Assembly: GCA_001724265.1 (NCBI GenBank)
Contig: MEDY01000659.1
Coordinates: forward strand, 1-64,000
Direction of reading: 5' to 3'
Length of the DNA stretch: 64,000 nt
Source: Rhizaria sp. SCN 62-66
Lineage: Eukaryota
The position numbers were made by a program, and so were the translations under genes. The first letter of the stretch is position 1. Each line of letters begins with the position of its first letter. A model generated the notes under the pieces. It had not been told where the DNA came from. It worked only from the letters and a program-made list of their open reading frames with translations, and searched no databases. This document shows positions 1 through 64,000 of the stretch, in pieces.

Positions 1-495
1 GGCGGGGGGCTCACGGTAGCCAGTGAGGATGGAGTAGATGTAGTTCTCCTCGCCGTGACGCGCCTTGACAATGCAGGACAAGTCCGGGGGCAGGGCGCCG
101 CCGTTGCCGAAGCGAGCAGTCTCGTCGTTAGGGTAGGGCTTGGGGAAGTAGTCAAAGAGCTTACCGGGACGGTCGAACATGTCACCCTCGTCGTTGGGGC
201 CGTCCTGGACCTCGTACGTCGCGGCGATCATCTTGGCCTGGGCCTCGGTGTGGGTCACACCAACAAGGTTGCGGAAGGCAAGAAACTTGAGCGAGTGGCA
301 CGTGGAGCACACCTGGCGGTAGACCTCAAAGCCGCGGCGCAGGGAGCGGTGGTCGAAGCCCTTCCAAAAGGTGTCGCGGTGGGGCCAGCTGCCGTGCACG
401 GGGTGCAGAGCGTCGTCGCTGGCGCGAGCCGTCTTCATAGACGTCGCAGTCGCAGCGGTCACGCCGCTGGCGACGAAAGCAGCCAGGAAGTTCAT
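1..495 (-). CDS. CYC1: Mitochondrial cytochrome c1 (complex III), 5' part; continues beyond the left edge of the window
   Basis: My translation from ATG 495 (absent from the ORF track): [69 protein letters not shown]...[25 protein letters not shown]...[30 protein letters not shown]. It has the CxxCH haem motif and PPDLS. An upstream coding exon is not excluded, because there is an AG acceptor at 505-506. Confidence 0.97.
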
Positions 496-760
496 GCCGA
501 GGCGCTAAAAAATACGAAACAAAGACACAACAAGGGCGAAAAGTGAGATTGGCCACCAAGTGGGGTGGGACGGGGCAGCTGGGACACTCCACACAGCTCC
601 CCTGAACGCAAAACAGTGCCACTAGTCACAGCACCAGTGTTACTAAATAAAACACAACGCAAAGTAAATTAGAGTTAATCAGCAGTACTATATGCAGCTT
701 CCTAACGTCACAAAGACCAACTTTTGAATTCCGCATCTAAGGGACCCTTACTTTTCCCCA

Positions 761-803
761 CGCCCACAGTCACGCGGGGCCACCAGCCAAATGACTGTGA
801 GCG
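761..803. repeat. Inverted repeat in the divergent CYC1 / ARM-like intergenic region
   Basis: CGCCCACAGTCA (761-772) pairs with TGACTGTGAGCG (792-803), 11/12 match. Confidence 0.55.
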
Positions 804-1270
804 CTGCGGTCGGGCCAGTCCTTATCCACGTAACTCGCTGCCTATTCAGTCAGATATCCTCAATTGTGTTTAGTTTATTGAAAATTCTGGCAGGGATTTC
901 AATATGGCAAGATATTTTATAATAGAAAAGCGTATTATACGTAATATGGCATGAATAAAGGAGCAGTAAATTCTAATAAAATCTATTTTAATGACTCTTT
1001 CGTGAGTGATTTGCTATTTGTCAGAATGAGGCACCTGTGCGAAAGTATTGATGCTTATTGTCAAAACAAAAGGGAGTAATCCTTTTAGTTTAAGGTATGA
1101 ACCTGGACATTTGTTCGGTTATATCTGCTCAATTCACGTGAGATGAGCACCCGTCAGCTTGTTGCTGGTGTTTTAATGAAAGAGTGTAAATAAACGAACG
1201 TAGGCGACAACAACTTTTCTGTTTTTTTCTGTTTTTTTCTGTTTTTTTTTTAAGCTCGAATTGACGTTAC

Positions 1271-3076
1271 ATGCTCAACATGAATAAGTACCAGAACGCT
1301 GTTCAAGCTGCGCTATCTCTGTGCCCCCAACTCTCGCTTGAGGGAGTGAACGAACTCGGACGTGTCTATTCGCAGAGTCAGTCCGAAGATGAGGACAACG
1401 CTGAGTTCAAAGATGTGATCGATGAGGACGTGTTCGTAGCACTGGCCTCTAACATTGCTATGCCGCTCTGTGAAGATCACATGTCGACCATGCGTCGTCT
1501 CTTTGCGACTCTCCAGGTGTTCACGTGTCCTGTCGTGCTGACCTGTGACCGGGGCTACAAAGCCGTGGTCGCTGCGGGCTGCTTCGAGGCTGTTCTCAAC
1601 TGTGTCGCAGCGCCCGGCGCGACCCTGCACACTGACGGTCCTCACTATGCTCAATATCAGTCCCTTGTCGATGTGAGCAGGTACGCCGCGCGCTCGCTGG
1701 AGACAATGTTGCTGTACTTAAACGATTGCTCTGCACTTGTCGAGTCTGGCTTCTTCGCCACACTTCTGTCCGCAACTTAGGTGGACAGTGACGCATTTCC
1801 TCTGTTGGCACTCGCTGTGCGGGCGATCGTCGAGCGCATTCCGCTGCAGTCTTACACCGTTGTGCGCGCTGCGCTGCCTGTGCTCACGCGCGCTCTCAAG
1901 CAACACGAAGCTCCCCTCGAGCACTCGCATGTGGACCCAGACATTCTCGTATTGCAAGTCTTGACAACGTTGCGCACGCTCTTTGACGTGAGCTCGTGCA
2001 AAAGCGACCTCGCTGATCTCACCTCTTCGTCTCTGTGGCCTACGCTTGTGGCGCTGCTTGACTAGCCCGCAGTGCGCGTGACTGCGCTGAGCGTGCTCGG
2101 GCTGCCCGCCGCCGCCGCCGCCGCAGGGCTGCGCTCGGTGGCCGCCGTCGCACTGCGGTGCTACTCGCCCGCTCTGCTATCATAGCTCTGCGCACTGGCG
2201 GGACTGCCCGCGGCCGAGTGGCGGCAGGTCGCGCCTGAGCTGCTCAACCTGCTCGCAGACGCGGCCTCCGCGGCGCCGGCGCTCGCTGAGAGGATTGTGG
2301 CGGTGCGCGCCGTTGATATCTTGTCGCCAGCGCTGCCGTTAACCCTAGGAAACAATCTGGACCTGCCGTGTGACTCGCGATGGATTGTTGCCGCTGCGTA
2401 TGCGCGCTTGATGCTGAGGCTGCTTGAGCGTCCCATGTGTGGCAACGGCAACGGGCGGACTAACGTCGCGAACAGCGCCTTCTATGTTGGAAACCTGTCC
2501 GCCGACGCTGCTGGCGCTGGCAACAACGGGGGCGCAGATGACTGGAGCGATAGCGGCGACAGCTGGGCCACAGGCAACGACGATGACAGCGGTTATGGCG
2601 AAGCCGGTGACTGCCCCGAAAGCGGTGGCCCCGCGCTACGCAATCCGGGGGCGTGGGTTGACGCGCGCGCAGAGCCCTACAGCGCAGCGCAAATGGTGGC
2701 CGCGGCGACGCAGCTGCTGCGCACAGGCGCAGTGCGCTACGCGGTGGACGCGATCCGCATTGGTGCCGGCGCGTTGTCTGCGATGGCCTGGGCAGCGTGC
2801 GAGCGTCTCGCCTTGATGCTCACTGCTCTCCTGCGGGTTGGCGCGGGCGCTGATCCAGATCAAAGCGACGATGACGCTGTGTCTGTGCGAAACCAGGTGC
2901 TGGCACAGTTCTTTGACGCCGGTGGCCGGGATGTGCTGACCACGCGTGCACTTGATGTGTATGGGCTCCATGCCCGTGCTGCCGCGTTTGCGTTGGCGAT
3001 GAGGCGGATGGCAACTCTTGTGCGAAGTCTTGCGCCACTGGATGACGATGCACGAGATTTACCTGGCGATATTTAA
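1271..3076 (+). CDS. ARM/HEAT-like helical protein, 601 aa if three in-frame TAG codons are read as sense
   Basis: ORFs 1271-1780, 1781-2065, the 2066-2296 stretch and 2297-3076 share one frame. They are separated only by TAG at 1778, 2063 and 2183, and the frame ends in TAA. ARM-like segments: AVVAAGCFEAVLNCV, ALVESGFFATLLS, LWPTLVALLD*PAVRVTALSVLG. Confidence 0.7.
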
Positions 3077-3491
3077 CTTAAAACTCAATGAAACAATACA
3101 CATTGGATACCGTTCTGAATTATGTAAAGTAATCTATGTATCAATACGATTTTTAATGACGCTAATATAGAGGATCACTCCGCAGGATAACTAGTAAGGC
3201 TTGTTAGAATGTAGTGATTCAAGTTGTACATGTACTAACATATTTTTTTGAAAAGAAAAGAAATAGTGAAATGAGTCTTAAGCAAAGAAAAACGAACGTA
3301 AAACAAAAATAATTGTTTTAAAACGTAGCATGAATAAGAAATGTCCCGTTTTTGTAAGGTTAAATTTGACTGTAACTTAATGTAACAGTTGTGTGGAAGA
3401 AGACTCGCATCCATGAAAAAAAAAAACAAGCGCAGTCCTACACATCATTGAGACGAATGTGCAACACACACAAAAAAGAGAGTGCATACAG

Positions 3492-6400
3492 TCACTGCGC
3501 GTTGTGCGAGTTTTCAGCCGCATTCCAAGCCTCGGCGGCCGCGACGTCGGCGCGCAAGCCTTCCTCCAGCGCGCTGGTGGCGCTTTCAGTCGCAGCGGCA
3601 TTCGGCGCTGGAGCGACGGTGGCGGTGACCGCGGAGGGGCTGTGCTCCACGGAGTCCAGCGGTGGCGACGGAGAGGGCGACCAGCTGACTGTTAGCGGCG
3701 GTGCCGCAGCGAGGCCGAACGCCGCCGCGTCGCTCGAGTCGCCGAAGCTCTGGACAGCGCCCGCCGCGGCCGCGTCCGGGGCGACAACGGACCCCACAGT
3801 CGAGGCGCGGTCAAACACAGGCGCGGGCGTCGGTGCAGGCACGGCGACGGGGACAGGCGCGGGCAGCATCGTCGCAAACGCAGAGTCATCGAACGCGTTC
3901 GCAAAGTCAATCTGCGTTGCAGGCTCGGGCGGCGCAGACTCCGCGGCTTCCGCAGCCGCAAGAGCTGCGACGGGCGTCGAAACGTTGCTGTGTGCCGTCA
4001 GCGGCTTCAGCTCGATCTCGCTCCCCGCGGCCCCAGTGGGCGCAGTGGATGCGACCTGTGCGCCAGTGGGGTCAGTGGCGTTAGCGGTCTTTGCACCGGC
4101 GATGAGGTGCTCCTGATGGTCGATCGGGGTCCCGGCCGCGGCGCTGGGCGAATGAGACTCGGCTGCGCCGTCGTCAGCGGCACTGGGGGCGTTGAGTGCA
4201 AGCGCGGCAGCGCCCAGCCCGCCAACACTGACGCCAGCGCCGACCCCAACAGCGTCATCATTCAACTGAGAGTCGCGGTCGTGGTGGTGGTGATGCTTGT
4301 GGTGCTTCGGCTGCAGCTGCGGGCGCGGCGGCGGCGGAAGCGACGAAGGTCCGCACTCATCAAGCCCGTCGTCAACGGCGCCCTGCTCCTTGTAAACGCG
4401 CGAGTGCGTTTCGTACATCGGACCCCAGGGCGCGGACTGGAAGCGCTTGCGGCCGAGCACGGCGCCCGGGATGCCGCAGAAGATGGTGATGAAGATAAGC
4501 ATGAACCAACCCGCGCCCATCCAGTAGGCCGCGTCGAAAACGTTGCAGCACGTCGCGTCGCGGACCGTCGTATAGGCCGCGCTGATGTACTGGCAGCCGA
4601 ATATGCGCGCAAACTCGCTCGTCACAGTTGTCAGCGCAGTGCTTAGCGCTGCCGCGGAGGCATTGACGGCCATTGCCCACTGCGGCTGCACCGGGCCAAA
4701 GATGTCGTCATCGGCCAGGCCGACGCGGCTTGTGATGAAGTTGATCGGCAAATCAGCCGCAAACTCGCCCACCGAGGTCCAGAGCGCGTCAATCGTGTTT
4801 TCGGTGTCGCACGAGCCGTGCGCGAGGTCTTGCATCGTCTGCAGCAGGTTCACGGTGATGTTGGAGCGCAGAAAGTGGATGTCGCAGCCATCGATCTCGC
4901 GCGCGTACGTAGCTGCGGAATCCAGAGGCACCGCGTCCGCCCAGGGCTTGCCCGTGGTCGGCGAGTAGCAGTGCTCTGAGAGCGTTTCGAGCGCGACCCT
5001 GTGCAGCAGATTGTCCATCGAGCGGCACGTGTCGGCGCCGACTATGAGCACGGGAAACACGAGCGCGCCGACGATGAGGGAGCCAATGAAGGCGAGGAAA
5101 AACATGAAGCATAGCGACACGTTGGTGAGGTGAATCGTCGCTGTGTCGGTGCGCTTGCCGAAAAAGAAGACGAGCAGCGACGCCACCAGCAGCAGAGCCG
5201 CAGCAAACGAGGGCACGATGAACGGCACTGACACGAGCTGACGGCGTGAGAGTGAGAGGGGAATCATGCCGTTGGAGCCTGAATCCATCGAATCCTGCTC
5301 AAAAAGAGTCATCGACCTGCGCATGCACGAGTTGGTGACGCACACCTTGTCATTTTTGTAGCGATTCCCTTCTTTGTCATGAAATACCGTGTTCAGAGTC
5401 GGGTCCGCCAGATCGTAGATCATATTGTTAAGGTTGACAAGCGCGGAAAAGAAGTAAACTGCGCCCGCTTCAGTGATGAGCTTGGGGTCGAGGCGCTTGA
5501 GCAGCTCCAGGAGATCCTTAAACCACTGCTCGTCGCTGACTTTGAAGTCCATGTCGAACAGGTCCTGGTTCTCCTGCATGCAGTCGCTGAGGCTCTCTGT
5601 GGCGTCCACAAGCTCCCCCAGTGCGCCGCCTGCACTGTCCTTGTGCGCATACATCTCCGAGTCCAGGTGGTCCGCGTACAGCGGCAGACAGTAGTTGACG
5701 GCGTTGAGAAACTCGAGGAATTTCATGACATCGCCGACCATGTCCAGCCCCAGCGCGCCGGCGACGGCGTCAACGACGGCCGACTCAACGCCGTTGACAA
5801 CGCTGCTAGCGGCGTCTCCCAGCGCCGAGCCCACGTCGACGAGCGTGCCCGCCACGTCACCGGGGCTCACCGCGCTCACAGTCGACGCCACGTCGTCGGC
5901 CAGGGCGTCGAGAGCGTTGCCGGTGTCGGTGAGAAGACCGGCGGCGTCGCTCGCCGTCGTCGACGGCAGCTGCGGCAGCTTCGGTGGCGAGAAACTAACC
6001 GCACTGAGAGTGACATTACCACTGCTCTCACTCATCTCACTGCTGTTCACACTGCTGCTCCTGCTGCGAAGTGCGGTCGGTGACGCGAGCGCAGAGGAAG
6101 AAGCAGCTCCAGTGCCGCCAAGGCGGGCGTTGAACAGCGCGTGCGCGGTCCACTTCGCGTCCGTCCCGTTGGCAGCCAGCACTGTGGTCTGCGTCGCGGC
6201 AACGGCGTCCTGCGCTGACGCGAGCAGCGCCCCGTGGGCAGCGGTCTCGGCAACAGTGGCAAGCGAGCCCAGCGTGCTCGCCAGCGCGGCCAGCTGCGCC
6301 GTGACACGCGGGCACCGGTCGCCGGCGGTGATGCAGTCAGCGTCGGTGTCGCACGCAGTGGAGAACACTGTCGCGCAGCGCGATACGCCGAGTCCTGCGC

Positions 6401-9236
6401 ACACGCCGGCAACGCTGTCGGCGCAGTCCGCGTCTGCTGCACACGCAACTAGCGCACCGGTCGCGTCGTACAGCGTGGGGCCCGCAGTGGTGTTCCCGCA
6501 GTAGCCGGACTGCAGCGCGGAGACGTACGCGGCGGTGGCCGCGAGCTCAGTCGTCACCATCGTGCGCGCGGCGTCAATCTCGCCCAGCGCGCTGCGCAGC
6601 GACTGCAGCGAGGCCGCCGTGAGGGCAGCGCCGCCGGGCTCGGGCGCGACCGCGGCCGCGGCGGCGACGATGGCGGCGTAGAAAGCAGCCGCGTCGTCGA
6701 TGGTCAGCCCGGCGGGGTCGCCATCGGCGGCGGGCGCGGCGGCTGTGGTGAGGTAGCCCAGGAGCGCAGCGTACGTCTCGGCAGCGTAGGCCAGAGCGGT
6801 CGCGTTGACGTGGATGAAGCTGAGCGAGTCCGCAGTCGTCTCCGCAGCCGCAGAGCTCGTGTTGAACACCAAAGCCACGGTCGCGTTGGTGACGGCCGCG
6901 GCGCCGGCGGAGAACGCGGTGAGATCGAGTCCCTGCGCCGCGGTCACCGCCGCCGTATACGAAGTGTTCGCGCGCAAGAGCGCGGTGTCAAACGCGGTAT
7001 AGTTCGCACCGACCGAGAGGAAGTCCATCAGCGCGTCCTGCGCGGCCTTCGGCAGAAGGTACATTGTGCGGTTAAAGCGTGTCAACGCGGATTCAACGGG
7101 CAACACGTCGCCGACGACGGTGGCGATGTTGGCCGCTGCGGTCCACACAGCCTCAGCAAAGAGCGACTGGCGCGCCAGCACAGGCGCGAGCGCCGCGGTG
7201 TAGCCGGCGCACTCGCTCTCCACAGGCGCGAGGCGCAGCGCGGGTAGCCCGCCGTCCGCACTGTCGTCGCCCCCGTCGTTGACGCGCGCGGCGGCGACGA
7301 CGGCGGCGGCGGCCGTGGCCAGCGGATCGAGCCCGGCCGCAAACGCGCTCGCACTCAGCGCCGCGACCGCGCTACGTGCGTCTGTCACCGCGCCGTGCAC
7401 CGAGGCGTCGGTGGCTACGGCGGCTAATAGCGCGGTGACCGCGGCGGAGTAGGCGTCCCACGCGGCCAGCGTCTCGGTCAGCTCGCCGTACACGCCGCCG
7501 TCACCAGAGCTTGCGGTCATAGCAGCGGTCATGGCACTCAGCCCCGACGCGAGATCAGTCAGAGCGGTCGAATCAACAGGGTCCTCTACCGAAGCCGCGG
7601 CCGCGTTGAGGGCGGTCACGTTGCTCTGGAGCGCGGTGTAGCTCGCGGGCAGCGGGCGGTCGGCCGCAGCCACGGCGGGCAGCAGAGACGCCAGTGCGGC
7701 GGCGGCGGCGACAGCGGCGGTGTGGTCGGCCGCCACAGCGGCGACGTCGGTGGCCAGCGCGGTCGTGGCGGCCAGCATCGGCGCCAGTGGGGCCGTCAGC
7801 GCCGCTGCGAGCTCGGTCTTAAACGCAGCGGCTTTGGCGCTCACGGCTGAGAAGGTGTCGCCGAACGCGGTCACTGCCGCACCGGGCGTCGGCGTATAGG
7901 TCTCAGTATCATCAGTCTCAGTCTCCGCATCGTCAGCCTCAGCCTTAGTCTCCGAAGCAGAGACAGTCTCGGTTGCGCTTGCGCTCGTAATCACGCCCAT
8001 GGCCTCCGTGGGCAGCACCATCATAGCGAACGTCACTGCAGTATTCGGGATCATGACCATAGCGCCACTGCTGTTGCTGTCAGCGGAGACGGAGTTGAAG
8101 TCAGCGAGTGCGGCCGCAACGAACGCGTCTGCGTCTTTCGTGTCCGCGCCGCCCCCGGACACGGTACCCGCGGCGGCCCTGGCGCGGCCGAGCCCGGCGA
8201 TGAGCTCCGCGACGGTGAGGTTCGACAGGTCGTTAATCTGCCCGAGCGTCGTGTGGGTGAGGGAAACGATGGCGTACGTGGCTGAGACGGCGAGGAACGT
8301 TGCGAGCGGGGTGGTCGAGTGCGCAACCAGCAGCGCAGCGGGCGTGGGGGAGACCGACAGCGAGTACAGCGACTCCTCGAACGGGTTATTGCCCAGCACC
8401 GAGACGAGGATCATGAAGATGAGAGCGAGGATCACGAACGTCCAGCTGAGACCGCGCGCGAGCCATTTCTCCCACGCCGGATACGCGAAACCGCCGGGCG
8501 CGGAGGCGTCACGGACGTAGCCGAAGCAGCCGCAGCAACACGTCGTGTCCCCCGTGCTGCGGCTCTCGGGCAGGTTCTTGACCGTTGGGAACGAGCGGCA
8601 GCAGCAGACGACGCCGCCGCCAGCGGTGCGGGGACCCATTTTGGTCTGGGCGCGCGGGGCGCAGCAGCAGCAGAGGTAGCGGCCTAAGCAGAGCGCGACG
8701 AAGTAAATAGTGACGCCGAGGAAAAGCGCAAGCCCAAAGCAGATGTAGAAAAGAAGCGAATCGTAGTAGTTCTGCGGGTCCGTCTCGCTGGTCGGCGCGG
8801 GCATGGCGAGGCTGAGGTCAAGCGTGAGCCCGCACGTCGTGGCATTGCCCTTTGAGGCGTCGCGGCGGCATGTGTAGACGTCGTAGAAGCCGAGGTTGCT
8901 CGTCACGCTGTCGCCGTAGCGGTTCATGCGCGGGAAACCCTTGACGTCGTTGATTGAGGCGGAGGAGGCCAGACATGCTTCACAGGAGACGGGACCACTC
9001 ACTGCGCCGCAAATAACTTCACCGACGACAGAGTCACTGTCCTGGGCGTCCACCGCGTGAGGGAAAAGTACCACAAGCAAGGCGCAGATAAAGGTCGTCA
9101 GTGCGCATATGCGTGGAGGAACGCGAAAGCGTGGCAGCATTCCACAACACGCGCACGGGCGGAGTCTCGGAGATGTAGTTCCAGGACCTTTTTGAATGGT
9201 CGAATGGGAGAAGAAGAACGTGGCAGGGAGAGACAT
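3492..9236 (-). CDS. Prominin/tweety-like pentaspan membrane glycoprotein with a very large first extracellular loop
   Basis: Signal-peptide-like N-terminus (the true start may be ATG 9140). TM1 is followed by a CCCC cluster, then TM2, a loop of about 1000 aa with many NxS/T sites, TM3-TM4 ending ADTC, a second Cys loop, and TM5 CCNVFDAAYWMGAGW. Stop TGA. Confidence 0.65.
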   Translation of the reverse strand: MSLPATFFFSHSTIQKGPGTTSPRLRPCACCGMLPRFRVPPRICALTTFICALLVVLFPHAVDAQDSDSVVGEVICGAVSGPVSCEACLASSASINDVKGFPRMNRYGDSVTSNLGFYDVYTCRRDASKGNATTCGLTLDLSLAMPAPTSETDPQNYYDSLLFYICFGLALFLGVTIYFVALCLGRYLCCCCAPRAQTKMGPRTAGGGVVCCCRSFPTVKNLPESRSTGDTTCCCGCFGYVRDASAPGGFAYPAWEKWLARGLSWTFVILALIFMILVSVLGNNPFEESLYSLSVSPTPAALLVAHSTTPLATFLAVSATYAIVSLTHTTLGQINDLSNLTVAELIAGLGRARAAAGTVSGGGADTKDADAFVAAALADFNSVSADSNSSGAMVMIPNTAVTFAMMVLPTEAMGVITSASATETVSASETKAEADDAETETDDTETYTPTPGAAVTAFGDTFSAVSAKAAAFKTELAAALTAPLAPMLAATTALATDVAAVAADHTAAVAAAAALASLLPAVAAADRPLPASYTALQSNVTALNAAAASVEDPVDSTALTDLASGLSAMTAAMTASSGDGGVYGELTETLAAWDAYSAAVTALLAAVATDASVHGAVTDARSAVAALSASAFAAGLDPLATAAAAVVAAARVNDGGDDSADGGLPALRLAPVESECAGYTAALAPVLARQSLFAEAVWTAAANIATVVGDVLPVESALTRFNRTMYLLPKAAQDALMDFLSVGANYTAFDTALLRANTSYTAAVTAAQGLDLTAFSAGAAAVTNATVALVFNTSSAAAETTADSLSFIHVNATALAYAAETYAALLGYLTTAAAPAADGDPAGLTIDDAAAFYAAIVAAAAAVAPEPGGAALTAASLQSLRSALGEIDAARTMVTTELAATAAYVSALQSGYCGNTTAGPTLYDATGALVACAADADCADSVAGVCAGLGVSRCATVFSTACDTDADCITAGDRCPRVTAQLAALASTLGSLATVAETAAHGALLASAQDAVAATQTTVLAANGTDAKWTAHALFNARLGGTGAASSSALASPTALRSRSSSVNSSEMSESSGNVTLSAVSFSPPKLPQLPSTTASDAAGLLTDTGNALDALADDVASTVSAVSPGDVAGTLVDVGSALGDAASSVVNGVESAVVDAVAGALGLDMVGDVMKFLEFLNAVNYCLPLYADHLDSEMYAHKDSAGGALGELVDATESLSDCMQENQDLFDMDFKVSDEQWFKDLLELLKRLDPKLITEAGAVYFFSALVNLNNMIYDLADPTLNTVFHDKEGNRYKNDKVCVTNSCMRRSMTLFEQDSMDSGSNGMIPLSLSRRQLVSVPFIVPSFAAALLLVASLLVFFFGKRTDTATIHLTNVSLCFMFFLAFIGSLIVGALVFPVLIVGADTCRSMDNLLHRVALETLSEHCYSPTTGKPWADAVPLDSAATYAREIDGCDIHFLRSNITVNLLQTMQDLAHGSCDTENTIDALWTSVGEFAADLPINFITSRVGLADDDIFGPVQPQWAMAVNASAAALSTALTTVTSEFARIFGCQYISAAYTTVRDATCCNVFDAAYWMGAGWFMLIFITIFCGIPGAVLGRKRFQSAPWGPMYETHSRVYKEQGAVDDGLDECGPSSLPPPPRPQLQPKHHKHHHHHDRDSQLNDDAVGVGAGVSVGGLGAAALALNAPSAADDGAAESHSPSAAAGTPIDHQEHLIAGAKTANATDPTGAQVASTAPTGAAGSEIELKPLTAHSNVSTPVAALAAAEAAESAPPEPATQIDFANAFDDSAFATMLPAPVPVAVPAPTPAPVFDRASTVGSVVAPDAAAAGAVQSFGDSSDAAAFGLAAAPPLTVSWSPSPSPPLDSVEHSPSAVTATVAPAPNAAATESATSALEEGLRADVAAAEAWNAAENSHNAQ

Positions 9237-9659
9237 TAGGTGAATATTTGGAGCAGAAAATTAAAAATCATCAAGGAAAAAATGTAAAGTATTCGTTTTC
9301 ACAAACACATGCGGTATGACGATCATAGTAGCGATAAATTCATGTTTAAAGTTTGGCTTAAATGGTTGTCAGCGGAGTCGAAGTTGGAGTGCGCTACGCA
9401 GTCTGCTTGAAAAAAATGTTCATCAACGCATAAAATAACATAAATGGATGCTGATTCAAAAATGACCAAAGATAAGTATATACGGTGTATTAGGTAAACA
9501 TGTGAGTGTGTCAAATTGATCTTGACGTTTAAGATACTACATAAAATAAGTGTGTGTAAGAATTAGGCAGTGATGAGACAACAGGAAAGTGGCATATTGT
9601 CTCTCAGCCTCGGCTCACGGGAGTGCCATTGTAATATCAGCGCGGACGCAGCCAGCCAT

Positions 9660-12600
9660 TCAGTCCAGATCTCTGTCCTGGTCCATGTCGCGGTCCTCCG
9701 AGTCAGCGAGCACGATGCTGCGGGAGCCTGGTGCTCCAGACGCGGGCGCGGCAGACACACGTGCACCGGGAGCGGGCGCGCCGGGCGCGGACGTGTTGCC
9801 TAGCGAGAGGAGCTGCTGCAAGGACGACCCAGCGCCGCGAGCCGGGCGGCCGCGGCCACGAGACGCGCGCGCGGCGGCAGCGGGAGAGCGTGGCACAGCA
9901 GCACTGGCGGCGGCGGGATCGGATAAGCTTGCTCCGTTGCTCTCCGTACCACTGTCAGGCAAGGAATAGGGGAGCTCAGGTGAACCGATTGAGCCCAAAA
10001 GGACGGCCTTGCGAGGGCGACCGCGCGGACGCTTAATCACCGGCACAACCATGATCTCCTCCTCCTCCTCTTCCTCATCTTGTTCCTGTTGAACGTCCTG
10101 CTTGACTTGCTCTTGCTCTTGCGCTTCTTCTTCCTCTCCCTCTTCCTCTTCTCCTTCTTCTTCAGAGCCGCTTTCTGCGTCAGAGATCGTGATTGCGTCG
10201 CTGACGCTCCCACTCTCCGCGCGAGCGCGGCTCTGAATCTCGTTGTCGCTCTCATCAGCCGCGTCGAACTCCTGATCGCTAGCACGCTCGCCGCCGTCGC
10301 CGTCGCCGTCGTCCTCGTCTTCGTCCTCGTCGCGAGACACGGTGTTCTGGTCGTAGTCCATGACCACGGCGCCCTGGGCAACGAGGCGCGCGACCTTAGC
10401 CTTAGAGACGTACTTGCCCGTCGGGAGCTTGTGCCTACTGCCCGGGAACCTCCGGATGATAAACGGGGATTCTGATGACTTGTCATCGTCGCTAGAACGC
10501 TCGTCATCGCTTCCAGAAGCCTCAGTGCGGCTCGTAGTCCCATCGGCCTCGTTGTCGTCGTTGTCATGGCCGTCGTCGCCGTCGTCATTGTCACCGCGTT
10601 GGCGTGCGAAGCCCCCACGTCCGCGGCTACGTCCGCGGCCACGTCCGCGCCCGCGGCCGCCGCGACCGCCGCGGCCACCACGACTACCGCGACCGCGGCC
10701 GCGACCGCCGCGGCCTCGCGTGGTGCCAGCATCAGCATCAGCGTCAGCGTCAACGTCAGTGTCGGCGTCAGTGTCGGCGTTAGTGTCGGCGTCAGCGATC
10801 TCACGGTCGCCATCACCCGTGTCGGCGCCATCAGCCATCGCCGCCTCATCAGGCGAAGCGTGCAGCTTGCGGAATTGCCATCCTCGGCCCCGGGCGCGGC
10901 CGCGGCCGCGGGGATAGCCTGAGCGTCCGTCGCGGCCGCCGGCGCCCGCGGCCGCCGTGACGGAGTCGACTTCGACGGCGTCGGCATCGACATCATCCGA
11001 CGCGTTGATGGGGTTGATGTACGCGCGGTTGCGGCGCGCGGCGATCATCCGCGCGCGCGCAAGCACCGAGGTGGGCGCGACGGGGAAGTAGAACGGCGGG
11101 ATGCGTGCGTACAGCGAGCCTAGTCCGGGCTCTGCCGGTAAGAGTGTCATGAGCCGCTGCCGCTCATACTTGCTCTCGGCTCCCGCAACGGGCGTGCCTG
11201 CCTGCGCCTCGGTCTCCATCGCGGCCATGCAGCGACGTGCAAACGACGCCTTCTCGCGCACCACGGCTGCGCGCGCGCGCCGCACCAGCGCTGTGACGCA
11301 CCCGCTCACCGCTGTGGGCTCTGCGGCGCTCAGCGCGGCCAGCGCCTGCGACGGCAGCGGGGCAGCAGCAGCAGCAGTGGCGGTGGCGGCGGCGGCGGAT
11401 GCCACGCTCTTCAACGAGGAGGAGGAAGATGGCTTGTGCGCGTCGACGAACTGCGCGGTGACGCACGGCGTCACGGCAATCACGCTCTCCTGAGCCACGA
11501 CAAAGTGCGCGAACGCAGCGTGCGTGCCAACGGCGGTGGCGACCTTGCCCGCGGCGTCGGCCGAGGCAACGGCCGCGGGCAGTGTGGCCGTGTGCGTGAT
11601 TATGCCGGCGTCGAGCAGTGACTCCGCCTGCGCGGCCGCGGCGGCGGAGGCGGCGAGACGGGCGGGCGCGCTGTACTGGGCGCCCCACGTGCGGTGCGCG
11701 CCCGAGCGGCACGGGCAGTCGGGGAAGTGGGGCACTGCAGACTCGACGCCCTCATTGCGGCCGGGCTCGCCGTCCTGCAGAAAACGCGCGCTTGTGGACG
11801 AGAGCGTGTTGTGCGTCGCGTTCGCGCTCGCAGTCGCAGTCGCGTCGCGCAGGTTCTGGGAGATCTGGCGTGCGAGCTTCTCATCCTCGTCGTCCTCTTC
11901 GGTCTTGGTGTCGTTGTCACTGTGGCCGTGGCGGCGCTGCCAGAGACTGGGCCCCGCTGCGGCGAGACGCGCGCCCTCGCTCGTGCTGGCGGCCACCACG
12001 CGCGGTCTCAACTTGGTCATGGTGACCATGAAACCTTCGTCACCGCGCTCCAGCGGCGGCAGACACGAGCAGTCACACGAACAGTCGCCGGAGCCGCTCA
12101 CCAGGCCCTCAGGGCTGCTGGCGTCGCCGTCAGCGTACGGCGGCGCGGGCGACTCCGGAAAACGGCGCTTGCGCAGCTTGGCGTGCGCGGGACAGCACGC
12201 CGTGGGAACGACGGCGAAAAGAGGGCGCAGACGCGCGTCGTGCGGGCCGTCGAGATCACTGTGCAGACACAGCACGCGGGGGAACGCACCGCGCTGCTCC
12301 CGAGTCACACTGACCGTATCAGTCAAAATGTCATCAGCAGAGGGCCCGTTGGGACCCGTGCCGGTGCGTAAGACTTCCGCCAGCTTCGCCGTCGCGGCGT
12401 ACGCCTCCGCGCTACCTTCGAACCGGCCCCAGAGACGGCCGTGCGCGCTGGCAGCCTCGCGCAGACGGCCGATCTCCTCGTACCGCGCGCGCTGCGCGGC
12501 CGTGAACAAGGGCGGGAACGCGGTGGCCTGGTACTCGGGCCCGATCAGCGGCGCAGACGCGCCGTCGTGCCGCTTCGGCGGCGGGCCGTAGCGCCGCGAG

Positions 12601-15600
12601 TGCTGCTCCAGCCGCCGCAGCAGCGCCTCGTGCGCGGCCGCCTTGAGTGCCGCAGACCGCAGCGCGGACGGGTCGCTGGCGGACGCCGAGGCAGGCAGCG
12701 CGGGCGCGGCGTCGGTCGGCGAGCGGCCGCTCGGCAGCCGCGCGCCGCCGCTGAACTCGGCGGAGGAGCCCGCCTCTGAGGACGGCGCGCGGTGAGTCTG
12801 CGCATCGGACTCGCCGCGGTTCGTGAGCCAGCGGCCTGACGCGCGCTTGACGGTGCGTGCGCCGCGGGTGTCAGCACTGCCGTCGTCGTCGCCCTCAGAG
12901 TCCACGTCACGGTCGCGGTCGCCGTCGTCGTCGTCGTCGTCCTCGGCGGGAGCAGGCGACTGAGCGCGCGTCTGCGCAGCCGACGTCTCGGCCGAAGCGG
13001 CGGCGGTGGCGGCCTCGTGCTGTTCCTCGATGCCCGTGAGGCGCGTTTTGCGGACAAGCCCTTCCTGGAGGCGGCGCTTGCGGTCTTCCTTGTGCGCCAA
13101 CAAACGCTCGCGCTCCACAGCGCGCGCAATGCCCTGGGGAACGCGCATTAGCGCAGAGTTGGCGCGCGAGATAAGCTCCTCCAGCGTCGGCACGGTCGTC
13201 GGATGGTTGACAGATTGCAACGGCTTGCGCGGGGATGATGTGGCCGACTTGCGGTCTCTTTCGCGCTGTTTGCGACCACGGCGACGGCGACCATCGTCAT
13301 CGACTTCAATGTCATCGTCAGACTGGCCAGCGTTGTCGCTGTCGAAGTCGTCGACGTCATCCTCGTCATCGTCGTCGCCACCGGAGATACTGATCTGGTC
13401 CGCAGAGACGTCGCCGCCGCTATCGTCACCGCTCCCGTTGGCCATAGTTCCGAATGCGGCAAACGCGGACGCGGTGACGTAGTTCTCGGGAGCGTATCCG
13501 ACGAAGCTATCGAAGTCGGCATCCTGTGTCGACGGCGCCGGGCTAGACTCGGTACCGTCATCAAAGGGCATGGCAAAGAGCACCGCCGACTGTTCGGGAG
13601 ATATGGACGTCGCATATGTGCGCAGAAAGACACCGAGCTCGTTCATCGAAAACGTCACGTGTTCGGTGAGCTTTGTGTAGAGTTGGGGTGACGCACGCAG
13701 TGTATCACGGCGCCAGATGTTGATGCTGCTGGTGGGCATAAAAGCTTGGTAGCGTGACTGGAACCACGTGCGCAGCTTGTAGATCATCATCTTGGACAAG
13801 TGTTGAGCTGTGAGATGATCCTTCGTCTTCTCATCGACGTACGGCGGAGGTGGCATCACGGGCGGGCGCGGTGCAAGAGGGCGCAAGCGCACGACCGAAA
13901 GCGCGGGAACATCGATGTTCATAGGAAGATATTCCAGCAGCTCCAGGCGCGAGAGTAGCATCAAAAGGGTGCCCAGAATCACGGCCAGATGCAGGCGCTG
14001 GTTCGCGCATGCTTCCCAGCGCAATGCGGGCGACATTTCAGCAAAACGGCGTCTCGGCGAGTTCTCCAGAAACATGGTCTGTTGCTGCACTGCCATCGTG
14101 GCCACAGCCTGCTTCAGTGCTTCAAAACACTGGATCATCGGCTGCGCCTGCGCGTGGGCCATCGGTGCAGCCGCAGTATAAAACCGGTGCATCACCGACA
14201 GTCCCGACAAGCCACGCAGACGCGGCACAACGTCCAGCTCGCTCTCCGGACGGAAGATACGCTCCAGCAGCGGCAGCACGCGTGTGTCTGACATTGCGGT
14301 GAAGGCCTGCACCGAAATCACGCCCAGCGGCCCCGGGAACGACGTCAGCGTCCGCAGTCGGTACTGCACAAAGCATTCCGGCGCGCCGACGCTCGAGACA
14401 CTCACGCCCCAAATCGACGGCTTGGTGTCGGCGGTGGACTGAGGCGAGTCTTCGGTGGCACCGCGCCCCAGCGCGCCGCCGCGGCCGCCGCGGCCGCCGC
14501 CACGGGCGCCCCCGCGCGCTGCGCCGCCGCGGCCGCCACCACGGCCGCCGCGGCCGCCGCGGCCCGCGTCGGCCTGAACAGGCAGCTGCCGCAGCTGCAT
14601 CTGCTGAAGGGCCTGCTGTTGCTGGAGACTGAGAATGTGTTGCTGTGATTGGTGTTGCTGTTGAAGATGATGCATATGTTGCAGTTGCTGTTGGTGCTGC
14701 AAGTCCAGCTGGTGTTGCTGTTGCTGCTGCTGCTGTTGATGCTGAAAAGTCATCAAAGTGGGATTGGCAGCGTAGCTCATTATCTGCTGCTGCTGTTGCT
14801 GTTGCTGTGCTACATACGAGTCATACGCCGCGCCGTACTGCGCAGTCGCCGGCGCAGCATATGCATTCCCGCCAAGAGCGCCCAGCGTGCTGCCCTGCAG
14901 CAAGGCTGCCACGGGGTCGTAGCCTGCCGCGGTGTCCGTCGGCGGGTACGCGCTCATCGCGGGGGCTTGGAGTCCCTGTGCAGACAGCAAAGCGCGCAGC
15001 TGCGCCTGGGCCTCGGATTGCGCAGGTGACTGGGAATGGGCGGCAGTGCTCTGCGACTGAGGGTACTGTGACTGTTGTCGCGCCTGTGCCTGGGTGTACG
15101 CGTACTGCTGTTGTTGCTGTTGCTGCAGCTGCTGTTGTTGCTGCGCTTGTGCATACGCGTACTGCCGCTGCTGTTGCTGCAACTGCTGCTGTTGCTGCGC
15201 ATAAGCGTACTGCTGTTGCTGCTGTGCTTGTGCATACGCGTACTGTTGCTGCTGCTGTTGTTGCTGCTGCATATGTTGTTGGTATTGCTGCTGCGCTTGT
15301 TGCTGCGCGTGCGTGTGAGCATAGTCACTGGTACTCACACCACCGGTCGACATGAGCGCGTTCTGATCCTGGGCCTGGCTCTCGTGGCCTTGCCCAGCGT
15401 TGGGATTCCGGCGGAGCACCGGGGTGTAAATCCCCATTGAGCGTAGCTGGGAAACAAGGAATAAATAGGCTTCGTCCTCCTTCCCCTGCTCCAGCAACGA
15501 ATCATGATACTGTCGCGCGGCGCGTCCGTGCGGAATCAGCGGCAACGCTTCCTCGTACGACACCACCGTGTAGGCTGCTCCCGGCTGTGGCTGCGGCGGC

Positions 15601-16250
15601 GGCTGCGGCTGTGGCGGTTGTTGCGGCTGAGGTTGATAAGCTGCACGCCTCTGCTGGGTGATGCGTGCTGTAAGACGGCGCATCACGTCAACAAGCGACT
15701 CTTCGCGCGCGGGCGAGGCAACATCCATATCCGCGTCCGGTGATGCCGACGAAGAAGACGAAAGAGTCAGAGCTGACACAGACGGAGCCGCACCGGTGTC
15801 ATCGATGGGGCAGTCCGGTGCATGTACATACGCCGGCGCGTACGTATGCGCGGCAGGGGCTGATGCATACGCCGGCGCATGGGCATGTTGGGCGTGCGTC
15901 TGGGGCTCTGCGGGAGCTGTGGGGCGCCTAAATTGTTTGTTTTGCATAATGGTGAGCAAAGACTTGAGTTTATCGATGCGGTCGAAGTCACCGTTCCTTG
16001 CTGGTGCCGGGTTCCCCGCCATACCAAACGCGCCAAGCGCGGGGGCAGTAGCGGGCGCCATTGTGTTCAGCGCGGTTCGATTCTCGGCCGCTCCAGGATG
16101 GGCAAAAGCGCCAGAGTAATTGGGGATTGATGTGCTGACGGGGGCAGCGTGGATATTCTCGATTGAGTACTGAGCTTGTGTGGGGGCATTGGGGTTCTGT
16201 ACTATATACGAAGCAGGTGCCGCAGAGTGCTGGTACGAGCCATCATTCAT
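9660..16250 (-). CDS. Large low-complexity, probably nuclear protein (polyQ, RGG boxes, ELM2-like motif, AT-hook)
   Basis: 2196-aa uninterrupted ORF with QQQYAYAQ repeats, GRGGRGG tracts, IGPEYQA, KRPRGRPRK and acidic tracts. Stop TGA. Confidence 0.8.
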   Translation of the reverse strand: MNDGSYQHSAAPASYIVQNPNAPTQAQYSIENIHAAPVSTSIPNYSGAFAHPGAAENRTALNTMAPATAPALGAFGMAGNPAPARNGDFDRIDKLKSLLTIMQNKQFRRPTAPAEPQTHAQHAHAPAYASAPAAHTYAPAYVHAPDCPIDDTGAAPSVSALTLSSSSSASPDADMDVASPAREESLVDVMRRLTARITQQRRAAYQPQPQQPPQPQPPPQPQPGAAYTVVSYEEALPLIPHGRAARQYHDSLLEQGKEDEAYLFLVSQLRSMGIYTPVLRRNPNAGQGHESQAQDQNALMSTGGVSTSDYAHTHAQQQAQQQYQQHMQQQQQQQQQYAYAQAQQQQQYAYAQQQQQLQQQQRQYAYAQAQQQQQLQQQQQQQYAYTQAQARQQSQYPQSQSTAAHSQSPAQSEAQAQLRALLSAQGLQAPAMSAYPPTDTAAGYDPVAALLQGSTLGALGGNAYAAPATAQYGAAYDSYVAQQQQQQQQIMSYAANPTLMTFQHQQQQQQQQHQLDLQHQQQLQHMHHLQQQHQSQQHILSLQQQQALQQMQLRQLPVQADAGRGGRGGRGGGRGGAARGGARGGGRGGRGGALGRGATEDSPQSTADTKPSIWGVSVSSVGAPECFVQYRLRTLTSFPGPLGVISVQAFTAMSDTRVLPLLERIFRPESELDVVPRLRGLSGLSVMHRFYTAAAPMAHAQAQPMIQCFEALKQAVATMAVQQQTMFLENSPRRRFAEMSPALRWEACANQRLHLAVILGTLLMLLSRLELLEYLPMNIDVPALSVVRLRPLAPRPPVMPPPPYVDEKTKDHLTAQHLSKMMIYKLRTWFQSRYQAFMPTSSINIWRRDTLRASPQLYTKLTEHVTFSMNELGVFLRTYATSISPEQSAVLFAMPFDDGTESSPAPSTQDADFDSFVGYAPENYVTASAFAAFGTMANGSGDDSGGDVSADQISISGGDDDDEDDVDDFDSDNAGQSDDDIEVDDDGRRRRGRKQRERDRKSATSSPRKPLQSVNHPTTVPTLEELISRANSALMRVPQGIARAVERERLLAHKEDRKRRLQEGLVRKTRLTGIEEQHEAATAAASAETSAAQTRAQSPAPAEDDDDDDGDRDRDVDSEGDDDGSADTRGARTVKRASGRWLTNRGESDAQTHRAPSSEAGSSAEFSGGARLPSGRSPTDAAPALPASASASDPSALRSAALKAAAHEALLRRLEQHSRRYGPPPKRHDGASAPLIGPEYQATAFPPLFTAAQRARYEEIGRLREAASAHGRLWGRFEGSAEAYAATAKLAEVLRTGTGPNGPSADDILTDTVSVTREQRGAFPRVLCLHSDLDGPHDARLRPLFAVVPTACCPAHAKLRKRRFPESPAPPYADGDASSPEGLVSGSGDCSCDCSCLPPLERGDEGFMVTMTKLRPRVVAASTSEGARLAAAGPSLWQRRHGHSDNDTKTEEDDEDEKLARQISQNLRDATATASANATHNTLSSTSARFLQDGEPGRNEGVESAVPHFPDCPCRSGAHRTWGAQYSAPARLAASAAAAAQAESLLDAGIITHTATLPAAVASADAAGKVATAVGTHAAFAHFVVAQESVIAVTPCVTAQFVDAHKPSSSSSLKSVASAAAATATAAAAAPLPSQALAALSAAEPTAVSGCVTALVRRARAAVVREKASFARRCMAAMETEAQAGTPVAGAESKYERQRLMTLLPAEPGLGSLYARIPPFYFPVAPTSVLARARMIAARRNRAYINPINASDDVDADAVEVDSVTAAAGAGGRDGRSGYPRGRGRARGRGWQFRKLHASPDEAAMADGADTGDGDREIADADTNADTDADTDVDADADADAGTTRGRGGRGRGRGSRGGRGGRGGRGRGRGRGRSRGRGGFARQRGDNDDGDDGHDNDDNEADGTTSRTEASGSDDERSSDDDKSSESPFIIRRFPGSRHKLPTGKYVSKAKVARLVAQGAVVMDYDQNTVSRDEDEDEDDGDGDGGERASDQEFDAADESDNEIQSRARAESGSVSDAITISDAESGSEEEGEEEEGEEEEAQEQEQVKQDVQQEQDEEEEEEEIMVVPVIKRPRGRPRKAVLLGSIGSPELPYSLPDSGTESNGASLSDPAAASAAVPRSPAAAARASRGRGRPARGAGSSLQQLLSLGNTSAPGAPAPGARVSAAPASGAPGSRSIVLADSEDRDMDQDRDLD

Positions 16251-17108
16251 TGGGGGCGCAGATGTGTGCGTCTGCGTGGTGTACGCTGCACCCGAATAAA
16301 ACTAAGATTGAGGTAGCTGTCCGCCACCAGGGTTTGGACGTGAAGAGTCCATTGTGAAAGAGGACGCAAGTCAAAAAAGAATTGCGTGCTGTTTACAGGT
16401 AGAAACATAAGAAAATAAACATATCCGTGTGAGTCAAATTATGCGACATTAAAATAATGCCGTGAGACGAATGATTAGGTAGGTGACGAGTGACTCTTCC
16501 TCCAACTAAAAGTCGTAGATTATTTCACTGCATGTACACATTATGCCGACTTCTGCTTCAAATGCTAAAAAATGATCAGATACAGTACATGCTGAAGTCT
16601 GTTGAACATTTAAGGAGCCAGTTAAACAAAATGCGATTGGCGCACGGTAGTTCTTCGAAAATGTGCAACTTAGACTATCAGCTCGCGCCCCCAAGCTCAG
16701 CAATCATCCACGTCGGCCTGCTCCGCAAACTGGAGAAAAGTCTTTCGCGGCAAAATAAACATTATTCTCTCTGAAACTCTGATATAATATACGAAACGCA
16801 ATGAATAAAAACATCTTGTGATTTTGTATATAGTAGAGTCGTTTTCAGCACTCAAAGGCAAAGCGCGAGATATCTAAGGGGGATGAGTCAGAAACCCTTT
16901 CAATTAACTTCGACGACATCTACCCTAAAATGCGCGCAATGAAGGCAAAGAATACTAAATATTCACAGGGTTCCGCAACTAAGTAACACAGGTAAAGCAA
17001 CTGGCAAAATTTAACGACAGCGCCACGCGGAAATATCATTCAAAGGGCGAGGTACTTACACTGGATGATGAAGCCTGCTCACGGTCATCATGGTCATTCC
17101 ATGCTCTA

Positions 17109-20100
17109 TTAGAGCTCGAGGTCAAGCTCCATGTCCAGATCCAAGTCGTCGAGCTCGTTGGCTTTGCTCTCCACAGCAATAGCTGGGGGTTTTGCGGATA
17201 CGATGGACGATGAACCAGAGGGAGGAGGCGAGGCAGAAACGAGGATAGAAGTTAAGGCGGTGGAAGTTAAGCCGCCGTGAGATTGCGCGACTTGAACGCC
17301 AAAAGATAGTGGTCGTTGGATGTGGGCCATTCCTGAATTATTATTCTCTTTACCAAGCTGGTGAGAATTAAAATTCTCCTTCTGACTCGGAAGTTTCGGG
17401 CTTTGGCTCCCGTCTGAATTTGGACGGTCCCCACCGAGGGCCCCTCTGAGCAACGACCCGTTGCCTTGCAACTCGTGACGGTGCGCTGAGGACGATGGTG
17501 ATAATGTTGATGTCATCGCACTAGGTAAATCATCAAGTTCCAACGGACCTGCTCCCCCGAGACCGAGCCCGAGCCCGAGCCAGGACCCAGTCCCGCTGGC
17601 TCGCGACTGGGACCATGCAGAGGCAGCCGGAGCAAAGGGGGAAAGCGGCCTCGCAATCGCCCCCGGGGACTGCGCCCGCGTCACGCCCCTCGGTGACTGA
17701 GACCGCGCCTGATGCGGAGGAATCGGTGGGGGCGACTGTGCGCGCACGGGCGGCAACCGGTGCACAGTACGCACGGCATCGGGCAGCGGGGCCTTACGAG
17801 GCGTGTACACAGGCTGTTGTGCAGCCATCGCACTCGCACTCGCACTGAGAGTCGCAGATGACGCAGTGCCGCGGCGACCATGTTGTGGGGCTGTGGAGGG
17901 CGCACGCAGAGGCGATATAGAACGAGTAAGTGGCGCTAGAGACTGCGATGAGGCAGCCCTTGTCGGGCTCTGGATCGCAGATACCTGCGGCTGTTGTTGC
18001 TGTTGTTGTTGTCCGGTAGCGAACGCGGCGGCCTGAGAGCGTTCCGCAGAAGCAACGGCGGCGGATGCCGCTGCGGCGAGCGCGGTGGTGAGCTTGAGAG
18101 CCTGCTCCTGGTACCGCGCACGCAGGTCATCGAGCTGGGCACCGCGCTGCTCCAGCTCCTCCGCCAGCCCCTGAGCGCGGCCGCCGGCCTCGCGCGCGCG
18201 CCCGGCCTCTGCCTCGGCCCGCGCCGCCGCGCGCTGCAGTCGCGCCACGGTCTCCCGCAGCCCGCGCGCGACTTCATCCTGCTCGCGCGCCTCGGCTTCT
18301 GACCGCTCGAGGGCGGCCCGGGTCTGCGCCAGAGCGGCCTCGAGCTCCGCCGCCCGCGCGCGCTCGCGCTCCGGCGGCGCGGACCACGCCTGTCGCAACG
18401 TCAACCCGTGCACGAAGAGTCGCGAAGACGGAGAGGGAGCCCACGCCGGCCTCGTCGCGCTCCGCCAGCAGAGTCTGGAGCTGCGCGATAGTCTCCGTCC
18501 TCGCTTCGAGCTCCACGTCAGCTCGCGCCAGCGCACTCAACAGCTCCGCAGGGTCCTCCGAGGCCGCTGTGGAAGCGCCGTCGCGGGAAGCGCGCGCGGA
18601 AAGAAAGGCGCCGAGTCCGCCGCGAGCGACGGTCTTGAGGGTCTCGTTCTCCCGGCGGAGGAAATCGAGTTCGCGCTGGAAAGCCTCACGCTCCTTTCGC
18701 ACGGCCGACACAGGCACCAGCTCGGCCCCATCGTCGTAGCCCTCCGCGGTGTTGTCCTCACCGTCTTCACCGTCGCCGCCGGCAGCGTCCGCAGCGGCGT
18801 CGCCTGCGAGGAGACGGCGGCGGCGGCGACGCTCGTGGCGGGCCGCCCGTAGCCGCTGCATCACGTCATCGAGCCTCCGCGCCACGCCTTCGGCCGCCGC
18901 GCCCGCCACCGCAGAGCCGTTCTCGCTCGCCCCCACTGCGCCAACGCCGCGGTGGAGACTGCTACTGAGCGCGGTCGCGTCGAAGCGGAGCACGGGCTCG
19001 AGCTTGAGGCGCAAGACGCGGACCTCCTGCATCAGCGCCTCTTCCCCCGCCGCAGCCTCGGCGGCGCGGGCGTGCTCTTCGGCCAGCTGCGCGCGCGCGT
19101 CGGCCGCGTCGGCCTCGGCGGCGGCGCGCGCGGCCTCGGCGGCCTTGAGCTGCTGCGACTGACCCAGGGCGGCCCGGAGCACTGACTGATAGGAGGCCAG
19201 AGTCGCGTCGCGGGCCTGCACTGTGGCCTCCAGGGCCACGATCTGGTCCTGGAGCTCGGAGCAACGGAAACTCAGCTCCATGATCGCGGTCGGACCACGC
19301 GACTGTGTGTGATGCGAGTACAATGCGCAATACACGGGAAAATAAAACATAGCAAGCAAGAGAAGTCAAGGAAAACAATGGAGGACTGTGAGCTACGAAG
19401 TTGATATAAAACTACTGCAATGGAAGGATAAAACGATTTCGATAAAATCTTAAAATGAATACGTTGACAGTAAAACACACGATTGAAACGTACAGGGTCC
19501 GAGCGCGGGTCCGTTTGCGCCGCAGCGGCGATGCCCGCGGCGACCGCAGCCGCTGGGTCATTCCGCGCAACGCGTAGCTCCTGCTTGAGCTTGCGATTGG
19601 CGCCCTTGAGCTGCTCCAACTCAGCCTCGAGCCGGTCTACGTTAACCTGTGGCAGAAGGGGGAACTCAAGCACGCGCTCGCCGAACTGCGCCAACTCCTG
19701 CCTGCTCATGCCGAGATCCAGCAGCTTCTCCTTGAGCGCAGCCAGCAGCGTTTTCTGCTCTGCGACTTGCACTCGCAGCGCCTTGATCGTCCGCACACGC
19801 ACGTTGTCCTTGGCTTCGACAGCGGCGCGCACGAGCTCCTGCTTCAGCTCATCGTTAGCGCGGAGCAGCGCCTTGACCTTGGCGCCGTGGGTACGCTTGT
19901 ACTCGGCCAGCTCGGACACGGCGGCGACGGCGATGGACGCGGCGCGTTGGGCTGTGGCAGAGGCGGCGGCGGTGCTAGATGCCGCAGCAGCGGCCGCAGC
20001 GGCAGCCGCGGCGTCGCTGACGCCCGCACGCGCACTCGCGCTGACGCTGGCGCCGGTGATCGACGGATCGTCCTCCCAGGCTGTCGCAGCACTGTACCCA

Positions 20101-21035
20101 CCAGTCGTCCTACTGCTATTGCTGTGATTGTTGCTATTGCTAAAGGTTGGGGCTGCGCGGGTACCGTGCTCGCGGCGCACAGGCGCAAAGTGCGCTGCCG
20201 AGGCTGTAGTTGTTGCAGCGGGCGGTGGGTGTTTGCGCTGGCCGGCGCTGTTTATCCTCAGTCCGGCCAAGGCTGCAGACGCAGCGGGAGCAGCGGATAC
20301 GGCGGGCACAGGCGCAGGCGCAGGCGGAAGCGCAGGCGCGGTTAAGCCAGATTGAACAGCAGAGGCGAGGCGGGGCGGGCGGCCAGCTGTGGGGTTGGTA
20401 GAGGAGGCAGCGGGAGGCGAGAACGCAGACGCAGGCCTCTGTGATGCTGACCACGTCGACGCCGCTGAAGATGACGAGGTTGAAGGGGCGAGTGTGTGTG
20501 TAACGCCTGCGCGGGGCTTGGGGGGGCCGTGGGCTGCAAGTGAGGAATGCGCCAGCATCGGCGGCGGCGGCGCGGAGACTGCGGCCAAGAGGTCGTCGAG
20601 GTATGACACACTACTCCTCCCACCAACAGCAGCATTAGACGCTCCAGCACCAGCTCCCGCAGGACCGACAAGAGCCTCGGCGCCAGCTTCGGCGCTCGGA
20701 GCGGGCTGGTGCGCGATTTTACCTGGCAGGGCAAGGGGCGGCACCGCGGGGTGCGCGGACACAAGCGCAGCAAACGGTGCCGCGGCGCTGGAAGAGGAGG
20801 AAGCGGCGGAGGGCGGGCCGGCGAAAGAGAAGTCTGACGCCTGCGCTCGAGGCGGCGGCACAGCGGCCGCTGTGTGTGGTAAAGGCGGGCGGGCGCTGTA
20901 AGAAGACGGGAGCGTGTCTTGCAAGGAGGCCTGGGAAGGGTACTTCTGGGCGACGACTGACGCTTGCTTGGAGGCGGCTGTGGGGCCAGGGTCGAGCTCC
21001 AGCTCCAGGTCCATGTCCAAGTCCATATCGTCCAT
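17109..21035 (-). CDS. Uncharacterised coiled-coil protein, about 1226 aa; exons 21035-19494, 19302-18445, 18389-17109
   Basis: A phase-0 intron at 19493-19303 (GTACGT...ACACAG) joins two coiled-coil ORFs. The frame change near 18.4 kb needs either a 55-nt GT-AG intron (18444-18390) or a 1-nt indel. Stop TAA. Confidence 0.75.
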
Positions 21036-21640
21036 GGCGCACGCGAGGTGCCTTGATTATCGGGTTACTCCGTGATGGTGCAGGGGAGAGTTGATATCTC
21101 CTCTGTGAAGGACGTACCAGGAGACAAACAGAAGAGGTAACGGGCGTGAGATAACGTTGAGTGCACGTCAAACTTTGGAGCGCTAGATGAATGCCTATAG
21201 TCCGTCAATAACATCATAGATTGAAATATGTAATATACGAGCCAGTTTGATATAAACTATGTTAATGAATCATGATATATATCCGGAATTGTCAAATTAG
21301 ACAAGTTTTAGATGCGCTGTCGTTTGAGACTTGCATGAGCATCCTGAACGGCTATGACTCAAAGCCGTCGCAAAGACAAAACAAACATCAACTCATCACA
21401 ACGGTTACATATTCAAACACGGACTTAGAATATATTGCAATTTTATTAGATACTTACTATATGTAAGAACTGTATCTACACAAGAATGAATAACCCTCGT
21501 GCAGTGACGCTTTCAATCAGTCAATGACAAAAATGCGATGCTAACGTGCTAAAAACAAACTATGTAATGTGTATGAAACTCACGTATTGACTGTAAAAAC
21601 ATCTCTCATGCGCAAACGTGCGCTCTTACTCGCGCTGCAC

Positions 21641-24600
21641 TTACTCAAACGCCCGTGCGAGCGCATTGAGCGCGTGTCCCTCAACCCCACCCACTGCCTT
21701 GCGCTGTGATCCAGAGTTGCCCGCATTGAAAGAACCTGACGCAGTGACAGAGCCGGCGGTCACGGAGCCGCTCGCAGTGACATCGCCGCCAATGCGCCGC
21801 GCGCCCGCGCCCTGGAGTCCCGCCAGCACGGCCGCCGACAGCCCCGCGCCGCCGTGACCGCCACCAAAGAGACTGCTCGGCAACGCATTGTGGCCGTGAC
21901 CCTGAGAGTGACCGTGGCCGAGGCCGAGGCTGAGACTGAGAGCGTGGCCGTGGCCGTGAGCGCCAACAGCACGACTCATCGCGCGACCTGCGGCGCCGCC
22001 GACCGTGGTTCCGGCGGACGAGTACTGCGCATACGCACCGGCGGCGGCGCCCGTGGCGACAGTCTGCGCATATCCGTTACTCAGACCGAGCACGCGCGCA
22101 GCCGCAGCTTCGCAGCCCTCAACATTCGCAGCGCTCACACCAGCATGGGCGCTCATGCTGGCGCTGGGGCTAGGATCACCGTTGCTGTCGAAATAGAGCT
22201 TCGCGCTCTCGTCCGCGCCAGTGTCCGCTATCGCATCGCTCACAGCGGCAGTCTGGACGGCCGCGATAACGGTCTCCAGCTGGCCCCAGCCGCCGCAGAC
22301 GACGGTGAGCGCGCGCAATGCCGGGGCCGCGGCGCGCAGGGCCGTTGCGCGGGCGTGCACGTGCGCCACGGTCACAACCCAGCTCGCGCCCGCAGCCGCG
22401 AAGGCCAACGCGAGAGGCGTGATGAGCGAGATGACGAGCATGGACGCCGAGTGCAGCGCGGGAAACAACAGCGACGCCTCGGTCGCCACGTGTGATGACA
22501 GCGCAAACGCCGCCGCCGCCGCCGCCGCCGACTGTGACTCCGCCGCGGAAGAAACAGCGGCTGTATGCGTATGCAGCGCGGTGTGGTGTTGATGACGTTG
22601 TTGCAGCACGAGCTGCTGTTGCGCGAGCACCCGCTGCTGCGCTGCAGTCAAGAACGGCGACGGGAAGAGATGGAACCGCGCCGCCAGCAGCCCCGCGCTC
22701 GCGAACGCGGTGAACGGGTAGGCAAATGCGGCGAGCCACCACCCGCGGTCACGCGCGCGCACGCGTTCGTCGGCCACTGTGATGGCGGCGCGCGTGGCGA
22801 CGGCCCAGGCCCCCAGTGCGGCGACGAAATGCACCGTGAGCAGCGCGGCGGAGGAGAACGCGGCCGACTCACTAGCGACCGCGTGAGAGCCCGCCGCCGC
22901 GGCACCGCCGCCGACGACGACGTCGCTGCTGCTGCTGCTGAAGGGGGAGAGCGCGCTGGCGAGCGAGCCTGGGGGGCCTGATAGCGGGCCGGGCAGCGGG
23001 AACAGCGACACCGGCAGTAGCAGCGCGATAGGGAGCGCGACGCACAGCGCAAATTCGCGGGCGAGGGCGCGCCATGGGGACCGGCGAGGGGCAGCGGCGG
23101 CGCTCGCGGCGGGCGCGGGCAACGACGGCAACCTACTTAGACTACCATGAGTACTGTGACTGCGGCAGTTACTGCGGTTGGTACTGCGAGTTGCGAGCGG
23201 CAAGCGCGCCCATTGGCCCCAGATGTAGGCCTGCACGCGGGCGCCGGCGCTGCGTGCATAGCCCCACACAAAGCCGTCTTTCTCGACAGGAACCGTCGCA
23301 GATGCTGCACTGCTGCTGCTACTGCTATTAGTATCACTCGAATGCGCGAGCTTGTACCCAGAGACAGTGTGATTTGCGGTGTGATTAACGGTGCGACGCG
23401 TGCGGATGCGGAGAAACGGCAGTGAAACGAGCCCTACCCACGTGGGAACCTTGGCGGCGGCCGTGATGAGCCAGAGCGCGAGCGCGGCCGCCACAAGTCC
23501 CTTTTGCGTAAGTGACCACTCTGCGCCCACCACAGCAAGCCCGGCTGCACTGGCAGCGCTAGGATCGGCGGCGGCGGCAGCGCGCGCGGGGCGGTGCAGC
23601 GGTGTGAAGAGGCGTCCCAGTCCGACGAGCGCGGGGGCCGCGAGCGCTTGCGCGCCGTGCGGGGAGACGACCACGACCCAGAGCCCGATGAGGCCGCAGA
23701 CTGTGGCCATGGCAGACCAGAGCGCGTAGAGCGTGCCCAGGGGAGGCGCTGTCGTCGTCGCAGCGATCACGCGGCGCGACAGCGCAAAACCAGCAGTCGC
23801 GGACTGAGACTTCGACTGTGGTGACGCAGACGACGACGCAGACGTTGAGTGGGATTCAGAGTTGTGGCGCGACTTGCGCCAGTGGGAGGACCGAGAAGGC
23901 AGATCCGAGAGCGCGGCGGCGGCGATGAGCGACGGCGCGGCCGCGGGCTCAGGGTGCCACGCGCGGCCCGGCGAGGGGAAAAACTCGCCCACAGTCGCCC
24001 GCGCGCGCGCCAGGAAGCCTTGCCCCGCGGCGGCGGCGGCAGTGGAGCCGGAGCCGGACTGGGAGAGGGAAGCGGGGAGACGGCGGCGCGGGCGCGGAGT
24101 CGGCGGCGGGACAAACGTCGGGTCAGCCGCTGTCGCTGCGGCGGCGGTGGCGGCGGCGACGGCGTCCGTGGCCGGGTAAAGCTCCGTGCCAGCAGCAGTC
24201 GCGGGAGTGGGCGACGTTGCGCTGGACGCGTCGATGGCAGCGACTAAGTGTGCCAGACCGAGCGCGTCCCAGGCCGCTGCGACGGATCCACGCGCGCGCA
24301 CGAGACGACGCACGTCACCCGTCGCGGCCGCCACAGCCTCGGCCTCGGTGTACGCCGATGCGGGTAAAGAAACCGAGTCAGATCCAGAACGCATTCCGGT
24401 ACCGATGGGGGTACATGTGGCGGTACGCGTGACGGCGCGTGCGGTGGCGCCGGCGAGGAGACGCACAGAGCGGCTCGCGCGCGCGTCGGTGAGTGCGGCG
24501 ACGGCGGCGCGGGCAGCGATCATTTCGCTCTCTTCACGCTGCATCGCGTTGGCCTTGCCGGCGCGGCGGGAGAAAAGCGCGCCGTCAGCATAATCACCGT

Positions 24601-27600
24601 CGTCGTCATCATCATCATCATCATCGTCGTCATCATCGTGGTTATCGTGATCGCCGTCATCATTGTCGTTGTCGCTGGCGTTAACGTCAGAGTCATACTC
24701 TGCAAGAGTGTCATCGGTGACACTAGAGTGGCGAGTCGCGTTGGTTGCGCCGTTCGCACGCCTACGGGGCCGCCAGTCCCCCAGCGCAACCAGCTCCGCC
24801 TGCACACGCGCAGAAGAAGACGAGGACGAGCCAAACGCTGCACTAACGTCGCTCAGACCGAGACTGGCTGCGTCGGCGGCCGCGGCGGCGCGCGCGTCGT
24901 CCGCTTCGGCCTCCGCAACAGCTGCACCGCGGCGGAGCGCGGCGGCCGCAGCGGGCCAGCCGCGGGCCAGCGACGCGACCGTGGCGGCAACGACCGTGAA
25001 GAGCAGCACGTTGCGCGGGAGCGCGAGCAGACCCGCGCGGGGCAGCGCTGGGAGCAGCGGCGAGCAGCGGTGCGAGGCGTCGGCGGCGGCCGCCGCGGCG
25101 TCGTCGGCGGCCGCGGCCACGGCGGCCATCGCGGCCGCGCCCGCGGTGGCTGCGGTGTGATTGTGGGTCAGTGCGGCGGCGAGTGCGCGGCCAAGGCGCC
25201 AGCGCGCGCTCTTGCCCACGCCGCTCGCGGCCGCCGCTGCGACAGAGTCCGCGTCGGCGTCGGGGGCGGCGCCAGCGGCGGCGGCGATAAAGCTCGCAGT
25301 GCCGGAGGGCGGCGCGAGCGCGGCGGCGAGGACCTGGCCCAGCAGCACGGTGCAGTGCAGAGTGAGCAGCAGCAGGAACAAGTCGCGCGCGGCGCGGCTG
25401 GCGCCAGTGGCCAGAGGGTACAGCCAACACAGCCACGCAGGCGGTGACGCCGAAGCTGCAGTCCCTGGCGCTAAGGCCGCTGATGGTGAAGCGGATGCCG
25501 GTGATCTGAGGTCAGTCGCAGACTCCGCTGGCACGGTCACCATCGTCCCAGTCTCAGCAGTGGTGGGCTTGCTTGAACTCGAGTCGGCGTCGGCGTCGTT
25601 GTTGTCGTCATTCAACTGCGCGGTAGCGCGAGTCGCGGTCTCGACAAGAGCGGGCGGCAGGGACACGACGTCGTCACGGAAAAACCCGCAGTCAAGCGCG
25701 ACCGACGCGCACAGCGCCGCCACGGGCGCGGGTTCTGCCGCCGGCCCGTGCGAGTACACGTGGGGATACGCATGAGGGTACGCGTGGGTCGGCGCGGGCA
25801 CGGTCTGCCTGCGCTCGCGACGATTCTTCTTAGTGCCACTACTACGACTGCCGTTCGCGCTGTCATTGATACGGTGTGATGCAACGTTGCTACTGTTGTT
25901 GTTGTTGTTGTTGTCATCGCTGCTTTCGTCGCCGTCGTCATCGTCCGACTCGGCCGCGCTCTGCACCGCACGCGGCGCACTGCCAGCGTCATCCTCGTAC
26001 GTGGCTGCAAAGGCGGCGTTTGACCGCGCCCTCGTGAGCGCGCTAACCGAAGCGCCGCGCCAGACCTGCGCAGCCCGCAGCCACGCGCCCAGCTCGCCAC
26101 CCTGCACCGCCTCGTCGAGCGCGGCGGCGATACGCGCATCCCAGCGCGCGCGCTCAGCGGCCAGGGCGGCGAGCGCAGCGGCTGCCAGCAACGGCAGCGG
26201 GAGGGTGAGGAGAAGCGGGAGCAGACGGCCCAGCGGCGGCAGAGTGTCGAAATACGTCGAATCACTCCCATCAGGCTCGCCGGTGTTGAGACCGTGGCTG
26301 CCTTTGTTGCGGGACGACGGGATGTGTGTGGGCCAGAGGGGCCAGGACCAGCCAACGCCAAGCCCCGCGACGACAGCGACGACTGCAATCGCGACCGAAG
26401 CCACTGCGGCGAGCGCGACAGTGCGCGCGGCGGCGCGGCCGGCGGCGGCAACCCCGGCGTCCCGCAAAGCAGACAGTGACAGCGCAGTGAGGAGCGAAGG
26501 ATGCGAGGTTGTGGCGGCGGTCGCGAGGGCGGCGAACCAGGTCGTGTTGGGCAATAGTAAGTAGGCGGGGCGGCGCCACGGCGGCGGTGGCAGCGACGAA
26601 GCGGCCGCGGCCGCCGCAGCCGCCGCGGCCGCCACAGCAGGAGAAGACGGACTCTTCGCAGAACCATCGCTTTTGATATTCTTGTTGTAATTTACGAGCG
26701 CGTCGTCTGCAGTGATCTGGCACTGCGTCGTGTCGTCAAACACCAAACATCCCGGTACGCCTGCCGTCGCAGCGGCCCACACTTCCACCGGCACCGCAGA
26801 ATCAACCGCGTGATCGCGGATGTCGCCGGTACTGCTAGTATTGCTGCCGTTAGCGTCGTTGCTGTTGTTGTTGATATTAATGTTGTTGTTTGTTGACGCA
26901 GCGCGGTAGGCGCGCAGCGTGGCCATCGCCTCCGCGATCGCCGCGGCACGCGCCGACAGTACGCCCGCCACCGCCGCGAGCCTGTGCAGCGCTGCGACCG
27001 ACCGCGAAACAGGGTCCTGAGCGCGCACGGCTGCGGGGACGAGCACTTTGACGCGCGCACGGGTTGCCGCGGTGACCGTGGGCGGCGCGCGTCCCGCGGT
27101 ACTCATGGCGGTACCTGTGGTCACGGGTACTGGGGTAGGTGCGGGGGGCGCGTGGGTGTGGAGCGCAAGCAGCAGAGGCCGCCAGATGAATTGGTCGAAC
27201 GAGGGGCTTTGTGTCACAGCCTCACGCAAACGCGTGCATGTGGCGGAGAGCGCGAGAATGGCCAGTGGGGGCAAGAATGAGCTTGTTAAGAGCAAGATGT
27301 GGTCGGGCAGCGCAGTGAAGCTGAGACCGGGCACCAGAGCACTGCCGCCACGACCGCCGCCGCCGCCGCCGTTGTTGTGGGTCTGACTCGAGCGCAGCCA
27401 GCCAGGGCCGGTCGGGCAGTTAGCGTCATCGCTATCATCGTAGTTCTCATAGTCGTTGTCCTCGTCAGCGCGACTGTCGTTGCTGTGGCCAAACTGCGGC
27501 CGCGTGAGCGCGAATCCGCCCAGCACCACGCCATACTCAGTCGCGGCAGGGCTGTTTTCACTCGCGGTCTTTGCAGATCCACTGAGCAATGACATGACGC

Positions 27601-28999
27601 GCGCGTACGTCGACTGGTGGGGGGCCTGCGTGATCATCTGCTTCTGCTGAGACAGCGACGCCGACGACGGCTGTGACTGTGCGGTGGTGCGTTGTTGCGG
27701 GGCTGTTGCTCTGGCGCGGTGGCTAGGCGCGGAGACGGGACCGCTGATGCTCGCGCGCGCAGGCTGCCACCGGGTATGGTCCCGCCACAAAGCACTTACA
27801 GTACTCGCACCGCTCACACTCGCGGCACTTAAACTCGCAGCACTTACATGCGCACTGTCTGTTGCGGCTGTAAGTGTGCGGCGGTACAGCGCGGCCGCGC
27901 TGGCCCCACCGGAGGGGGACACGGAGGCGGATGGAGCAGTCGGGAGTGCGATCACGGCGCCACTGCCCAGTCCGCGCTTGCCAGAGTTCCCGCCGCTGCT
28001 GTTATGATAGCTATTGTTGTTGTTGTTCATGAAGCCACTGGCGCTGAGTCCTGAGAGCTGCGCAGTGTCGCCAAAGCCGGAGCCGTAGCCGCTCACACTA
28101 GCATTGGTGTTGTTGTTGTTATTGCTGCTGTTGCGGAGCTTCCGGGGAACGACCGGCGACGTCGGCGGCGCATAGCCAGTGAGTGCACTCAGCTTGCTGC
28201 CGCCCGCACCGAGGCCGAGCGCCGTGTTGGCGGCTGTAAAATCGCCGTGGCCGAAGCTAGAAACAGGACGCACAATGCCGCCCCCGCCGTAGAGCGACGC
28301 AGTGCGTGAAGCTGATGTTGAAACGGGGAACGGGCCGTCTAGGTCGTCGTAGGCGCCCACGAGCACTGCAGCAGCCGCCGCCGCAGCCGCCGCAGCCGCT
28401 TCAGTAGCAGAGGCGACATGTTCGTTCACTGCGGTGTAGTGATAGCGCGGCAATGCACCAGCAGCGATAGTGGCAGCGGCTGCGGTTGAGGTAGACTGCC
28501 GGGGCATGTCATCGTCGGCTGCAATGTTGAGCGAAAGCGCACCGATGCCAGAGCTGCCACTACTGTTCGCAACCTGAGCAGACTTGGTGGGCAATGGGGA
28601 GTGTGAGTGTGGGTGTAGCTGTGTGTCGTGAAGTAGAGACGCAACGACGTTAAGCGCGCCGTACTCGGACGCAGGCGCGGCCACGTTGTTGTTGTTGTCG
28701 TCGTCATCGTCGTCGTTGTTGTCGCTGCCCAAGCTAGAGCCAGTGGACGGGAGCGAGCTGCTGTTTGAGGGCGCTGTGAACACCATGCCTTGTGCAGTCG
28801 CCGCTGCGGTAAACAAGTTGCCGGTAGCCAAATCCACGTCACCGGGCGCAGCGACAGCGCCGGACGCGACAGCGCTCGACGCGACAGTGCCGGACGTGAC
28901 GGCGCTTGACGATGAGGTGTCGCTCGCGGCAGCCTTTTTTTTTGCGGGCGCCGTGAAACTGAGCTTGTACTGGCTCAGGGGAGGGGCACGCGGGGGCAT
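21641..28999 (-). CDS. F-box-containing multi-pass membrane protein, Ala-rich
   Basis: 2452-aa ORF. F-box-like LPDHILLLTSSFLPPLAILALSATCTRLREAV...IW at about 27170-27310, followed by roughly 8-10 hydrophobic segments. Stop TAA. Confidence 0.7.
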   Translation of the reverse strand: MPPRAPPLSQYKLSFTAPAKKKAAASDTSSSSAVTSGTVASSAVASGAVAAPGDVDLATGNLFTAAATAQGMVFTAPSNSSSLPSTGSSLGSDNNDDDDDDNNNNVAAPASEYGALNVVASLLHDTQLHPHSHSPLPTKSAQVANSSGSSGIGALSLNIAADDDMPRQSTSTAAAATIAAGALPRYHYTAVNEHVASATEAAAAAAAAAAAVLVGAYDDLDGPFPVSTSASRTASLYGGGGIVRPVSSFGHGDFTAANTALGLGAGGSKLSALTGYAPPTSPVVPRKLRNSSNNNNNTNASVSGYGSGFGDTAQLSGLSASGFMNNNNNSYHNSSGGNSGKRGLGSGAVIALPTAPSASVSPSGGASAAALYRRTLTAATDSAHVSAASLSAASVSGASTVSALWRDHTRWQPARASISGPVSAPSHRARATAPQQRTTAQSQPSSASLSQQKQMITQAPHQSTYARVMSLLSGSAKTASENSPAATEYGVVLGGFALTRPQFGHSNDSRADEDNDYENYDDSDDANCPTGPGWLRSSQTHNNGGGGGGRGGSALVPGLSFTALPDHILLLTSSFLPPLAILALSATCTRLREAVTQSPSFDQFIWRPLLLALHTHAPPAPTPVPVTTGTAMSTAGRAPPTVTAATRARVKVLVPAAVRAQDPVSRSVAALHRLAAVAGVLSARAAAIAEAMATLRAYRAASTNNNININNNSNDANGSNTSSTGDIRDHAVDSAVPVEVWAAATAGVPGCLVFDDTTQCQITADDALVNYNKNIKSDGSAKSPSSPAVAAAAAAAAAAASSLPPPPWRRPAYLLLPNTTWFAALATAATTSHPSLLTALSLSALRDAGVAAAGRAAARTVALAAVASVAIAVVAVVAGLGVGWSWPLWPTHIPSSRNKGSHGLNTGEPDGSDSTYFDTLPPLGRLLPLLLTLPLPLLAAAALAALAAERARWDARIAAALDEAVQGGELGAWLRAAQVWRGASVSALTRARSNAAFAATYEDDAGSAPRAVQSAAESDDDDGDESSDDNNNNNNSSNVASHRINDSANGSRSSGTKKNRRERRQTVPAPTHAYPHAYPHVYSHGPAAEPAPVAALCASVALDCGFFRDDVVSLPPALVETATRATAQLNDDNNDADADSSSSKPTTAETGTMVTVPAESATDLRSPASASPSAALAPGTAASASPPAWLCWLYPLATGASRAARDLFLLLLTLHCTVLLGQVLAAALAPPSGTASFIAAAAGAAPDADADSVAAAAASGVGKSARWRLGRALAAALTHNHTAATAGAAAMAAVAAAADDAAAAAADASHRCSPLLPALPRAGLLALPRNVLLFTVVAATVASLARGWPAAAAALRRGAAVAEAEADDARAAAAADAASLGLSDVSAAFGSSSSSSARVQAELVALGDWRPRRRANGATNATRHSSVTDDTLAEYDSDVNASDNDNDDGDHDNHDDDDDDDDDDDDDGDYADGALFSRRAGKANAMQREESEMIAARAAVAALTDARASRSVRLLAGATARAVTRTATCTPIGTGMRSGSDSVSLPASAYTEAEAVAAATGDVRRLVRARGSVAAAWDALGLAHLVAAIDASSATSPTPATAAGTELYPATDAVAAATAAAATAADPTFVPPPTPRPRRRLPASLSQSGSGSTAAAAAGQGFLARARATVGEFFPSPGRAWHPEPAAAPSLIAAAALSDLPSRSSHWRKSRHNSESHSTSASSSASPQSKSQSATAGFALSRRVIAATTTAPPLGTLYALWSAMATVCGLIGLWVVVVSPHGAQALAAPALVGLGRLFTPLHRPARAAAAADPSAASAAGLAVVGAEWSLTQKGLVAAALALWLITAAAKVPTWVGLVSLPFLRIRTRRTVNHTANHTVSGYKLAHSSDTNSSSSSSAASATVPVEKDGFVWGYARSAGARVQAYIWGQWARLPLATRSTNRSNCRSHSTHGSLSRLPSLPAPAASAAAAPRRSPWRALAREFALCVALPIALLLPVSLFPLPGPLSGPPGSLASALSPFSSSSSDVVVGGGAAAAGSHAVASESAAFSSAALLTVHFVAALGAWAVATRAAITVADERVRARDRGWWLAAFAYPFTAFASAGLLAARFHLFPSPFLTAAQQRVLAQQQLVLQQRHQHHTALHTHTAAVSSAAESQSAAAAAAAFALSSHVATEASLLFPALHSASMLVISLITPLALAFAAAGASWVVTVAHVHARATALRAAAPALRALTVVCGGWGQLETVIAAVQTAAVSDAIADTGADESAKLYFDSNGDPSPSASMSAHAGVSAANVEGCEAAAARVLGLSNGYAQTVATGAAAGAYAQYSSAGTTVGGAAGRAMSRAVGAHGHGHALSLSLGLGHGHSQGHGHNALPSSLFGGGHGGAGLSAAVLAGLQGAGARRIGGDVTASGSVTAGSVTASGSFNAGNSGSQRKAVGGVEGHALNALARAFE

Positions 29000-29449
29000 C
29001 TTCCAATGGAAAGAATCCCTGTTGGGTGGGTGTAAGGTTCCTGCGCTCGAGCGACTCGCTACGCCACTGGGTTCGAAGGAGAAGGGAGGCGAGAAAAGCC
29101 GTTAAGAAGGGGGTCGAGCAAACAAGACCTTAGCGCAATGACAACAACGCTAGTGCAAACAATATTGAAATTATATTGAAAAAACTAAATTTTCTACTGG
29201 ATGTGTCGCAGTATAATCAGTCTGACGACGTAGTTGACCAGAGTAGCTTCACAGAAGTTTGCCTTCAACATCCAGCACCATCCCCCACGAAGAAAAAGAA
29301 TACTGCATTTATATCGACGAGCATAAGCTTACATGCACACACAAAATCAGCTAAAAATGCGTTTTCTACAAACTCCAATGCATTTATTTGGGTATATTTC
29401 AACTCTGAGCTAATTGGTTCTCATAGTGTCTGTACACTGTCTGATCCCT

Positions 29450-30277
29450 AGGCCCTCGACTCGCCCCTTCTCATGCTCACGAGTACCATGATCACCATCA
29501 GCCACGACCCACGGCCAAGGCACTGCACACTGGGTGAGCGAGGTGACGCCTGTGCTGTGCAAACGGCGTTGCGCTGCGCCGCTGCGGCGCACAGTCACTT
29601 CACCCGCGCCAGGCCAGTCGCAGGCCTCGCTACACTACTGTCTAAAACCACTGCCGCTGCTGTTGGGCCTCTACAGGCACTACTTCTGATGCGACTACTG
29701 CACATGTACTCAGCCTAGCACCCCCATCACGCCTCGCAGCGCCAACCTCAGTGCGAACAACTCAGCAAATAGCGCCGCTGCTGGCGCCGCTGCGGCAACG
29801 CCGGCATTGTCGCCGTTGGTTGTACATTGGTGTATCCGCCTGACGCTGATTCGAGGTGCTGCGGACGCCGAAGGACGGTAGCTGGGTATCGTTCAGAAGC
29901 AGTGCTTGGGGGTGCAGCAATGTCGTCCGGTGGACATCATCAGCTGCAACGGAGGCTACAATGTGCTCAGCGCGTGAGACGCCGCCGCGGGGCCCAGCAG
30001 AGTTGTGCGCACCGGCAAAGAGATATGCCAGAGTGGAGAGGCGGGGATGTGGTTGTGAGGGATGTTTTGTCTCTCGGAATAGTTCCCGGAGAGAACAGAG
30101 GCTGACCCAACTGTGGGCGCAGAAGTGGAGAGAATGCGCGCCGCGAGAGAATGCGCCAAACTCACACTGCTGCGAGTGCAGAGCTGACAGACATCGCAAC
30201 TGTTGTCAGAGTGGAGCCGAACTACGGAGGAAAAAAAGAGCATGAATAACGCAACCATGACAAAAATCATTTCGTAA
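29450..30277 (+). pseudogene. Possible degraded gene fragment
   Basis: A GC-rich island within a spacer. The frame from 29720 reads TPITPRSANLSANNSANSAAAGAAAATPALSPLVVHWCIRLTLIRGAADAEGR*LGIVQKQC..., broken by TAG 29879, TGA 29975 and further stops, with apparent frameshifts upstream. Confidence 0.3.
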
Positions 30278-30786
30278 TGAGAACAAATAATCTTGTAAAT
30301 TCAATAATATCATGAATACCATAATGTTCGGGACGGAAGCATGAATACTAAGTACTCTGGGTGGATGATGTAACTGGGTGTTCGCACGGTGTCTGGCAGC
30401 CAAATTGTGACCGTGGCCAGCCGTTACAGTTCCCACCGAAGTGAGACTTAAACGAGGGTGCTGTGGCGGCTCTACCCGCTGTTGTTTTCGAAAACCCGAT
30501 ACATTTATGGAATATTCGAATGTGTTAATGTATCGTATTTTGTTTTTCATGCTTCCAGGTGTGATCCTCCCCCCTTTCCTGACACCTGCTCACGTCCCGA
30601 TGCCCTTGAACTTCGAACCCGTCCAGTCCTTTCCTTCCCCCTTCCGAGTCTCCGATCCTTGACTCTTGTGCCCGTTTTTCGGACATCCCCGCGTTTGTTC
30701 CTGCGCGTGGCCCCCTTTCTCAGCCCTTCAGCTCCTGCCCCGTTGATTCCCCGGGTCGTCCCTGTCCCAGAAAGCGAGCGAGCCAC

Positions 30787-33396
30787 ATGTCTGACCGCGA
30801 GGAGGGCGACATCGTCCCCACACCGGGCCTCGCGCCCGACGCCGACGCTAACCCCGACGCTGAGACCGGCGCCTACCCCGACGCTGACGGCAACGCCGAC
30901 TACCCATACCCCGCTGGCGACGGCGAGGGCGATGGCGATGACCAGGACGCTGGCGCAGACGCAGACGCAGATGCTGGCGCTGGCGCTGGTGCTGATGCTG
31001 GTGCTGATAACGCTGCTCCTGAGGGTGGGTTCAGCTACGATGACAACGGTGACCCGCAGATCCGCGATATCAGCCCCGCCGGCGACGAGGACCCGGCTGG
31101 CTTTGGTACGTTCTCCTCATAACCTAACTCACAACAACGACTGTCCTTCTCTGCACTCCCGTTACTTGATACCTTTTCTTGTATCCCCGCTGATCTCTTC
31201 CCTCCTTGCCTCTACTCTGAACTCTTGCTGCACTATACAGACGAGGACCTGCCTCCCAACGACAACGGCGCCGCGGCTGACGTCAACGACGACGACGGCC
31301 AAGACGACGACGCAGACGCGAACGCGGACGCAGACGCAGACGCTGGCGGTTACGCTGACGGTTACGCTGCAGATGAGGCTGACGCTGAGGCCGACACTGA
31401 GCGCGCCGCGCTTGGTCTCGGCCCTGAGATTGACTCGCAGCTCGAGCCCCTGGGCGCTGATGGCGACAACGACAACGACAACGACAACGGCGAGTACAGT
31501 CACGGCCACGGTCAGACCGCTGACGCCGGTGCCGACGAGGAGGACGACAACAACGACAAATACGGCGGCGGCGGCGGTGGCGGCGGCGGCGGCGGCTACC
31601 ACAGCGTTGGCGCCGACGCTGCTGACGGCGACGATGACGACGCGCAGTCTGGTGTCCCCCATAACGGCGCTCACGCAGGTGCTGCTGCGACCGACGTCGT
31701 GTGCGAGCTTCACTTCCCATCCGTCGACATGGTCCACACAGACGCGTTCCCGGCCGCTTTTACCGTGCACGGGCTTAAGGCGTCGCTGTCGCGCTCCTTT
31801 AACACCCCGCAGCACGCCATCACCGTGCTTTTCCCCAACCCCAGTCAAAGCGACGCCACCGCGGCGGCGGAAGCGCTGGGGGAGCTCGGCGACGTGTGCG
31901 CGGACGGCGTTGCGCTGGCCGACGCCGCGACTCTCGGCCACGTCGTCTCGCTCGCCGCCGCGGCAGGGCTCGGTCACGGCAGCGATGCCGCGGGCGCCGA
32001 CGCGATCGGCGCGCCCGGCCGCCCGCTGCGGCTGCGGGTGGAGATCGCGGCCGGCGCAGAGGGCTCGCTGCCCGGCGGCGGCGAGCACGGACACGGCGAA
32101 GACCACAACCACGCAGATGCCGGCACAGACACTGTGGCTGACGCCAACGCACACGCTGCGAACGGAGAAAACAACGGCGGCGGCGGCGGTGGTGATAGTG
32201 GTGCGAACGCGGGTGTCGCGCCCGTCGACGTCATCCGTGTCTCATTGGGCCCCGCCGACCCGTCTGACCCTGCGTCCGCGGAGGTTTTCGTGTTCGTGAA
32301 GTTGATCAAGGAGTTTGCACTGCGCACCAAGCGCTTCCTCGGCGGTTTCCGCAACAAGACGACGGGCACCGTGTCTCACCACGCGAGTACGCAGACCGTG
32401 CGCCGCGGCAAAGCGGCCACCACAGTCCGCTTCCACCGCGAAACACAGACGCAGCGGTGGGAGTCGCGTTCAGTGCAGTCGACGCGCGAAGTGGGCGTGC
32501 AAATGGCGCGCAAGGATCTCGCTCTGTCCGGGGAGCACGACTATACGCTCGTGCCTCGGCCGTACTTCACCGCGCACCAACTCGCGCTGCTGAAGCATAA
32601 GCAGGCAGTCGAGGTGCAGGCGTTTCTGCGCATCTGCTTTGCGGCGCGGCGCGTGCAGCGGCTGCGGTCCACGCGCGACGACGCGCTGCAGAGCGAAGTG
32701 GAGAAGCGCGCGCGCGAAGAAGAGGCCAAGCGTAAGGAGCTGGCGCGGCAGGCGCGGCGGCGCGCGCATCCGCGTTCGCGGGAAGACTTCGATACGCTGC
32801 AGCGCGAGCTTGAGGCGTGGCGGCTGCACGAGATCGCCCGCATCAAGGCCTCGGGGCTGCCGGAGTCGGCGGTGCAGTTCCAGCTGCAGGAAGTTCTGGG
32901 CAAGGAAGTCGTGGTTCTGCAGATCTTGGACCGGCTGAAGCTTGCCGCGGCCAAGAAAAACGCGCTGGAGCGCACGCAGGAGACGCTGGAGCAGATGTCG
33001 TCCCCCAAGGCGTGGGCGGTCGGCGACGGCGACACCGTGGACGTGGAGACGCCCTTCACACGGCGCGCGCGCGAGCTCGTCGTGCTCTACACCGGTCTGT
33101 CTTCCACAACGCTCACCCCTGCAGAGCGCACTGACGTGTTGTTGCACGCCAAATACACTGCGAAGGAGTTCGACTGCGAGCTCACTCGCGAGCTCCTGGC
33201 GCTCATCGCGCGGGAAGAAGACATGACGGCGCGCGGACGCTCAGACCAGTCGCTTGTCGGGCTCCGCAAGCGCATCGCCAATGGGTTCCTGCAGTTCATC
33301 AACACGCCCGAGTTTAACCCGGAGGCCGCGGCGTTTGCGACAGCGCCGACGAAGCCTGTGGAGATCCTCACCAAGCCGCAGCGCGGCCCGCGCTGA
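30787..33396 (+). CDS. IQUB: IQ and ubiquitin-like domain protein (flagellar radial spoke, FAP253-type); exons 30787-31105, 31241-33396
   Basis: Motifs KRFLGGFRNKTTG...HHASTQT, HRETQT, PRPYFTA, an IQ-like VQAFLR, RRAHPRSREDFDTL, and FLQFINTPEFNPEAA. Phase-1 intron GTACGT...ATACAG. Stop TGA. Confidence 0.93.
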
Positions 33397-33778
33397 AGTG
33401 AAATATAACGAGGGAAAACAAAAACGAGTGCGAAGCACTTGGTCTTGGAACGGATCAGGCCGGGCTACAGTGCAAACTTACTGCTGCTTAAGTCACAGCG
33501 ATTTTATGACAAGAAAATACACGCATAAAACATTCAATCATAGTCTTTTTATATCATTGACTTCATACTTTTTGATGATCAACAAACTTTGTATTATGAA
33601 CAACATTTCTGAGTTCTAAACATATTCCTACAACAACGACCACTCACATGTAATGCACAATGCTCTATCTTTGGATCACTTGCAACGGATCACATCACAT
33701 GCTATCCAAATGCATGCTCGTGTCTTAAAACAAGCTCAAATTGCTTCATCTTAAGTTTATACGGAGCTATTTCAGCCT

Positions 33779-34879
33779 TTAAAAGAGCTTTGCGAGCTGG
33801 TCCTTTTGGGACTGGGTCAGTACGGGCGGCAAGTTGACAACAACCTTGACAAACATACTGCCACGGATACTGGGCGTGCCGTGCACAGGCATGCCTTCGC
33901 CCTCAATGCGGATCACCTCAAACGGCGACGTCACACCCGTCTTGCCCACAGTCACCTCGCGGCCGTCAAGCTGGCGCACAGTACGTGAGAAACCGAGAAG
34001 TGCATCTTTGAGCGTGATGCTGAGCTCAGTGTGTAGATCGTTGCCCTCGCGGCGGAACCGCGCGTGGGGCTGCTGGCGCACGGTCGCAATGACGTCACCG
34101 GGCGTGGTGTTGATGCTCTGCTCACTCTCGCGCTCAAACACGATCTGGTGCCCGTCCTTCATGCCGCGTTCAACCACGGCCAGCAGAGACTTCTTCTCAC
34201 GGACAAGGCGCTTGCCGCCGCAAATCGGGCAGGCGACCTTAGGGACGTTGCCCTTGCCCTGACACGCGTCGCACGGCTGCTGCATCTGCACCTGGAACCC
34301 AGGACCGAGCGTCTGGAGCTTATTCACGACGCCGCGGCCGCCGCACGCGTGGCATTTCTTGGTCTCACCGCCCTGGGCGCCGGAGCCGCGGCACTTCGAA
34401 CAAATAACCTGACGCTCAATCTGCAAGGACGTCTCGGCGCCATTGTAGAGCTGCTCGAGAGACATCGGGAGGTCGACGGCAGCGTTGGGACCCTTAGGGC
34501 GGCCGCCGTGGCCGCCGCCGCCGCCGCCGAACATCATGTCGAACGGGGAAGCACCGCGCTGAGGCTTGTTCAGACCTTCGTAGCCGTCGATGTCGTAAAT
34601 GTGGCGCTTGTCAACGTTGGACAGCACGTCGTGGGCCTCGTTGACTTCGACGAAGTGCTTGTGGGCCTCCTCGTCGCCAGGGTTCTTGTCGGGGTGGTAT
34701 TTGAGCGAGAGACGGCGGAAGGCCTTCTTAATGGCGCCATCGTCCGCGTCGCGGGGGATGCCGAGGATGCCGTAGTAGTCCTTGGCCTCGCAGAAAGTCG
34801 CAAAGAGCGACAGCGCGACCAGCGCGAGCACCAGCAGCAGCGTGCGCGGCAGCGCGAAAAAAGAACGGGGGTAAGCCAT
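33779..34879 (-). CDS. ER-lumen DnaJ/Hsp40 co-chaperone (ERdj3/Scj1-like) with zinc-finger region
   Basis: Signal peptide, J domain with HPD, CxxCxGxG repeats, and a DnaJ C-terminal domain. Stop TAA. Confidence 0.95.
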   Translation of the reverse strand: MAYPRSFFALPRTLLLVLALVALSLFATFCEAKDYYGILGIPRDADDGAIKKAFRRLSLKYHPDKNPGDEEAHKHFVEVNEAHDVLSNVDKRHIYDIDGYEGLNKPQRGASPFDMMFGGGGGGHGGRPKGPNAAVDLPMSLEQLYNGAETSLQIERQVICSKCRGSGAQGGETKKCHACGGRGVVNKLQTLGPGFQVQMQQPCDACQGKGNVPKVACPICGGKRLVREKKSLLAVVERGMKDGHQIVFERESEQSINTTPGDVIATVRQQPHARFRREGNDLHTELSITLKDALLGFSRTVRQLDGREVTVGKTGVTSPFEVIRIEGEGMPVHGTPSIRGSMFVKVVVNLPPVLTQSQKDQLAKLF

Positions 34880-35295
34880 TGTGATTAGCTTAGGGCTTTA
34901 CACGCAAGCGCACGCACGGAAAGGCGGCCGAGGCGAGCGGGGCGGGACCTGGCTGTTGTGAAACAGAACAAGGTGAGACGGCGAGGAAATAGAAGATTCC
35001 CGGGTCGAGTCAACGCTCCAGGAAAAAGGGGGGGTCTGTTGTGTCGTGAGGCGGGAAGGGAGGCGGCGAAGAGTGGATGAGTGCTCTGTGTGGATTGGGG
35101 GCATAGGCGAGAACGTCAGTGCGCGAGGTATACAGTCTGATGTAGCAGCCGTAATAAAAAGAAATGAAAATTCATTTGTGCAAACATTTGGAAGCAGAAA
35201 CTCGCAGACAGATTACGGAGCTGGCGAGTGCGGGAGCGCTCTTTGCAGAGCCTGCTGACCCAGCAATCTCGAGCAATCGATCCCAGTCCAGTTCT

Positions 35296-35352
35296 TGTTC
35301 GGTATTGGTCTCGGTCAGTCGGGTCGGTTGGACCGAGACCAGTAGCCGAACA
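35296..35352. repeat. 57-nt near-perfect hairpin in the divergent DnaJ / RUS intergenic region
   Basis: TGTTCGGTATTGGTCTCGGTC pairs with GACCGAGACCAGTAGCCGAACA, with one bulge and one G-U pair. Confidence 0.75.
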
Positions 35353-36009
35353 CACACCCGCCCCAAACACCGAGTTTTGGTTTCGGCACGCGCAGGCGCG
35401 CCGTGAAATGGGCTTGTATAGTGTAACTCGTGGCTTTTATGGGGTTTTATAGCGGTATGCGTTATTGTGAACTAGTATCCGCGTTCTATGGGGGCTCTGG
35501 CGTCGTGTATATCAGGCTTGAGAGGGACCAAAGGTGCTCGTGTGGTCACCTCCGTACTCCTGATGCGCTCTGGCTTATGCCGTGCATGCGCGGCCATTTC
35601 TTTCCACTGCTCACACCTTCACGCCCCTTACGTTTGATCTGAATCCGCTCTCTTTTGCCCGCCCTTTTCCCGCAGCCTCTTCAGCGTGATCCTTTCCCCG
35701 CACTCCGGCTCAGACACACACCGCCTTGCCCGGCCTCTGTGTTGTGTTCGCTCCCGCGCCAAGAAAGCTGTCTACGTCTACTCCAGACTTTTGCCGGCAT
35801 ACTACCCGATCTGAGGTTTTTGCTGTCTGGCGCATATCCCGTCAGCCCTCGATCCAACTCCGCTCTGACGCGTTCTTGTCGCGCCCAGCAGCCCTCTCGT
35901 TCCCTGTGAGTCCCTCGCCTCACTCCCCACCTCCCCGTCCCCACAGCAGCCTTTAGCCCTCGCTTCTGCGCTTCGTCTCTCGCCGGCGCCTCTCACGCAC
36001 AGTATAGTT

Positions 36010-36453
36010 ATGATGCTCCGCGCCCGCAGCTCCCGCGCTCTCGGCACCGCGCTGGCCGCCGCCCCCCGCATCACCGCCACTTCAGCTTTGGCAACCGCCT
36101 CCCTCACCTCTGCGTCGGCGTCGACTGTGGGTCGCGGTATCGCGACGACGACGGCTGGTCTCGCGCGCGCCCGCGGTCTCGCGTCCTCTGCTCGCCTCGC
36201 TGCAACGTCGTCGTCGTTGCTTCTTCCTTCGACTGCTCCTCTGCACACTGCTGCTTCACTCGCCGCCCGCAAAACAGCCTCCTCTTTTTCCGCCTCTGCG
36301 ACGCGCATCACGCTCCCCGTCCTTTCGCTCAACGCCAATACGGGCGTTTCTGCGCACACGAACGCTCACGTTTTCTTAGCCTCCACAACCGCGACCACCG
36401 CGGCAGCCGCCATTGCGGCAACTGCGACATCTGCCCGCGCCTTCAGCGTCGGT

Positions 36454-36485
<32 letters not shown>

Positions 36486-39237
36486 TGGTGCTGAGGGCGA
36501 ATACGCGTACGGCAATTCCACTGCCCCGCGCCACGGCTCATCCACGGATCTCCAGCGATCACGGTCACAGGTGATCGAAGTCATCCACGGACGCTCGAGG
36601 CGGTTCTTCTTCCACCGCAACACGGGCCGCCTCGTGCCGCAGTGGATGTGGTCCGACGACGAGGAAGAGTTCGACCGTCTCATGCGTTCCAACCGCGAGT
36701 CCCGTGCATTCTCGCTGACGAAGCTCAAGGGCGTGTCCCGCTCGATGGCGTCGCGGCTCAACGCGCAGTTCCACTCGACCCTCCTGCCCGTCGGTTTCCC
36801 CGATACGGTGCACCAGTGCTACGTGCCGTTCTCGACGTGGCAGTTCTTCGAGAACGTCGCGCACTCCGTCGGCCACGTGCTCTGCTCGCAGGCCATGCTC
36901 TCCTCCGTCGGGCTCCCCACCTCGGCCGCCGCGGCCGCGGGCGGTGCTGTGGCGATCCGCTGGATCATCAAGGACGGACTGGCCAACCTCGCCAAGCTTG
37001 TCTTCACCAAGCGGTACGCGCACGCGTTTGACTTCCGCCCCAAGACGTGGGCCATTATTGCCGAATCGATGCTCGTCGCGGGCTCAGCGTTCGAGATCTC
37101 CACCGCCGTCGCCGCGTCTCTGGGCTACCCCGGGCTTTTCGTGCCGCTCGCGGCGATCGGTGCGTCTCTGCAGGCCCTGGCGCACCTCTCGTGGGAGGCC
37201 ACGCACGCCAACTTCATCCGCTGGCTCTCCCTGCGCAACAACATTGCAGACATCACCGCCAAAGCCGACGCGCAGGTCGTCGTGGCTGAGCTTATCGGCC
37301 TCGCTGCGGGCGCGGCGCTCATCACTAAGTACCATGAGCCGTGGCATCTCTGCGTGTTCTTCGCCGCCATCGTGCCGTTCCACCTTTTCGCCACCTCCCG
37401 CCGTGTCCGCGCCATCTCGTTCGGCATGCTCTCCACGCCGCGCGCCCTGCAGCTCATCAACGCCTACGTCTCGCACCACGCCGGGTACCTCCCGCTGCTT
37501 CCGGGCGCGGAGGACCGGCGGGTGCTAAGCGGCGTTGGCGTTGCGCTGCCGGAGGTGGCGCGCGGGCTCGCCTCGCCTGTCGGCCGCGGCTATGTCAACG
37601 CGCTCAAGAGTATCCACCGTCCTGCGCCTCTTCCGCCGGTCCCAGTCCCAGTCGCCGTGACTGCCTCTACCGCGGCTGCGGCGGCGGGCGCGGTCGCCGA
37701 CGTCGCGAGCGCTGCCGCTGCTGGCGCCGGCCCTGACTCCGCTGCGACCCCTGCGGCCGCGGCGACTGAGTCTCCTAGTCCCACTCCCGCCGCCGCTGCT
37801 GCTACCACTGCGGCTGTGACACAGCAGCAGCAGCCGATTCACCATCACCACGCGCCGCAGACGCAGCCGTCGTCGTCGTTCACCTTTGTGCCCGCCGCCG
37901 CCGCCGCGCCCGCCGCCGCCGCTTCTTCCGCCGCCGCCGCCGCCTCTGCCGCGGGTTCTGCCAGCGCCTCTGCCGCCGGCGCCGCCTCCGGCTCTGGCTC
38001 TGACCCCGCCTCCGCCGCCGCCGCCGCCGCTCTCGCCGCTGCGTCCAGCGCGGGCTCTGGCGCCGTGAGTCTGAGCCTGAGCAGCCTCACCGCGTCCGCC
38101 GCGCACATGCCCGTGCTCTCCTCCGCACCCGGCACCGTCATGCGCGCCGCCGCCAACCCGTCCGTGCCGGTCTCCGCCGCCGCGACGGGCCCCGCCGAGT
38201 GGGTGGCCGCCACGTCCACAACCATGGGCCCCGCGGGCGGCGCGCCGGCCGCGGGCGCGGGCTCGGCCGCGGCGGGTCACTCCCTCACCGGCCACGGGCA
38301 CGGACACGGGCACATGGCGGGCGTGCCGGTGCCGCCGAAGGTGCTCTCTCTCGCGACGCCGGCGCAGCTGGGCGTGACCGACGTGCGACTCGGCGAGTTC
38401 TTTTACCCCCGCGAGTGGACCGAAACGCTCGGCTTCCCGGCGATTGAGATGGGGCGCACGGTCACCGACGCGTTCCTGACCGAGGAGTCGCTCATGGGCT
38501 CGTGCCACTTGTTCCGCGAAGAGTGGTACCTCATCAACTACCGTGTGGACCAGAACACGATCTACATTCTGTACAAGGAAGACGCCGATGATGAAGATGT
38601 GTTTAAGTCGCTCCTGCACGCGGCCAAGTTCTCCCATGAGATGCGCAAACGCACTGTGCTCGGTCTGCCCTACGGTGCACCGGAGCACGGCCGTCCCAGC
38701 GCTGGCGCCGCCGCTGCCCCTACCGCTGCTTCTGTTGTGTCGGCTGCGCACACTGGCATCTCGCCCGCTGGCGCGACGATCGTCAAGCTCGCGGCCAATG
38801 CGAAGAATGCAGCCGCTGTTTCTGCCGCGCCTGCTGCTGCGGCTGCGGCGGGCTCGCCGATGGCTGCGACGCTGCCTGGCGTCGTCCGCGCCTTCAACCC
38901 CGCTGCTGCCGCCGCCGCCACTCCCGCCGCCGCCACTACCTCTGGCGCTGGCGCCACTGCGAGCGGGGGAAGCTCGTCCGCCGTCGCCGCTGCGGCCGCC
39001 GCGGCCGCCGGTGGTCTGCCGACCGGTCCGTCGTTCGATCCCTACAACGTGCTGCGCGACACGCTGGGCTGGGCGACGCGCAACTTCGACTCGGCGCGCG
39101 CTCTGTTGGCTGACGCCGGCTGGGACACGGAGGTGATCACGTGGGGTGATGTTGGTAACCGCGTGTGTCTGTCGGATTATAGCGTGGCGGCGGAGACCGC
39201 GGGCGCGGCGGGCGGGGCTGTGCAGGGCAAACAGTGA
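36010..39237 (+). CDS. RUS (root UVB sensitive / DUF647) family protein with a transit-peptide-like N-terminus and Ala-rich insertions
   Basis: Motifs LPVGFPDTVHQCY, AIRWIIKDGL, FDFRPKTW, NNIADITAKADAQ and LFREEWYLI. Stop TGA. Confidence 0.9.
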
Positions 39238-40355
39238 AGTTGGCGTCAATGCGCAGTAAAAACTTGAACGACGATGACGACGACGATGACTGGAAACGAG
39301 CGTATCAAGAATGTTTAGTTAACGTTCATACTTATCCGCTTTAATTATCCCACTCTCCTTCTTCGCTTCGCAAAACGAAAAACAATATGTCCAAGCCTTT
39401 AATTATTATTCTCTCTAAACTTGCACGTGGGTGATTTAAATTCGTAAGACCGAGAAGATGTCGTACGGTAACACCCACTTTAAACGTAGCCTTTCCGTCT
39501 ACTCATCGTGATCATCAATGAAGACACACCACAATAACAACTTATATTATACAGCATCTCCTTTATCAACGCGATATCATTACTTCTTCGGGGAGGAATT
39601 GTCCAAAATGTACTTGGATTTTGTGACTGTGTATTCAATTAAGTTAAGCATCGTAGTGCTCAGACCTACAATACAAACAAACGAACGACTGGCAAGAAAA
39701 TAATAGCATTCGTGTGAAATAAAAATAAAAAATGTTTGCTTGGTTCTTGTTTTGCTGGTCTCGGCATGCGACATACGCGTTAACTTGACAATTTCGTTTT
39801 TGTTGTTTTTGAGATGTTTGAGAACTTAGATAAAGAGGTAGAGCATCGACAGCAACGCGCAGCGCAGCACCAGCGATAAAGCCGACGCAAGACAGCGCAA
39901 TGTGCCTCTGTCTAGGATATTATAAGACGGGCGATCAACAGCGACCCGATAGCAAACAAGAGAGCTCGCAAGAGTGAGAGTTGCAGTGACAGTATTTATC
40001 ACAGCATTGGGTTCAGTGCAGTGCAGTGCACTAGCGTCAGTGACACAGTGTGGTGGAATGACAGAGTGGGACACAGCGCCGCCGTGGCAAAGCGCCGCCG
40101 TGCCACGAAACGCGTGGGCACGGGGCGGAAGCGGGGAAGCGGCGGCTGACGGGGAAGCTTTGGTAGAGAAAACAAAAAAAAAGGGCTTTCGTCATGCGCA
40201 TGTTGTGTCACTTGTCTTTGTCGCAGCAGTGTCGCGGGTTTCAGCGAGCGACTGCGGGATAGCGCGCGTACTATAGCAAGCGTAGTGCATCTTGCTGATC
40301 TAATCGCTGTCTGTTCGTTGCAGCAGTAGGCAGTTATTGAAGAATGTTGCTTGCT

Positions 40356-40823
40356 TTACTGCTTGGAGGCGGGAGCGGGCGCCACGGCGGCGTCGGGAGC
40401 GTCAAACCAGGCGGGCATCTTGCGGTTGATCGGGGGGACCTCGCCGGTGCGCATCATGTACTCGCGGGCCTTGTACTCACGCTACGCACGAGAGTGGGCG
40501 AGCGCGGAGCGGGTTGTGCAAGAGATCGAGCATCATAGAACAAGACAGAACAAGAGAAGAAGCAAAGAAGATGAGGTTCGTTGGTAGGGAGCTAGAAGCA
40601 AGAGAGCAACAACGGCATGGATCTTGGGGAGAGAGAAAAAGCTAGGCTATTGTGAGAGAGTGGTGCGGTGGCGTACCATGAGGACCTGGCGCTGCTCGGT
40701 ATCAGAGAGGAGGTGGGTGTCGAAGAGGGCATCGAGACCGGTGGCGAGGTACTTGCGGCCGAGAATACCGGCGCCGAAGAGGCCACCCATGACCACGAGG
40801 GGGATGAACGTCTGAACAGGCAT
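40356..40823 (-). CDS. Small single-TM protein resembling complex I subunit NDUFA1 (MWFE), 90 aa; exons 40823-40677, 40481-40356
   Basis: MPVQTFIPLVVMGGLFGAGILGRKYL...LSDTEQRQVLM|REYKAREYMMRTG... joined by a phase-0 intron GTACGC...GCGTAG. From memory the pattern resembles fungal MWFE subunits. Stop TAA. Confidence 0.6.
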
Positions 40824-41128
40824 TCGAACCTGTGCGGGCAAAGTGTCAGAAGCGGGATCAGGAAGCAAGATAGGCAAGGGTGAACGTTGGAAGAGCATGG
40901 GCCAGGCGAACCGAGTTTGCACACAGGTGCTGGCATCCATCTAAGACAAGAAGTTTGACCGCCAATACGGCTAGCAGTGCACTCAGCGATCGCATATTGT
41001 ATAAAACACGACCAGTAGATATTAAACAAAAAGCCAATAAAATACTTGACGATCGGAAAAAGGCGCCAGAGACATCAGGAAGCGGCTGCCAGTCTGACCG
41101 CTGGAGAGCTGGCGGCTTACTTTCTACG

Positions 41129-41215
41129 CCCAGCCCAGTCGACCGACCGCCAGTCCACCGCACTCGGTCGCTCGGTCGAACTGGACCGCTGACTGGGGCT
41201 GTGGGGCGGGCTGGG
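41129..41215. repeat. Nested inverted repeats in the divergent NDUFA1-like / MRPL32 promoter
   Basis: CCAGTCGACCGA (41135-41146) pairs with TCGGTCGAACTGG (41172-41184); CCCAGCCC (41129) pairs with GGGCTGGG (41208). Confidence 0.5.
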
Positions 41216-41353
41216 AGCAGTCTCGAGTGGGCGAGCTGCAAGGGCTGTTTTCGTCCGAAAGGCTCCGACAACGCGGAAACTTTAGTGTTTAGATTTTTCA
41301 AGACCGCCTTCGCTCTTGAAGACATACAACTCTCCGTTCTGCACACACCAAAC

Positions 41354-41986
41354 ATGTACCGCGCCACCGACTTCGTTAAGCTCGCCGCCCGCCCGCTGGC
41401 CTCTGCCTCGCAACAGGTCGCGCCCCGCGCCCTGGGCGGCGCTATGGCTGCGGCCCAGACCTCGATGCGCGCCAACGCCGCTCTCCAGGCCTCCCACACT
41501 GCCTCCGAGGCTATTGCCCAGCGTGTCTCCAAGCTTCGCCTCCCCGCCGTTGCCGCTTCCACTGCCGCTGCTGCCCCCACTGGCTTCGCTGCTGCTGCCA
41601 TTGCTGCTGCTGTTGTGCCCGTCCGCGTCGCCGCTCTCCCCGCCGCCGCCGTCGCCTCCGCCGCCGCCGCTGCCGCCGCGCCCGCTGCGGCCGTGCCCGC
41701 CGAGCTGACCGCCGGCGCCCTGGACCTCCCCACCGCGTCCCTCCTCCCCTCCGGTCTCGCCGCGTCCCTGCGCGCAATCGAGGTCGCTGAGGGCCGCTAC
41801 GAGCTCACCGCCGTGCCCAAGAAGCGCGTGTCGATCCACAAGCGCCGCGTGCGTCACGAGGGCCACTGGGCGTCGAAGCTCCGCTTCCTTTACAAGCCCT
41901 ACAAGACATGTCTGCAGTGCAAGAAGGTCGTTGCGCCTCACTTCGCCTGCGCGCGCATTGCCTGCCTCGAGGCGCCCCGCGTCTAA
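41354..41986 (+). CDS. MRPL32: Mitochondrial ribosomal protein bL32m with a long presequence
   Basis: AVPKKRVSIHKRRVRH...CLQCKKVVAPHFAC, following an Ala/Arg-rich presequence from ATG 41354. Stop TAA. Confidence 0.88.
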   Translation: MYRATDFVKLAARPLASASQQVAPRALGGAMAAAQTSMRANAALQASHTASEAIAQRVSKLRLPAVAASTAAAAPTGFAAAAIAAAVVPVRVAALPAAAVASAAAAAAAPAAAVPAELTAGALDLPTASLLPSGLAASLRAIEVAEGRYELTAVPKKRVSIHKRRVRHEGHWASKLRFLYKPYKTCLQCKKVVAPHFACARIACLEAPRV

Positions 41987-42901
41987 TCAACGCCGCCGAA
42001 GCGCGCGCGCCCGCCCGCCCTGCATTCTAAACCCCTCTCTCCGCGACTAAAGCTGCGCTGCAAAGCACGCTCTAAGTTGACTTATTCAAGCCACGACCGC
42101 TGCTCTGCTCTATCATCAATCAGCTTTGCTGGGGTGCTCTGCTTCCATATGTCAATGATGTGAACCATTATATTGCTGGCTGGCCGTGGTGCGGGGTTTG
42201 GAATGCATATCAATAGGCTATTTATGTCGTCGTTGTTGTCTTCTTGCTCCACTCGTTCGTTTATCCTGGAACTGACGAGTAGAAAAGAGGAGACGTTGAT
42301 GCCGACTTTGTTACACAGACAAACAAAACAAGCAAAACCACAAAAAGAAGATATTGGAAACAAATTATTTCATGTATTATCCATTAAACAATACAAAACA
42401 TATCAAATTCTCCTCCTACAACTTTCTCAGCATCCTGAATATGATCGTACGTGTATCGCAAAATGTCAACGTCTGTTGTTGTAACGTTAATGTATTGATC
42501 TTTAAATAAGCTGCTAGGCACATTGAGCATAAGAATCAATATATTACGCGTATACTTTCGTAATATTGATAACGTATTGGTATTGAGAGTTAGAAAAATG
42601 AAAAGTGGCATTTGTTCTCCCACGTTGCAACAAAAGAGAAACCAAGCGAAACAAAGCGCTTGTTGCTTCTCTTGCTGTTTGAAAATGGCACAAAGAGAAC
42701 TTAAAATCAAAGCAAAACAAAGAAAAATCTAGGTAGATACGTACAAAGACAAAGAGAACGCGAGCTGAGAGCGTGTCGCTTCACGAGCGAGCTAAACGCA
42801 CTCGCTCGCGGCAGCGAGCAGAAACTCTGCGTCTGAGAGCGCACTTAGAGTGCACTTCGACAGAGAGCACACTTAGACAGAGAGAGAGAGCACGCACGCG
42901 T

Positions 42902-45451
42902 TTAGACGTAGACAATGAGGTCCTCCGTGAGTGCGATGACGTTCATGCCCTGATAGTGCTGGTACGTGGCCTGTACCTCCGCCTCGGTGAACCCCTTGCG
43001 ACGCAGCATCTCATCGACCTGCGAGCGCGGCACCATCTTGTTACCGGCCAGCGCGCCCTCTACGAGCGCCCAGATAGCGGACTTGCGGTCCACGCCCGCG
43101 CCGCCGGGGCCTTCGCGCTGCTCTTCCAGCGCGAGGCGCGACGAGTTGACGAGACGGATCGCCTCCTCTACATCAGCCTGTGTGACTTCGTCGCGGAAAT
43201 GCACACGCGCCACCGCCTGGCACAGCCGCAAGATGGAGAGCAGGGAGCGCGCAGTGCAGAAGGCGCCGCGCGGGTTGAACTCGTCCTCGCCGCGCGGGTT
43301 GACGACGCGGCGGTCTTGCGCGTTAGACGACACGCGGAGGTCGACGTACTGGGTCGCGATATAATCGGTCAGCTCGCGCGGAACAGTGGGCTCGAAGAGC
43401 TTCGCGCGGGAGACGTACGCGCGCAGGAACGTCGAGGGAAACGGCGTGAACGCCAGCGGGGGGGCGCGGTTATACTTGTGGACGTAGGCGACGTGGCGCG
43501 CGAGGGCGGCGTCTTTGGTCAGGTCGGGCCGGTCGAGCATGACGAAGAGCAAGTCAAAGCGGGACAGCAGAGCGGCCGGCATGTCGAGGTTGTCCGCCGC
43601 TGAGCGGTGCAGGTTGTACCGTCCGTACGCCGGGTTGGCCGCCGCGAGGACCGTGGTGCGCGCGTTGAGCGTCGTGGTGATGCCCGCTTTGGCGATCGAC
43701 ACGGTCTGCTGCTCCATGACTTCGTGGATAGCTGTGCGGTCTGATTCGTCCATTTTGTCGAACTCGTCAATGCAGCACACGCCCATGTCGGCCAGCACCA
43801 GCGCGCCGCCCTCGAGCGTCATGTCGCCCGTCGCGGCGTCGCGCATGACGGCGGCGGTCAAACCGACACCAGAGGAGCCCTTGCCGGTGGTGTACACGGC
43901 GCGCGGGGCGACTTTGGTCACGTGCTTGAGCAGCTGCGACTTGGCCATACCGGGGTCGCCGACGAGCAGGGCGTTGATGTCGCCACGGATGCGAAGCCCG
44001 TCGGGCATGGCCTTTGTGACGCCGCCGATGAGCGAGAGCAAAAGTGCCTTCTTGATATCTGTGTGGCCGTAGATCTCGGGCGCGATCGACTGCGCGAGTC
44101 GCTCGTAGACGTCCTCCTTGTCGCCCTCTTCGACCACGGCCTCGAGCTCGGCCGCCGTGAGCTGCATATCGGCGTAGTTCTTCTTGGTTTGCGTCAGCGT
44201 GTGTGCGTCGATGTACGTGTCCATGGTGAGGCGGCCGCGGGAGGCGCGGAAACCGGTGGGGAACGACGGCAAGAACACGCCTGCAATGCTGACGACATCG
44301 CCCGGCTTGCACAGGCGCACGAGATCGCCCTGCACGCGCACGGTCATGGAGCGCGGGACGTGGCCGATGGGGACTTCGGTGGGAAGCTCTTGGAGCTTGA
44401 TCTCTTGGACGCGGACGAACTTGGATCCGCGGATCTCTTGGGAGAGCTTGCCCTTGCTGCGGTTGGCCTTGCAGGTGTTCGACTGGCACTCGTTCAGAGG
44501 CGTGAACTCGCGCGCGTGCACCTCCTATGATAGTAGAACAATTAATAAACGAAAATGTGACAAATAATGGCGTGTGAGCTGGAGTTGAAGAGAGACCACT
44601 GAAACAGAAACAGCAATAAAAGGCCAAAAAGAGTTAAAATTGCACTAAAACGCGCAAAGATCCATATGAAATCGTATTTTGGTTGTTTTGCGATTTGCTT
44701 TAGTGAAAGCGTACCTGGTAGATTTCATCGCCGCACTCGTGGCAAAGGTAGCTCTGGACTGTGATCTGGGGCTGGACGTCGGAGGTGCGCGTGACAATGC
44801 CGCGCACGGACACGAGCTGGCCCACATTGGCGGCGCGGATCTCGCGCAGCCGCATGGGCTTCTCGTTCGCGGGCGGGACGAAGCGGACCTCGTAAAAGCG
44901 GCCGAGAAGGCGGTTGAGCTCGGGTGCGTCGTCCTGGTTGTTGCCCTGTGCGCGAAGCTGGGCCAGACGCTCACGGCGCTGGCGCATGAGCTCGTCAAAA
45001 GGTGTCACAACGACGGGGCCGTCGGGGCCGTCGGCGGGCGCGTCGGCGTCAAAAGCAGATGCCGCGACGTCGACGTAGTGGTGCGTGTTGTTCATGACGT
45101 TTTGGCGCAGGTTTTCGTCCACAATGTCGTCGACGAAGATCTCCAGAGACTCGCGCTCGCGGGCGGTGATCGCGCGGCGCTGCTCCATGTACTTGTTCGC
45201 CGTCAGGAGCTCAGCGAACAAGTCTGGAGATGTGGCATCGAGAGAAGGGCGGGAGGATTGGGGTGAAACACGGTGACACGAGGAAGGGGGGATGAACGCG
45301 GGCAAAGTGAAAAATGGCGTTGTGAGCAGAGAGATCAATAATTCGTTGGATAAAACGCGTTTGATAATATAAACAAGATAAAAAGAAAGCTAGAAAACGT
45401 ACTGATCTCCTGTTTCCGGGTGTAATCACCCTTGCGGGGCACTTGAGCCAT
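42902..45451 (-). CDS. MCM7: DNA replication licensing factor MCM7, 726 aa; exons 45451-45403, 45223-44715, 44524-42902
   Basis: Motifs GDPGMAKSQ, YTTGKGSSGVGLTAAV, CCIDEFDKM, LLSRFD, a zinc finger, and MCM7-type RGSKFVRVQEIKLQE and TARSLLSILRL. Two GTACG-AG introns restore the frame. Stop TAA. Confidence 0.95.
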
Positions 45452-45906
45452 AGCGTCCCTGCGAATCAGTCAGTGAGCGAAACAAGGTACGGGGAGACAA
45501 AATGTGAGACAAATTGATCGTCTGTTCCACTGCAAAAGAATGGAGAGAAATAAAACACAATGAAATTTTACGCAAGACGTGTAACTCTCAAATAGCAAAG
45601 CTTAGTCGTGCGAAACAGCTGACTTCGCGTCGCGCCGAGGATTGGGGCTAGATTGACCCGAGCAGCCGAGTGACCGTGAGCACCGGACGTCGTTTCGAGC
45701 TACTTTCGCACGATATGACATTCACATCAAATTACAATGCAAACAAAACCGCAGTCTTAAGATAAACAACACTTAGTAAAAATCGCTTCAAGTTATAATT
45801 TCTTATGTATTGCTCGGTGATATCCCGAAAAGCCTCTGGCCCGATGAAAATCTTCAATGGTCTGCGTCTCGTGCAAGCTTTTTCTTGCTCAACCTCGTCA
45901 GCGCGC

Positions 45907-47736
45907 TCACTGCACGTGCATTAGCTTCACCTGGAGAAACTGGCTAAAAGCGCGCAAAATGCCCTGCGCGGACGGCGACGGCAACATGGAAGCCAGTCGC
46001 AGGAACTCGCCGCGCCACAGCAGAAGTTCGCGGGCTGTGAACGGGCGCGACAAAGACAGAGTCTCGGACGGAGCCGCCGCCGCCGCTGTGGACACCGCCG
46101 ACGCAGAAACGGCCTCTGCGCCAGACGCAGCGCCTGCTGGAGCCACAGCTGCGTCGCCAGAGGCCGCCCTTACGCCGACAGCAGCAGCAGGAGGGCTCTC
46201 AGCAGTCGCGCTCTCGGCTGCAGTGGTTGAGTGAGTTGCCGTAGCAGCTGGAGCGGGCTTGCGGAAGGCTGACTTGGCGCCAAAGCGCGAGCTCGCCGCG
46301 CCCTTCGTAAACGCCGACGTCGCAGGTGCAGGTACAGCGTGGTTAGCCGCAGCAGAAGTCGGAGATGTGAGGGAGAGCGCGGCTGTGGAGGCTGCTAGTG
46401 AAGAGGCGGGGGAAGCTGCCAGCGCGGCGACGGGCGAGGCTGCTGAGGCCGCGGTGGCGGTGTTGGGCAGCACCGACGCCGGCAAAGTCACTGTGGTCCG
46501 CAGCCACACACCAGGCACAGCATTCGCAGCCGCAGCCACAGCAGCCGCAGTGGCAGAGTCTGAAGAGTCAGTGGCGGCGGCGACTGCGGCGGCTTCAAGA
46601 GCGCTTGTGTGGGCAAGAATAGCGTCATTAAGTTGACGAACCTGCAAATGAAACAAATAAAGCAAAATATAAACAAAATGAGCTAATAAAACTAAAATCT
46701 AGGCGAATAACACCACATCGTAACAAGATATTGAATGCTTGATATAGTCTCAAAGCGGAAGTTTAACGTACGACGTGTTGCGTGACGCGGTCGAGCTCCA
46801 GAACAAACGTGGGCCGCTCCAGCGTCACACGCGCGGTCGACTGCAGCCCCTTGACGAGGTCGGCGCTGGCCACCGCGGCGGCCACGCGCGCAGCGAACGC
46901 GCGCAGAGCAGGGCCGTAGGTGCAAGAGACGGTCGCGGCCGCAGTGGAAGCGACTTCGGCGGCGGCGGCGGCTGCCACGGCGGCCACGGCGGATGACACA
47001 AGAGACACAGGGGTCGTCTCAGTGACAGCAACAGCAGCAGAAGCAGCAGCTGCTGCAGCTGTAACAGCGTTGTTGTTGTTGCTCGTGTCAGTCGTCTCAG
47101 TAGACTCTGTCACATTAACAACGGCGTCGTCAGCGGCTGCGGCGGCTGCAGCTGTGGCGGCTGCAGCGGCGTCGGCGGCCGCCTTCTCCGCGGCCTCCGC
47201 GCCGACCGCAGCCGCCGCGGCATCCGAGCCTGCCGCCGCCGCCGTGGCCGCCGCGACCGCAGCGGCGATCGCGACTGGCAGTACACACCGTCCCTCCGCG
47301 GCCGGGCCAGCGCCAGCAGCGGGGGCGCCGGGCGCGAGCTCGGTGCCATCGACGGCGTCAGCCTCGGGGAGCGTGTACAGAGGCGCGTCCCACCGGTTCG
47401 TCGCGATCGGCGTCTCCAAACGGCCCCAGAGATCGTCAAACGCGGACTTGGGGTACCGTCCCAGCCGTTCGTTGCGCTCAAGCGCGGTTTGATGCGAGAT
47501 AGGAAGGTGTACAACGCAGTGCGCGGTACGGGCCTCGCGTGTACGCGTGTAGAGCTCGTATCGAAAGCCCTTGACGAGGTTGGGCGCGTCGAGGATGACG
47601 ATCTTGGAGCCGGTCAGAGCACGCTCGACGGTTGCGCGCAACGCGCCATTCAGCTTCTTCTCGGATGGGACGTCTGTGTGAATCGGTTAAAGGGAAACAA
47701 ATAACGCTCTTTTTTGTCAGAAAACATGTTTGGATG

Positions 47737-47788
<52 letters not shown>

Positions 47789-47803
47789 NNNNNNNNNNNN
47801 NNN

Positions 47804-47852
<49 letters not shown>

Positions 47853-48046
47853 AATAAAACTAAGCCAGTAAGAGTGGAATGTAAGAACGGACCTTTGAAG
47901 GAGGTGGCGCGGTCGAGGCGCAGAGACTCGTAGTTGATGACGTATACTTCACGCGTGGGGTAGACGGTCTTCAGCTCAGTAACAAGGGCCTGTGTAAACA
48001 CTGTCTTGCCTGACAGCGGGGCGCCGCAGAGGGTGATGAGCGGCAT
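45907..48046 (-). CDS. KTI12: Elongator-associated KTI12, 596 aa; exons 48046-47893, 47673-46772, 46641-45907
   Basis: MPLITLCGAPLSGKT P-loop, IVILDAPNLVKGFRYELY, NRWDAPLY, ELDRVTQ, and C-terminal RELLLWRGEFL. Stop TGA. Confidence 0.93.
47739..47851. repeat. (AG)n microsatellite in KTI12 intron 1, containing a 15-N assembly gap (47789-47803)
   Basis: Directly visible in the sequence. Confidence 0.99.
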
Positions 48047-49272
48047 TGCCGGGGGGTGCCGTGAAGAGGTGACTCACGCAGTCGACTTGAGGGAGTGGTT
48101 CTGTGAGCGAGGCGGAAGGGAAGATTGAGGTTTAAGTAGGTTTAATTTCAGATGTAAAAGTGAATTCGTGATTTAATATGATTGTGTTTGTGCTGTTTGA
48201 AATGACGGACATCTGGCGGTGATACACCTATTTTTCCCAACGGCATCACCACTGCCGCCGCTGTCCGAAGCTCCAGTGATTTGTGGTGAGTAATGATTTT
48301 CATCGATATACACCAGCAAAACAAATGCCAGGTAGAACAACTTAGCAAGGCGTTATTTAAATCAATGTGATATTGCGTGTTTAACTTATTGACAAACAAA
48401 CTGAGTTGATTTATTCCCAATATACCGCTATTAATCTAATTTTCGAGCGTTACGTTTCAAGTTAAAAAGTGTAAATCAAGGTTTGATAGTGCGCTACTGT
48501 TGCCGCTGGAAAAAATAACCATGTTTTTGAATTAAATTAAAACTATTACGTGTGATATACAGATATAAATATCTCAGTGCTTAATCATAGCAAAGAAAAT
48601 ATCATAAATGTAACTAAAAAGTTGCGTGCGATAAAAACTTTACCTATAAAGAATTAAAAAAATGGAATGTCACTTTGTAGAAATCAAATTGCTCTTTTGT
48701 TTCTCCACATCTTCAACCATATTTAATCTTCAAAATTAAACATTTTTATATTAAAAAACACTAAAGAAATACGTTGGAGCGTATATTGGAGCAAATAAAT
48801 AGAACTTGGGAGCGACATCAACTTGTCTTGGCTGCAGATAAGCACGGCGCAGACACGGTCAGGTGCAAAAATCACACGAGATAGCATAGATAGTGAGCTA
48901 TTGAGGAAAAGTTAAGTTAATCTTGACACTTAACTACTGTTTTAATAAGTGATCTCCGGAAAAATGTGACAATAATATCCACTTATTACCGGACATATGC
49001 GTGTTTTTACGTCTCTTCAAGGAGGCTGCTGCGAGGGTGCCAAGGTTGTTTTCTTGGTAGGTGGGGGTGGCCAGGTCCGTCTTCGCGCTAATGAGCAAGC
49101 GTCTTCCACTGTGACCGTAAAACCGAACAGGACTGACACTCACGATATTTACGCTCGTAAATATATATATCTTGCTTATTATATGACGCTCAAGGCGTGT
49201 TCTCCACCTGTACTCACCTTAGCCGTTTCCTCTGTTCCCTCTGCAACTCCAACTTTAGAAACTTGCTTCCGA

Positions 49273-50583
49273 ATGGGCATTCGTAAGATCAAGAGCGCGG
49301 ATCCGCACTGCCGCGACCCGAAGCGCCGTGCCGCCTATGAGGCTAGTCTCCGCGGCAAGGACGCCATTGCCCCCACCAGCAAGCACATGGACATCACTAG
49401 TACGTTCTCTCCAATAGCTTGCTCGCAAACGACACTTTCTCGCTAACGCTTAATTCTCGAGCGCACACGACCTGGACAACACATTCACGACGTTGCCCAC
49501 ACTGCTCACATCTACATTTTTATTCTGTATCTTTTCTACGCCTTTTGTTTCTTTTTTGTTTCTTTCGACTCGTAAACAGCGACGACGCGCAAGGAGCGTG
49601 CGTTCGCCCGCCTGCTCGACGGCTCTGCCGACCGCGCCCGCGCGCGCAACCTCCAAGCCGCCAAGCAGCCTGGTTACAAGCCGCGCGAGCGCCGCGGCGG
49701 TCTTGACCAGTCCGGTCTCTCCGAGGCCGTTACCGCCCGCTTCAAGGCACCGACGTTTAAGGCGCAGCTCGAGGACCTTAAGTCAGTCTCCGAGTTCGAG
49801 CGCGCGATGAAGAAAGAGACACGGACCGCTCTCGAGGACCAAAAGCACGCCGAGCAGGCCGCGCGCGACCTCGAGCACAAGCGCGGGATTAGCGAGCGCC
49901 GCAAGCTCAAGCTCAAGGAGCGCAAACTCAAGAAGGACGAGCGCAAGCTCATGCGGGAAGCGGACCGCATCGAGGACGAGCGCTTTAAGGGTCTCCGCGA
50001 GGATATCGAGTTCGGCGACGTGGTAGACCGCCCCCCGTCGTTCGACGACATTGCGCTGCCTTCGCGCAAGCGTGGCGGCGCGGCTGGCGGTGCGATGTCG
50101 AACATCGAGATCCTCAACCGCGCACTCGCCGAGGCCGCCAAGAAGGCCGCCGACGCCGAGCGCGCCCTCAACGGCGGCGATGACGATGAGGAAGACGAGG
50201 ACGGCGCCCGCGCCGGCAGCAGCAGCAGCAACAGCAAGGGCGGACTGGGCAAGTACGCGTCTGTGCGCCGCCACGTCGAGTCCGCACAGGCCGAGCGCGC
50301 GGAGGAGGAGGCCCGCGCCCGCCGCGAAGCCGCTAAGAACGCGATGACGGCGGAGAAGCGCCAGCAAATGCTCGCGCAGGCGCGCGCCGAGCTGCGGCGC
50401 GCTGAGATCGACAAGGCGCGTGAGCAGGCGCAGCAGGCGTACCGCGACATCAAGGCGCGGTCCGGCCGCGGCGGCGGTGGGTTTGCGGCGCTCACGTCGG
50501 GGAACTCACAGCTGCGGATGGGGCAGGCCGTTGCGCAGTCGCGGCTGGAGTCCGTTGACGGGCCCGCCGCACGCTTCCGGTGA
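49273..50583 (+). CDS. CCDC137-like basic coiled-coil protein, 376 aa; exons 49273-49399, 49580-50583
   Basis: Motifs RKIKSADP, EDIEFGDVVDRPP and AREQAQQAYRDIK. Phase-1 intron GTACGT...AAACAG. Stop TGA. Confidence 0.7.
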
Positions 50584-51093
50584 AGAAACAAAAACACCAC
50601 CACGGGAAAGCATGAAAATGTACGTACGTACAAGCTTTTCAAGATTAAAGCTGAACTAAAGAAGCAGTCTAGTGGTTGGCTGGGCCGGCTTGCAGGGTCA
50701 GGGTGCGTTGCGCATTACTTATGTGCGTATTTTCATTAATACAAAGTAGAAATATTAGTTTCATCGTTGGAGATACATGTACAATAAATGTATTAAGATA
50801 ATGCGGCATTTTATTTGTGGTATGGTCGCAATTCGTTCATTTGTACTCGCTATAAAAAGTCTGTGCACGCATGCATGTTAAGGCTCTTATCGAACAAACA
50901 TGCAGTTATTCGTTTTAAATAAGCACAGGAACGCCAAGATAAGATAATCATCGGTGTCAATCGCTTTGCTTTCACTCAACTCACTCCACGTAAGTTCAGA
51001 CTTGTCCATTCTAAGACTCAAACAAAGCGAGAGACACGCATGCATCAAGCGCGTCAGTGCCACTGTAGTTGTTGTTTTAATTTGGTGACGAGC

Positions 51094-54000
51094 TCACTCT
51101 GCGTCGGGGATAGCACGGTAGAAGTCCTTGTTACTCGGCATGACCTGTCCGTGTTTCTTAGCAAACTCCGTGAGCACCACACGCCCCTGCTGCTCGCTCA
51201 GCACGCCCTGCTCCTGCGCCCACATCAGCACAGTGCGCAGCGTCGCCGTCGCACTGGGCGCGGCCGCCGTGGCCGCGCCGGGCGCCGCAGTGCCCGCGAC
51301 CTCGGCCGCAGCGTCGTCCTCAGCGGGCGTCATCATGAGAGACTGCCCCCGCAGGGTGACGTGGACTTCGCAGCTGGTCTTGACGCCCCAGGGCTCGCCA
51401 TCGACCTGGATCGGCAGCGGACCACGTGTGCGCACGACGGCAGACCGACCTTGTGCAAGTCGCAGCGGTGTCGTCAACCCCAGTTGGATCAGACCGACGT
51501 GGAGCGAGTCGCGGAAACCGATGAGCTCGAATAGGCCATCATCCATGCGCGGCTCGCTGAAGTGACGCCGGTCCGTCTCGGCGTGACCCCAGAAGTTGAT
51601 GCCGCCACCGAAAGATTTAATGTTGAGCAAGCACACGCCTTCCATGCCCGTGAGGTCGATTTTGACGCCGTCGATGAAGACTTCAGCGCCAGAGTCGCGG
51701 AGAACGCTCGGCGCGTGCGGGAAAAAGTACGATTCCGTGCCGAGGCGAGCGTACCAGGCCTTGTTGAAGAGCTGCGAAGTGAACAAGTGAGGATAGTGAG
51801 CGCGAAGAAGGTGGAACTTGTGCGCGATAACGGCGTCCAGGCCGATGCCGAGGTAGTTGTTCACCACGACTGCGCTGCTGCCGGTGCCGCGGGGACTGGG
51901 CGACACGATGGGGAAAATCGTCGACACCTTGCGCACGAGTCGCCATGTCTTAAGCCGTTGCCAGCAAGAGCCCGGGGACAGCTCCAGCACAACATCATCA
52001 TCGCCTTCGCCTTCATCACCGTCACTCGCGCGACGTTTGCGCTCGACCACAGCACCAGCAGCGTTATTGCTGTCCTTGTTATCACTCTTGTGAGCAGCGC
52101 TGTCATCCTTTTGCTCGTCGTTCTCATCAACACTGGCGTCGTTGTTATTGCTACTCTGCTTGCGGCGCGGGGCGGTTTTGCGTTTCGGCAGCGGTGTGCT
52201 GAGGCCCACCCGCCTGCTCGACGCAGACGGCGATGTAGTTGCAGTTGCGCCGCTGGGCTTCGCCGCCGTCGTCGTCGGTGTGCCTGCCTTGTTAGAGGCT
52301 GTCGCGTTGTCAAACGCTTCAGGCGCAAGCGGCTTGACCGTGGCATCCCAACGGTCAAGCACGCAGATACCGGAGCGGGAAACACGACGGAGAACGGTTA
52401 ACAGACCGGCGGTTTCCACAGAAGGAGCCTTGCGGCCCCAACCGAGCACCTGCGCCAGGTCGTTCCCGGTGCCAAGAGGCACCACGGCCACGGGAACCGG
52501 CCGGTTGAGCTTGTCGATAGCCGAGAGCACCCACGACACGGTTCCGTCGCCGCCGCAAACGACGACTTGCAGCCGCGGGACAGTGGCGAAGAGAGCGAGC
52601 GCGACTTCCGGCGCATGCTCGGCCAAATCCCAGACTTGGATCGGGTTGAGAAGCTCGGTGAACTCGTGCATAAGCTGCACGCCCATGTTACCGCCCGATT
52701 TACGGTTGATAAACACAAGCACGGGCGCGACTTCACGCGGCAGCTCAAAGCGCCACACGAGCGGCGTCGTAAGCAGCGCGTCTGTGCGCGGCAGAGTGGA
52801 CGCGACCGGCGGCAAACTGATGAAAGGAGACGCTAACACAGCCGCGGCAGATCGGAGAGGGTCCCATGACGCGTCGCCCGCGTTTGCGGTATTGCGTGCA
52901 GATGCAGTCGCGACAGGCGCAGTTGCGACAGGCGCAGTCGCGTTGGAAGACTCGGCCGCGGTTGCGAGAGCGGGTGAGAGAAGGTCGGCAACGGTCAACG
53001 CAGCGGGAAACGCGTGCTGCTGCTGCTGCTGCTGCTGTGCACCGCGCTTGAGGGAAGCAATGGCAAGGCGCGCGGTGGCAGCAGTGTAGCCCGGCGCAGG
53101 GAAAACGCACTGGGGCGGAACGATAAGGCGCGAGATAGGACCTACAGTGCATGCATAGAAGCAAAAGAAGAAGAACAAGCGTTAGAATAATTGCAATTTA
53201 AATAAAGTCAGGATGAGTTAACATACTATTCATAACTCATAGAAGTAGTCTTTGTTTTTGCTAACGTACCGCGGCGACAGAGGTCCCGATCGAGGTCCTT
53301 GAGCTAGCCAACGCAGTCCTCGTGTACGTGTGCACGACACCACAGACAGTGCAGTCCAGCCAGAGCGAAAAGACTGCCGGTGACTTCGCCGCACACGAGA
53401 CACACGTCGGAGACAGTAGAGTGGTTGCCGCGGACCCAGTGGTGCGGCTGCGGTGCAACAGTGGCGTTGCTGCAGTTGCTGCTGGCGCAACTGGGCGTGG
53501 CGCCCGTCACGTCCACAGCAGGCGCAGTTGCAGTCGCAGTCTCAGCCGCGCTATGGGCAGCGGTGTCGGTGTTATTGCTCTTAGCGGCCTTTGTTGAGCG
53601 GATCTTACTGTGAACGGCAACAGACACAGGCTCAGACTCCGCCTCAGCAGCAGAGGCGTTCGCTTCAGCGTCAGATTCGGCAGCAGCAGCTGGACTGCGA
53701 CTGCGGCCACGCGCACTCTTGCTCTTGCTCTTCCTCGCACCAGCCTCAGCCTTCGAAGCAACAGCAGCAGCAGCAGCCTCGGTCTCAGCACCAGCAGCGG
53801 CAGCGCGAGTGCGCGTGCGACGACCAGGCACGGCAGCGGCGGCAGCGGAAGCGGCCTCGGCGGCGGTTTCAGCTTCGAACTCAGCGGCCGCAGCGGCAGC
53901 AGTCTTGCGCTGCCGCGGCGCCACTTTTGCTTCGTTTTCAACATCAGCCTCAGCCTGCGCACGCGCGCGTGACTGCGAAGGCGCAGACCTTGACTGCGCG

Positions 54001-55058
54001 CGCGGCTTCGAAGGGGCGCGCGTGCGAGCGCGAGTGCGCAGAGTAGCTTCACTCTTCTCCTCACCAGCGTCAGAAGCAACATCACTATCCTTTGCGGCGT
54101 CAGTCTTAGTGTTGCTGTGAATGATATTGTTAGCGTTAGCGTGCCGGCGCAATGCTTCGAGCTCTGCCGCGGGCCAAGCGTCGGCCACGGCGCCACCGCG
54201 GGCACTCAACACAGCGTCGAACAGCGCACTGAGCGCCTCGATAGCGCGCGAAGGCCCGCCCGCGGCGGCTGCGGCTGCGGCGGCGGGAGAGTCAGCCGCA
54301 AGCACGTGCGTGGTGATTGTGCCGACAATCTTGCGCGGGCGCGCGGCAGCGGTCGCCATGGAGGCAGGAGTGAGCGCCTGCAGAAAGCCGGCGGCGTACT
54401 CGGCGGGGGTCGCCAGCGCTACTACAGCGGCCTCCGTGGCGCCGGCAACCTCAGAGTCTAACGCAGCAGCAGCGCAGGCCGCGGCGGAAGTGATAGAGCA
54501 AGCAGGTGCGGCGAGGCGCGCGGGGGACGCTGCGCGTGAGCTAGCAGTTGCTGATGTGTTAATGTTCACAAGTGCGGGGAACGCAGCCGGCTGGCGGCGG
54601 ACCGCTGTGACGGCGGTGGCAAAGACGGCGGCGTGGCGCGGCGTGGGGAAGAGCGCGATCGACTTGCAGTTGTGCTCGACAAAGGCGACGCAGCGCTCGT
54701 GTGTGGCGACACCGCAGACGTCGCAGCACAGTGCGCGCTCAGAGACGCCGAACATGCGCTGCGCACAGACGTTGCAGTACGCGGGACGCATGAGTAACCC
54801 AACTTCCTGGTGGTAAAATTGGTGCGGGTCCGCGGCGCCGGCGTGCAGCATGGCCTGGTAATAGGTGCCGTCAAGGTAGGGCTCAGAGAGCAAGATGGAG
54901 CGGCGCTGGCCGAAGCCCATGTAGCGGAATATGCGGTGGATCACCCAGACAGACACGAGCGCGAGCAGGATCTGCCACGGGTACTGCACAGCAATGCGGA
55001 ACAAACGGACGAAATCGTCCGTGAAGCTCCACACCGTGTTGACGACGTACTTAAGCAT
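51094..55058 (-). CDS. DGK: Diacylglycerol kinase (N-terminal TM, two C1 domains, catalytic and accessory domains), 1278 aa; exons 55058-53270, 53141-51094; one in-frame TAG at 53306-53304
   Basis: C1a HQF...CNVC...CDVCGVATHERC; C1b HHWVRGN...CLVC...CLWCRAHVHEDCVG*LKDLDRDLCRRG|PISRLIVPP; catalytic PVLVFINRKSGG, CGGDGTV, PLGTGNDL, NNYLGIGLDA and PIQVDGEPW. Stop TGA. Confidence 0.93.
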
Positions 55059-55702
55059 GCTGTGATCGAGGTGGTAGTGCGAAGAATTGTCCGAGCAAGC
55101 GGAGTCGGGTCGGGAGGCTCCAGGCGAAGAGCTTTACGGGGTTAGAGAGAGTGCGAGTCGCACACGCACGAACAAAACCGTTAGAAGTGTCACGCTGCGG
55201 TCAGAAAACCTCGCACGAGAGCGACGGACGGCGGCCTGAGACGTGCAAAGGGAGGGGGAGAGGTGCGAGTTTGCGACTGCAACGGATATCAGCACGGAAG
55301 TGCAAAAAGATAAGCACATTTGGCCTATTTATGAGCTCTGGTAATAAATAGTAATACATTGTCAAGTATAACATATTATAACACTGTTTTTATAAAAGAA
55401 TAACGACTGACGCATGCACGCATTCGTGTTTGAATTCCTCTCTCTGTCAGAGCTGTTGCGGTAGTCACGGTCCAACTGAATGTCACGCTGAGCGCAATAA
55501 CGGGTCCTTGGTTCAATAGTTTGTTTATGTATCACTAAATTATTCTTGATAGACAATAAATTTTCTTTACTTTTGTGCAATATTCATTTCTGTTTTGTTT
55601 GACTTCTTCTATAGCAAGCAGAGCGAGGCTGAGCTCAGCCGAGACAGGAGTACCAATTTGCACTACGCAAGTTGTGTTCGACCGTCTGATCCGTCAGTCA
55701 CC

Positions 55703-57424
55703 TCACTTAGCCTTGCCGGCCTGCTGCTGCTGCTTAAGCGCGTGCACCATGGTCTCCTTCTGAATCAGGTGCGACGTCGTCTCGAGAAGGTCAAGAAGCT
55801 GCTCGACATCGCGTCCCCACTGGTTCAGCACCTGCGCAGGCGCCTGCGTCTTCTCGAAGCTAACAACACCCCGCGGGCGGTCGATGCGCGCAAACAGCTG
55901 CTTCGCCGCCACAAGGTCACACAGGTTCTTCTCCGTCGCGGCCTCATCCAGCGCGAGCAGCTTCGCGAGACGCGCGAGTGTAACGCGAGAGTACGCCTTG
56001 CTCGCAACGCGGATGTTATGCTGGACAACGCGCGTGTGGAGCACGTCCCACCGGCTCTCGCCCGCCGCCGCCGCCGCCGCGCTCGTCACCGCCGCGACGG
56101 ACGCGTCGTCGGTCATCGAGGACGACGTTGCGAACGCAGAGTGCGCACGCCACACAGCATCGGCGTTGAGGTCGGCGCCGCCCGCCGCGGTGGCCTTGAG
56201 AGGCCAGGGGCAGAGGCCAGCGCCGAGCAGCTGCGACGCCACGGCCGCGAACGCGGGCACGCGCGCCAGACGCTTCTTCTCGAGCTGGATGCGGGTGAGG
56301 ATCTCGCGGGACTCACCGTCAAAGGGCGCGAGAGCAGCGAAGACGATGACGTTCTGGAGCGCCTCATAGGAGCGCGCGACGAGGGGGTCGGCGGAAGTGA
56401 GGCCACCGTCGTCCTCGTCCTCGTCGATCTCGGCAGTCACGGCGTCACTCATAGCCTTGCCAGCGCCAGTACCAGCAGCCGCAGAGGCGCCCGCACTCGC
56501 ACTCGCGATGGAGGAGCTAGACGCAGACGCCGAGGCGGAGGAGGACTCGGCCTTCTTGGCGGCGTCGGCGTCAGCGATCTGCTTGACGAGAGTGTCGAAA
56601 ACAGCTTTGTAAGCGCGGGCGACTTGGAGGTACTCCTTGGAGTTGGAGTAGAAGCGAATCATAAGCTCGAAATACTTGATCTTGATGTCGGCCCAGCCAG
56701 CCTCAGAGAACTGCTTGGTCTTGATCTTCTTGGCGACGAGCTCAGCACGAAGGAAGTCCTTTTTGTCGAGGCACAGACGCAGCTGCTCGAGCAAGTACTT
56801 GGCCTTGTCCTTGAGCTCCATGGAGCCGATCGTCTCGACAGCGACTTCCTGAAGAATGTCAGCGGCCTCAGCAATCTTGCCCTCGGCCTCGGCCATCTGC
56901 GCGAGCTGCATGGTGAGCCCCGCACGCTCCATCTCGAGGAAAATCTTGCCGTCAGCGACGGCGCGGAGGGTGCCGATGAGCTCGCGCTTGGCGGCGGCGT
57001 CCGGCGCGGAAAGCAGCAAAGCGATGCCCTTGTCGACGACGGCCTTGATGACCTTGAGGAGCTGCGCGCGGCGCTTGCAGAGGAGCGTGATCTGGTCGTT
57101 GATGGCGCGCCAGTCCTTCTTGTCGAAGCAGAGGTCAAGAATGGTGTCGGCCAGAAGCTTGGTGGAATCACCGTCGGAAGCGAGACGGGCCTTCTTCTCC
57201 CACGCAAGCAAACTCACGAGCGCAGAGTTAAGCTCGGCGGAGGACGGCGAGGCAGGGACGGAAGCGAGGATGCCAGGGATGGCGGCCTGGACGTCGGCCA
57301 TGTAGTCCTTCTGCTTCTTGTTCTGGCGCTCTTCCTCTTCGATCTTGGCGGCGCCCTTGTCGAGGAAGTAGTCCTTCTCGGCCGCGGGGGCGGGGGCGTC
57401 GCTGCTGCCCTTCTTGTCAGACAT
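55703..57424 (-). CDS. RPN5: 26S proteasome lid subunit RPN5/PSMD12
   Basis: Motifs LLAWEKKARLASD, LCKRRAQL, DGKIFLEMERA, VETIGSM, and a PCI domain RVVQHNIRVASKAYSRV...FARIDRPRGVV. Start taken as ATG 57424. Stop TGA. Confidence 0.96.
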   Translation of the reverse strand: MSDKKGSSDAPAPAAEKDYFLDKGAAKIEEEERQNKKQKDYMADVQAAIPGILASVPASPSSAELNSALVSLLAWEKKARLASDGDSTKLLADTILDLCFDKKDWRAINDQITLLCKRRAQLLKVIKAVVDKGIALLLSAPDAAAKRELIGTLRAVADGKIFLEMERAGLTMQLAQMAEAEGKIAEAADILQEVAVETIGSMELKDKAKYLLEQLRLCLDKKDFLRAELVAKKIKTKQFSEAGWADIKIKYFELMIRFYSNSKEYLQVARAYKAVFDTLVKQIADADAAKKAESSSASASASSSSIASASAGASAAAGTGAGKAMSDAVTAEIDEDEDDGGLTSADPLVARSYEALQNVIVFAALAPFDGESREILTRIQLEKKRLARVPAFAAVASQLLGAGLCPWPLKATAAGGADLNADAVWRAHSAFATSSSMTDDASVAAVTSAAAAAAGESRWDVLHTRVVQHNIRVASKAYSRVTLARLAKLLALDEAATEKNLCDLVAAKQLFARIDRPRGVVSFEKTQAPAQVLNQWGRDVEQLLDLLETTSHLIQKETMVHALKQQQQAGKAK

Positions 57425-58128
57425 AGCAACCGCTCTACGTAGAGAAGGAGCAACAAGGGAAGGAAAAGCAAAAGAGTGGAGCGAGATACAGAGTGTGATG
57501 AAGGTGAGTTCCGTTGAATGACTGAGCAAAGCAAAGGTGGACGAGAGACTTAGGCGGGCAAGCAGAGTGACAGCCAAGGTATAGGATACAACGACAAGCA
57601 AATCCAACATCCATAAAGTGCAGAGTACAATGGCGTGACTGATTTGTGAGCGAGTGTGCACGATGAGTCCCACGAGAGGGATACTGGTGACACGAAGGTC
57701 TGGACTTGCTCTCAACGACCTCACGAGAGATCACACACCTCAATCGAGCGGTATTCACTCTCTGCAGGGCATACAAATAAATGTCCAACGAGATCCACTC
57801 ATAATCACACCCATCAAAGCAAAGGCAGTCATATCCACTGACGCTAGCACGAGAGCAACCTCCTCTTCAGCGCTGACCACAATTTCATCCAACGAGCGAT
57901 CTCTTCTCGCGGTCGAGTTGGTCTTTTTTCGGAACCAGGCAAGCAGTCACCGAAAGTCAAGTTCAGGAGAGGCAAGCAGCGCTTGTCAGACAGAGTTTGA
58001 GGTCAGTGCTAGCGTCAAATAACGGGTTGTCATAATTTTTAGGGATGCCATGTTTTTTCATCACTGTTTCTCTTTTAACGTTTGTTCACTTTGCTTCCTT
58101 GGTCTCTCTTTTCAGACTTCCATCTTGC

Positions 58129-61100
58129 ATGGACTCTTCGCCCAGGACCGCCTCGAGCGATTGGGAAGGGCTCCACGACGCCGTCGCGCGGCTCTTCATG
58201 CACTCTGTTGGCAGAGTCGTCGTGCTTCCGGACACTGAATTTGCGCGCGATATAAACTTGTCGGCGCTGCTGCAGCTGTTACCACTCGCCTCACCGCACC
58301 AGGTGCGCACTTGGTTTCGTGAAGCTTACGATACTCTGGCCCCCTCGGCTGAGGCGCCCAAGTTGGAGCGCGGCCGGCCCGCCGAAGAGCTGTCGTTTCA
58401 CTTCACCTTCTGCCTGGTTCTCACTTCCCAGGTTGTGAACACTTACGCCGCGCACTTCCACTGCGCGCAAGGAACCGTGCCAAATCGCAAAACTGTCACG
58501 ATGTGCTTCGCGCACGCTGTCGCCGCACAGTGCGAGCGTGCGGCGCGGTTTCTCGCCGTCGCGCCTATCGCAAGCATCCCCGCCTCGGCCGTTACTGCGC
58601 TGACTCTCGGGCCCTGGTTTAGAGCCACTGTCTCACCGGCCGCTTTTCTCTACATCCACGTGCACCTCGCCGTCTCCCCGCACTTTCCCTCCCCCTCCCC
58701 GTCGCACATGACACAACAGCAGCAGTCCAACTCCTCCTCGTCGTCGAGCGGCGCTGGTGCTGGTTCCGGGAGTGCGTCGACACGTGCGTTGCGCGCTGCA
58801 CCGCCCGCGCGCCTGTGGCATGCGCCGTGGTGGCTAGCTGCGCTCTTCCGTGCATCGCGTACTTTCAACCACCAAATCTCTCAGCACCGGAGGCTCACTT
58901 CCCCAACGTCGACATCGGCGTCAACGCAGCAGCAGCAGCAGTCTCACAGCGATCAGCAGTTTGACAGCGGGTTTAGCGCGGTGACAGCTCAGTTGAACGC
59001 GAACGCTGGTTCGGTCGCAAACAACTCAGCCAGCGCTTACTCTGGTGGTTCTAGCGCAAGTTCTGGATCCGGCGGTGTCGGTTTACTGGGGCACGCAAGC
59101 CGCGCAGTGAGCGCCGCCAAGGTGACCGCCACCCTCGGCGCCACTCAGATTGTGCGGTTTGACGCGCAGACGCTGCTTGACGCCGCTGCCGGGTTCACAG
59201 TCGGCGGGACAGCACCCACGGTTGTGGCTGCGGCGGACGCGGTGGGCGCGGTCGCGGCCGCTGCGAACGCCGCTGCGCAAGCTGCGGCCGAGAGGGCTGC
59301 TGTTGCTAGGGCTGCCACTACGACCGCTTTTGCTGTCGCTGACGCCGCTGGTTCTGGTGCTGGTGGTGGTGCTGGTGGTGGTGCACTTCCTACTGCTGCT
59401 GATGCTGCTGCTGCTGGCACTGGCGCTGGCGCTGGCACGAGTATAGCTGGCGCTGGCACGACTACTGCCGCCGGCGCGCCGGCGAGCGATGCTGACGACG
59501 CTGCGAGCGCCGACGCCGACGCACTGAAAGCTGCCACTGCTGCTGCTAAGATCGAGGCCGATGCCGATTACGAGGCCGCATGTGCTTTCGCTGCCGCTGC
59601 GCGCGTGGCAGAATCTGCGGCCGTGGCTTCGGTCACGTTTGACCTGGGCCGCTGCGCGCTCTTTTCGCCGCCCAGTGTTGCCGCCACACCGGCCGCAAGC
59701 GCTGCTCCGAGTGGGGCTGTGGCTGTGGCTGCGGCTGCGGGGACTGCGGGCGCGGGGACCGCGGGCGCGGGCCGCGCGCGCAGACCGGCGACGGGCGCGC
59801 TGGTGGGCCCGCAGCCGCCGCAGCCGATGTCGACGCTGCAGGCGCAGTCGCACGCACAGCAGGAACAGGACCAGACCGAGTGGGCGACCAAGGCGCAGTC
59901 GCAGGTTCAGCCGCCGTCGCAGCTGCCGCCCCAGGCGGAGGCCGAGACCGAGCTCGAGCTGAGCGCGCTGTCCCCGTCGCCGTACACGTCTCCTGCGCTC
60001 GCGAACAAACTGCCCCACGCACAGGCGCCCCCGCTTACGCCGGGCTTTGTTCCCGCCGCAGCCCCTTCGCTGCGCAACAACGCTGGCAGTCGGGGCTTTG
60101 GTGCCGCTGCTCACCCTGCGTCTGCGACCGCGCCTGCGGCTGCGGCTGCGAATGGAAGTGCTGGCTGCGGTGGCGGCGCGTTCACGATGCCGCTGCCGCT
60201 ACCGCTGCCGATGCCGATGCCGCTGTCGCCGCGCGTTGTCCCGTCGTCTTCTCTGCCGTCCTCTTCCTCATCATCGTCGCTATCATCATCGCTGCCGCTG
60301 TCGCCGCCGAGCAGCGGACTCAGCAATAGTGCGACGACGAGTGTGACTGCTGTCGCGACTCGTAGCGGTGACGGCGGCGGTGCACCGGGCAGCGCCTTTG
60401 ACTCCTTATTCGCCTTTGCTGCCGTTGCCGAGTTCCACTCGTGTTTCCGGCGCAAGTTCGCCACCCCGCGGCAGGGCGCGCTGACGCCGCACTCGCGCGG
60501 TGTCGTCTCGCTGCGGCCCGGGGTCGAACACACCGTCTGGGAAGGAATCACTTCTTTCTCGCACGTCTGGCTTGTGTATGTATTCGACTGCAATACGCCG
60601 CAGTCGGACACGCGCACTGTCGCCAACGCGAACGGTGTTGCCGCACAGCCAGTCATTGGCGCCGCTGCAGCGACAGCGGCGACTGCGGCGCTCGGCGGGT
60701 CACCGGCGCTGCCTGTGCGCGTCGCAACCGCACTGCGCACGAAAGTTAAGCCGCCGAAGCTCGGAGGCCGCGCGACGGGCGCCTTTGCGACGCGCGCGCC
60801 GCACCGGCCGAACCCAATTGGGCTCACGCTCGTTAAGGTTGAAGGGCTTATCCCTGGTGCGAACGGCTCGGCGCAGCGGTTGCTGGTGTCCGGCGTTGAC
60901 CTTATCGACGGCACGCCGATTCTTGATGTTAAGCCGTATCACCCCGCGGACTGCCCGCTGCCGCTGCCGCTGACTGCGATGAGCCAGCAGCAGCCGAGCA
61001 TGCCGTCGAGCCAACAACAGATGAGCGCGGGGAGCGAATCACAGCTGCGGTTTCCGTCTTGGATTTCGTCTCAGTTCCATGTCCCACAGACCTGGGGCCG

Positions 61101-62901
61101 CGGTTTCTCAGTGCTGGAGCAGCCGTTATCGGGCACTGGCAACGGCGCTGTGACAGGCAACGCTGTGGCTGCGTTACCGGCGTATTCGCAGTCGCATTCG
61201 CTGTCGCCGTTGCGCCCCCACGGCGCGCAGAGCAAAGAACCGATGGGCGCTGCGATTCCCAGCGTCGGCGACTACGAGAGCGAAACCGATGGCAAGGGCA
61301 ATGACACAGCAGCGACTGCTGCTGCAGGTGGTGCAGGGGCTGGGGCTGGGGCGCTTCCGACGCCCACGCTGACGGCTGCGTCGTCACTCCAGTCGCCGCA
61401 GTCGCTGCAGTCGACGCCCTCGCTCCCAGTCGCCGACACTGACACGGCCGCCGCAAGCACGCTTGTTCCACCAGCTGGCGCGGCGCCGCTGGCGAGAACA
61501 CGCAGCGAGCCCACGCCAGCGGCGATCAACACAGCGCTCGCACAGGACCCCACGGCCGCGATTGGTGGCGACAGCGGCGGCGGGGACCGTGTGGCGCACT
61601 TGCTGTCAACGCCGACTGTCGCCGTGTTTGCGCTCGACTCCGCGCTCGTGTCGCTCCGCGAGCTCTTCAAGGCCTCGCGCCTTCATGGCAGCGGTGGCGG
61701 CAGCGGCAGTGGCAATGGCAATAGCGGCGGCGCAACGCCCAGCGGCGGATTGAGGGGCCGGAGTCTGAACGGTGGTGGCGGCGGCGGCGTCGGCGGCAGT
61801 GGCGCCAACTGCAGTGTCGGCGACAGCCCCAGTCTCACGCCTCTGGCTCACGGCCGCCGCATCTGTCTCTTGCAACAACAGCAACAGCAGCAGCAGCAGT
61901 TTGACACGCCAGGGCAGACGCCCGCGTTCTTGCCGCTCAACAGTAGCAACGCATCAGGCAGTGGCAGCATCGGCAGCAGACAGCGTCCACTGGAATTCTT
62001 CTGTCTGCCGACTGATACGGCCGTTATGGTGCTGCAGTGCGCCTGCGAGGTTTTGGCCGCAGACCCGCGCAGTGTGCATACAGTGCGCAAGTTCGGCGAC
62101 CGCTCTGTATTTGCCTTTGAGATGGACAACTTAGTGATCACTTTCGTCATGCGCGATGTCCCTGTGCTTCAAAACAACAGTGACAGCGGCTGCGACAGTG
62201 CTAATACGGGCGCGCAGGCTATGGAGGACGACGGAGCGTCTGCTTCTTCTGCAACCGCGAGTTTGAGTGCGGTGGCGGCAGTGCAGACAGCTTTTGGTCT
62301 GGACACACCGTTTGTCTCTCGTACTGCTTCCTCTGCTGTTCAGAGTAGCACGACTGGCGTTGCGTCAGTCGCGCACGCAGTCATATCGTCCATCGAGCAC
62401 GTCCTCGGTCCTCTGCCTTCCAGCGCTGGCTCGAGCGCGGCCGGGCAGTCCCGTCGCGTTCCCGCGCCCCCTGCTGGTGTCAGCGCAAGTACAAGTGCGT
62501 GTGTTAGTCCGAGCGCTTTTGCTACTGCTTCTCCTGCCGCAGGCAAGATGCCAGTGTCTGGGTTGGACGGCGACTGCGACAGCCGCGACTGCGACGGCGC
62601 TACTACCTCCAGCGCCACTGACGCAGGAACAGGTTCAGCCGCGCGGACTCCTAACTTCCCGTCGCCGATTCTGCCGTCTTCCACACTGCAGCGCAACATC
62701 AGCGGCAGCAGTAGCGGCAGCGGCGGCGGCAGTAAGGCTGCGATTGGCACGCCCGCGTTTGCGGCCACGCCGGCGCCGTATATCGCTGCTAGTGGCGCGT
62801 TTGCGGCCGCTGCGCCTGGTCTGCGCACCAGCGCGTGGCTTAAGACGTCTGGCAACGCCGCTGTGCGCGCAGTTATGTTGGCTCTAGGTTTGTCTGACTA
62901 A
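58129..62901 (+). CDS. TRMO: Large protein containing a TrmO/TsaA tRNA (adenine37-N6) methyltransferase domain
   Basis: SCFRRKFATPRQG, FSHVWLVYVF, KVKPPKLGG, GAFATRAPHRPNPIGLTLVK and VSGVDLIDGTPILDVKPY (about 60410-60950), with a C-terminal EVLAADPRS. Start taken as ATG 58129. Stop TAA. Confidence 0.88.
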   Translation: MDSSPRTASSDWEGLHDAVARLFMHSVGRVVVLPDTEFARDINLSALLQLLPLASPHQVRTWFREAYDTLAPSAEAPKLERGRPAEELSFHFTFCLVLTSQVVNTYAAHFHCAQGTVPNRKTVTMCFAHAVAAQCERAARFLAVAPIASIPASAVTALTLGPWFRATVSPAAFLYIHVHLAVSPHFPSPSPSHMTQQQQSNSSSSSSGAGAGSGSASTRALRAAPPARLWHAPWWLAALFRASRTFNHQISQHRRLTSPTSTSASTQQQQQSHSDQQFDSGFSAVTAQLNANAGSVANNSASAYSGGSSASSGSGGVGLLGHASRAVSAAKVTATLGATQIVRFDAQTLLDAAAGFTVGGTAPTVVAAADAVGAVAAAANAAAQAAAERAAVARAATTTAFAVADAAGSGAGGGAGGGALPTAADAAAAGTGAGAGTSIAGAGTTTAAGAPASDADDAASADADALKAATAAAKIEADADYEAACAFAAAARVAESAAVASVTFDLGRCALFSPPSVAATPAASAAPSGAVAVAAAAGTAGAGTAGAGRARRPATGALVGPQPPQPMSTLQAQSHAQQEQDQTEWATKAQSQVQPPSQLPPQAEAETELELSALSPSPYTSPALANKLPHAQAPPLTPGFVPAAAPSLRNNAGSRGFGAAAHPASATAPAAAAANGSAGCGGGAFTMPLPLPLPMPMPLSPRVVPSSSLPSSSSSSSLSSSLPLSPPSSGLSNSATTSVTAVATRSGDGGGAPGSAFDSLFAFAAVAEFHSCFRRKFATPRQGALTPHSRGVVSLRPGVEHTVWEGITSFSHVWLVYVFDCNTPQSDTRTVANANGVAAQPVIGAAAATAATAALGGSPALPVRVATALRTKVKPPKLGGRATGAFATRAPHRPNPIGLTLVKVEGLIPGANGSAQRLLVSGVDLIDGTPILDVKPYHPADCPLPLPLTAMSQQQPSMPSSQQQMSAGSESQLRFPSWISSQFHVPQTWGRGFSVLEQPLSGTGNGAVTGNAVAALPAYSQSHSLSPLRPHGAQSKEPMGAAIPSVGDYESETDGKGNDTAATAAAGGAGAGAGALPTPTLTAASSLQSPQSLQSTPSLPVADTDTAAASTLVPPAGAAPLARTRSEPTPAAINTALAQDPTAAIGGDSGGGDRVAHLLSTPTVAVFALDSALVSLRELFKASRLHGSGGGSGSGNGNSGGATPSGGLRGRSLNGGGGGGVGGSGANCSVGDSPSLTPLAHGRRICLLQQQQQQQQQFDTPGQTPAFLPLNSSNASGSGSIGSRQRPLEFFCLPTDTAVMVLQCACEVLAADPRSVHTVRKFGDRSVFAFEMDNLVITFVMRDVPVLQNNSDSGCDSANTGAQAMEDDGASASSATASLSAVAAVQTAFGLDTPFVSRTASSAVQSSTTGVASVAHAVISSIEHVLGPLPSSAGSSAAGQSRRVPAPPAGVSASTSACVSPSAFATASPAAGKMPVSGLDGDCDSRDCDGATTSSATDAGTGSAARTPNFPSPILPSSTLQRNISGSSSGSGGGSKAAIGTPAFAATPAPYIAASGAFAAAAPGLRTSAWLKTSGNAAVRAVMLALGLSD

Positions 62902-64000
62902 CTTACCGACGCGCTCTTGCGCTTGCAATGTAGGCCGATTCGAGGGAGTGACCGTGACCGGAACCTTGACCACGATCGTGACCACAGTTTTAGTGTGCCT
63001 TTTAATTTTCACTTTCTGTACTTCTGTTTGTTGTGTTTTTACACGCGTAGTTTTTCAACCCATATTTTATTTTGTTCAAGATGAACCTTGCTTGACTTTT
63101 TTTTTGCAAGACATCTTTGTTTCTTCGACCCAGTGGTCTCACCTTACATGTCTTCGTCAGTTCTGCACTCATTATCTCTTCTTTGTTTCTTTCTTGCTTG
63201 CTGTTGTAACTGTATCAATATTACCACTCCTTATGATGCACATATATTGCTTTTCTGTTCTGTTGTTTGTTTTAGGTTTGGCAACCCCTTCCGCTTTCTT
63301 GTTTTACCTCCGTGACCATATAATTTGAATGCTGTGCTGTGCTCGTTTGTTGAATCGTCTTTCTTCGTGTACCTGTGAACAAGTTTTTCGCCCGTGTGTT
63401 GTCATTGTCTTTTGGTTATATTTCGAAACAACACCATTCTTATTTTCTTTCACGTCAGATTATCATTCCCGCAGTGTTGTTTTGAAGAGCCCCAGTGATG
63501 TCATGATTTTTTTTTTTCTTTTTGTTCCTGTGTATCTTGACTTGCTTTGTGAGCCCTTTTTTGGAGTTGCACCTTGACGCAGTAGCAATTTGTCTGCTGG
63601 GTTGTGATTGTTGCACACGGGCTCACATCGCCATCTTTCCTACCTCACCACACATTGTGCGTTGTTCAAATTTTCATCTTTCGACAGTTTGTTATGATTT
63701 CTGTCGCCTTCTAGCTTGCTAGCTCTTTCCTTTGTCTTTTTCTGTTCATTTTTTATAAGTTGTGAGAAATGCCACGCCTTTTCACCATGGTCACGATCCT
63801 CCATGTGTTAATCCCGACTGTCCCTCACCACGCTGAGCTCGCACTGTTACATTACACAGTGACGGCTCACTCCACTGTTCATCGCAATGTAGTTGCCCAG
63901 TGTCACTTCATGTAGTCCTTCCTTTGTACATATCGTGTCTCTTTGGTCACGTTGCACTTCTGTCTTTTCTTTGCCCCCGTGTTTATTCGCATTGTGATTT

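What the first reader, a model, noticed from the sequence alone, without database searches (positions are those of the whole stretch)
1271..55058. Variant nuclear genetic code: UAG appears to be a sense codon while UAA and UGA remain stops
Seen: four in-frame TAG codons inside otherwise intact coding frames in two unrelated genes (+ strand 1778, 2063, 2183; - strand 53306). No in-frame TAA or TGA occurs in any gene model, and no gene ends in TAG. Known: UAA and UAG almost always change meaning together in nuclear codes. Uncoupled cases are rare: UAG=Leu in an uncultured rhizarian, UAG=Gln in the fornicate Iotanema, and some phyllopharyngean ciliates. This organism encodes respiratory-chain subunits, so it is not a fornicate. 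Inference: UAG is decoded as an amino acid. The contexts SAT*VD, LLD*PA, LLS*LC and CVG*LK suit Gln (one transition from CAG), but Leu, or Trp via A-to-I editing, cannot be excluded. Whether the lineage is new cannot be judged from this window.
Basis: partly seen in the sequence, partly recalled or inferred. Interest (0 to 1): 0.93.

Follow-up and report, generated by a model that had tools for sequence, protein, structure and literature searches.

The report
Probable UAG sense codon, wastewater eukaryote
An uncultured, GC-rich eukaryote from wastewater bioreactors carries TAG codons inside two otherwise intact genes and never ends a gene with TAG, so it probably reads UAG as an amino acid, but one 64-kb window cannot prove this.

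Summary

The strongest case is a diacylglycerol kinase. Its TAG lies in exon 1, inside the second C1 domain and 12 codons before a clear 128-nt intron. Exon 2 holds the catalytic domain. That domain starts 13 residues before the first Met of exon 2, so it can only be translated by reading through the TAG.

The other three TAGs lie in a 601-codon orphan ORF. Its codon bias stays in one frame across the TAGs, and it ends at a TAA where GC drops to about 31%.

None of my 16 gene models ends in TAG: 8 end in TAA and 8 in TGA. Yet G-ending codons make up 76-85% of every other NNR pair. Independent assemblies confirm the TAGs.

Weak points:
- Only 4 TAGs occur in 14,110 codons, and 3 of them sit in one orphan gene.
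- No tRNA or eRF1 was available, and RNA contigs did not cover the sites.
- No homologue shows which amino acid is inserted.

Sense decoding of UAG is the best reading, at about 0.68. If true, it is a new member of the known UAG-only codes. The lineage is unplaced.

The parts
1271..3076 (+). Gene 1: a 601-codon orphan ORF ending in TAA and interrupted only by three TAGs
   Evidence: Codon-bias score is best in this one frame for segments 1271-1777 (+0.24), 1781-2062 (+0.26) and 2186-3073 (+0.16). After the TAA, GC drops to about 0.31 and all frames score negative. No Pfam family. No homologue beyond its own fragments.
1778..1780 (+). In-frame TAG 1 (codon 170 of gene 1)
   Evidence: The 169-aa ORF ending here is seen on 7 contigs.
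2063..2065 (+). In-frame TAG 2 (codon 265 of gene 1)
   Evidence: The 94-aa piece bounded by TAG 1 and TAG 2 is seen on 7+1 contigs.
2183..2185 (+). In-frame TAG 3 (codon 305 of gene 1)
53270..55058 (-). Diacylglycerol kinase exon 1: two C1 domains separated by a long Ala/Ser/Lys-rich linker; ends in phase 1
   Evidence: Pfam C1_1, E=8.8e-15, 2 stretches. The second C1 matches the human DGK-delta C1 (PDB 1r79), E=1.8e-9. Sequence.
53304..53306 (-). In-frame TAG inside the second C1 domain. It lies after the His-x2-Cys and before the last Cys, 12 codons before the exon end
   Evidence: Identical in DNA contigs of two other samples.
53142..53269 (-). Kinase intron, 128 nt: GTACGT donor, CTAAC branch-like motif, TGTAG acceptor, GC 0.32
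   Evidence: The splice restores the frame of exon 2 (worked out). Not confirmed by RNA.
51094..53141 (-). Kinase exon 2: DAGK_cat and DAGK_acc domains, ends in TGA
   Evidence: Pfam DAGK_cat profile 1-107 at residues 139-240 and DAGK_acc at 425-583. No Met in exon-2 residues 1-151; the first Met lies inside the catalytic domain.
3074..3076 (+). Terminator TAA of gene 1
3492..3494 (-). Terminator TGA of the 1914-codon gene
9660..9662 (-). Terminator TGA of the 2196-codon gene
17109..17111 (-). Terminator TAA (followed directly by TAG) of the multi-exon gene 21035..17109
21641..21643 (-). Terminator TAA of the 2452-codon gene
33394..33396 (+). Terminator TGA of the IQUB-domain gene
33779..33781 (-). 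Terminator TAA of the DnaJ gene
39235..39237 (+). Terminator TGA of the UVB_sens_prot-domain gene
40356..40358 (-). Terminator TAA of a small two-exon gene (40940..40356). Its TAGs lie in the putative intron 40676..40482
41984..41986 (+). Terminator TAA of the mitochondrial ribosomal protein L32 gene
42902..42904 (-). Terminator TAA of MCM7. Its two TAGs lie in the intron 44714..44526
45907..45909 (-). Terminator TGA of the KTI12 gene
50581..50583 (+). Terminator TGA of the Lys/Glu-rich gene 49576..50583
55703..55705 (-). Terminator TGA of RPN5
62899..62901 (+). Terminator TAA of the TrmO-domain gene

Best explanation
In this organism UAG is read as an amino acid, and only UAA and UGA end translation.

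Shown:
- TAG stands in frame in two unrelated nuclear genes, in several independent assemblies.
- Coding continues in the same frame behind every TAG.
- The kinase catalytic domain has no other way to be translated.
- No gene model ends in TAG.

Inferred:
- A tRNA with anticodon CUA, probably a mutated copy of a tRNA whose anticodon differs at one position, inserts the residue.
- eRF1 has lost or weakened its grip on UAG.

The amino acid is unresolved. Gln is the most likely only by precedent and because CAG is the commonest transition neighbour. My rough odds are Gln 0.45, Leu 0.2, others 0.35.

UAG is very rare in coding sequence (0.28 per 1000 codons) and concentrated in a fast-evolving orphan gene. 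That fits a young reassignment in which UAG first vanished from gene ends and is only beginning to re-enter genes.
For: 1. Kinase. The TAG at 53306-53304 lies between the His-x2-Cys and the last Cys of a C1 domain that matches DGK-delta (E=1.8e-9). It is followed 12 codons later by a GTACGT...CTAAC...TAG intron whose removal keeps the frame into exon 2. The DAGK_cat profile starts at exon-2 residue 139, but the first Met is residue 152, and residues 1-151 hold no Met. Exon 2 stays open for 681 codons with a positive coding score.

2. Gene 1. It has 3 TAG, 0 TAA and 0 TGA in 601 codons, where a non-coding frame would carry about 9 TGA and 2 TAA. The same frame scores best before, between and after the TAGs. 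GC and coding score collapse exactly at the TAA.

3. Terminators. 0 TAG of 16 (8 TAA, 8 TGA), although G is preferred over A in CAR, GAR, AAR and TTR at 76-85%.

4. Reproducibility. X3 and X4 DNA contigs are identical over the kinase TAG. The gene-1 fragments are broken at the same TAGs on up to 7 contigs from three sources.

5. TAGs 2 and 3 of gene 1 cannot be removed in frame by any intron with the local GTMCGY donor: 0 in-frame among the 12 and 8 such candidates printed (of 14 and 8 found). The introns I trust are AT-rich (GC 0.30-0.35), unlike the DNA around the TAGs (GC 0.54-0.66).

6. The 100 nt after each TAG show no unusual RNA structure: z = 1.33, 0.04, 0.15, 0.90.
Against: - There are only 4 in-frame TAGs in 14,110 codons. 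3 of the 4 are in one 601-codon orphan gene (P about 3e-4 for that gene, roughly 0.007 for any gene of that size). That is what a decaying gene would also show.
- 13 of 15 complete genes, including four of 1600-2450 codons, have none.
- If the TAGs were nonsense mutations, about half would be TAG anyway from the codon content, so 'all four are TAG' has P of only about 0.07.
- No tRNA lies in the window, and no genome was held for this window. A tRNA(CUA) and eRF1 could therefore not be sought.
- RNA contigs gave no listed piece over the TAG or the intron and no intron joint, so presence of UAG in mature mRNA is not shown.
- No homologue assigns an amino acid.
- Two in-frame candidate introns with consensus-like donors exist: 1681-1788 would remove TAG 1, and 53435-53304 would remove the kinase TAG together with the C1 domain.
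- A coding-like antisense ORF, 18175..18852 (+), ends in TAG.
- The expected share of TAG terminators in a standard-code genome is recalled, not measured.
Confidence: 0.68

Rival explanations
1. The code is standard. Gene 1 is a dying orphan gene with three nonsense mutations. The kinase copy carries a recently fixed nonsense mutation, perhaps covered by a paralogue. The lack of TAG terminators among 16 genes is chance or a simple preference for TAA.
For: 3 of the 4 TAGs cluster in one orphan gene with no homologue in 1.84 billion representatives. About 50-60% of one-step nonsense mutations in these genes would give TAG. TAG is absent from the other 12,232 inspected codons. 0 of 14 remaining terminators has P of about 0.04 at a 20% TAG share (from; the share is recalled).
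Against: Gene 1 has no frameshift and no TAA or TGA over 601 codons, and it ends exactly where composition changes. Kinase exon 2 keeps 681 open codons, both domains and a consensus intron. TAA:TAG is 8:0 although G-ending codons dominate every NNR pair. Three separately unlikely things must coincide in one 64-kb window.
Confidence: 0.16
2. UAG is still recognised by eRF1 but is leaky. Near-cognate tRNAs or a weak suppressor read through it, so UAG is avoided as a terminator and tolerated in a few genes. This would be an ambiguous or transitional code rather than a clean reassignment.
For: In-frame usage is very low at 0.28 per 1000 codons. 3 of the 4 TAGs are followed by C, a base that I recall as favouring readthrough. 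TAG is absent from termini.
Against: Three readthrough events in one mRNA would give almost no full-length protein unless suppression is efficient, which amounts to reassignment. No downstream structure was found. No TAG terminator was seen that would show the stop meaning (0 of 16).
Confidence: 0.09
3. The TAGs never reach the ribosome. They are removed by unusual GC-rich or alternative introns, or changed by RNA editing.
For: In-frame candidate introns with consensus-like donors exist for TAG 1 (1681-1788, 108 nt) and for the kinase TAG (53435-53304, 132 nt). RNA contigs did not cover the sites, so this is not excluded.
Against: The kinase candidate would delete a C1 domain that is conserved with all its Cys and His ligands. 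No in-frame consensus-donor intron appears among those printed for TAG 2 (12 of 14) or TAG 3 (8 of 8). The candidates have GC 0.55-0.61, against 0.30-0.35 for three clear introns. Coding periodicity runs through them. I know of no precedent for U-to-C or A-to-I editing of nuclear mRNA stops in such organisms (recalled).
Confidence: 0.05
4. The TAGs are sequencing or assembly errors.
For: None found.
Against: The sequence is identical in contigs of two other samples from other studies. The same ORF breaks occur on up to 7 contigs from JGI, Logan and ENA.
Confidence: 0.01

Closest known systems
Iotanema spirale (Fornicata): UAG=Gln, with UAA and UGA as stops (PMC5304391; passages read)
   Same: In-frame UAG only, UAG never a terminator, UAA and UGA retained. 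The tRNA(CUA) was predicted but not found there either.
   Different: Iotanema has 204 in-frame UAG in 126 genes, against 4 in about 15 genes here. It is an anaerobe without a respiratory chain, whereas this organism encodes cytochrome c1. The amino acid is not determined here.
Rhizarian exLh: UAG=Leu (PMC5304391; passages read)
   Same: UAG-only reassignment with UAA (56) and UGA (15) as the only terminators.
   Different: It has 384 in-frame UAG in 71 genes at conserved Leu positions. Usage here is at least ten times lower, and no conserved position is hit.
Phyllopharyngean ciliates, Protocruzia tuzeti and Scotinosphaera: UAG-only codes for Leu, Gln and Ser (PMC11687900 discussion; passages read)
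   Same: UAG is uncoupled from UAA.
   Different: This organism is not a ciliate by its features: GC about 60%, spliceosomal introns with GTMCGY donors, and cytochrome c1 scoring 210 bits to animal chains against 54 to the 319-aa chain 7tgh_3D, which I take to be a ciliate entry (species recalled).
Amoeboaphelidium protococcarum: UAG and UAA both Gln (PMC6299283 and PMC5304391; passages read)
   Same: An algal-pond or bioreactor type of habitat, and an opisthokont-like protein affinity is conceivable.
   Different: There TAA is also sense. Here 8 of 16 genes end in TAA and no TAA is in frame.

Membership tests
UAG-only stop-to-sense nuclear genetic code | In-frame UAG in genes that are otherwise intact and must be read through | tested here: met
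   Kinase: the catalytic domain is reachable only through the TAG. Gene 1: coding frame and composition continue past 3 TAGs to a TAA.
UAG-only stop-to-sense nuclear genetic code | UAG absent from true gene ends; UAA and UGA used as terminators and absent in frame | tested here: met
   0 TAG, 8 TAA and 8 TGA of 16 gene models. 0 TAA or TGA in frame in gene 1 and the kinase. The sample is small and the models lack RNA support.
UAG-only stop-to-sense nuclear genetic code | UAG aligns with one consistent amino acid at conserved positions of homologues | tested here: inconclusive
   Gene 1 has no homologue. The kinase site is in a variable loop, aligned to Ser in DGK-delta. The only database match for that region is the organism's own ORF.
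UAG-only stop-to-sense nuclear genetic code | A tRNA gene with anticodon CUA | not testable with these tools
   No tRNA in the window. No whole genome is held. The one metagenome scan returned only a 2.2-kb contig lying within the window's range.
UAG-only stop-to-sense nuclear genetic code | eRF1 N-domain changes that weaken UAG recognition | not testable with these tools
   eRF1 is not in the window, and no genome is available.
UAG-only stop-to-sense nuclear genetic code | UAG present in mature mRNA and spanned by peptides | tested here: inconclusive
   The poly(A) RNA run X5 gave only short listed pieces in kinase exon 1 (53734-53989, 54129-54442). None lies over the TAG or the intron, and no intron joint appears among the 15 joints shown of 96.
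Pseudogene | Frameshifts, mixed stop types, loss of codon periodicity | tested here: not met
   No frameshift, only TAG, and periodicity retained in gene 1 and the kinase. A very recent inactivation cannot be excluded.
Programmed stop-codon readthrough | Specific downstream context or stimulatory RNA structure at a single site per gene | tested here: not met
   z-scores of 0.04 to 1.33 for the 100 nt after each TAG. Three sites lie in one gene. The following codons GTG, CCC, CTC and CTC share no motif.
Ambiguous stop/sense code (Condylostoma type) | The same codon serves both as sense and as the regular terminator | tested here: not met
   0 of 16 terminators are TAG.

The most novel reading that the evidence does not exclude
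This is an unsampled, aerobic, GC-rich eukaryotic lineage caught early in codon capture. UAG has already been purged from all gene ends. It is only starting to reappear inside genes, first in weakly constrained ones, at about 0.3 per 1000 codons. That would make it the youngest UAG-only nuclear reassignment seen so far and a natural intermediate for testing how UAG uncouples from UAA. The inserted amino acid could also be one not yet reported for a UAG-only code.
Probability: 0.3. Interest if true: 0.85.

Novelty: new member of a known kind. Interest (0 to 1): 0.7.

Why it matters
UAA and UAG almost always change meaning together. Each independent case where only UAG changed helps to explain how a tRNA(CUA) and eRF1 co-evolve.

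This candidate differs from the published cases in four ways:
- its genome is GC-rich;
- it is aerobic and not a ciliate;
- it recurs in bioreactor and wastewater metagenomes over a decade and several studies, so material is obtainable;
- it uses UAG very sparingly, which may show an early stage of the process.

There is also a practical point. Standard-code gene callers split its genes at TAG. The public protein collection already holds gene 1 as 169-, 94- and 257-aa fragments and the kinase as a 584-aa stump.

Tried and rejected
- Whole genome: none is held for this window.
Supplementary tables of PMC5304391 and PMC11687900 with per-gene UAG counts might refine the usage comparison.
- tRNA and Rfam scans of the window: 0 hits each.
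- Gene 1 homologues: 0 among 8000 scored candidates of 330-1052 aa. 3 hits in 1.84 billion representatives, all its own fragments.
- Kinase C1b region: 1 hit of 105 candidates, its own ORF.
- Extending the contig through metagenome contigs: 1 locus, L001 of 2231 nt, lying within the window's range, so no new sequence.
- RPN5 relatives in genome contigs and viral contigs: 239 and 36 pattern matches, none confirmed.
- RNA evidence: no listed piece over the kinase TAG or intron, and parts without cover say nothing.
- Taxonomic placement failed. Atlas and PDB comparisons show only that RPN5, cytochrome c1 and MCM7 score highest against a few PDB chains whose species the outputs do not name. I take these to be animal and yeast entries (recalled). 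The named RPN5 hits, two volvocine algae at 39-42% identity over 34% of the query, probably reflect shared Ala-rich words.
- Strain variants of the gene-1 fragments differ only in the start residue and one Ala/Gly, too little for a selection test.
No fold or structure was therefore tried for gene 1.
- Rejected reading: the MCM7 and small-gene TAGs are not sense codons. They lie in introns.
- Literature: searches listed no paper on a UAG-only code in a wastewater or bioreactor eukaryote. A 2025 paper on non-canonical codes in Heterolobosea was seen only as a reference and not read.
Full report
**What the window is.** It is a eukaryotic nuclear contig with GC about 60%. It has long ORFs and a few short, AT-rich introns.

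It encodes these genes:
- cytochrome c1 (cut by the window start), a UVB_sens_prot-domain protein, KTI12 and a TrmO-domain protein;
- DnaJ, an IQUB-domain protein, MCM7, a diacylglycerol kinase and RPN5;
- mitochondrial ribosomal protein L32;
- several large genes without Pfam families.

The sequence recurs in bioreactor, wastewater and activated-sludge metagenomes from 2015 to 2025, in several studies. No whole genome is held. The window has no tRNA gene and no Rfam match.

**The observation.** All four TAGs are at the stated coordinates and in frame. They are real bases. DNA contigs of two other samples cover the kinase TAG without any difference (X3 record 3, X4 record 12). The public protein collection holds gene 1 only as pieces of 169, 94 and 257 aa broken at the TAGs, on up to 7 contigs from JGI, Logan and ENA. 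The kinase appears there as a 584-aa ORF ending at its TAG, on 4 contigs.

**The kinase is the strongest case.**
- Exon 1 (55058..53270) encodes two C1 domains. The second matches the C1 domain of human DGK-delta, PDB 1r79, at E=1.8e-9.
- The TAG lies three residues after the His-x2-Cys of that domain and before its last Cys.
- Twelve codons later comes a 128-nt intron with a GTACGT donor, a CTAAC motif and a TGTAG acceptor, GC 0.32.
- Removing the intron joins a phase-1 exon end to the frame of exon 2 (worked out).
- Exon 2 carries DAGK_cat from profile position 1 at its residue 139, and DAGK_acc. The first Met of exon 2 is residue 152, inside the catalytic domain, and residues 1-151 contain no Met.
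- The kinase half can therefore only be translated by ribosomes that come from exon 1 through the TAG. Otherwise the gene is a null allele whose 681-codon second exon has nevertheless stayed open and coding-like.

**Gene 1 (1271..3076)** has no Pfam family and no homologue.
- Its three long segments score best in one and the same frame: +0.24, +0.26 and +0.16, against negative or near-zero values (at most +0.04) for the other five frames.
- Directly after the TAA at 3074-3076, GC falls to about 0.31 and every frame scores negative.
- A non-coding frame of this length would carry about 9 TGA and 2 TAA, from the out-of-frame rates of this window. The chance of none is about 2e-5.
- No gene lies on the opposite strand that could cast a shadow ORF.

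**Introns as an explanation.**
- TAGs inside the MCM7 gene and a small two-exon gene are indeed intronic. The clear introns start with GTACGT, GTACGC or GTCCGT, and three of them have GC of 0.30-0.35.
- I enumerated GT..AG candidates around the four TAGs. For TAG 2 and TAG 3, none of the printed consensus-donor candidates (12 of 14, and 8 of 8) is in frame.
- For TAG 1 there is one in-frame candidate, 1681-1788: 108 nt, GC 0.55, with a purine-rich acceptor.
- For the kinase the candidate 53435-53304 (132 nt, GC 0.61) would delete the conserved C1 domain.
- These are weak candidates, but only RNA can exclude them.

**Terminators.** My 16 gene models end in TAA (8) or TGA (8) and never in TAG.

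Rows I dropped from that count:
- The TGA ends of ORFs 18274..19350 and 19272..21035. I read these as internal exons of one gene ending at 17109, because the coding frame switches twice.
- Antisense shadow ORFs. One of them, 18175..18852 (+), ends in TAG and scores 0.17, against 0.28 for the ORF opposite it.
- Cytochrome c1, whose end is outside the window.

In CAR, GAR, AAR and TTR, the G-ending codon takes 76-85%. That makes 8 TAA to 0 TAG striking: P is about 0.004 even at equal odds.

**What speaks against a plain sense codon.**
- Usage is 4 in 14,110 inspected codons (0.28 per 1000). Three of the four are in one orphan gene (P about 3e-4 for that gene).
- Four genes of 1600-2450 codons have none.
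- If the TAGs were nonsense mutations, about 50-60% would be TAG from the codon content, so the exclusive use of TAG is only weakly informative (P about 0.07).
- The published UAG-only cases use the codon far more: 384 in 71 genes and 204 in 126 genes (PMC5304391, passages).

**RNA.** The poly(A) metatranscriptome X5 gave only short listed pieces inside kinase exon 1. None of the 15 joints shown (of 96) matches an intron. Whether UAG is in the mature mRNA remains open. The 100 nt after each TAG show no special structure.

**Weighing.** The standard-code alternative needs three things to coincide in one 64-kb window:
- a three-hit orphan pseudogene without frameshifts;
- a freshly inactivated but otherwise perfect kinase gene;
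- a chance absence of TAG terminators.

I put sense decoding of UAG at about 0.68, pseudogenes plus chance at about 0.16, leaky or ambiguous decoding at about 0.09, removal by splicing or editing at about 0.05, and error at about 0.01. The amino acid cannot be named from these data.

**Comparison with known cases.** UAG-only nuclear codes are cited for an uncultured rhizarian (Leu), Iotanema (Gln), Scotinosphaera (Ser), Protocruzia (Gln) and several phyllopharyngean ciliates (PMC11687900 and PMC5304391, passages). Amoeboaphelidium is reported to read both TAG and TAA as Gln (PMC6299283, passage). That does not fit 8 TAA terminators here.

The organism could not be placed. Its RPN5, cytochrome c1 and MCM7 score highest against a few PDB chains whose species the outputs do not name. 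I take these to be animal and yeast entries (recalled). One related uncultured organism has an RPN5 that is 69% identical.

My literature searches listed nothing on such a code in a wastewater eukaryote. If confirmed, this is a new member of a known kind, notable for its very low UAG usage.

Noticed in passing
window 55703-57610 (-), and protein P0007: The RPN5 ORF has a 62-codon upstream extension. The true start is probably Met 63, as shown by a 69%-identical RPN5 from another uncultured organism that shares the same Ala/Ser-rich insertion. That relative is the natural outgroup for dating the code change.
   Followed up: partly
window 40356-40940 (-): A small two-exon gene with one predicted membrane helix and no Pfam family. 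Its putative intron (40676-40482) starts with GTACGC and is unusually GC-rich (0.52). Read without splicing, the gene would seem to end in TAG.
   Followed up: partly
window 47760-47860: A long (CT)n microsatellite with a 15-N assembly gap inside the first intron of the KTI12 gene.
   Followed up: no
window 17109-21035 (-): The coding frame switches twice (near 19350-19500 and near 18400-18450). This suggests one multi-exon gene rather than three ORFs. It has no Pfam family, and its TAA stop is followed directly by TAG.
   Followed up: partly
window 53670-54136, 59741-60207, 61609-62075, 62543-63000: Ala-rich GCN-repeat coding stretches attract contigs of many other organisms. Depth there is up to 140 against about 6 elsewhere, and they produce false long-range joints in laid contigs.
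   Followed up: no
window 5476-8706 (+): The antisense frame of the 1914-codon gene is open for 1076 codons apart from 12 TAGs. Long TAG-only-interrupted ORFs can therefore arise as shadows of GC-rich genes, a trap for code inference from ORF length alone.
   Followed up: partly
window 1219-1250: Three tandem copies of CTGTTTTTTT lie in the divergent region between cytochrome c1 and gene 1, just upstream of the gene-1 start.
   Followed up: no
window 53271-55058 (-): The two C1 domains of the kinase are separated by about 400 residues of Ala/Ser/Lys/Arg-rich low-complexity sequence, far longer than I recall for typical diacylglycerol kinases.
   Followed up: no

What the first reader, a model, noticed from the sequence alone, without database searches (positions are those of the whole stretch)
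53270..53340. In-frame TAG inside the second C1 zinc finger of diacylglycerol kinase
Seen: ...CLWCRAHVHEDCVG-TAG-LKDLDRDLCRRG, then a canonical GTACGT...TGTAG intron (53269-53142) leading in frame to PISRLIVPPQCV and an intact kinase domain. Known: C1 domains need the final Cys, and DGKs continue CxxG(P)xxxLIxPP. Both lie downstream of the TAG, with an 11-residue C-to-C spacing like the one I recall for plant DGK1. An intron ending at this TAG would be 9 nt long or would delete zinc ligands. This is the strongest single piece of evidence for UAG decoding.
Basis: partly seen in the sequence, partly recalled or inferred. Interest (0 to 1): 0.85.

Follow-up and report, generated by a model that had tools for sequence, protein, structure and literature searches.

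The report
In-frame UAG in a protist kinase gene
A diacylglycerol kinase gene of an uncultured wastewater protist carries a real TAG codon inside a zinc-finger domain, and the window as a whole suggests that this organism reads UAG as an amino acid and not as a stop.

Summary
A two-exon, minus-strand diacylglycerol kinase (DGK) gene (ATG 55058, stop TGA 51096-51094) has one in-frame TAG at 53306-53304. It lies in the variable loop of the second C1 domain, upstream of the last zinc-binding Cys, the LIVPP linker and the whole kinase domain. The closest relative aligns across it without a gap (51 of 62 identical) and has His at that column.

The TAG is not an assembly error. DNA contigs from a second study and four database contigs carry it.

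Three other results point the same way:
- None of 16 gene terminators in the window is TAG (8 TGA, 8 TAA).
- An orphan 603-codon ORF (1265-3076) has 3 TAG but no TAA or TGA in frame.
- A 50%-identical relative with a standard code ends 3 of 7 genes, its DGK included, with TAG.

The host is a GC-rich, intron-poor eukaryote. A single-gene MCM7 tree places it near filosan Cercozoa.

My best reading, at confidence 0.7, is that UAG is a rare sense codon here. The amino acid is unknown, and no tRNA(CUA), eRF1 or spliced mRNA could be examined. UAG-only reassignments are already known (rhizarian exLh, Iotanema, some ciliates), so this would be a new member of a known kind.

The parts
53270..55058 (-). 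DGK exon 1 (ATG at 55058; 1789 nt, ends in phase 1). It holds an N-terminal hydrophobic segment, C1 domain 1, a long Ala-rich linker and C1 domain 2.
   Evidence: gene model. (C1_1, E 8.2e-15, 2 stretches). The N-terminus and C1 regions match P0003.
54663..54824 (-). C1 domain 1 (residues 79-132).
   Evidence: best C1_1 stretch 79-132, profile 1-51 of 53.
53277..53444 (-). C1 domain 2 (His539 to the final Cys594), interrupted by the TAG at codon 585.
   Evidence: C1_1, 36.3 bits, profile 1-47 of 53 with read-through. (51 of 62 identical to P0003, no gaps).
53304..53306 (-). In-frame TAG (codon 585), in the loop between HxxC and the last Cys of C1 domain 2.
   Evidence: It aligns with His547 of P0003. 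Present in contigs of X2/X3 and X4 with 0 differences and on 4 database contigs.
53142..53269 (-). Spliceosomal intron, 128 nt, AT-rich, GTACGT...TGTAG, phase 1.
   Evidence: Three relatives (P0003, P0004, L003) read straight through CxxG-xxxRL(I/L)xPP with no insertion here. The same GTACGT donor occurs at other inferred introns. Splicing was not seen in RNA: the one RNA contig here is unspliced.
51094..53141 (-). DGK exon 2: linker PISRLIVPP, catalytic and accessory kinase domains, stop TGA at 51096-51094.
   Evidence: (DAGK_cat E 6.5e-26; DAGK_acc E 3.1e-43). (720 homologues at E<=0.001 among 7,999 candidates scored).
52420..52725 (-). DAGK_cat domain (exon-2 residues 139-240).
51391..51867 (-). 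DAGK_acc domain (exon-2 residues 425-583).
1265..3076 (+). Orphan 603-codon ORF with three in-frame TAG (1778-1780, 2063-2065, 2183-2185), ending in TAA. It is supporting evidence for TAG read as sense.
   Evidence: 0 TAA, 3 TAG, 0 TGA in frame; the other five frames have 4-28 TAA+TGA. (best coding frame in all six 300-nt bins from 1201 to 3000). (the TAGs sit in GC-rich, non-intron-like sequence). (no family, no homologue other than its own fragments). (fragments bounded by the TAGs on up to 7 contigs).
16302..16304 (-). In-frame TAG 16 codons after the first ATG of the 2236-codon ORF 9660-16370. It is ambiguous: either a sense codon, or the stop of a short upstream ORF ahead of a later start.

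Best explanation
In this organism UAG does not act as a stop codon. It is translated as an amino acid, presumably by a tRNA with anticodon CUA, while UAA and UGA terminate.

The organism is an uncultured, GC-rich, intron-poor eukaryote from wastewater and bioreactor metagenomes. A single-gene tree places it near filosan Cercozoa.

The TAG at 53306-53304 therefore encodes one residue in a variable, probably surface-exposed loop of the second C1 zinc finger of a full-length 1278-residue diacylglycerol kinase. Translation runs on through the last zinc-binding Cys, across the spliced intron, and into the kinase domain.

Shown here:
- The codon is real and in frame.
- Homology continues across it without a gap.
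- The gene is otherwise intact.
- TAG is absent from all 16 terminators in the window.
- A second ORF tolerates TAG but not TAA or TGA.

Inferred:
- That the change is genome-wide.
- That a tRNA(CUA) and/or an altered eRF1 exists.
- Which amino acid is inserted. Gln or Tyr fit the one aligned column (His in the nearest relative) with fewest changes. Leu is the precedent in Rhizaria. None of these is tested.

UAG is very rare as a sense codon: 1 in 12,413 confidently coding codons, plus 3 in the weakly biased orphan ORF. That fits a recent or inefficiently decoded reassignment.
For: 1. Gene anatomy. TAG is codon 585 of a 1278-codon model with C1_1 (two stretches), DAGK_cat and DAGK_acc.

2. Homology across the codon. 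Window residues 535-596 against P0003 residues 497-558 give 51 of 62 identical with 0 gaps, and the TAG lies opposite His547. The 12 codons after the TAG keep the frame and the final Cys, and exon 2 is 65% identical to P0003 in alignment A1.

3. Cutting at the TAG truncates the C1 profile match (1-43 of 53, against 1-47 of 53 with read-through). It also leaves the kinase domain without a usable start (read).

4. The codon is reproducible. There are 0 other letters in the X2/X3 and X4 contigs. The TAG-terminated fragment is on 4 contigs and has no longer variant.

5. Terminators: 8 TGA, 8 TAA and 0 TAG in 16 genes, each followed by lower-GC sequence. P(0 of 16) is 0.028 if TAG were 20% of stops and 1.3e-4 at the relative's 3 of 7.

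6. ORF 1265-3076 has 0 TAA, 3 TAG and 0 TGA in 603 codons. It is the best coding frame in 6 of 6 bins, and the other five frames show no comparable open frame (TAA/TGA-free runs of 64-246 codons against 603). P(no TAA/TGA in 603 non-frame codons) is 1.6e-5. Three nonsense hits by neutral decay would imply about 123 substitutions, and an unbroken frame would then have probability 1.7e-2 to 4.7e-6 depending on the assumed indel rate.

7. Control. The relative L001 (DGK 50% identical, GC 52%) ends 3 of 7 genes, its DGK included, with TAG.

8. Precedent. UAG-only reassignment with UAA/UGA kept as stops is documented in a rhizarian (exLh, Leu) and in Iotanema (Gln) (PMC5304391, passages read).
Against: - Only one of the four or five in-frame TAGs lies in a gene with homologues, and it sits at a non-conserved column of a loop whose length varies from 7 to 59 in 65 DGKs. 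The amino acid cannot be inferred, and a null allele would look the same.
- ORF 1265-3076 is an orphan: no Pfam family and no homologue in two large searches. That it is a gene rests on statistics alone.
- TAG use is very uneven: 3 in 603 codons there against 1 in 12,413 elsewhere.
- Sixteen terminators is a small sample. At a 10% TAG share, 0 of 16 has P = 0.19.
- There is no tRNA or other Rfam hit in the window, no eRF1, and no whole genome.
- The one RNA contig over the site (53101-53310) is unspliced and ends 4 nt past the TAG. No spliced joint was seen.
- All assemblies are essentially one clone (0 differences; one amino-acid variant). Recurrence of the TAG across runs is therefore not evolutionary conservation.
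- None of the 72 related DGK loci has an in-frame TAG inside a DGK alignment.
Confidence: 0.7

Rival explanations
1. Nonsense allele. The standard code applies and this clonal lineage carries a recent premature stop that truncates DGK after 584 residues. The downstream part has not yet decayed.
For: All assemblies look like one clone, so a fixed null allele would give the same picture. TAG is the commonest product of random nonsense substitutions in this codon usage (59% for the DGK sequence). The site is at a non-conserved column.
Against: Exon 2 (681 codons) and the 12 codons after the TAG are intact and conserved. This reading does not explain 0 of 16 TAG terminators. It also does not explain a second ORF with three TAG, no TAA or TGA, and no frameshift.
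Confidence: 0.12
2. Site-specific leaky termination. UAG is still a stop in this organism, but it is read through at this site and a few others by near-cognate tRNAs, helped by context.
For: Three of the five in-frame TAGs are followed by C (TAG-CTC twice, TAG-CCC), against 3 of 17 listed TAA/TGA stops, of which 11 are followed by a purine. That C after a stop codon is the leakiest context in eukaryotes is my recollection, not a tool result. TAG is extremely rare in coding frames.
Against: Read-through in the middle of a zinc finger of an essential-looking enzyme would yield mostly truncated protein. No known read-through motif (such as CUAG after the stop, or CARYYA; recalled) follows the TAG. 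The absence of TAG from 16 terminators is unexplained. The difference in context is not significant with these numbers.
Confidence: 0.1
3. The TAG is removed or changed in the mRNA, either by non-canonical splicing or by RNA editing (for example U to C, giving CAG).
For: No spliced transcript was seen, so the mature mRNA sequence is unobserved.
Against: The only GT..AG pair ending on the TAG is 9 nt long. Phase-compatible upstream donors delete zinc ligands, and the sequence around the TAG is GC-rich coding sequence unlike the AT-rich introns here. The one contig from the RNA library that covers the site carries TAG unchanged. Removing the codon would break the gapless 62-residue alignment with P0003.
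Confidence: 0.04
4. Sequencing or assembly error in the source contig.
For: None found.
Against: The same letters occur in contigs of X2/X3 and of X4 from a different study ten years later. The TAG-bounded protein fragments occur on 4 to 7 contigs from several sources.
Confidence: 0.01

Closest known systems
Rhizarian exLh nuclear code (UAG = Leu; UAA and UGA stops), Panek et al. 2017, PMC5304391 (passages read)
   Same: Only UAG is affected and UAA and UGA remain terminators. There, bona fide stops were 56 UAA and 15 UGA with 0 UAG; here they are 8 TAA and 8 TGA with 0 TAG. The host is a rhizarian. UAG is rarer in strongly codon-biased genes.
   Different: exLh has 384 in-frame UAG in 71 genes, about 5 per gene. 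Here there are 4-5 in about 16 genes and 1 in 12,413 confident codons. There the amino acid (Leu) was established at conserved columns; here it is unknown. Kinship with Sainouroidea was not tested, because no sainouroid sequence was in my MCM7 tree. exLh lives in an insect, whereas this organism comes from wastewater reactors.
Iotanema spirale (Fornicata) nuclear code, UAG = Gln with UAA kept as stop (same paper)
   Same: A UAG-only stop-to-sense change, with tRNA(CUA) as the predicted mechanism. Gln would fit the single aligned column (His in the relative) with few changes.
   Different: A different supergroup (Metamonada) and frequent UAG use. The amino acid is not determined here.
UAG reassignments in phyllopharyngean ciliates (PMC11687900) and the ciliate PL0344, where UAA and UAG differ (PMC10553269). 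For both I saw only the search listing and the start of the abstract.
   Same: The meaning of UAG is uncoupled from that of UAA.
   Different: Those are ciliates with AT-rich genomes. I did not read the details.
Eukaryotic diacylglycerol kinases with two C1 domains; nearest is the metagenomic protein P0003 (1064 aa)
   Same: The same architecture and order: an N-terminal hydrophobic segment, C1, a linker, C1 with an 11-residue last loop, CRRG-PxxRLIxPP, then DAGK_cat and DAGK_acc.
   Different: The window gene has a TAG where P0003 has His, and a 128-nt intron that P0003, P0004 and L003 lack.

Membership tests
Eukaryotic diacylglycerol kinase (C1-containing DGK) | DAGK catalytic domain (PF00781) followed by the DAGK accessory domain (PF00609) | tested here: met
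   DAGK_cat E 6.5e-26 (90.8 bits, cut-off 23.6); DAGK_acc E 3.1e-43 (148.3 bits, cut-off 27).
Eukaryotic diacylglycerol kinase (C1-containing DGK) | Two C1 zinc fingers N-terminal to the kinase domain, the second followed by CxxG...(I/L/V)(I/L/V)xP | tested here: met
   C1_1, 2 stretches; second C1, 36.3 bits. The motif is present in 65 of 121 stored homologues by pattern and in the window only if the TAG is read through.
Eukaryotic diacylglycerol kinase (C1-containing DGK) | Kinase activity on diacylglycerol | not testable with these tools
   This needs expression and an enzyme assay.
Nuclear genetic code with UAG reassigned from stop to sense | In-frame UAG inside conserved genes, aligned to sense codons of orthologues | tested here: met
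   Met for 1 gene (DGK), with His in P0003 at that column. The other 3-4 in-frame TAGs are in ORFs without usable homologues.
Nuclear genetic code with UAG reassigned from stop to sense | UAG absent from bona fide termination sites | tested here: met
   0 of 16 terminators are TAG (8 TGA, 8 TAA). The sample is small. The control relative L001 has 3 of 7 TAG.
Nuclear genetic code with UAG reassigned from stop to sense | A consistent amino acid at conserved alignment columns opposite UAG | tested here: inconclusive
   Only one aligned column, and it is variable: His in P0003, with unalignable loops of other lengths in P0004 and L003.
Nuclear genetic code with UAG reassigned from stop to sense | A cognate tRNA with anticodon CUA | not testable with these tools
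   No tRNA in the window, no Rfam hit, and no genome held.
Nuclear genetic code with UAG reassigned from stop to sense | Altered eRF1 stop-codon recognition | not testable with these tools
   eRF1 is not in the window and no further contigs of the organism could be fetched.
Nuclear genetic code with UAG reassigned from stop to sense | UAG present in mature mRNA and translated | tested here: inconclusive
   One contig from a polyA RNA library carries the TAG but is unspliced and may be DNA or pre-mRNA. There are no peptide data.

The most novel reading that the evidence does not exclude
This is a second, independent UAG reassignment within Rhizaria, caught at an early stage. UAG has been purged from every termination site but has so far returned at only about 0.03% of codons, concentrated in a weakly biased young gene. 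It is decoded by a tRNA(CUA) whose amino acid differs from the Leu of the exLh lineage, or still by near-cognate tRNAs because eRF1 has lost UAG recognition. That would be a natural snapshot of a codon between 'unassigned' and 'captured' in a free-living, environmentally abundant protist.
Probability: 0.3. Interest if true: 0.8.

Novelty: new member of a known kind. Interest (0 to 1): 0.66.

Why it matters
Changes to the nuclear genetic code are rare in eukaryotes. Cases where UAG changes meaning while UAA stays a stop are rarer still: the paper I read names one rhizarian and one fornicate, and two listed papers add some ciliates.

A further case would add a data point on how stop codons are captured. 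This one would come from a GC-rich protist that recurs in wastewater reactors over ten years, with UAG still extremely rare as a sense codon.

There is also a practical side. Gene callers run with the standard code split this organism's genes at TAG: the DGK is on record as a 584-aa piece and a 694-aa piece. Eukaryotic bins from such metagenomes would therefore be mis-annotated.

Tried and rejected
**Tools and data that were not available**
- No whole genome is held for the window.
- ARAGORN found no tRNA and Rfam found nothing at gathering thresholds. The tRNA(CUA) question could therefore not be addressed.
- Genome contigs: two related-loci runs and one DNA search got no answer from the machine.
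- Viral contigs: 0 exact matches to a 40-nt stretch of the gene.
- The protein-atlas search turned the ORF 1265 translation away because it holds X. I did not pursue it.
- Supplementary files of papers were not consulted.

**ORF 1265-3076 remains an orphan**
- No Pfam family.
- No hit among 8,000 candidates scored.
- Only its own three fragments among 1.84 billion representatives.
- The residues opposite its three TAGs therefore cannot be read from relatives.

**RNA evidence (run X5)**
- The contig over the site is unspliced, and no joint across 53142-53269 was seen.
- 12 of the 30 bins of the stretch have no RNA cover.
- This neither shows nor excludes splicing or two transcripts.
- The many short 'joints' near 53757-53900 in table 5 have sides of 20-23 letters in a low-complexity Ala-coding stretch. 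I disregarded them as repeat artefacts.

**Tests that could not be run**
No DNA of the nearest relative (P0003) was retrievable, the next relatives are 50-69% identical in protein, and the population shows 0 nucleotide differences.

**Other in-frame TAGs examined and dismissed**
- 624 and 507 lie upstream of the cytochrome c1 start.
- 44647, 44527, 45392 and 46701 lie in AT-rich introns or at acceptor sites of MCM7 and KTI12.
- 40649 and 40484 lie in the intron of a small gene.
- 40871 lies upstream of the L32-like gene's coding segment.
- In-frame TAA at 31120, 49444 and 49573 lie in GTACGT-type introns or leader sequence.

**Cautions and corrections**
- The long plus-strand ORF 5458-8704, with 12 TAG, is the antisense shadow of the real gene 3492-9260. 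It shows that TAG-only interruption alone proves nothing. ORF 1265 has no such partner on the opposite strand.
- My first codon-usage training set was out of frame. I discarded it and redid it.
- timed out and was repeated.
- One search used a wrong frame and was repeated.
- The careful MCM7 tree did not finish, so the quick tree is reported.
Full report
**1. What is at the coordinates**

On the minus strand the window reads ...CLWCRAHVHEDCVG TAG LKDLDRDLCRR G|GTACGT.... Building the gene gives these parts:
- ATG at 55058.
- Exon 1 at 55058-53270 (1789 nt, ending in phase 1).
- A 128-nt AT-rich intron at 53269-53142 (GTACGT...TGTAG).
- Exon 2 at 53141-51094, ending in TGA.
- A product of 1278 residues, with the TAG (window 53304-53306) as codon 585.

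Pfam finds C1_1 (two stretches) in exon 1, and DAGK_cat (E 6.5e-26) and DAGK_acc (E 3.1e-43) in exon 2. On the second C1 alone, the C1_1 profile is matched over positions 1-47 of 53 when the TAG is read through and 1-43 of 53 when the protein is cut there. The end of the zinc finger, with its last Cys, lies beyond the TAG.

**2. Homology runs straight across the codon**

A search with exon 2 returned 720 homologues at E<=0.001 among 7,999 candidates scored.

The nearest is P0003, an unnamed metagenomic protein of 1064 aa. It has the same architecture from the N-terminus onward. BLASTP of exon 1 against it aligns residues 535-596 with 497-558. That is 51 of 62 identical with no gap, and the TAG lies opposite His547: window CVG-TAG-LKDLDRDLCRR, relative CVA-H-LREHDHDFCRR.

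P0003, P0004 and the locus L003 all read CxxG-xxxRL(I/L)xPP without interruption. The window's 128-nt insertion is therefore an intron, placed exactly so as to restore that motif.

The loop that holds the TAG is variable. Among the 65 of 121 stored homologues that match the motif pattern, its length ranges from 7 to 59 residues (7 in 33, 16 in 14, 11 in 2, P0003 included). The column says little about which amino acid is meant.

**3. Can the TAG be spliced out or be an error?**

The only GT..AG pair ending on the TAG is 9 nt long (GTTGGCTAG). Upstream donors in the required phase fall in the Cys and Arg codons of the zinc finger and would delete ligands. A donor at GTTGGC joined to the known acceptor gives the wrong frame (read). 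The sequence around the TAG is GC-rich coding sequence, unlike the AT-rich introns of this genome with their GTACGT donors.

The DNA evidence agrees:
- Contigs of runs X2 and X3 cover the site. Their records are identical and are probably one data set.
- A contig of X4, from another study in 2025, covers it too.
- All lie on 52617-53895 with 0 other letters.
- The 584-aa product ending at the TAG is on record from 4 contigs and has no longer cluster mate.

The codon is real DNA. However, these samples hold essentially one clone, with 0 nucleotide differences and one amino-acid variant in ORF 1265 fragments. Recurrence is reproducibility, not conservation. Contigs also cannot exclude a minor allele.

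**4. RNA**

A polyA metatranscriptome (X5) gives short low-depth contigs on parts of the gene. One of them, at 53101-53310, carries the TAG unchanged, but it also carries the whole intron and ends 4 nt past the TAG. No spliced joint was found. This neither shows nor excludes splicing. It is nonetheless implausible, because the first Met of exon 2 lies inside the catalytic domain.

**5. The rest of the window**

I listed all frames open with respect to TAA and TGA and scored them with a codon model trained on 12,413 confidently coding codons. That set contains a single TAG, the DGK one.

*Terminators.* Sixteen genes can be delimited: 8 end in TGA, 8 in TAA, and 0 in TAG. Each stop is followed by lower-GC sequence. 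For one gene, 21056-17111, the TGA at 18276 is followed by 81% GC sequence, so I counted the TAA at 17111 instead. No open frame has a TAG where its coding signal ends. P(0 of 16) is 0.19, 0.028 and 0.0033 for TAG shares of 10, 20 and 30%.

*A second gene-like ORF.* ORF 1265-3076 is the only long frame in a GC-rich block between AT-rich spacers.
- It has 0 TAA, 3 TAG and 0 TGA in 603 codons. The other five frames have 4 to 28 TAA+TGA.
- It is the best-scoring frame in all six 300-nt bins.
- Its TAGs sit in 53-81% GC sequence with no intron signals.
- In non-coding frames of this genome, TAA+TGA occur at 1.8% of codons, so 603 codons free of them by chance has P = 1.6e-5.
- Under neutral decay, three nonsense hits would imply about 123 substitutions, and an unbroken frame would be unlikely (1.7e-2 to 4.7e-6, depending on the assumed indel rate).
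- Its TAG-bounded fragments recur on up to 7 contigs.
- Its weakness is that it is an orphan: no Pfam family, no hit among 8,000 candidates scored, and only its own fragments among 1.84 billion representatives.

*A fifth TAG.* The TAG at 16304 lies 16 codons after the first ATG of a 2236-codon ORF and is ambiguous.

*TAGs dismissed.* All other in-frame TAGs fall in introns, at acceptor sites or upstream of starts.

*A caution.* The antisense shadow of a real gene (5458-8704, 12 TAG, no TAA or TGA for 1082 codons) shows that TAG-only interruption can arise without any code change. ORF 1265 has no gene on its opposite strand.

**6. A control from a relative**

Locus L001 is a 21-kb piece of a 155-kb metagenomic contig. 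Its DGK is 50% identical and its GC is 52%. It ends its DGK, a protein kinase and a third gene with TAG, which is 3 of 7 genes. That relative therefore uses the standard code and uses TAG often. At that share, 0 of 16 would have P = 1.3e-4.

Among the 72 related loci fetched, none has a stop codon in frame inside a genuine DGK alignment. The 15 in-alignment stop codons found are 12 TGA in low-complexity alignments of L053, and one TAG, one TGA and one TAA that all fall in an alignment gap of L024.

**7. Who is the host?**

The window comes from metagenomes. Runs holding it are labelled bioreactor, wastewater and activated sludge, from 2015 to 2025. It encodes MCM7, RPN5, KTI12, a DnaJ protein, cytochrome c1 and spliceosomal introns, so it is nuclear eukaryotic DNA.

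The best named MCM7 hits are Paulinella and Mataza, both cercozoans, at 55-57% identity. Unnamed metagenomic proteins reach 75%.

I built a quick maximum-likelihood tree of 35 rows: the window plus 34 of the 120 listed hits, namely the named ones and the closest unnamed ones. The careful search did not finish. In this tree the window sits in a fully supported clade of six unnamed sequences. That clade forms a 97% SH-aLRT split together with the Mataza/Paulinella group.

This is a single-gene placement and should be read as 'probably a filosan cercozoan relative'. The best named DGK hit is also a rhizarian, Lotharella.

**8. What is known**

Panek et al. 2017 (PMC5304391; passages read) describe two nuclear codes in which only UAG changed.
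- The rhizarian exLh reads UAG as Leu. It has 384 in-frame UAG in 71 genes, and its terminators are 56 UAA and 15 UGA.
- Iotanema spirale reads UAG as Gln.
- The authors predict tRNA(CUA) as the only possible decoder.
- They found that Guttulinopsis and Rosculus most likely keep UAG as a stop.

Further UAG reassignments are reported in ciliates (PMC11687900 and PMC10553269; search listing and start of abstract only).

Three full-text searches returned no paper that links a code change with a cercozoan other than exLh, or with an activated-sludge eukaryote, judging from the titles and abstract openings of the papers listed (15 of 25, 20 of 389 and 12 of 22). The terms were: exLh/UAG/Rhizaria; genetic code/UAG/Cercozoa/reassignment; and activated sludge/eukaryotic/metagenome-assembled/Cercozoa/stop codon. 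The library is incomplete, and supplements were not consulted.

**9. Verdict**

The most economical account of all the observations is that UAG is a rare sense codon in this organism while UAA and UGA terminate. Those observations are an intact, conserved DGK with one in-frame TAG, no TAG terminators, an ORF that excludes TAA and TGA but not TAG, and a standard-code relative that uses TAG freely. I put this at 0.7.

The main rivals are:
- A recent null allele of DGK in a clonal population (0.12).
- Context-dependent read-through under an otherwise standard code (0.10).
- Removal or editing of the codon in mRNA (0.04).
- Sequencing or assembly error (0.01).

The amino acid is open. His at the aligned column is one step from Gln (CAG) or Tyr (TAY) codons, which are themselves one step from TAG. 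Leu has the rhizarian precedent.

TAG use is very low and uneven. If the reassignment is real, it is young or inefficiently decoded.

As a kind of thing it is known, so I rate it a new member of a known kind. Interest is moderate to high, because a fuller genome would settle it quickly and the organism is accessible in reactors.

Noticed in passing
window 47789-47803: A run of 15 N sits inside a (CT)n-like microsatellite that translates as LSLSLS... between KTI12 exons. It is an assembly gap in a simple repeat.
   Followed up: no
window 17109-21056, minus strand: One gene seems to run through three overlapping open frames (21056-19272, 19365-18274, 18536-17109). The TGA at 18276 is followed by 81% GC coding-like sequence, so there is either an unrecognised intron or a frameshift. 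The last frame ends TAA immediately followed by TAG.
   Followed up: partly
window, both strands (e.g. 31106, 49400, 53269, 46771, 45402): Introns are short and AT-rich and begin with a very uniform GTACGT. The hexamer occurs 30 times in the window, and several occurrences coincide with breaks in coding frames.
   Followed up: partly
window 3492-9260, 9660-16370, 21641-29101, 58036-62901: Four very long single-exon ORFs (1922, 2236, 2486 and 1621 codons) are rich in Ala/Ser/Gln low-complexity sequence. I did not run Pfam on these four.
   Followed up: no
window 5458-8704, plus strand: This is an antisense shadow ORF of 1082 codons, free of TAA and TGA but holding 12 TAG, opposite the real gene 3492-9260. 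It warns that TAG-only interruption can be a by-product of codon bias on the other strand.
   Followed up: yes
window 53101-53310 (RNA run X5): The only contig from the polyA RNA library over the DGK intron is unspliced. Other short RNA-library contigs lie in the DGK leader (54944-55150) and in the spacer toward RPN5 (55245 onward). They could be pre-mRNA, UTRs or DNA carry-over.
   Followed up: partly
L001 (metagenome contig, 155 kb), 9122-12007 and flanks: A relative's DGK (P0004) lies beside an oxidosqualene-cyclase-like gene and a PCI-domain gene. This organism uses TAG as a terminator in 3 of 7 genes, so any code change arose after the split from it.
   Followed up: partly
window 40356-40900, minus strand: A small two-exon gene encodes a short protein with one hydrophobic helix (MPVQTFIPLVVMGG...) and ends in TAA. 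It may be a small mitochondrial membrane subunit. Its intron holds two TAG.
   Followed up: no
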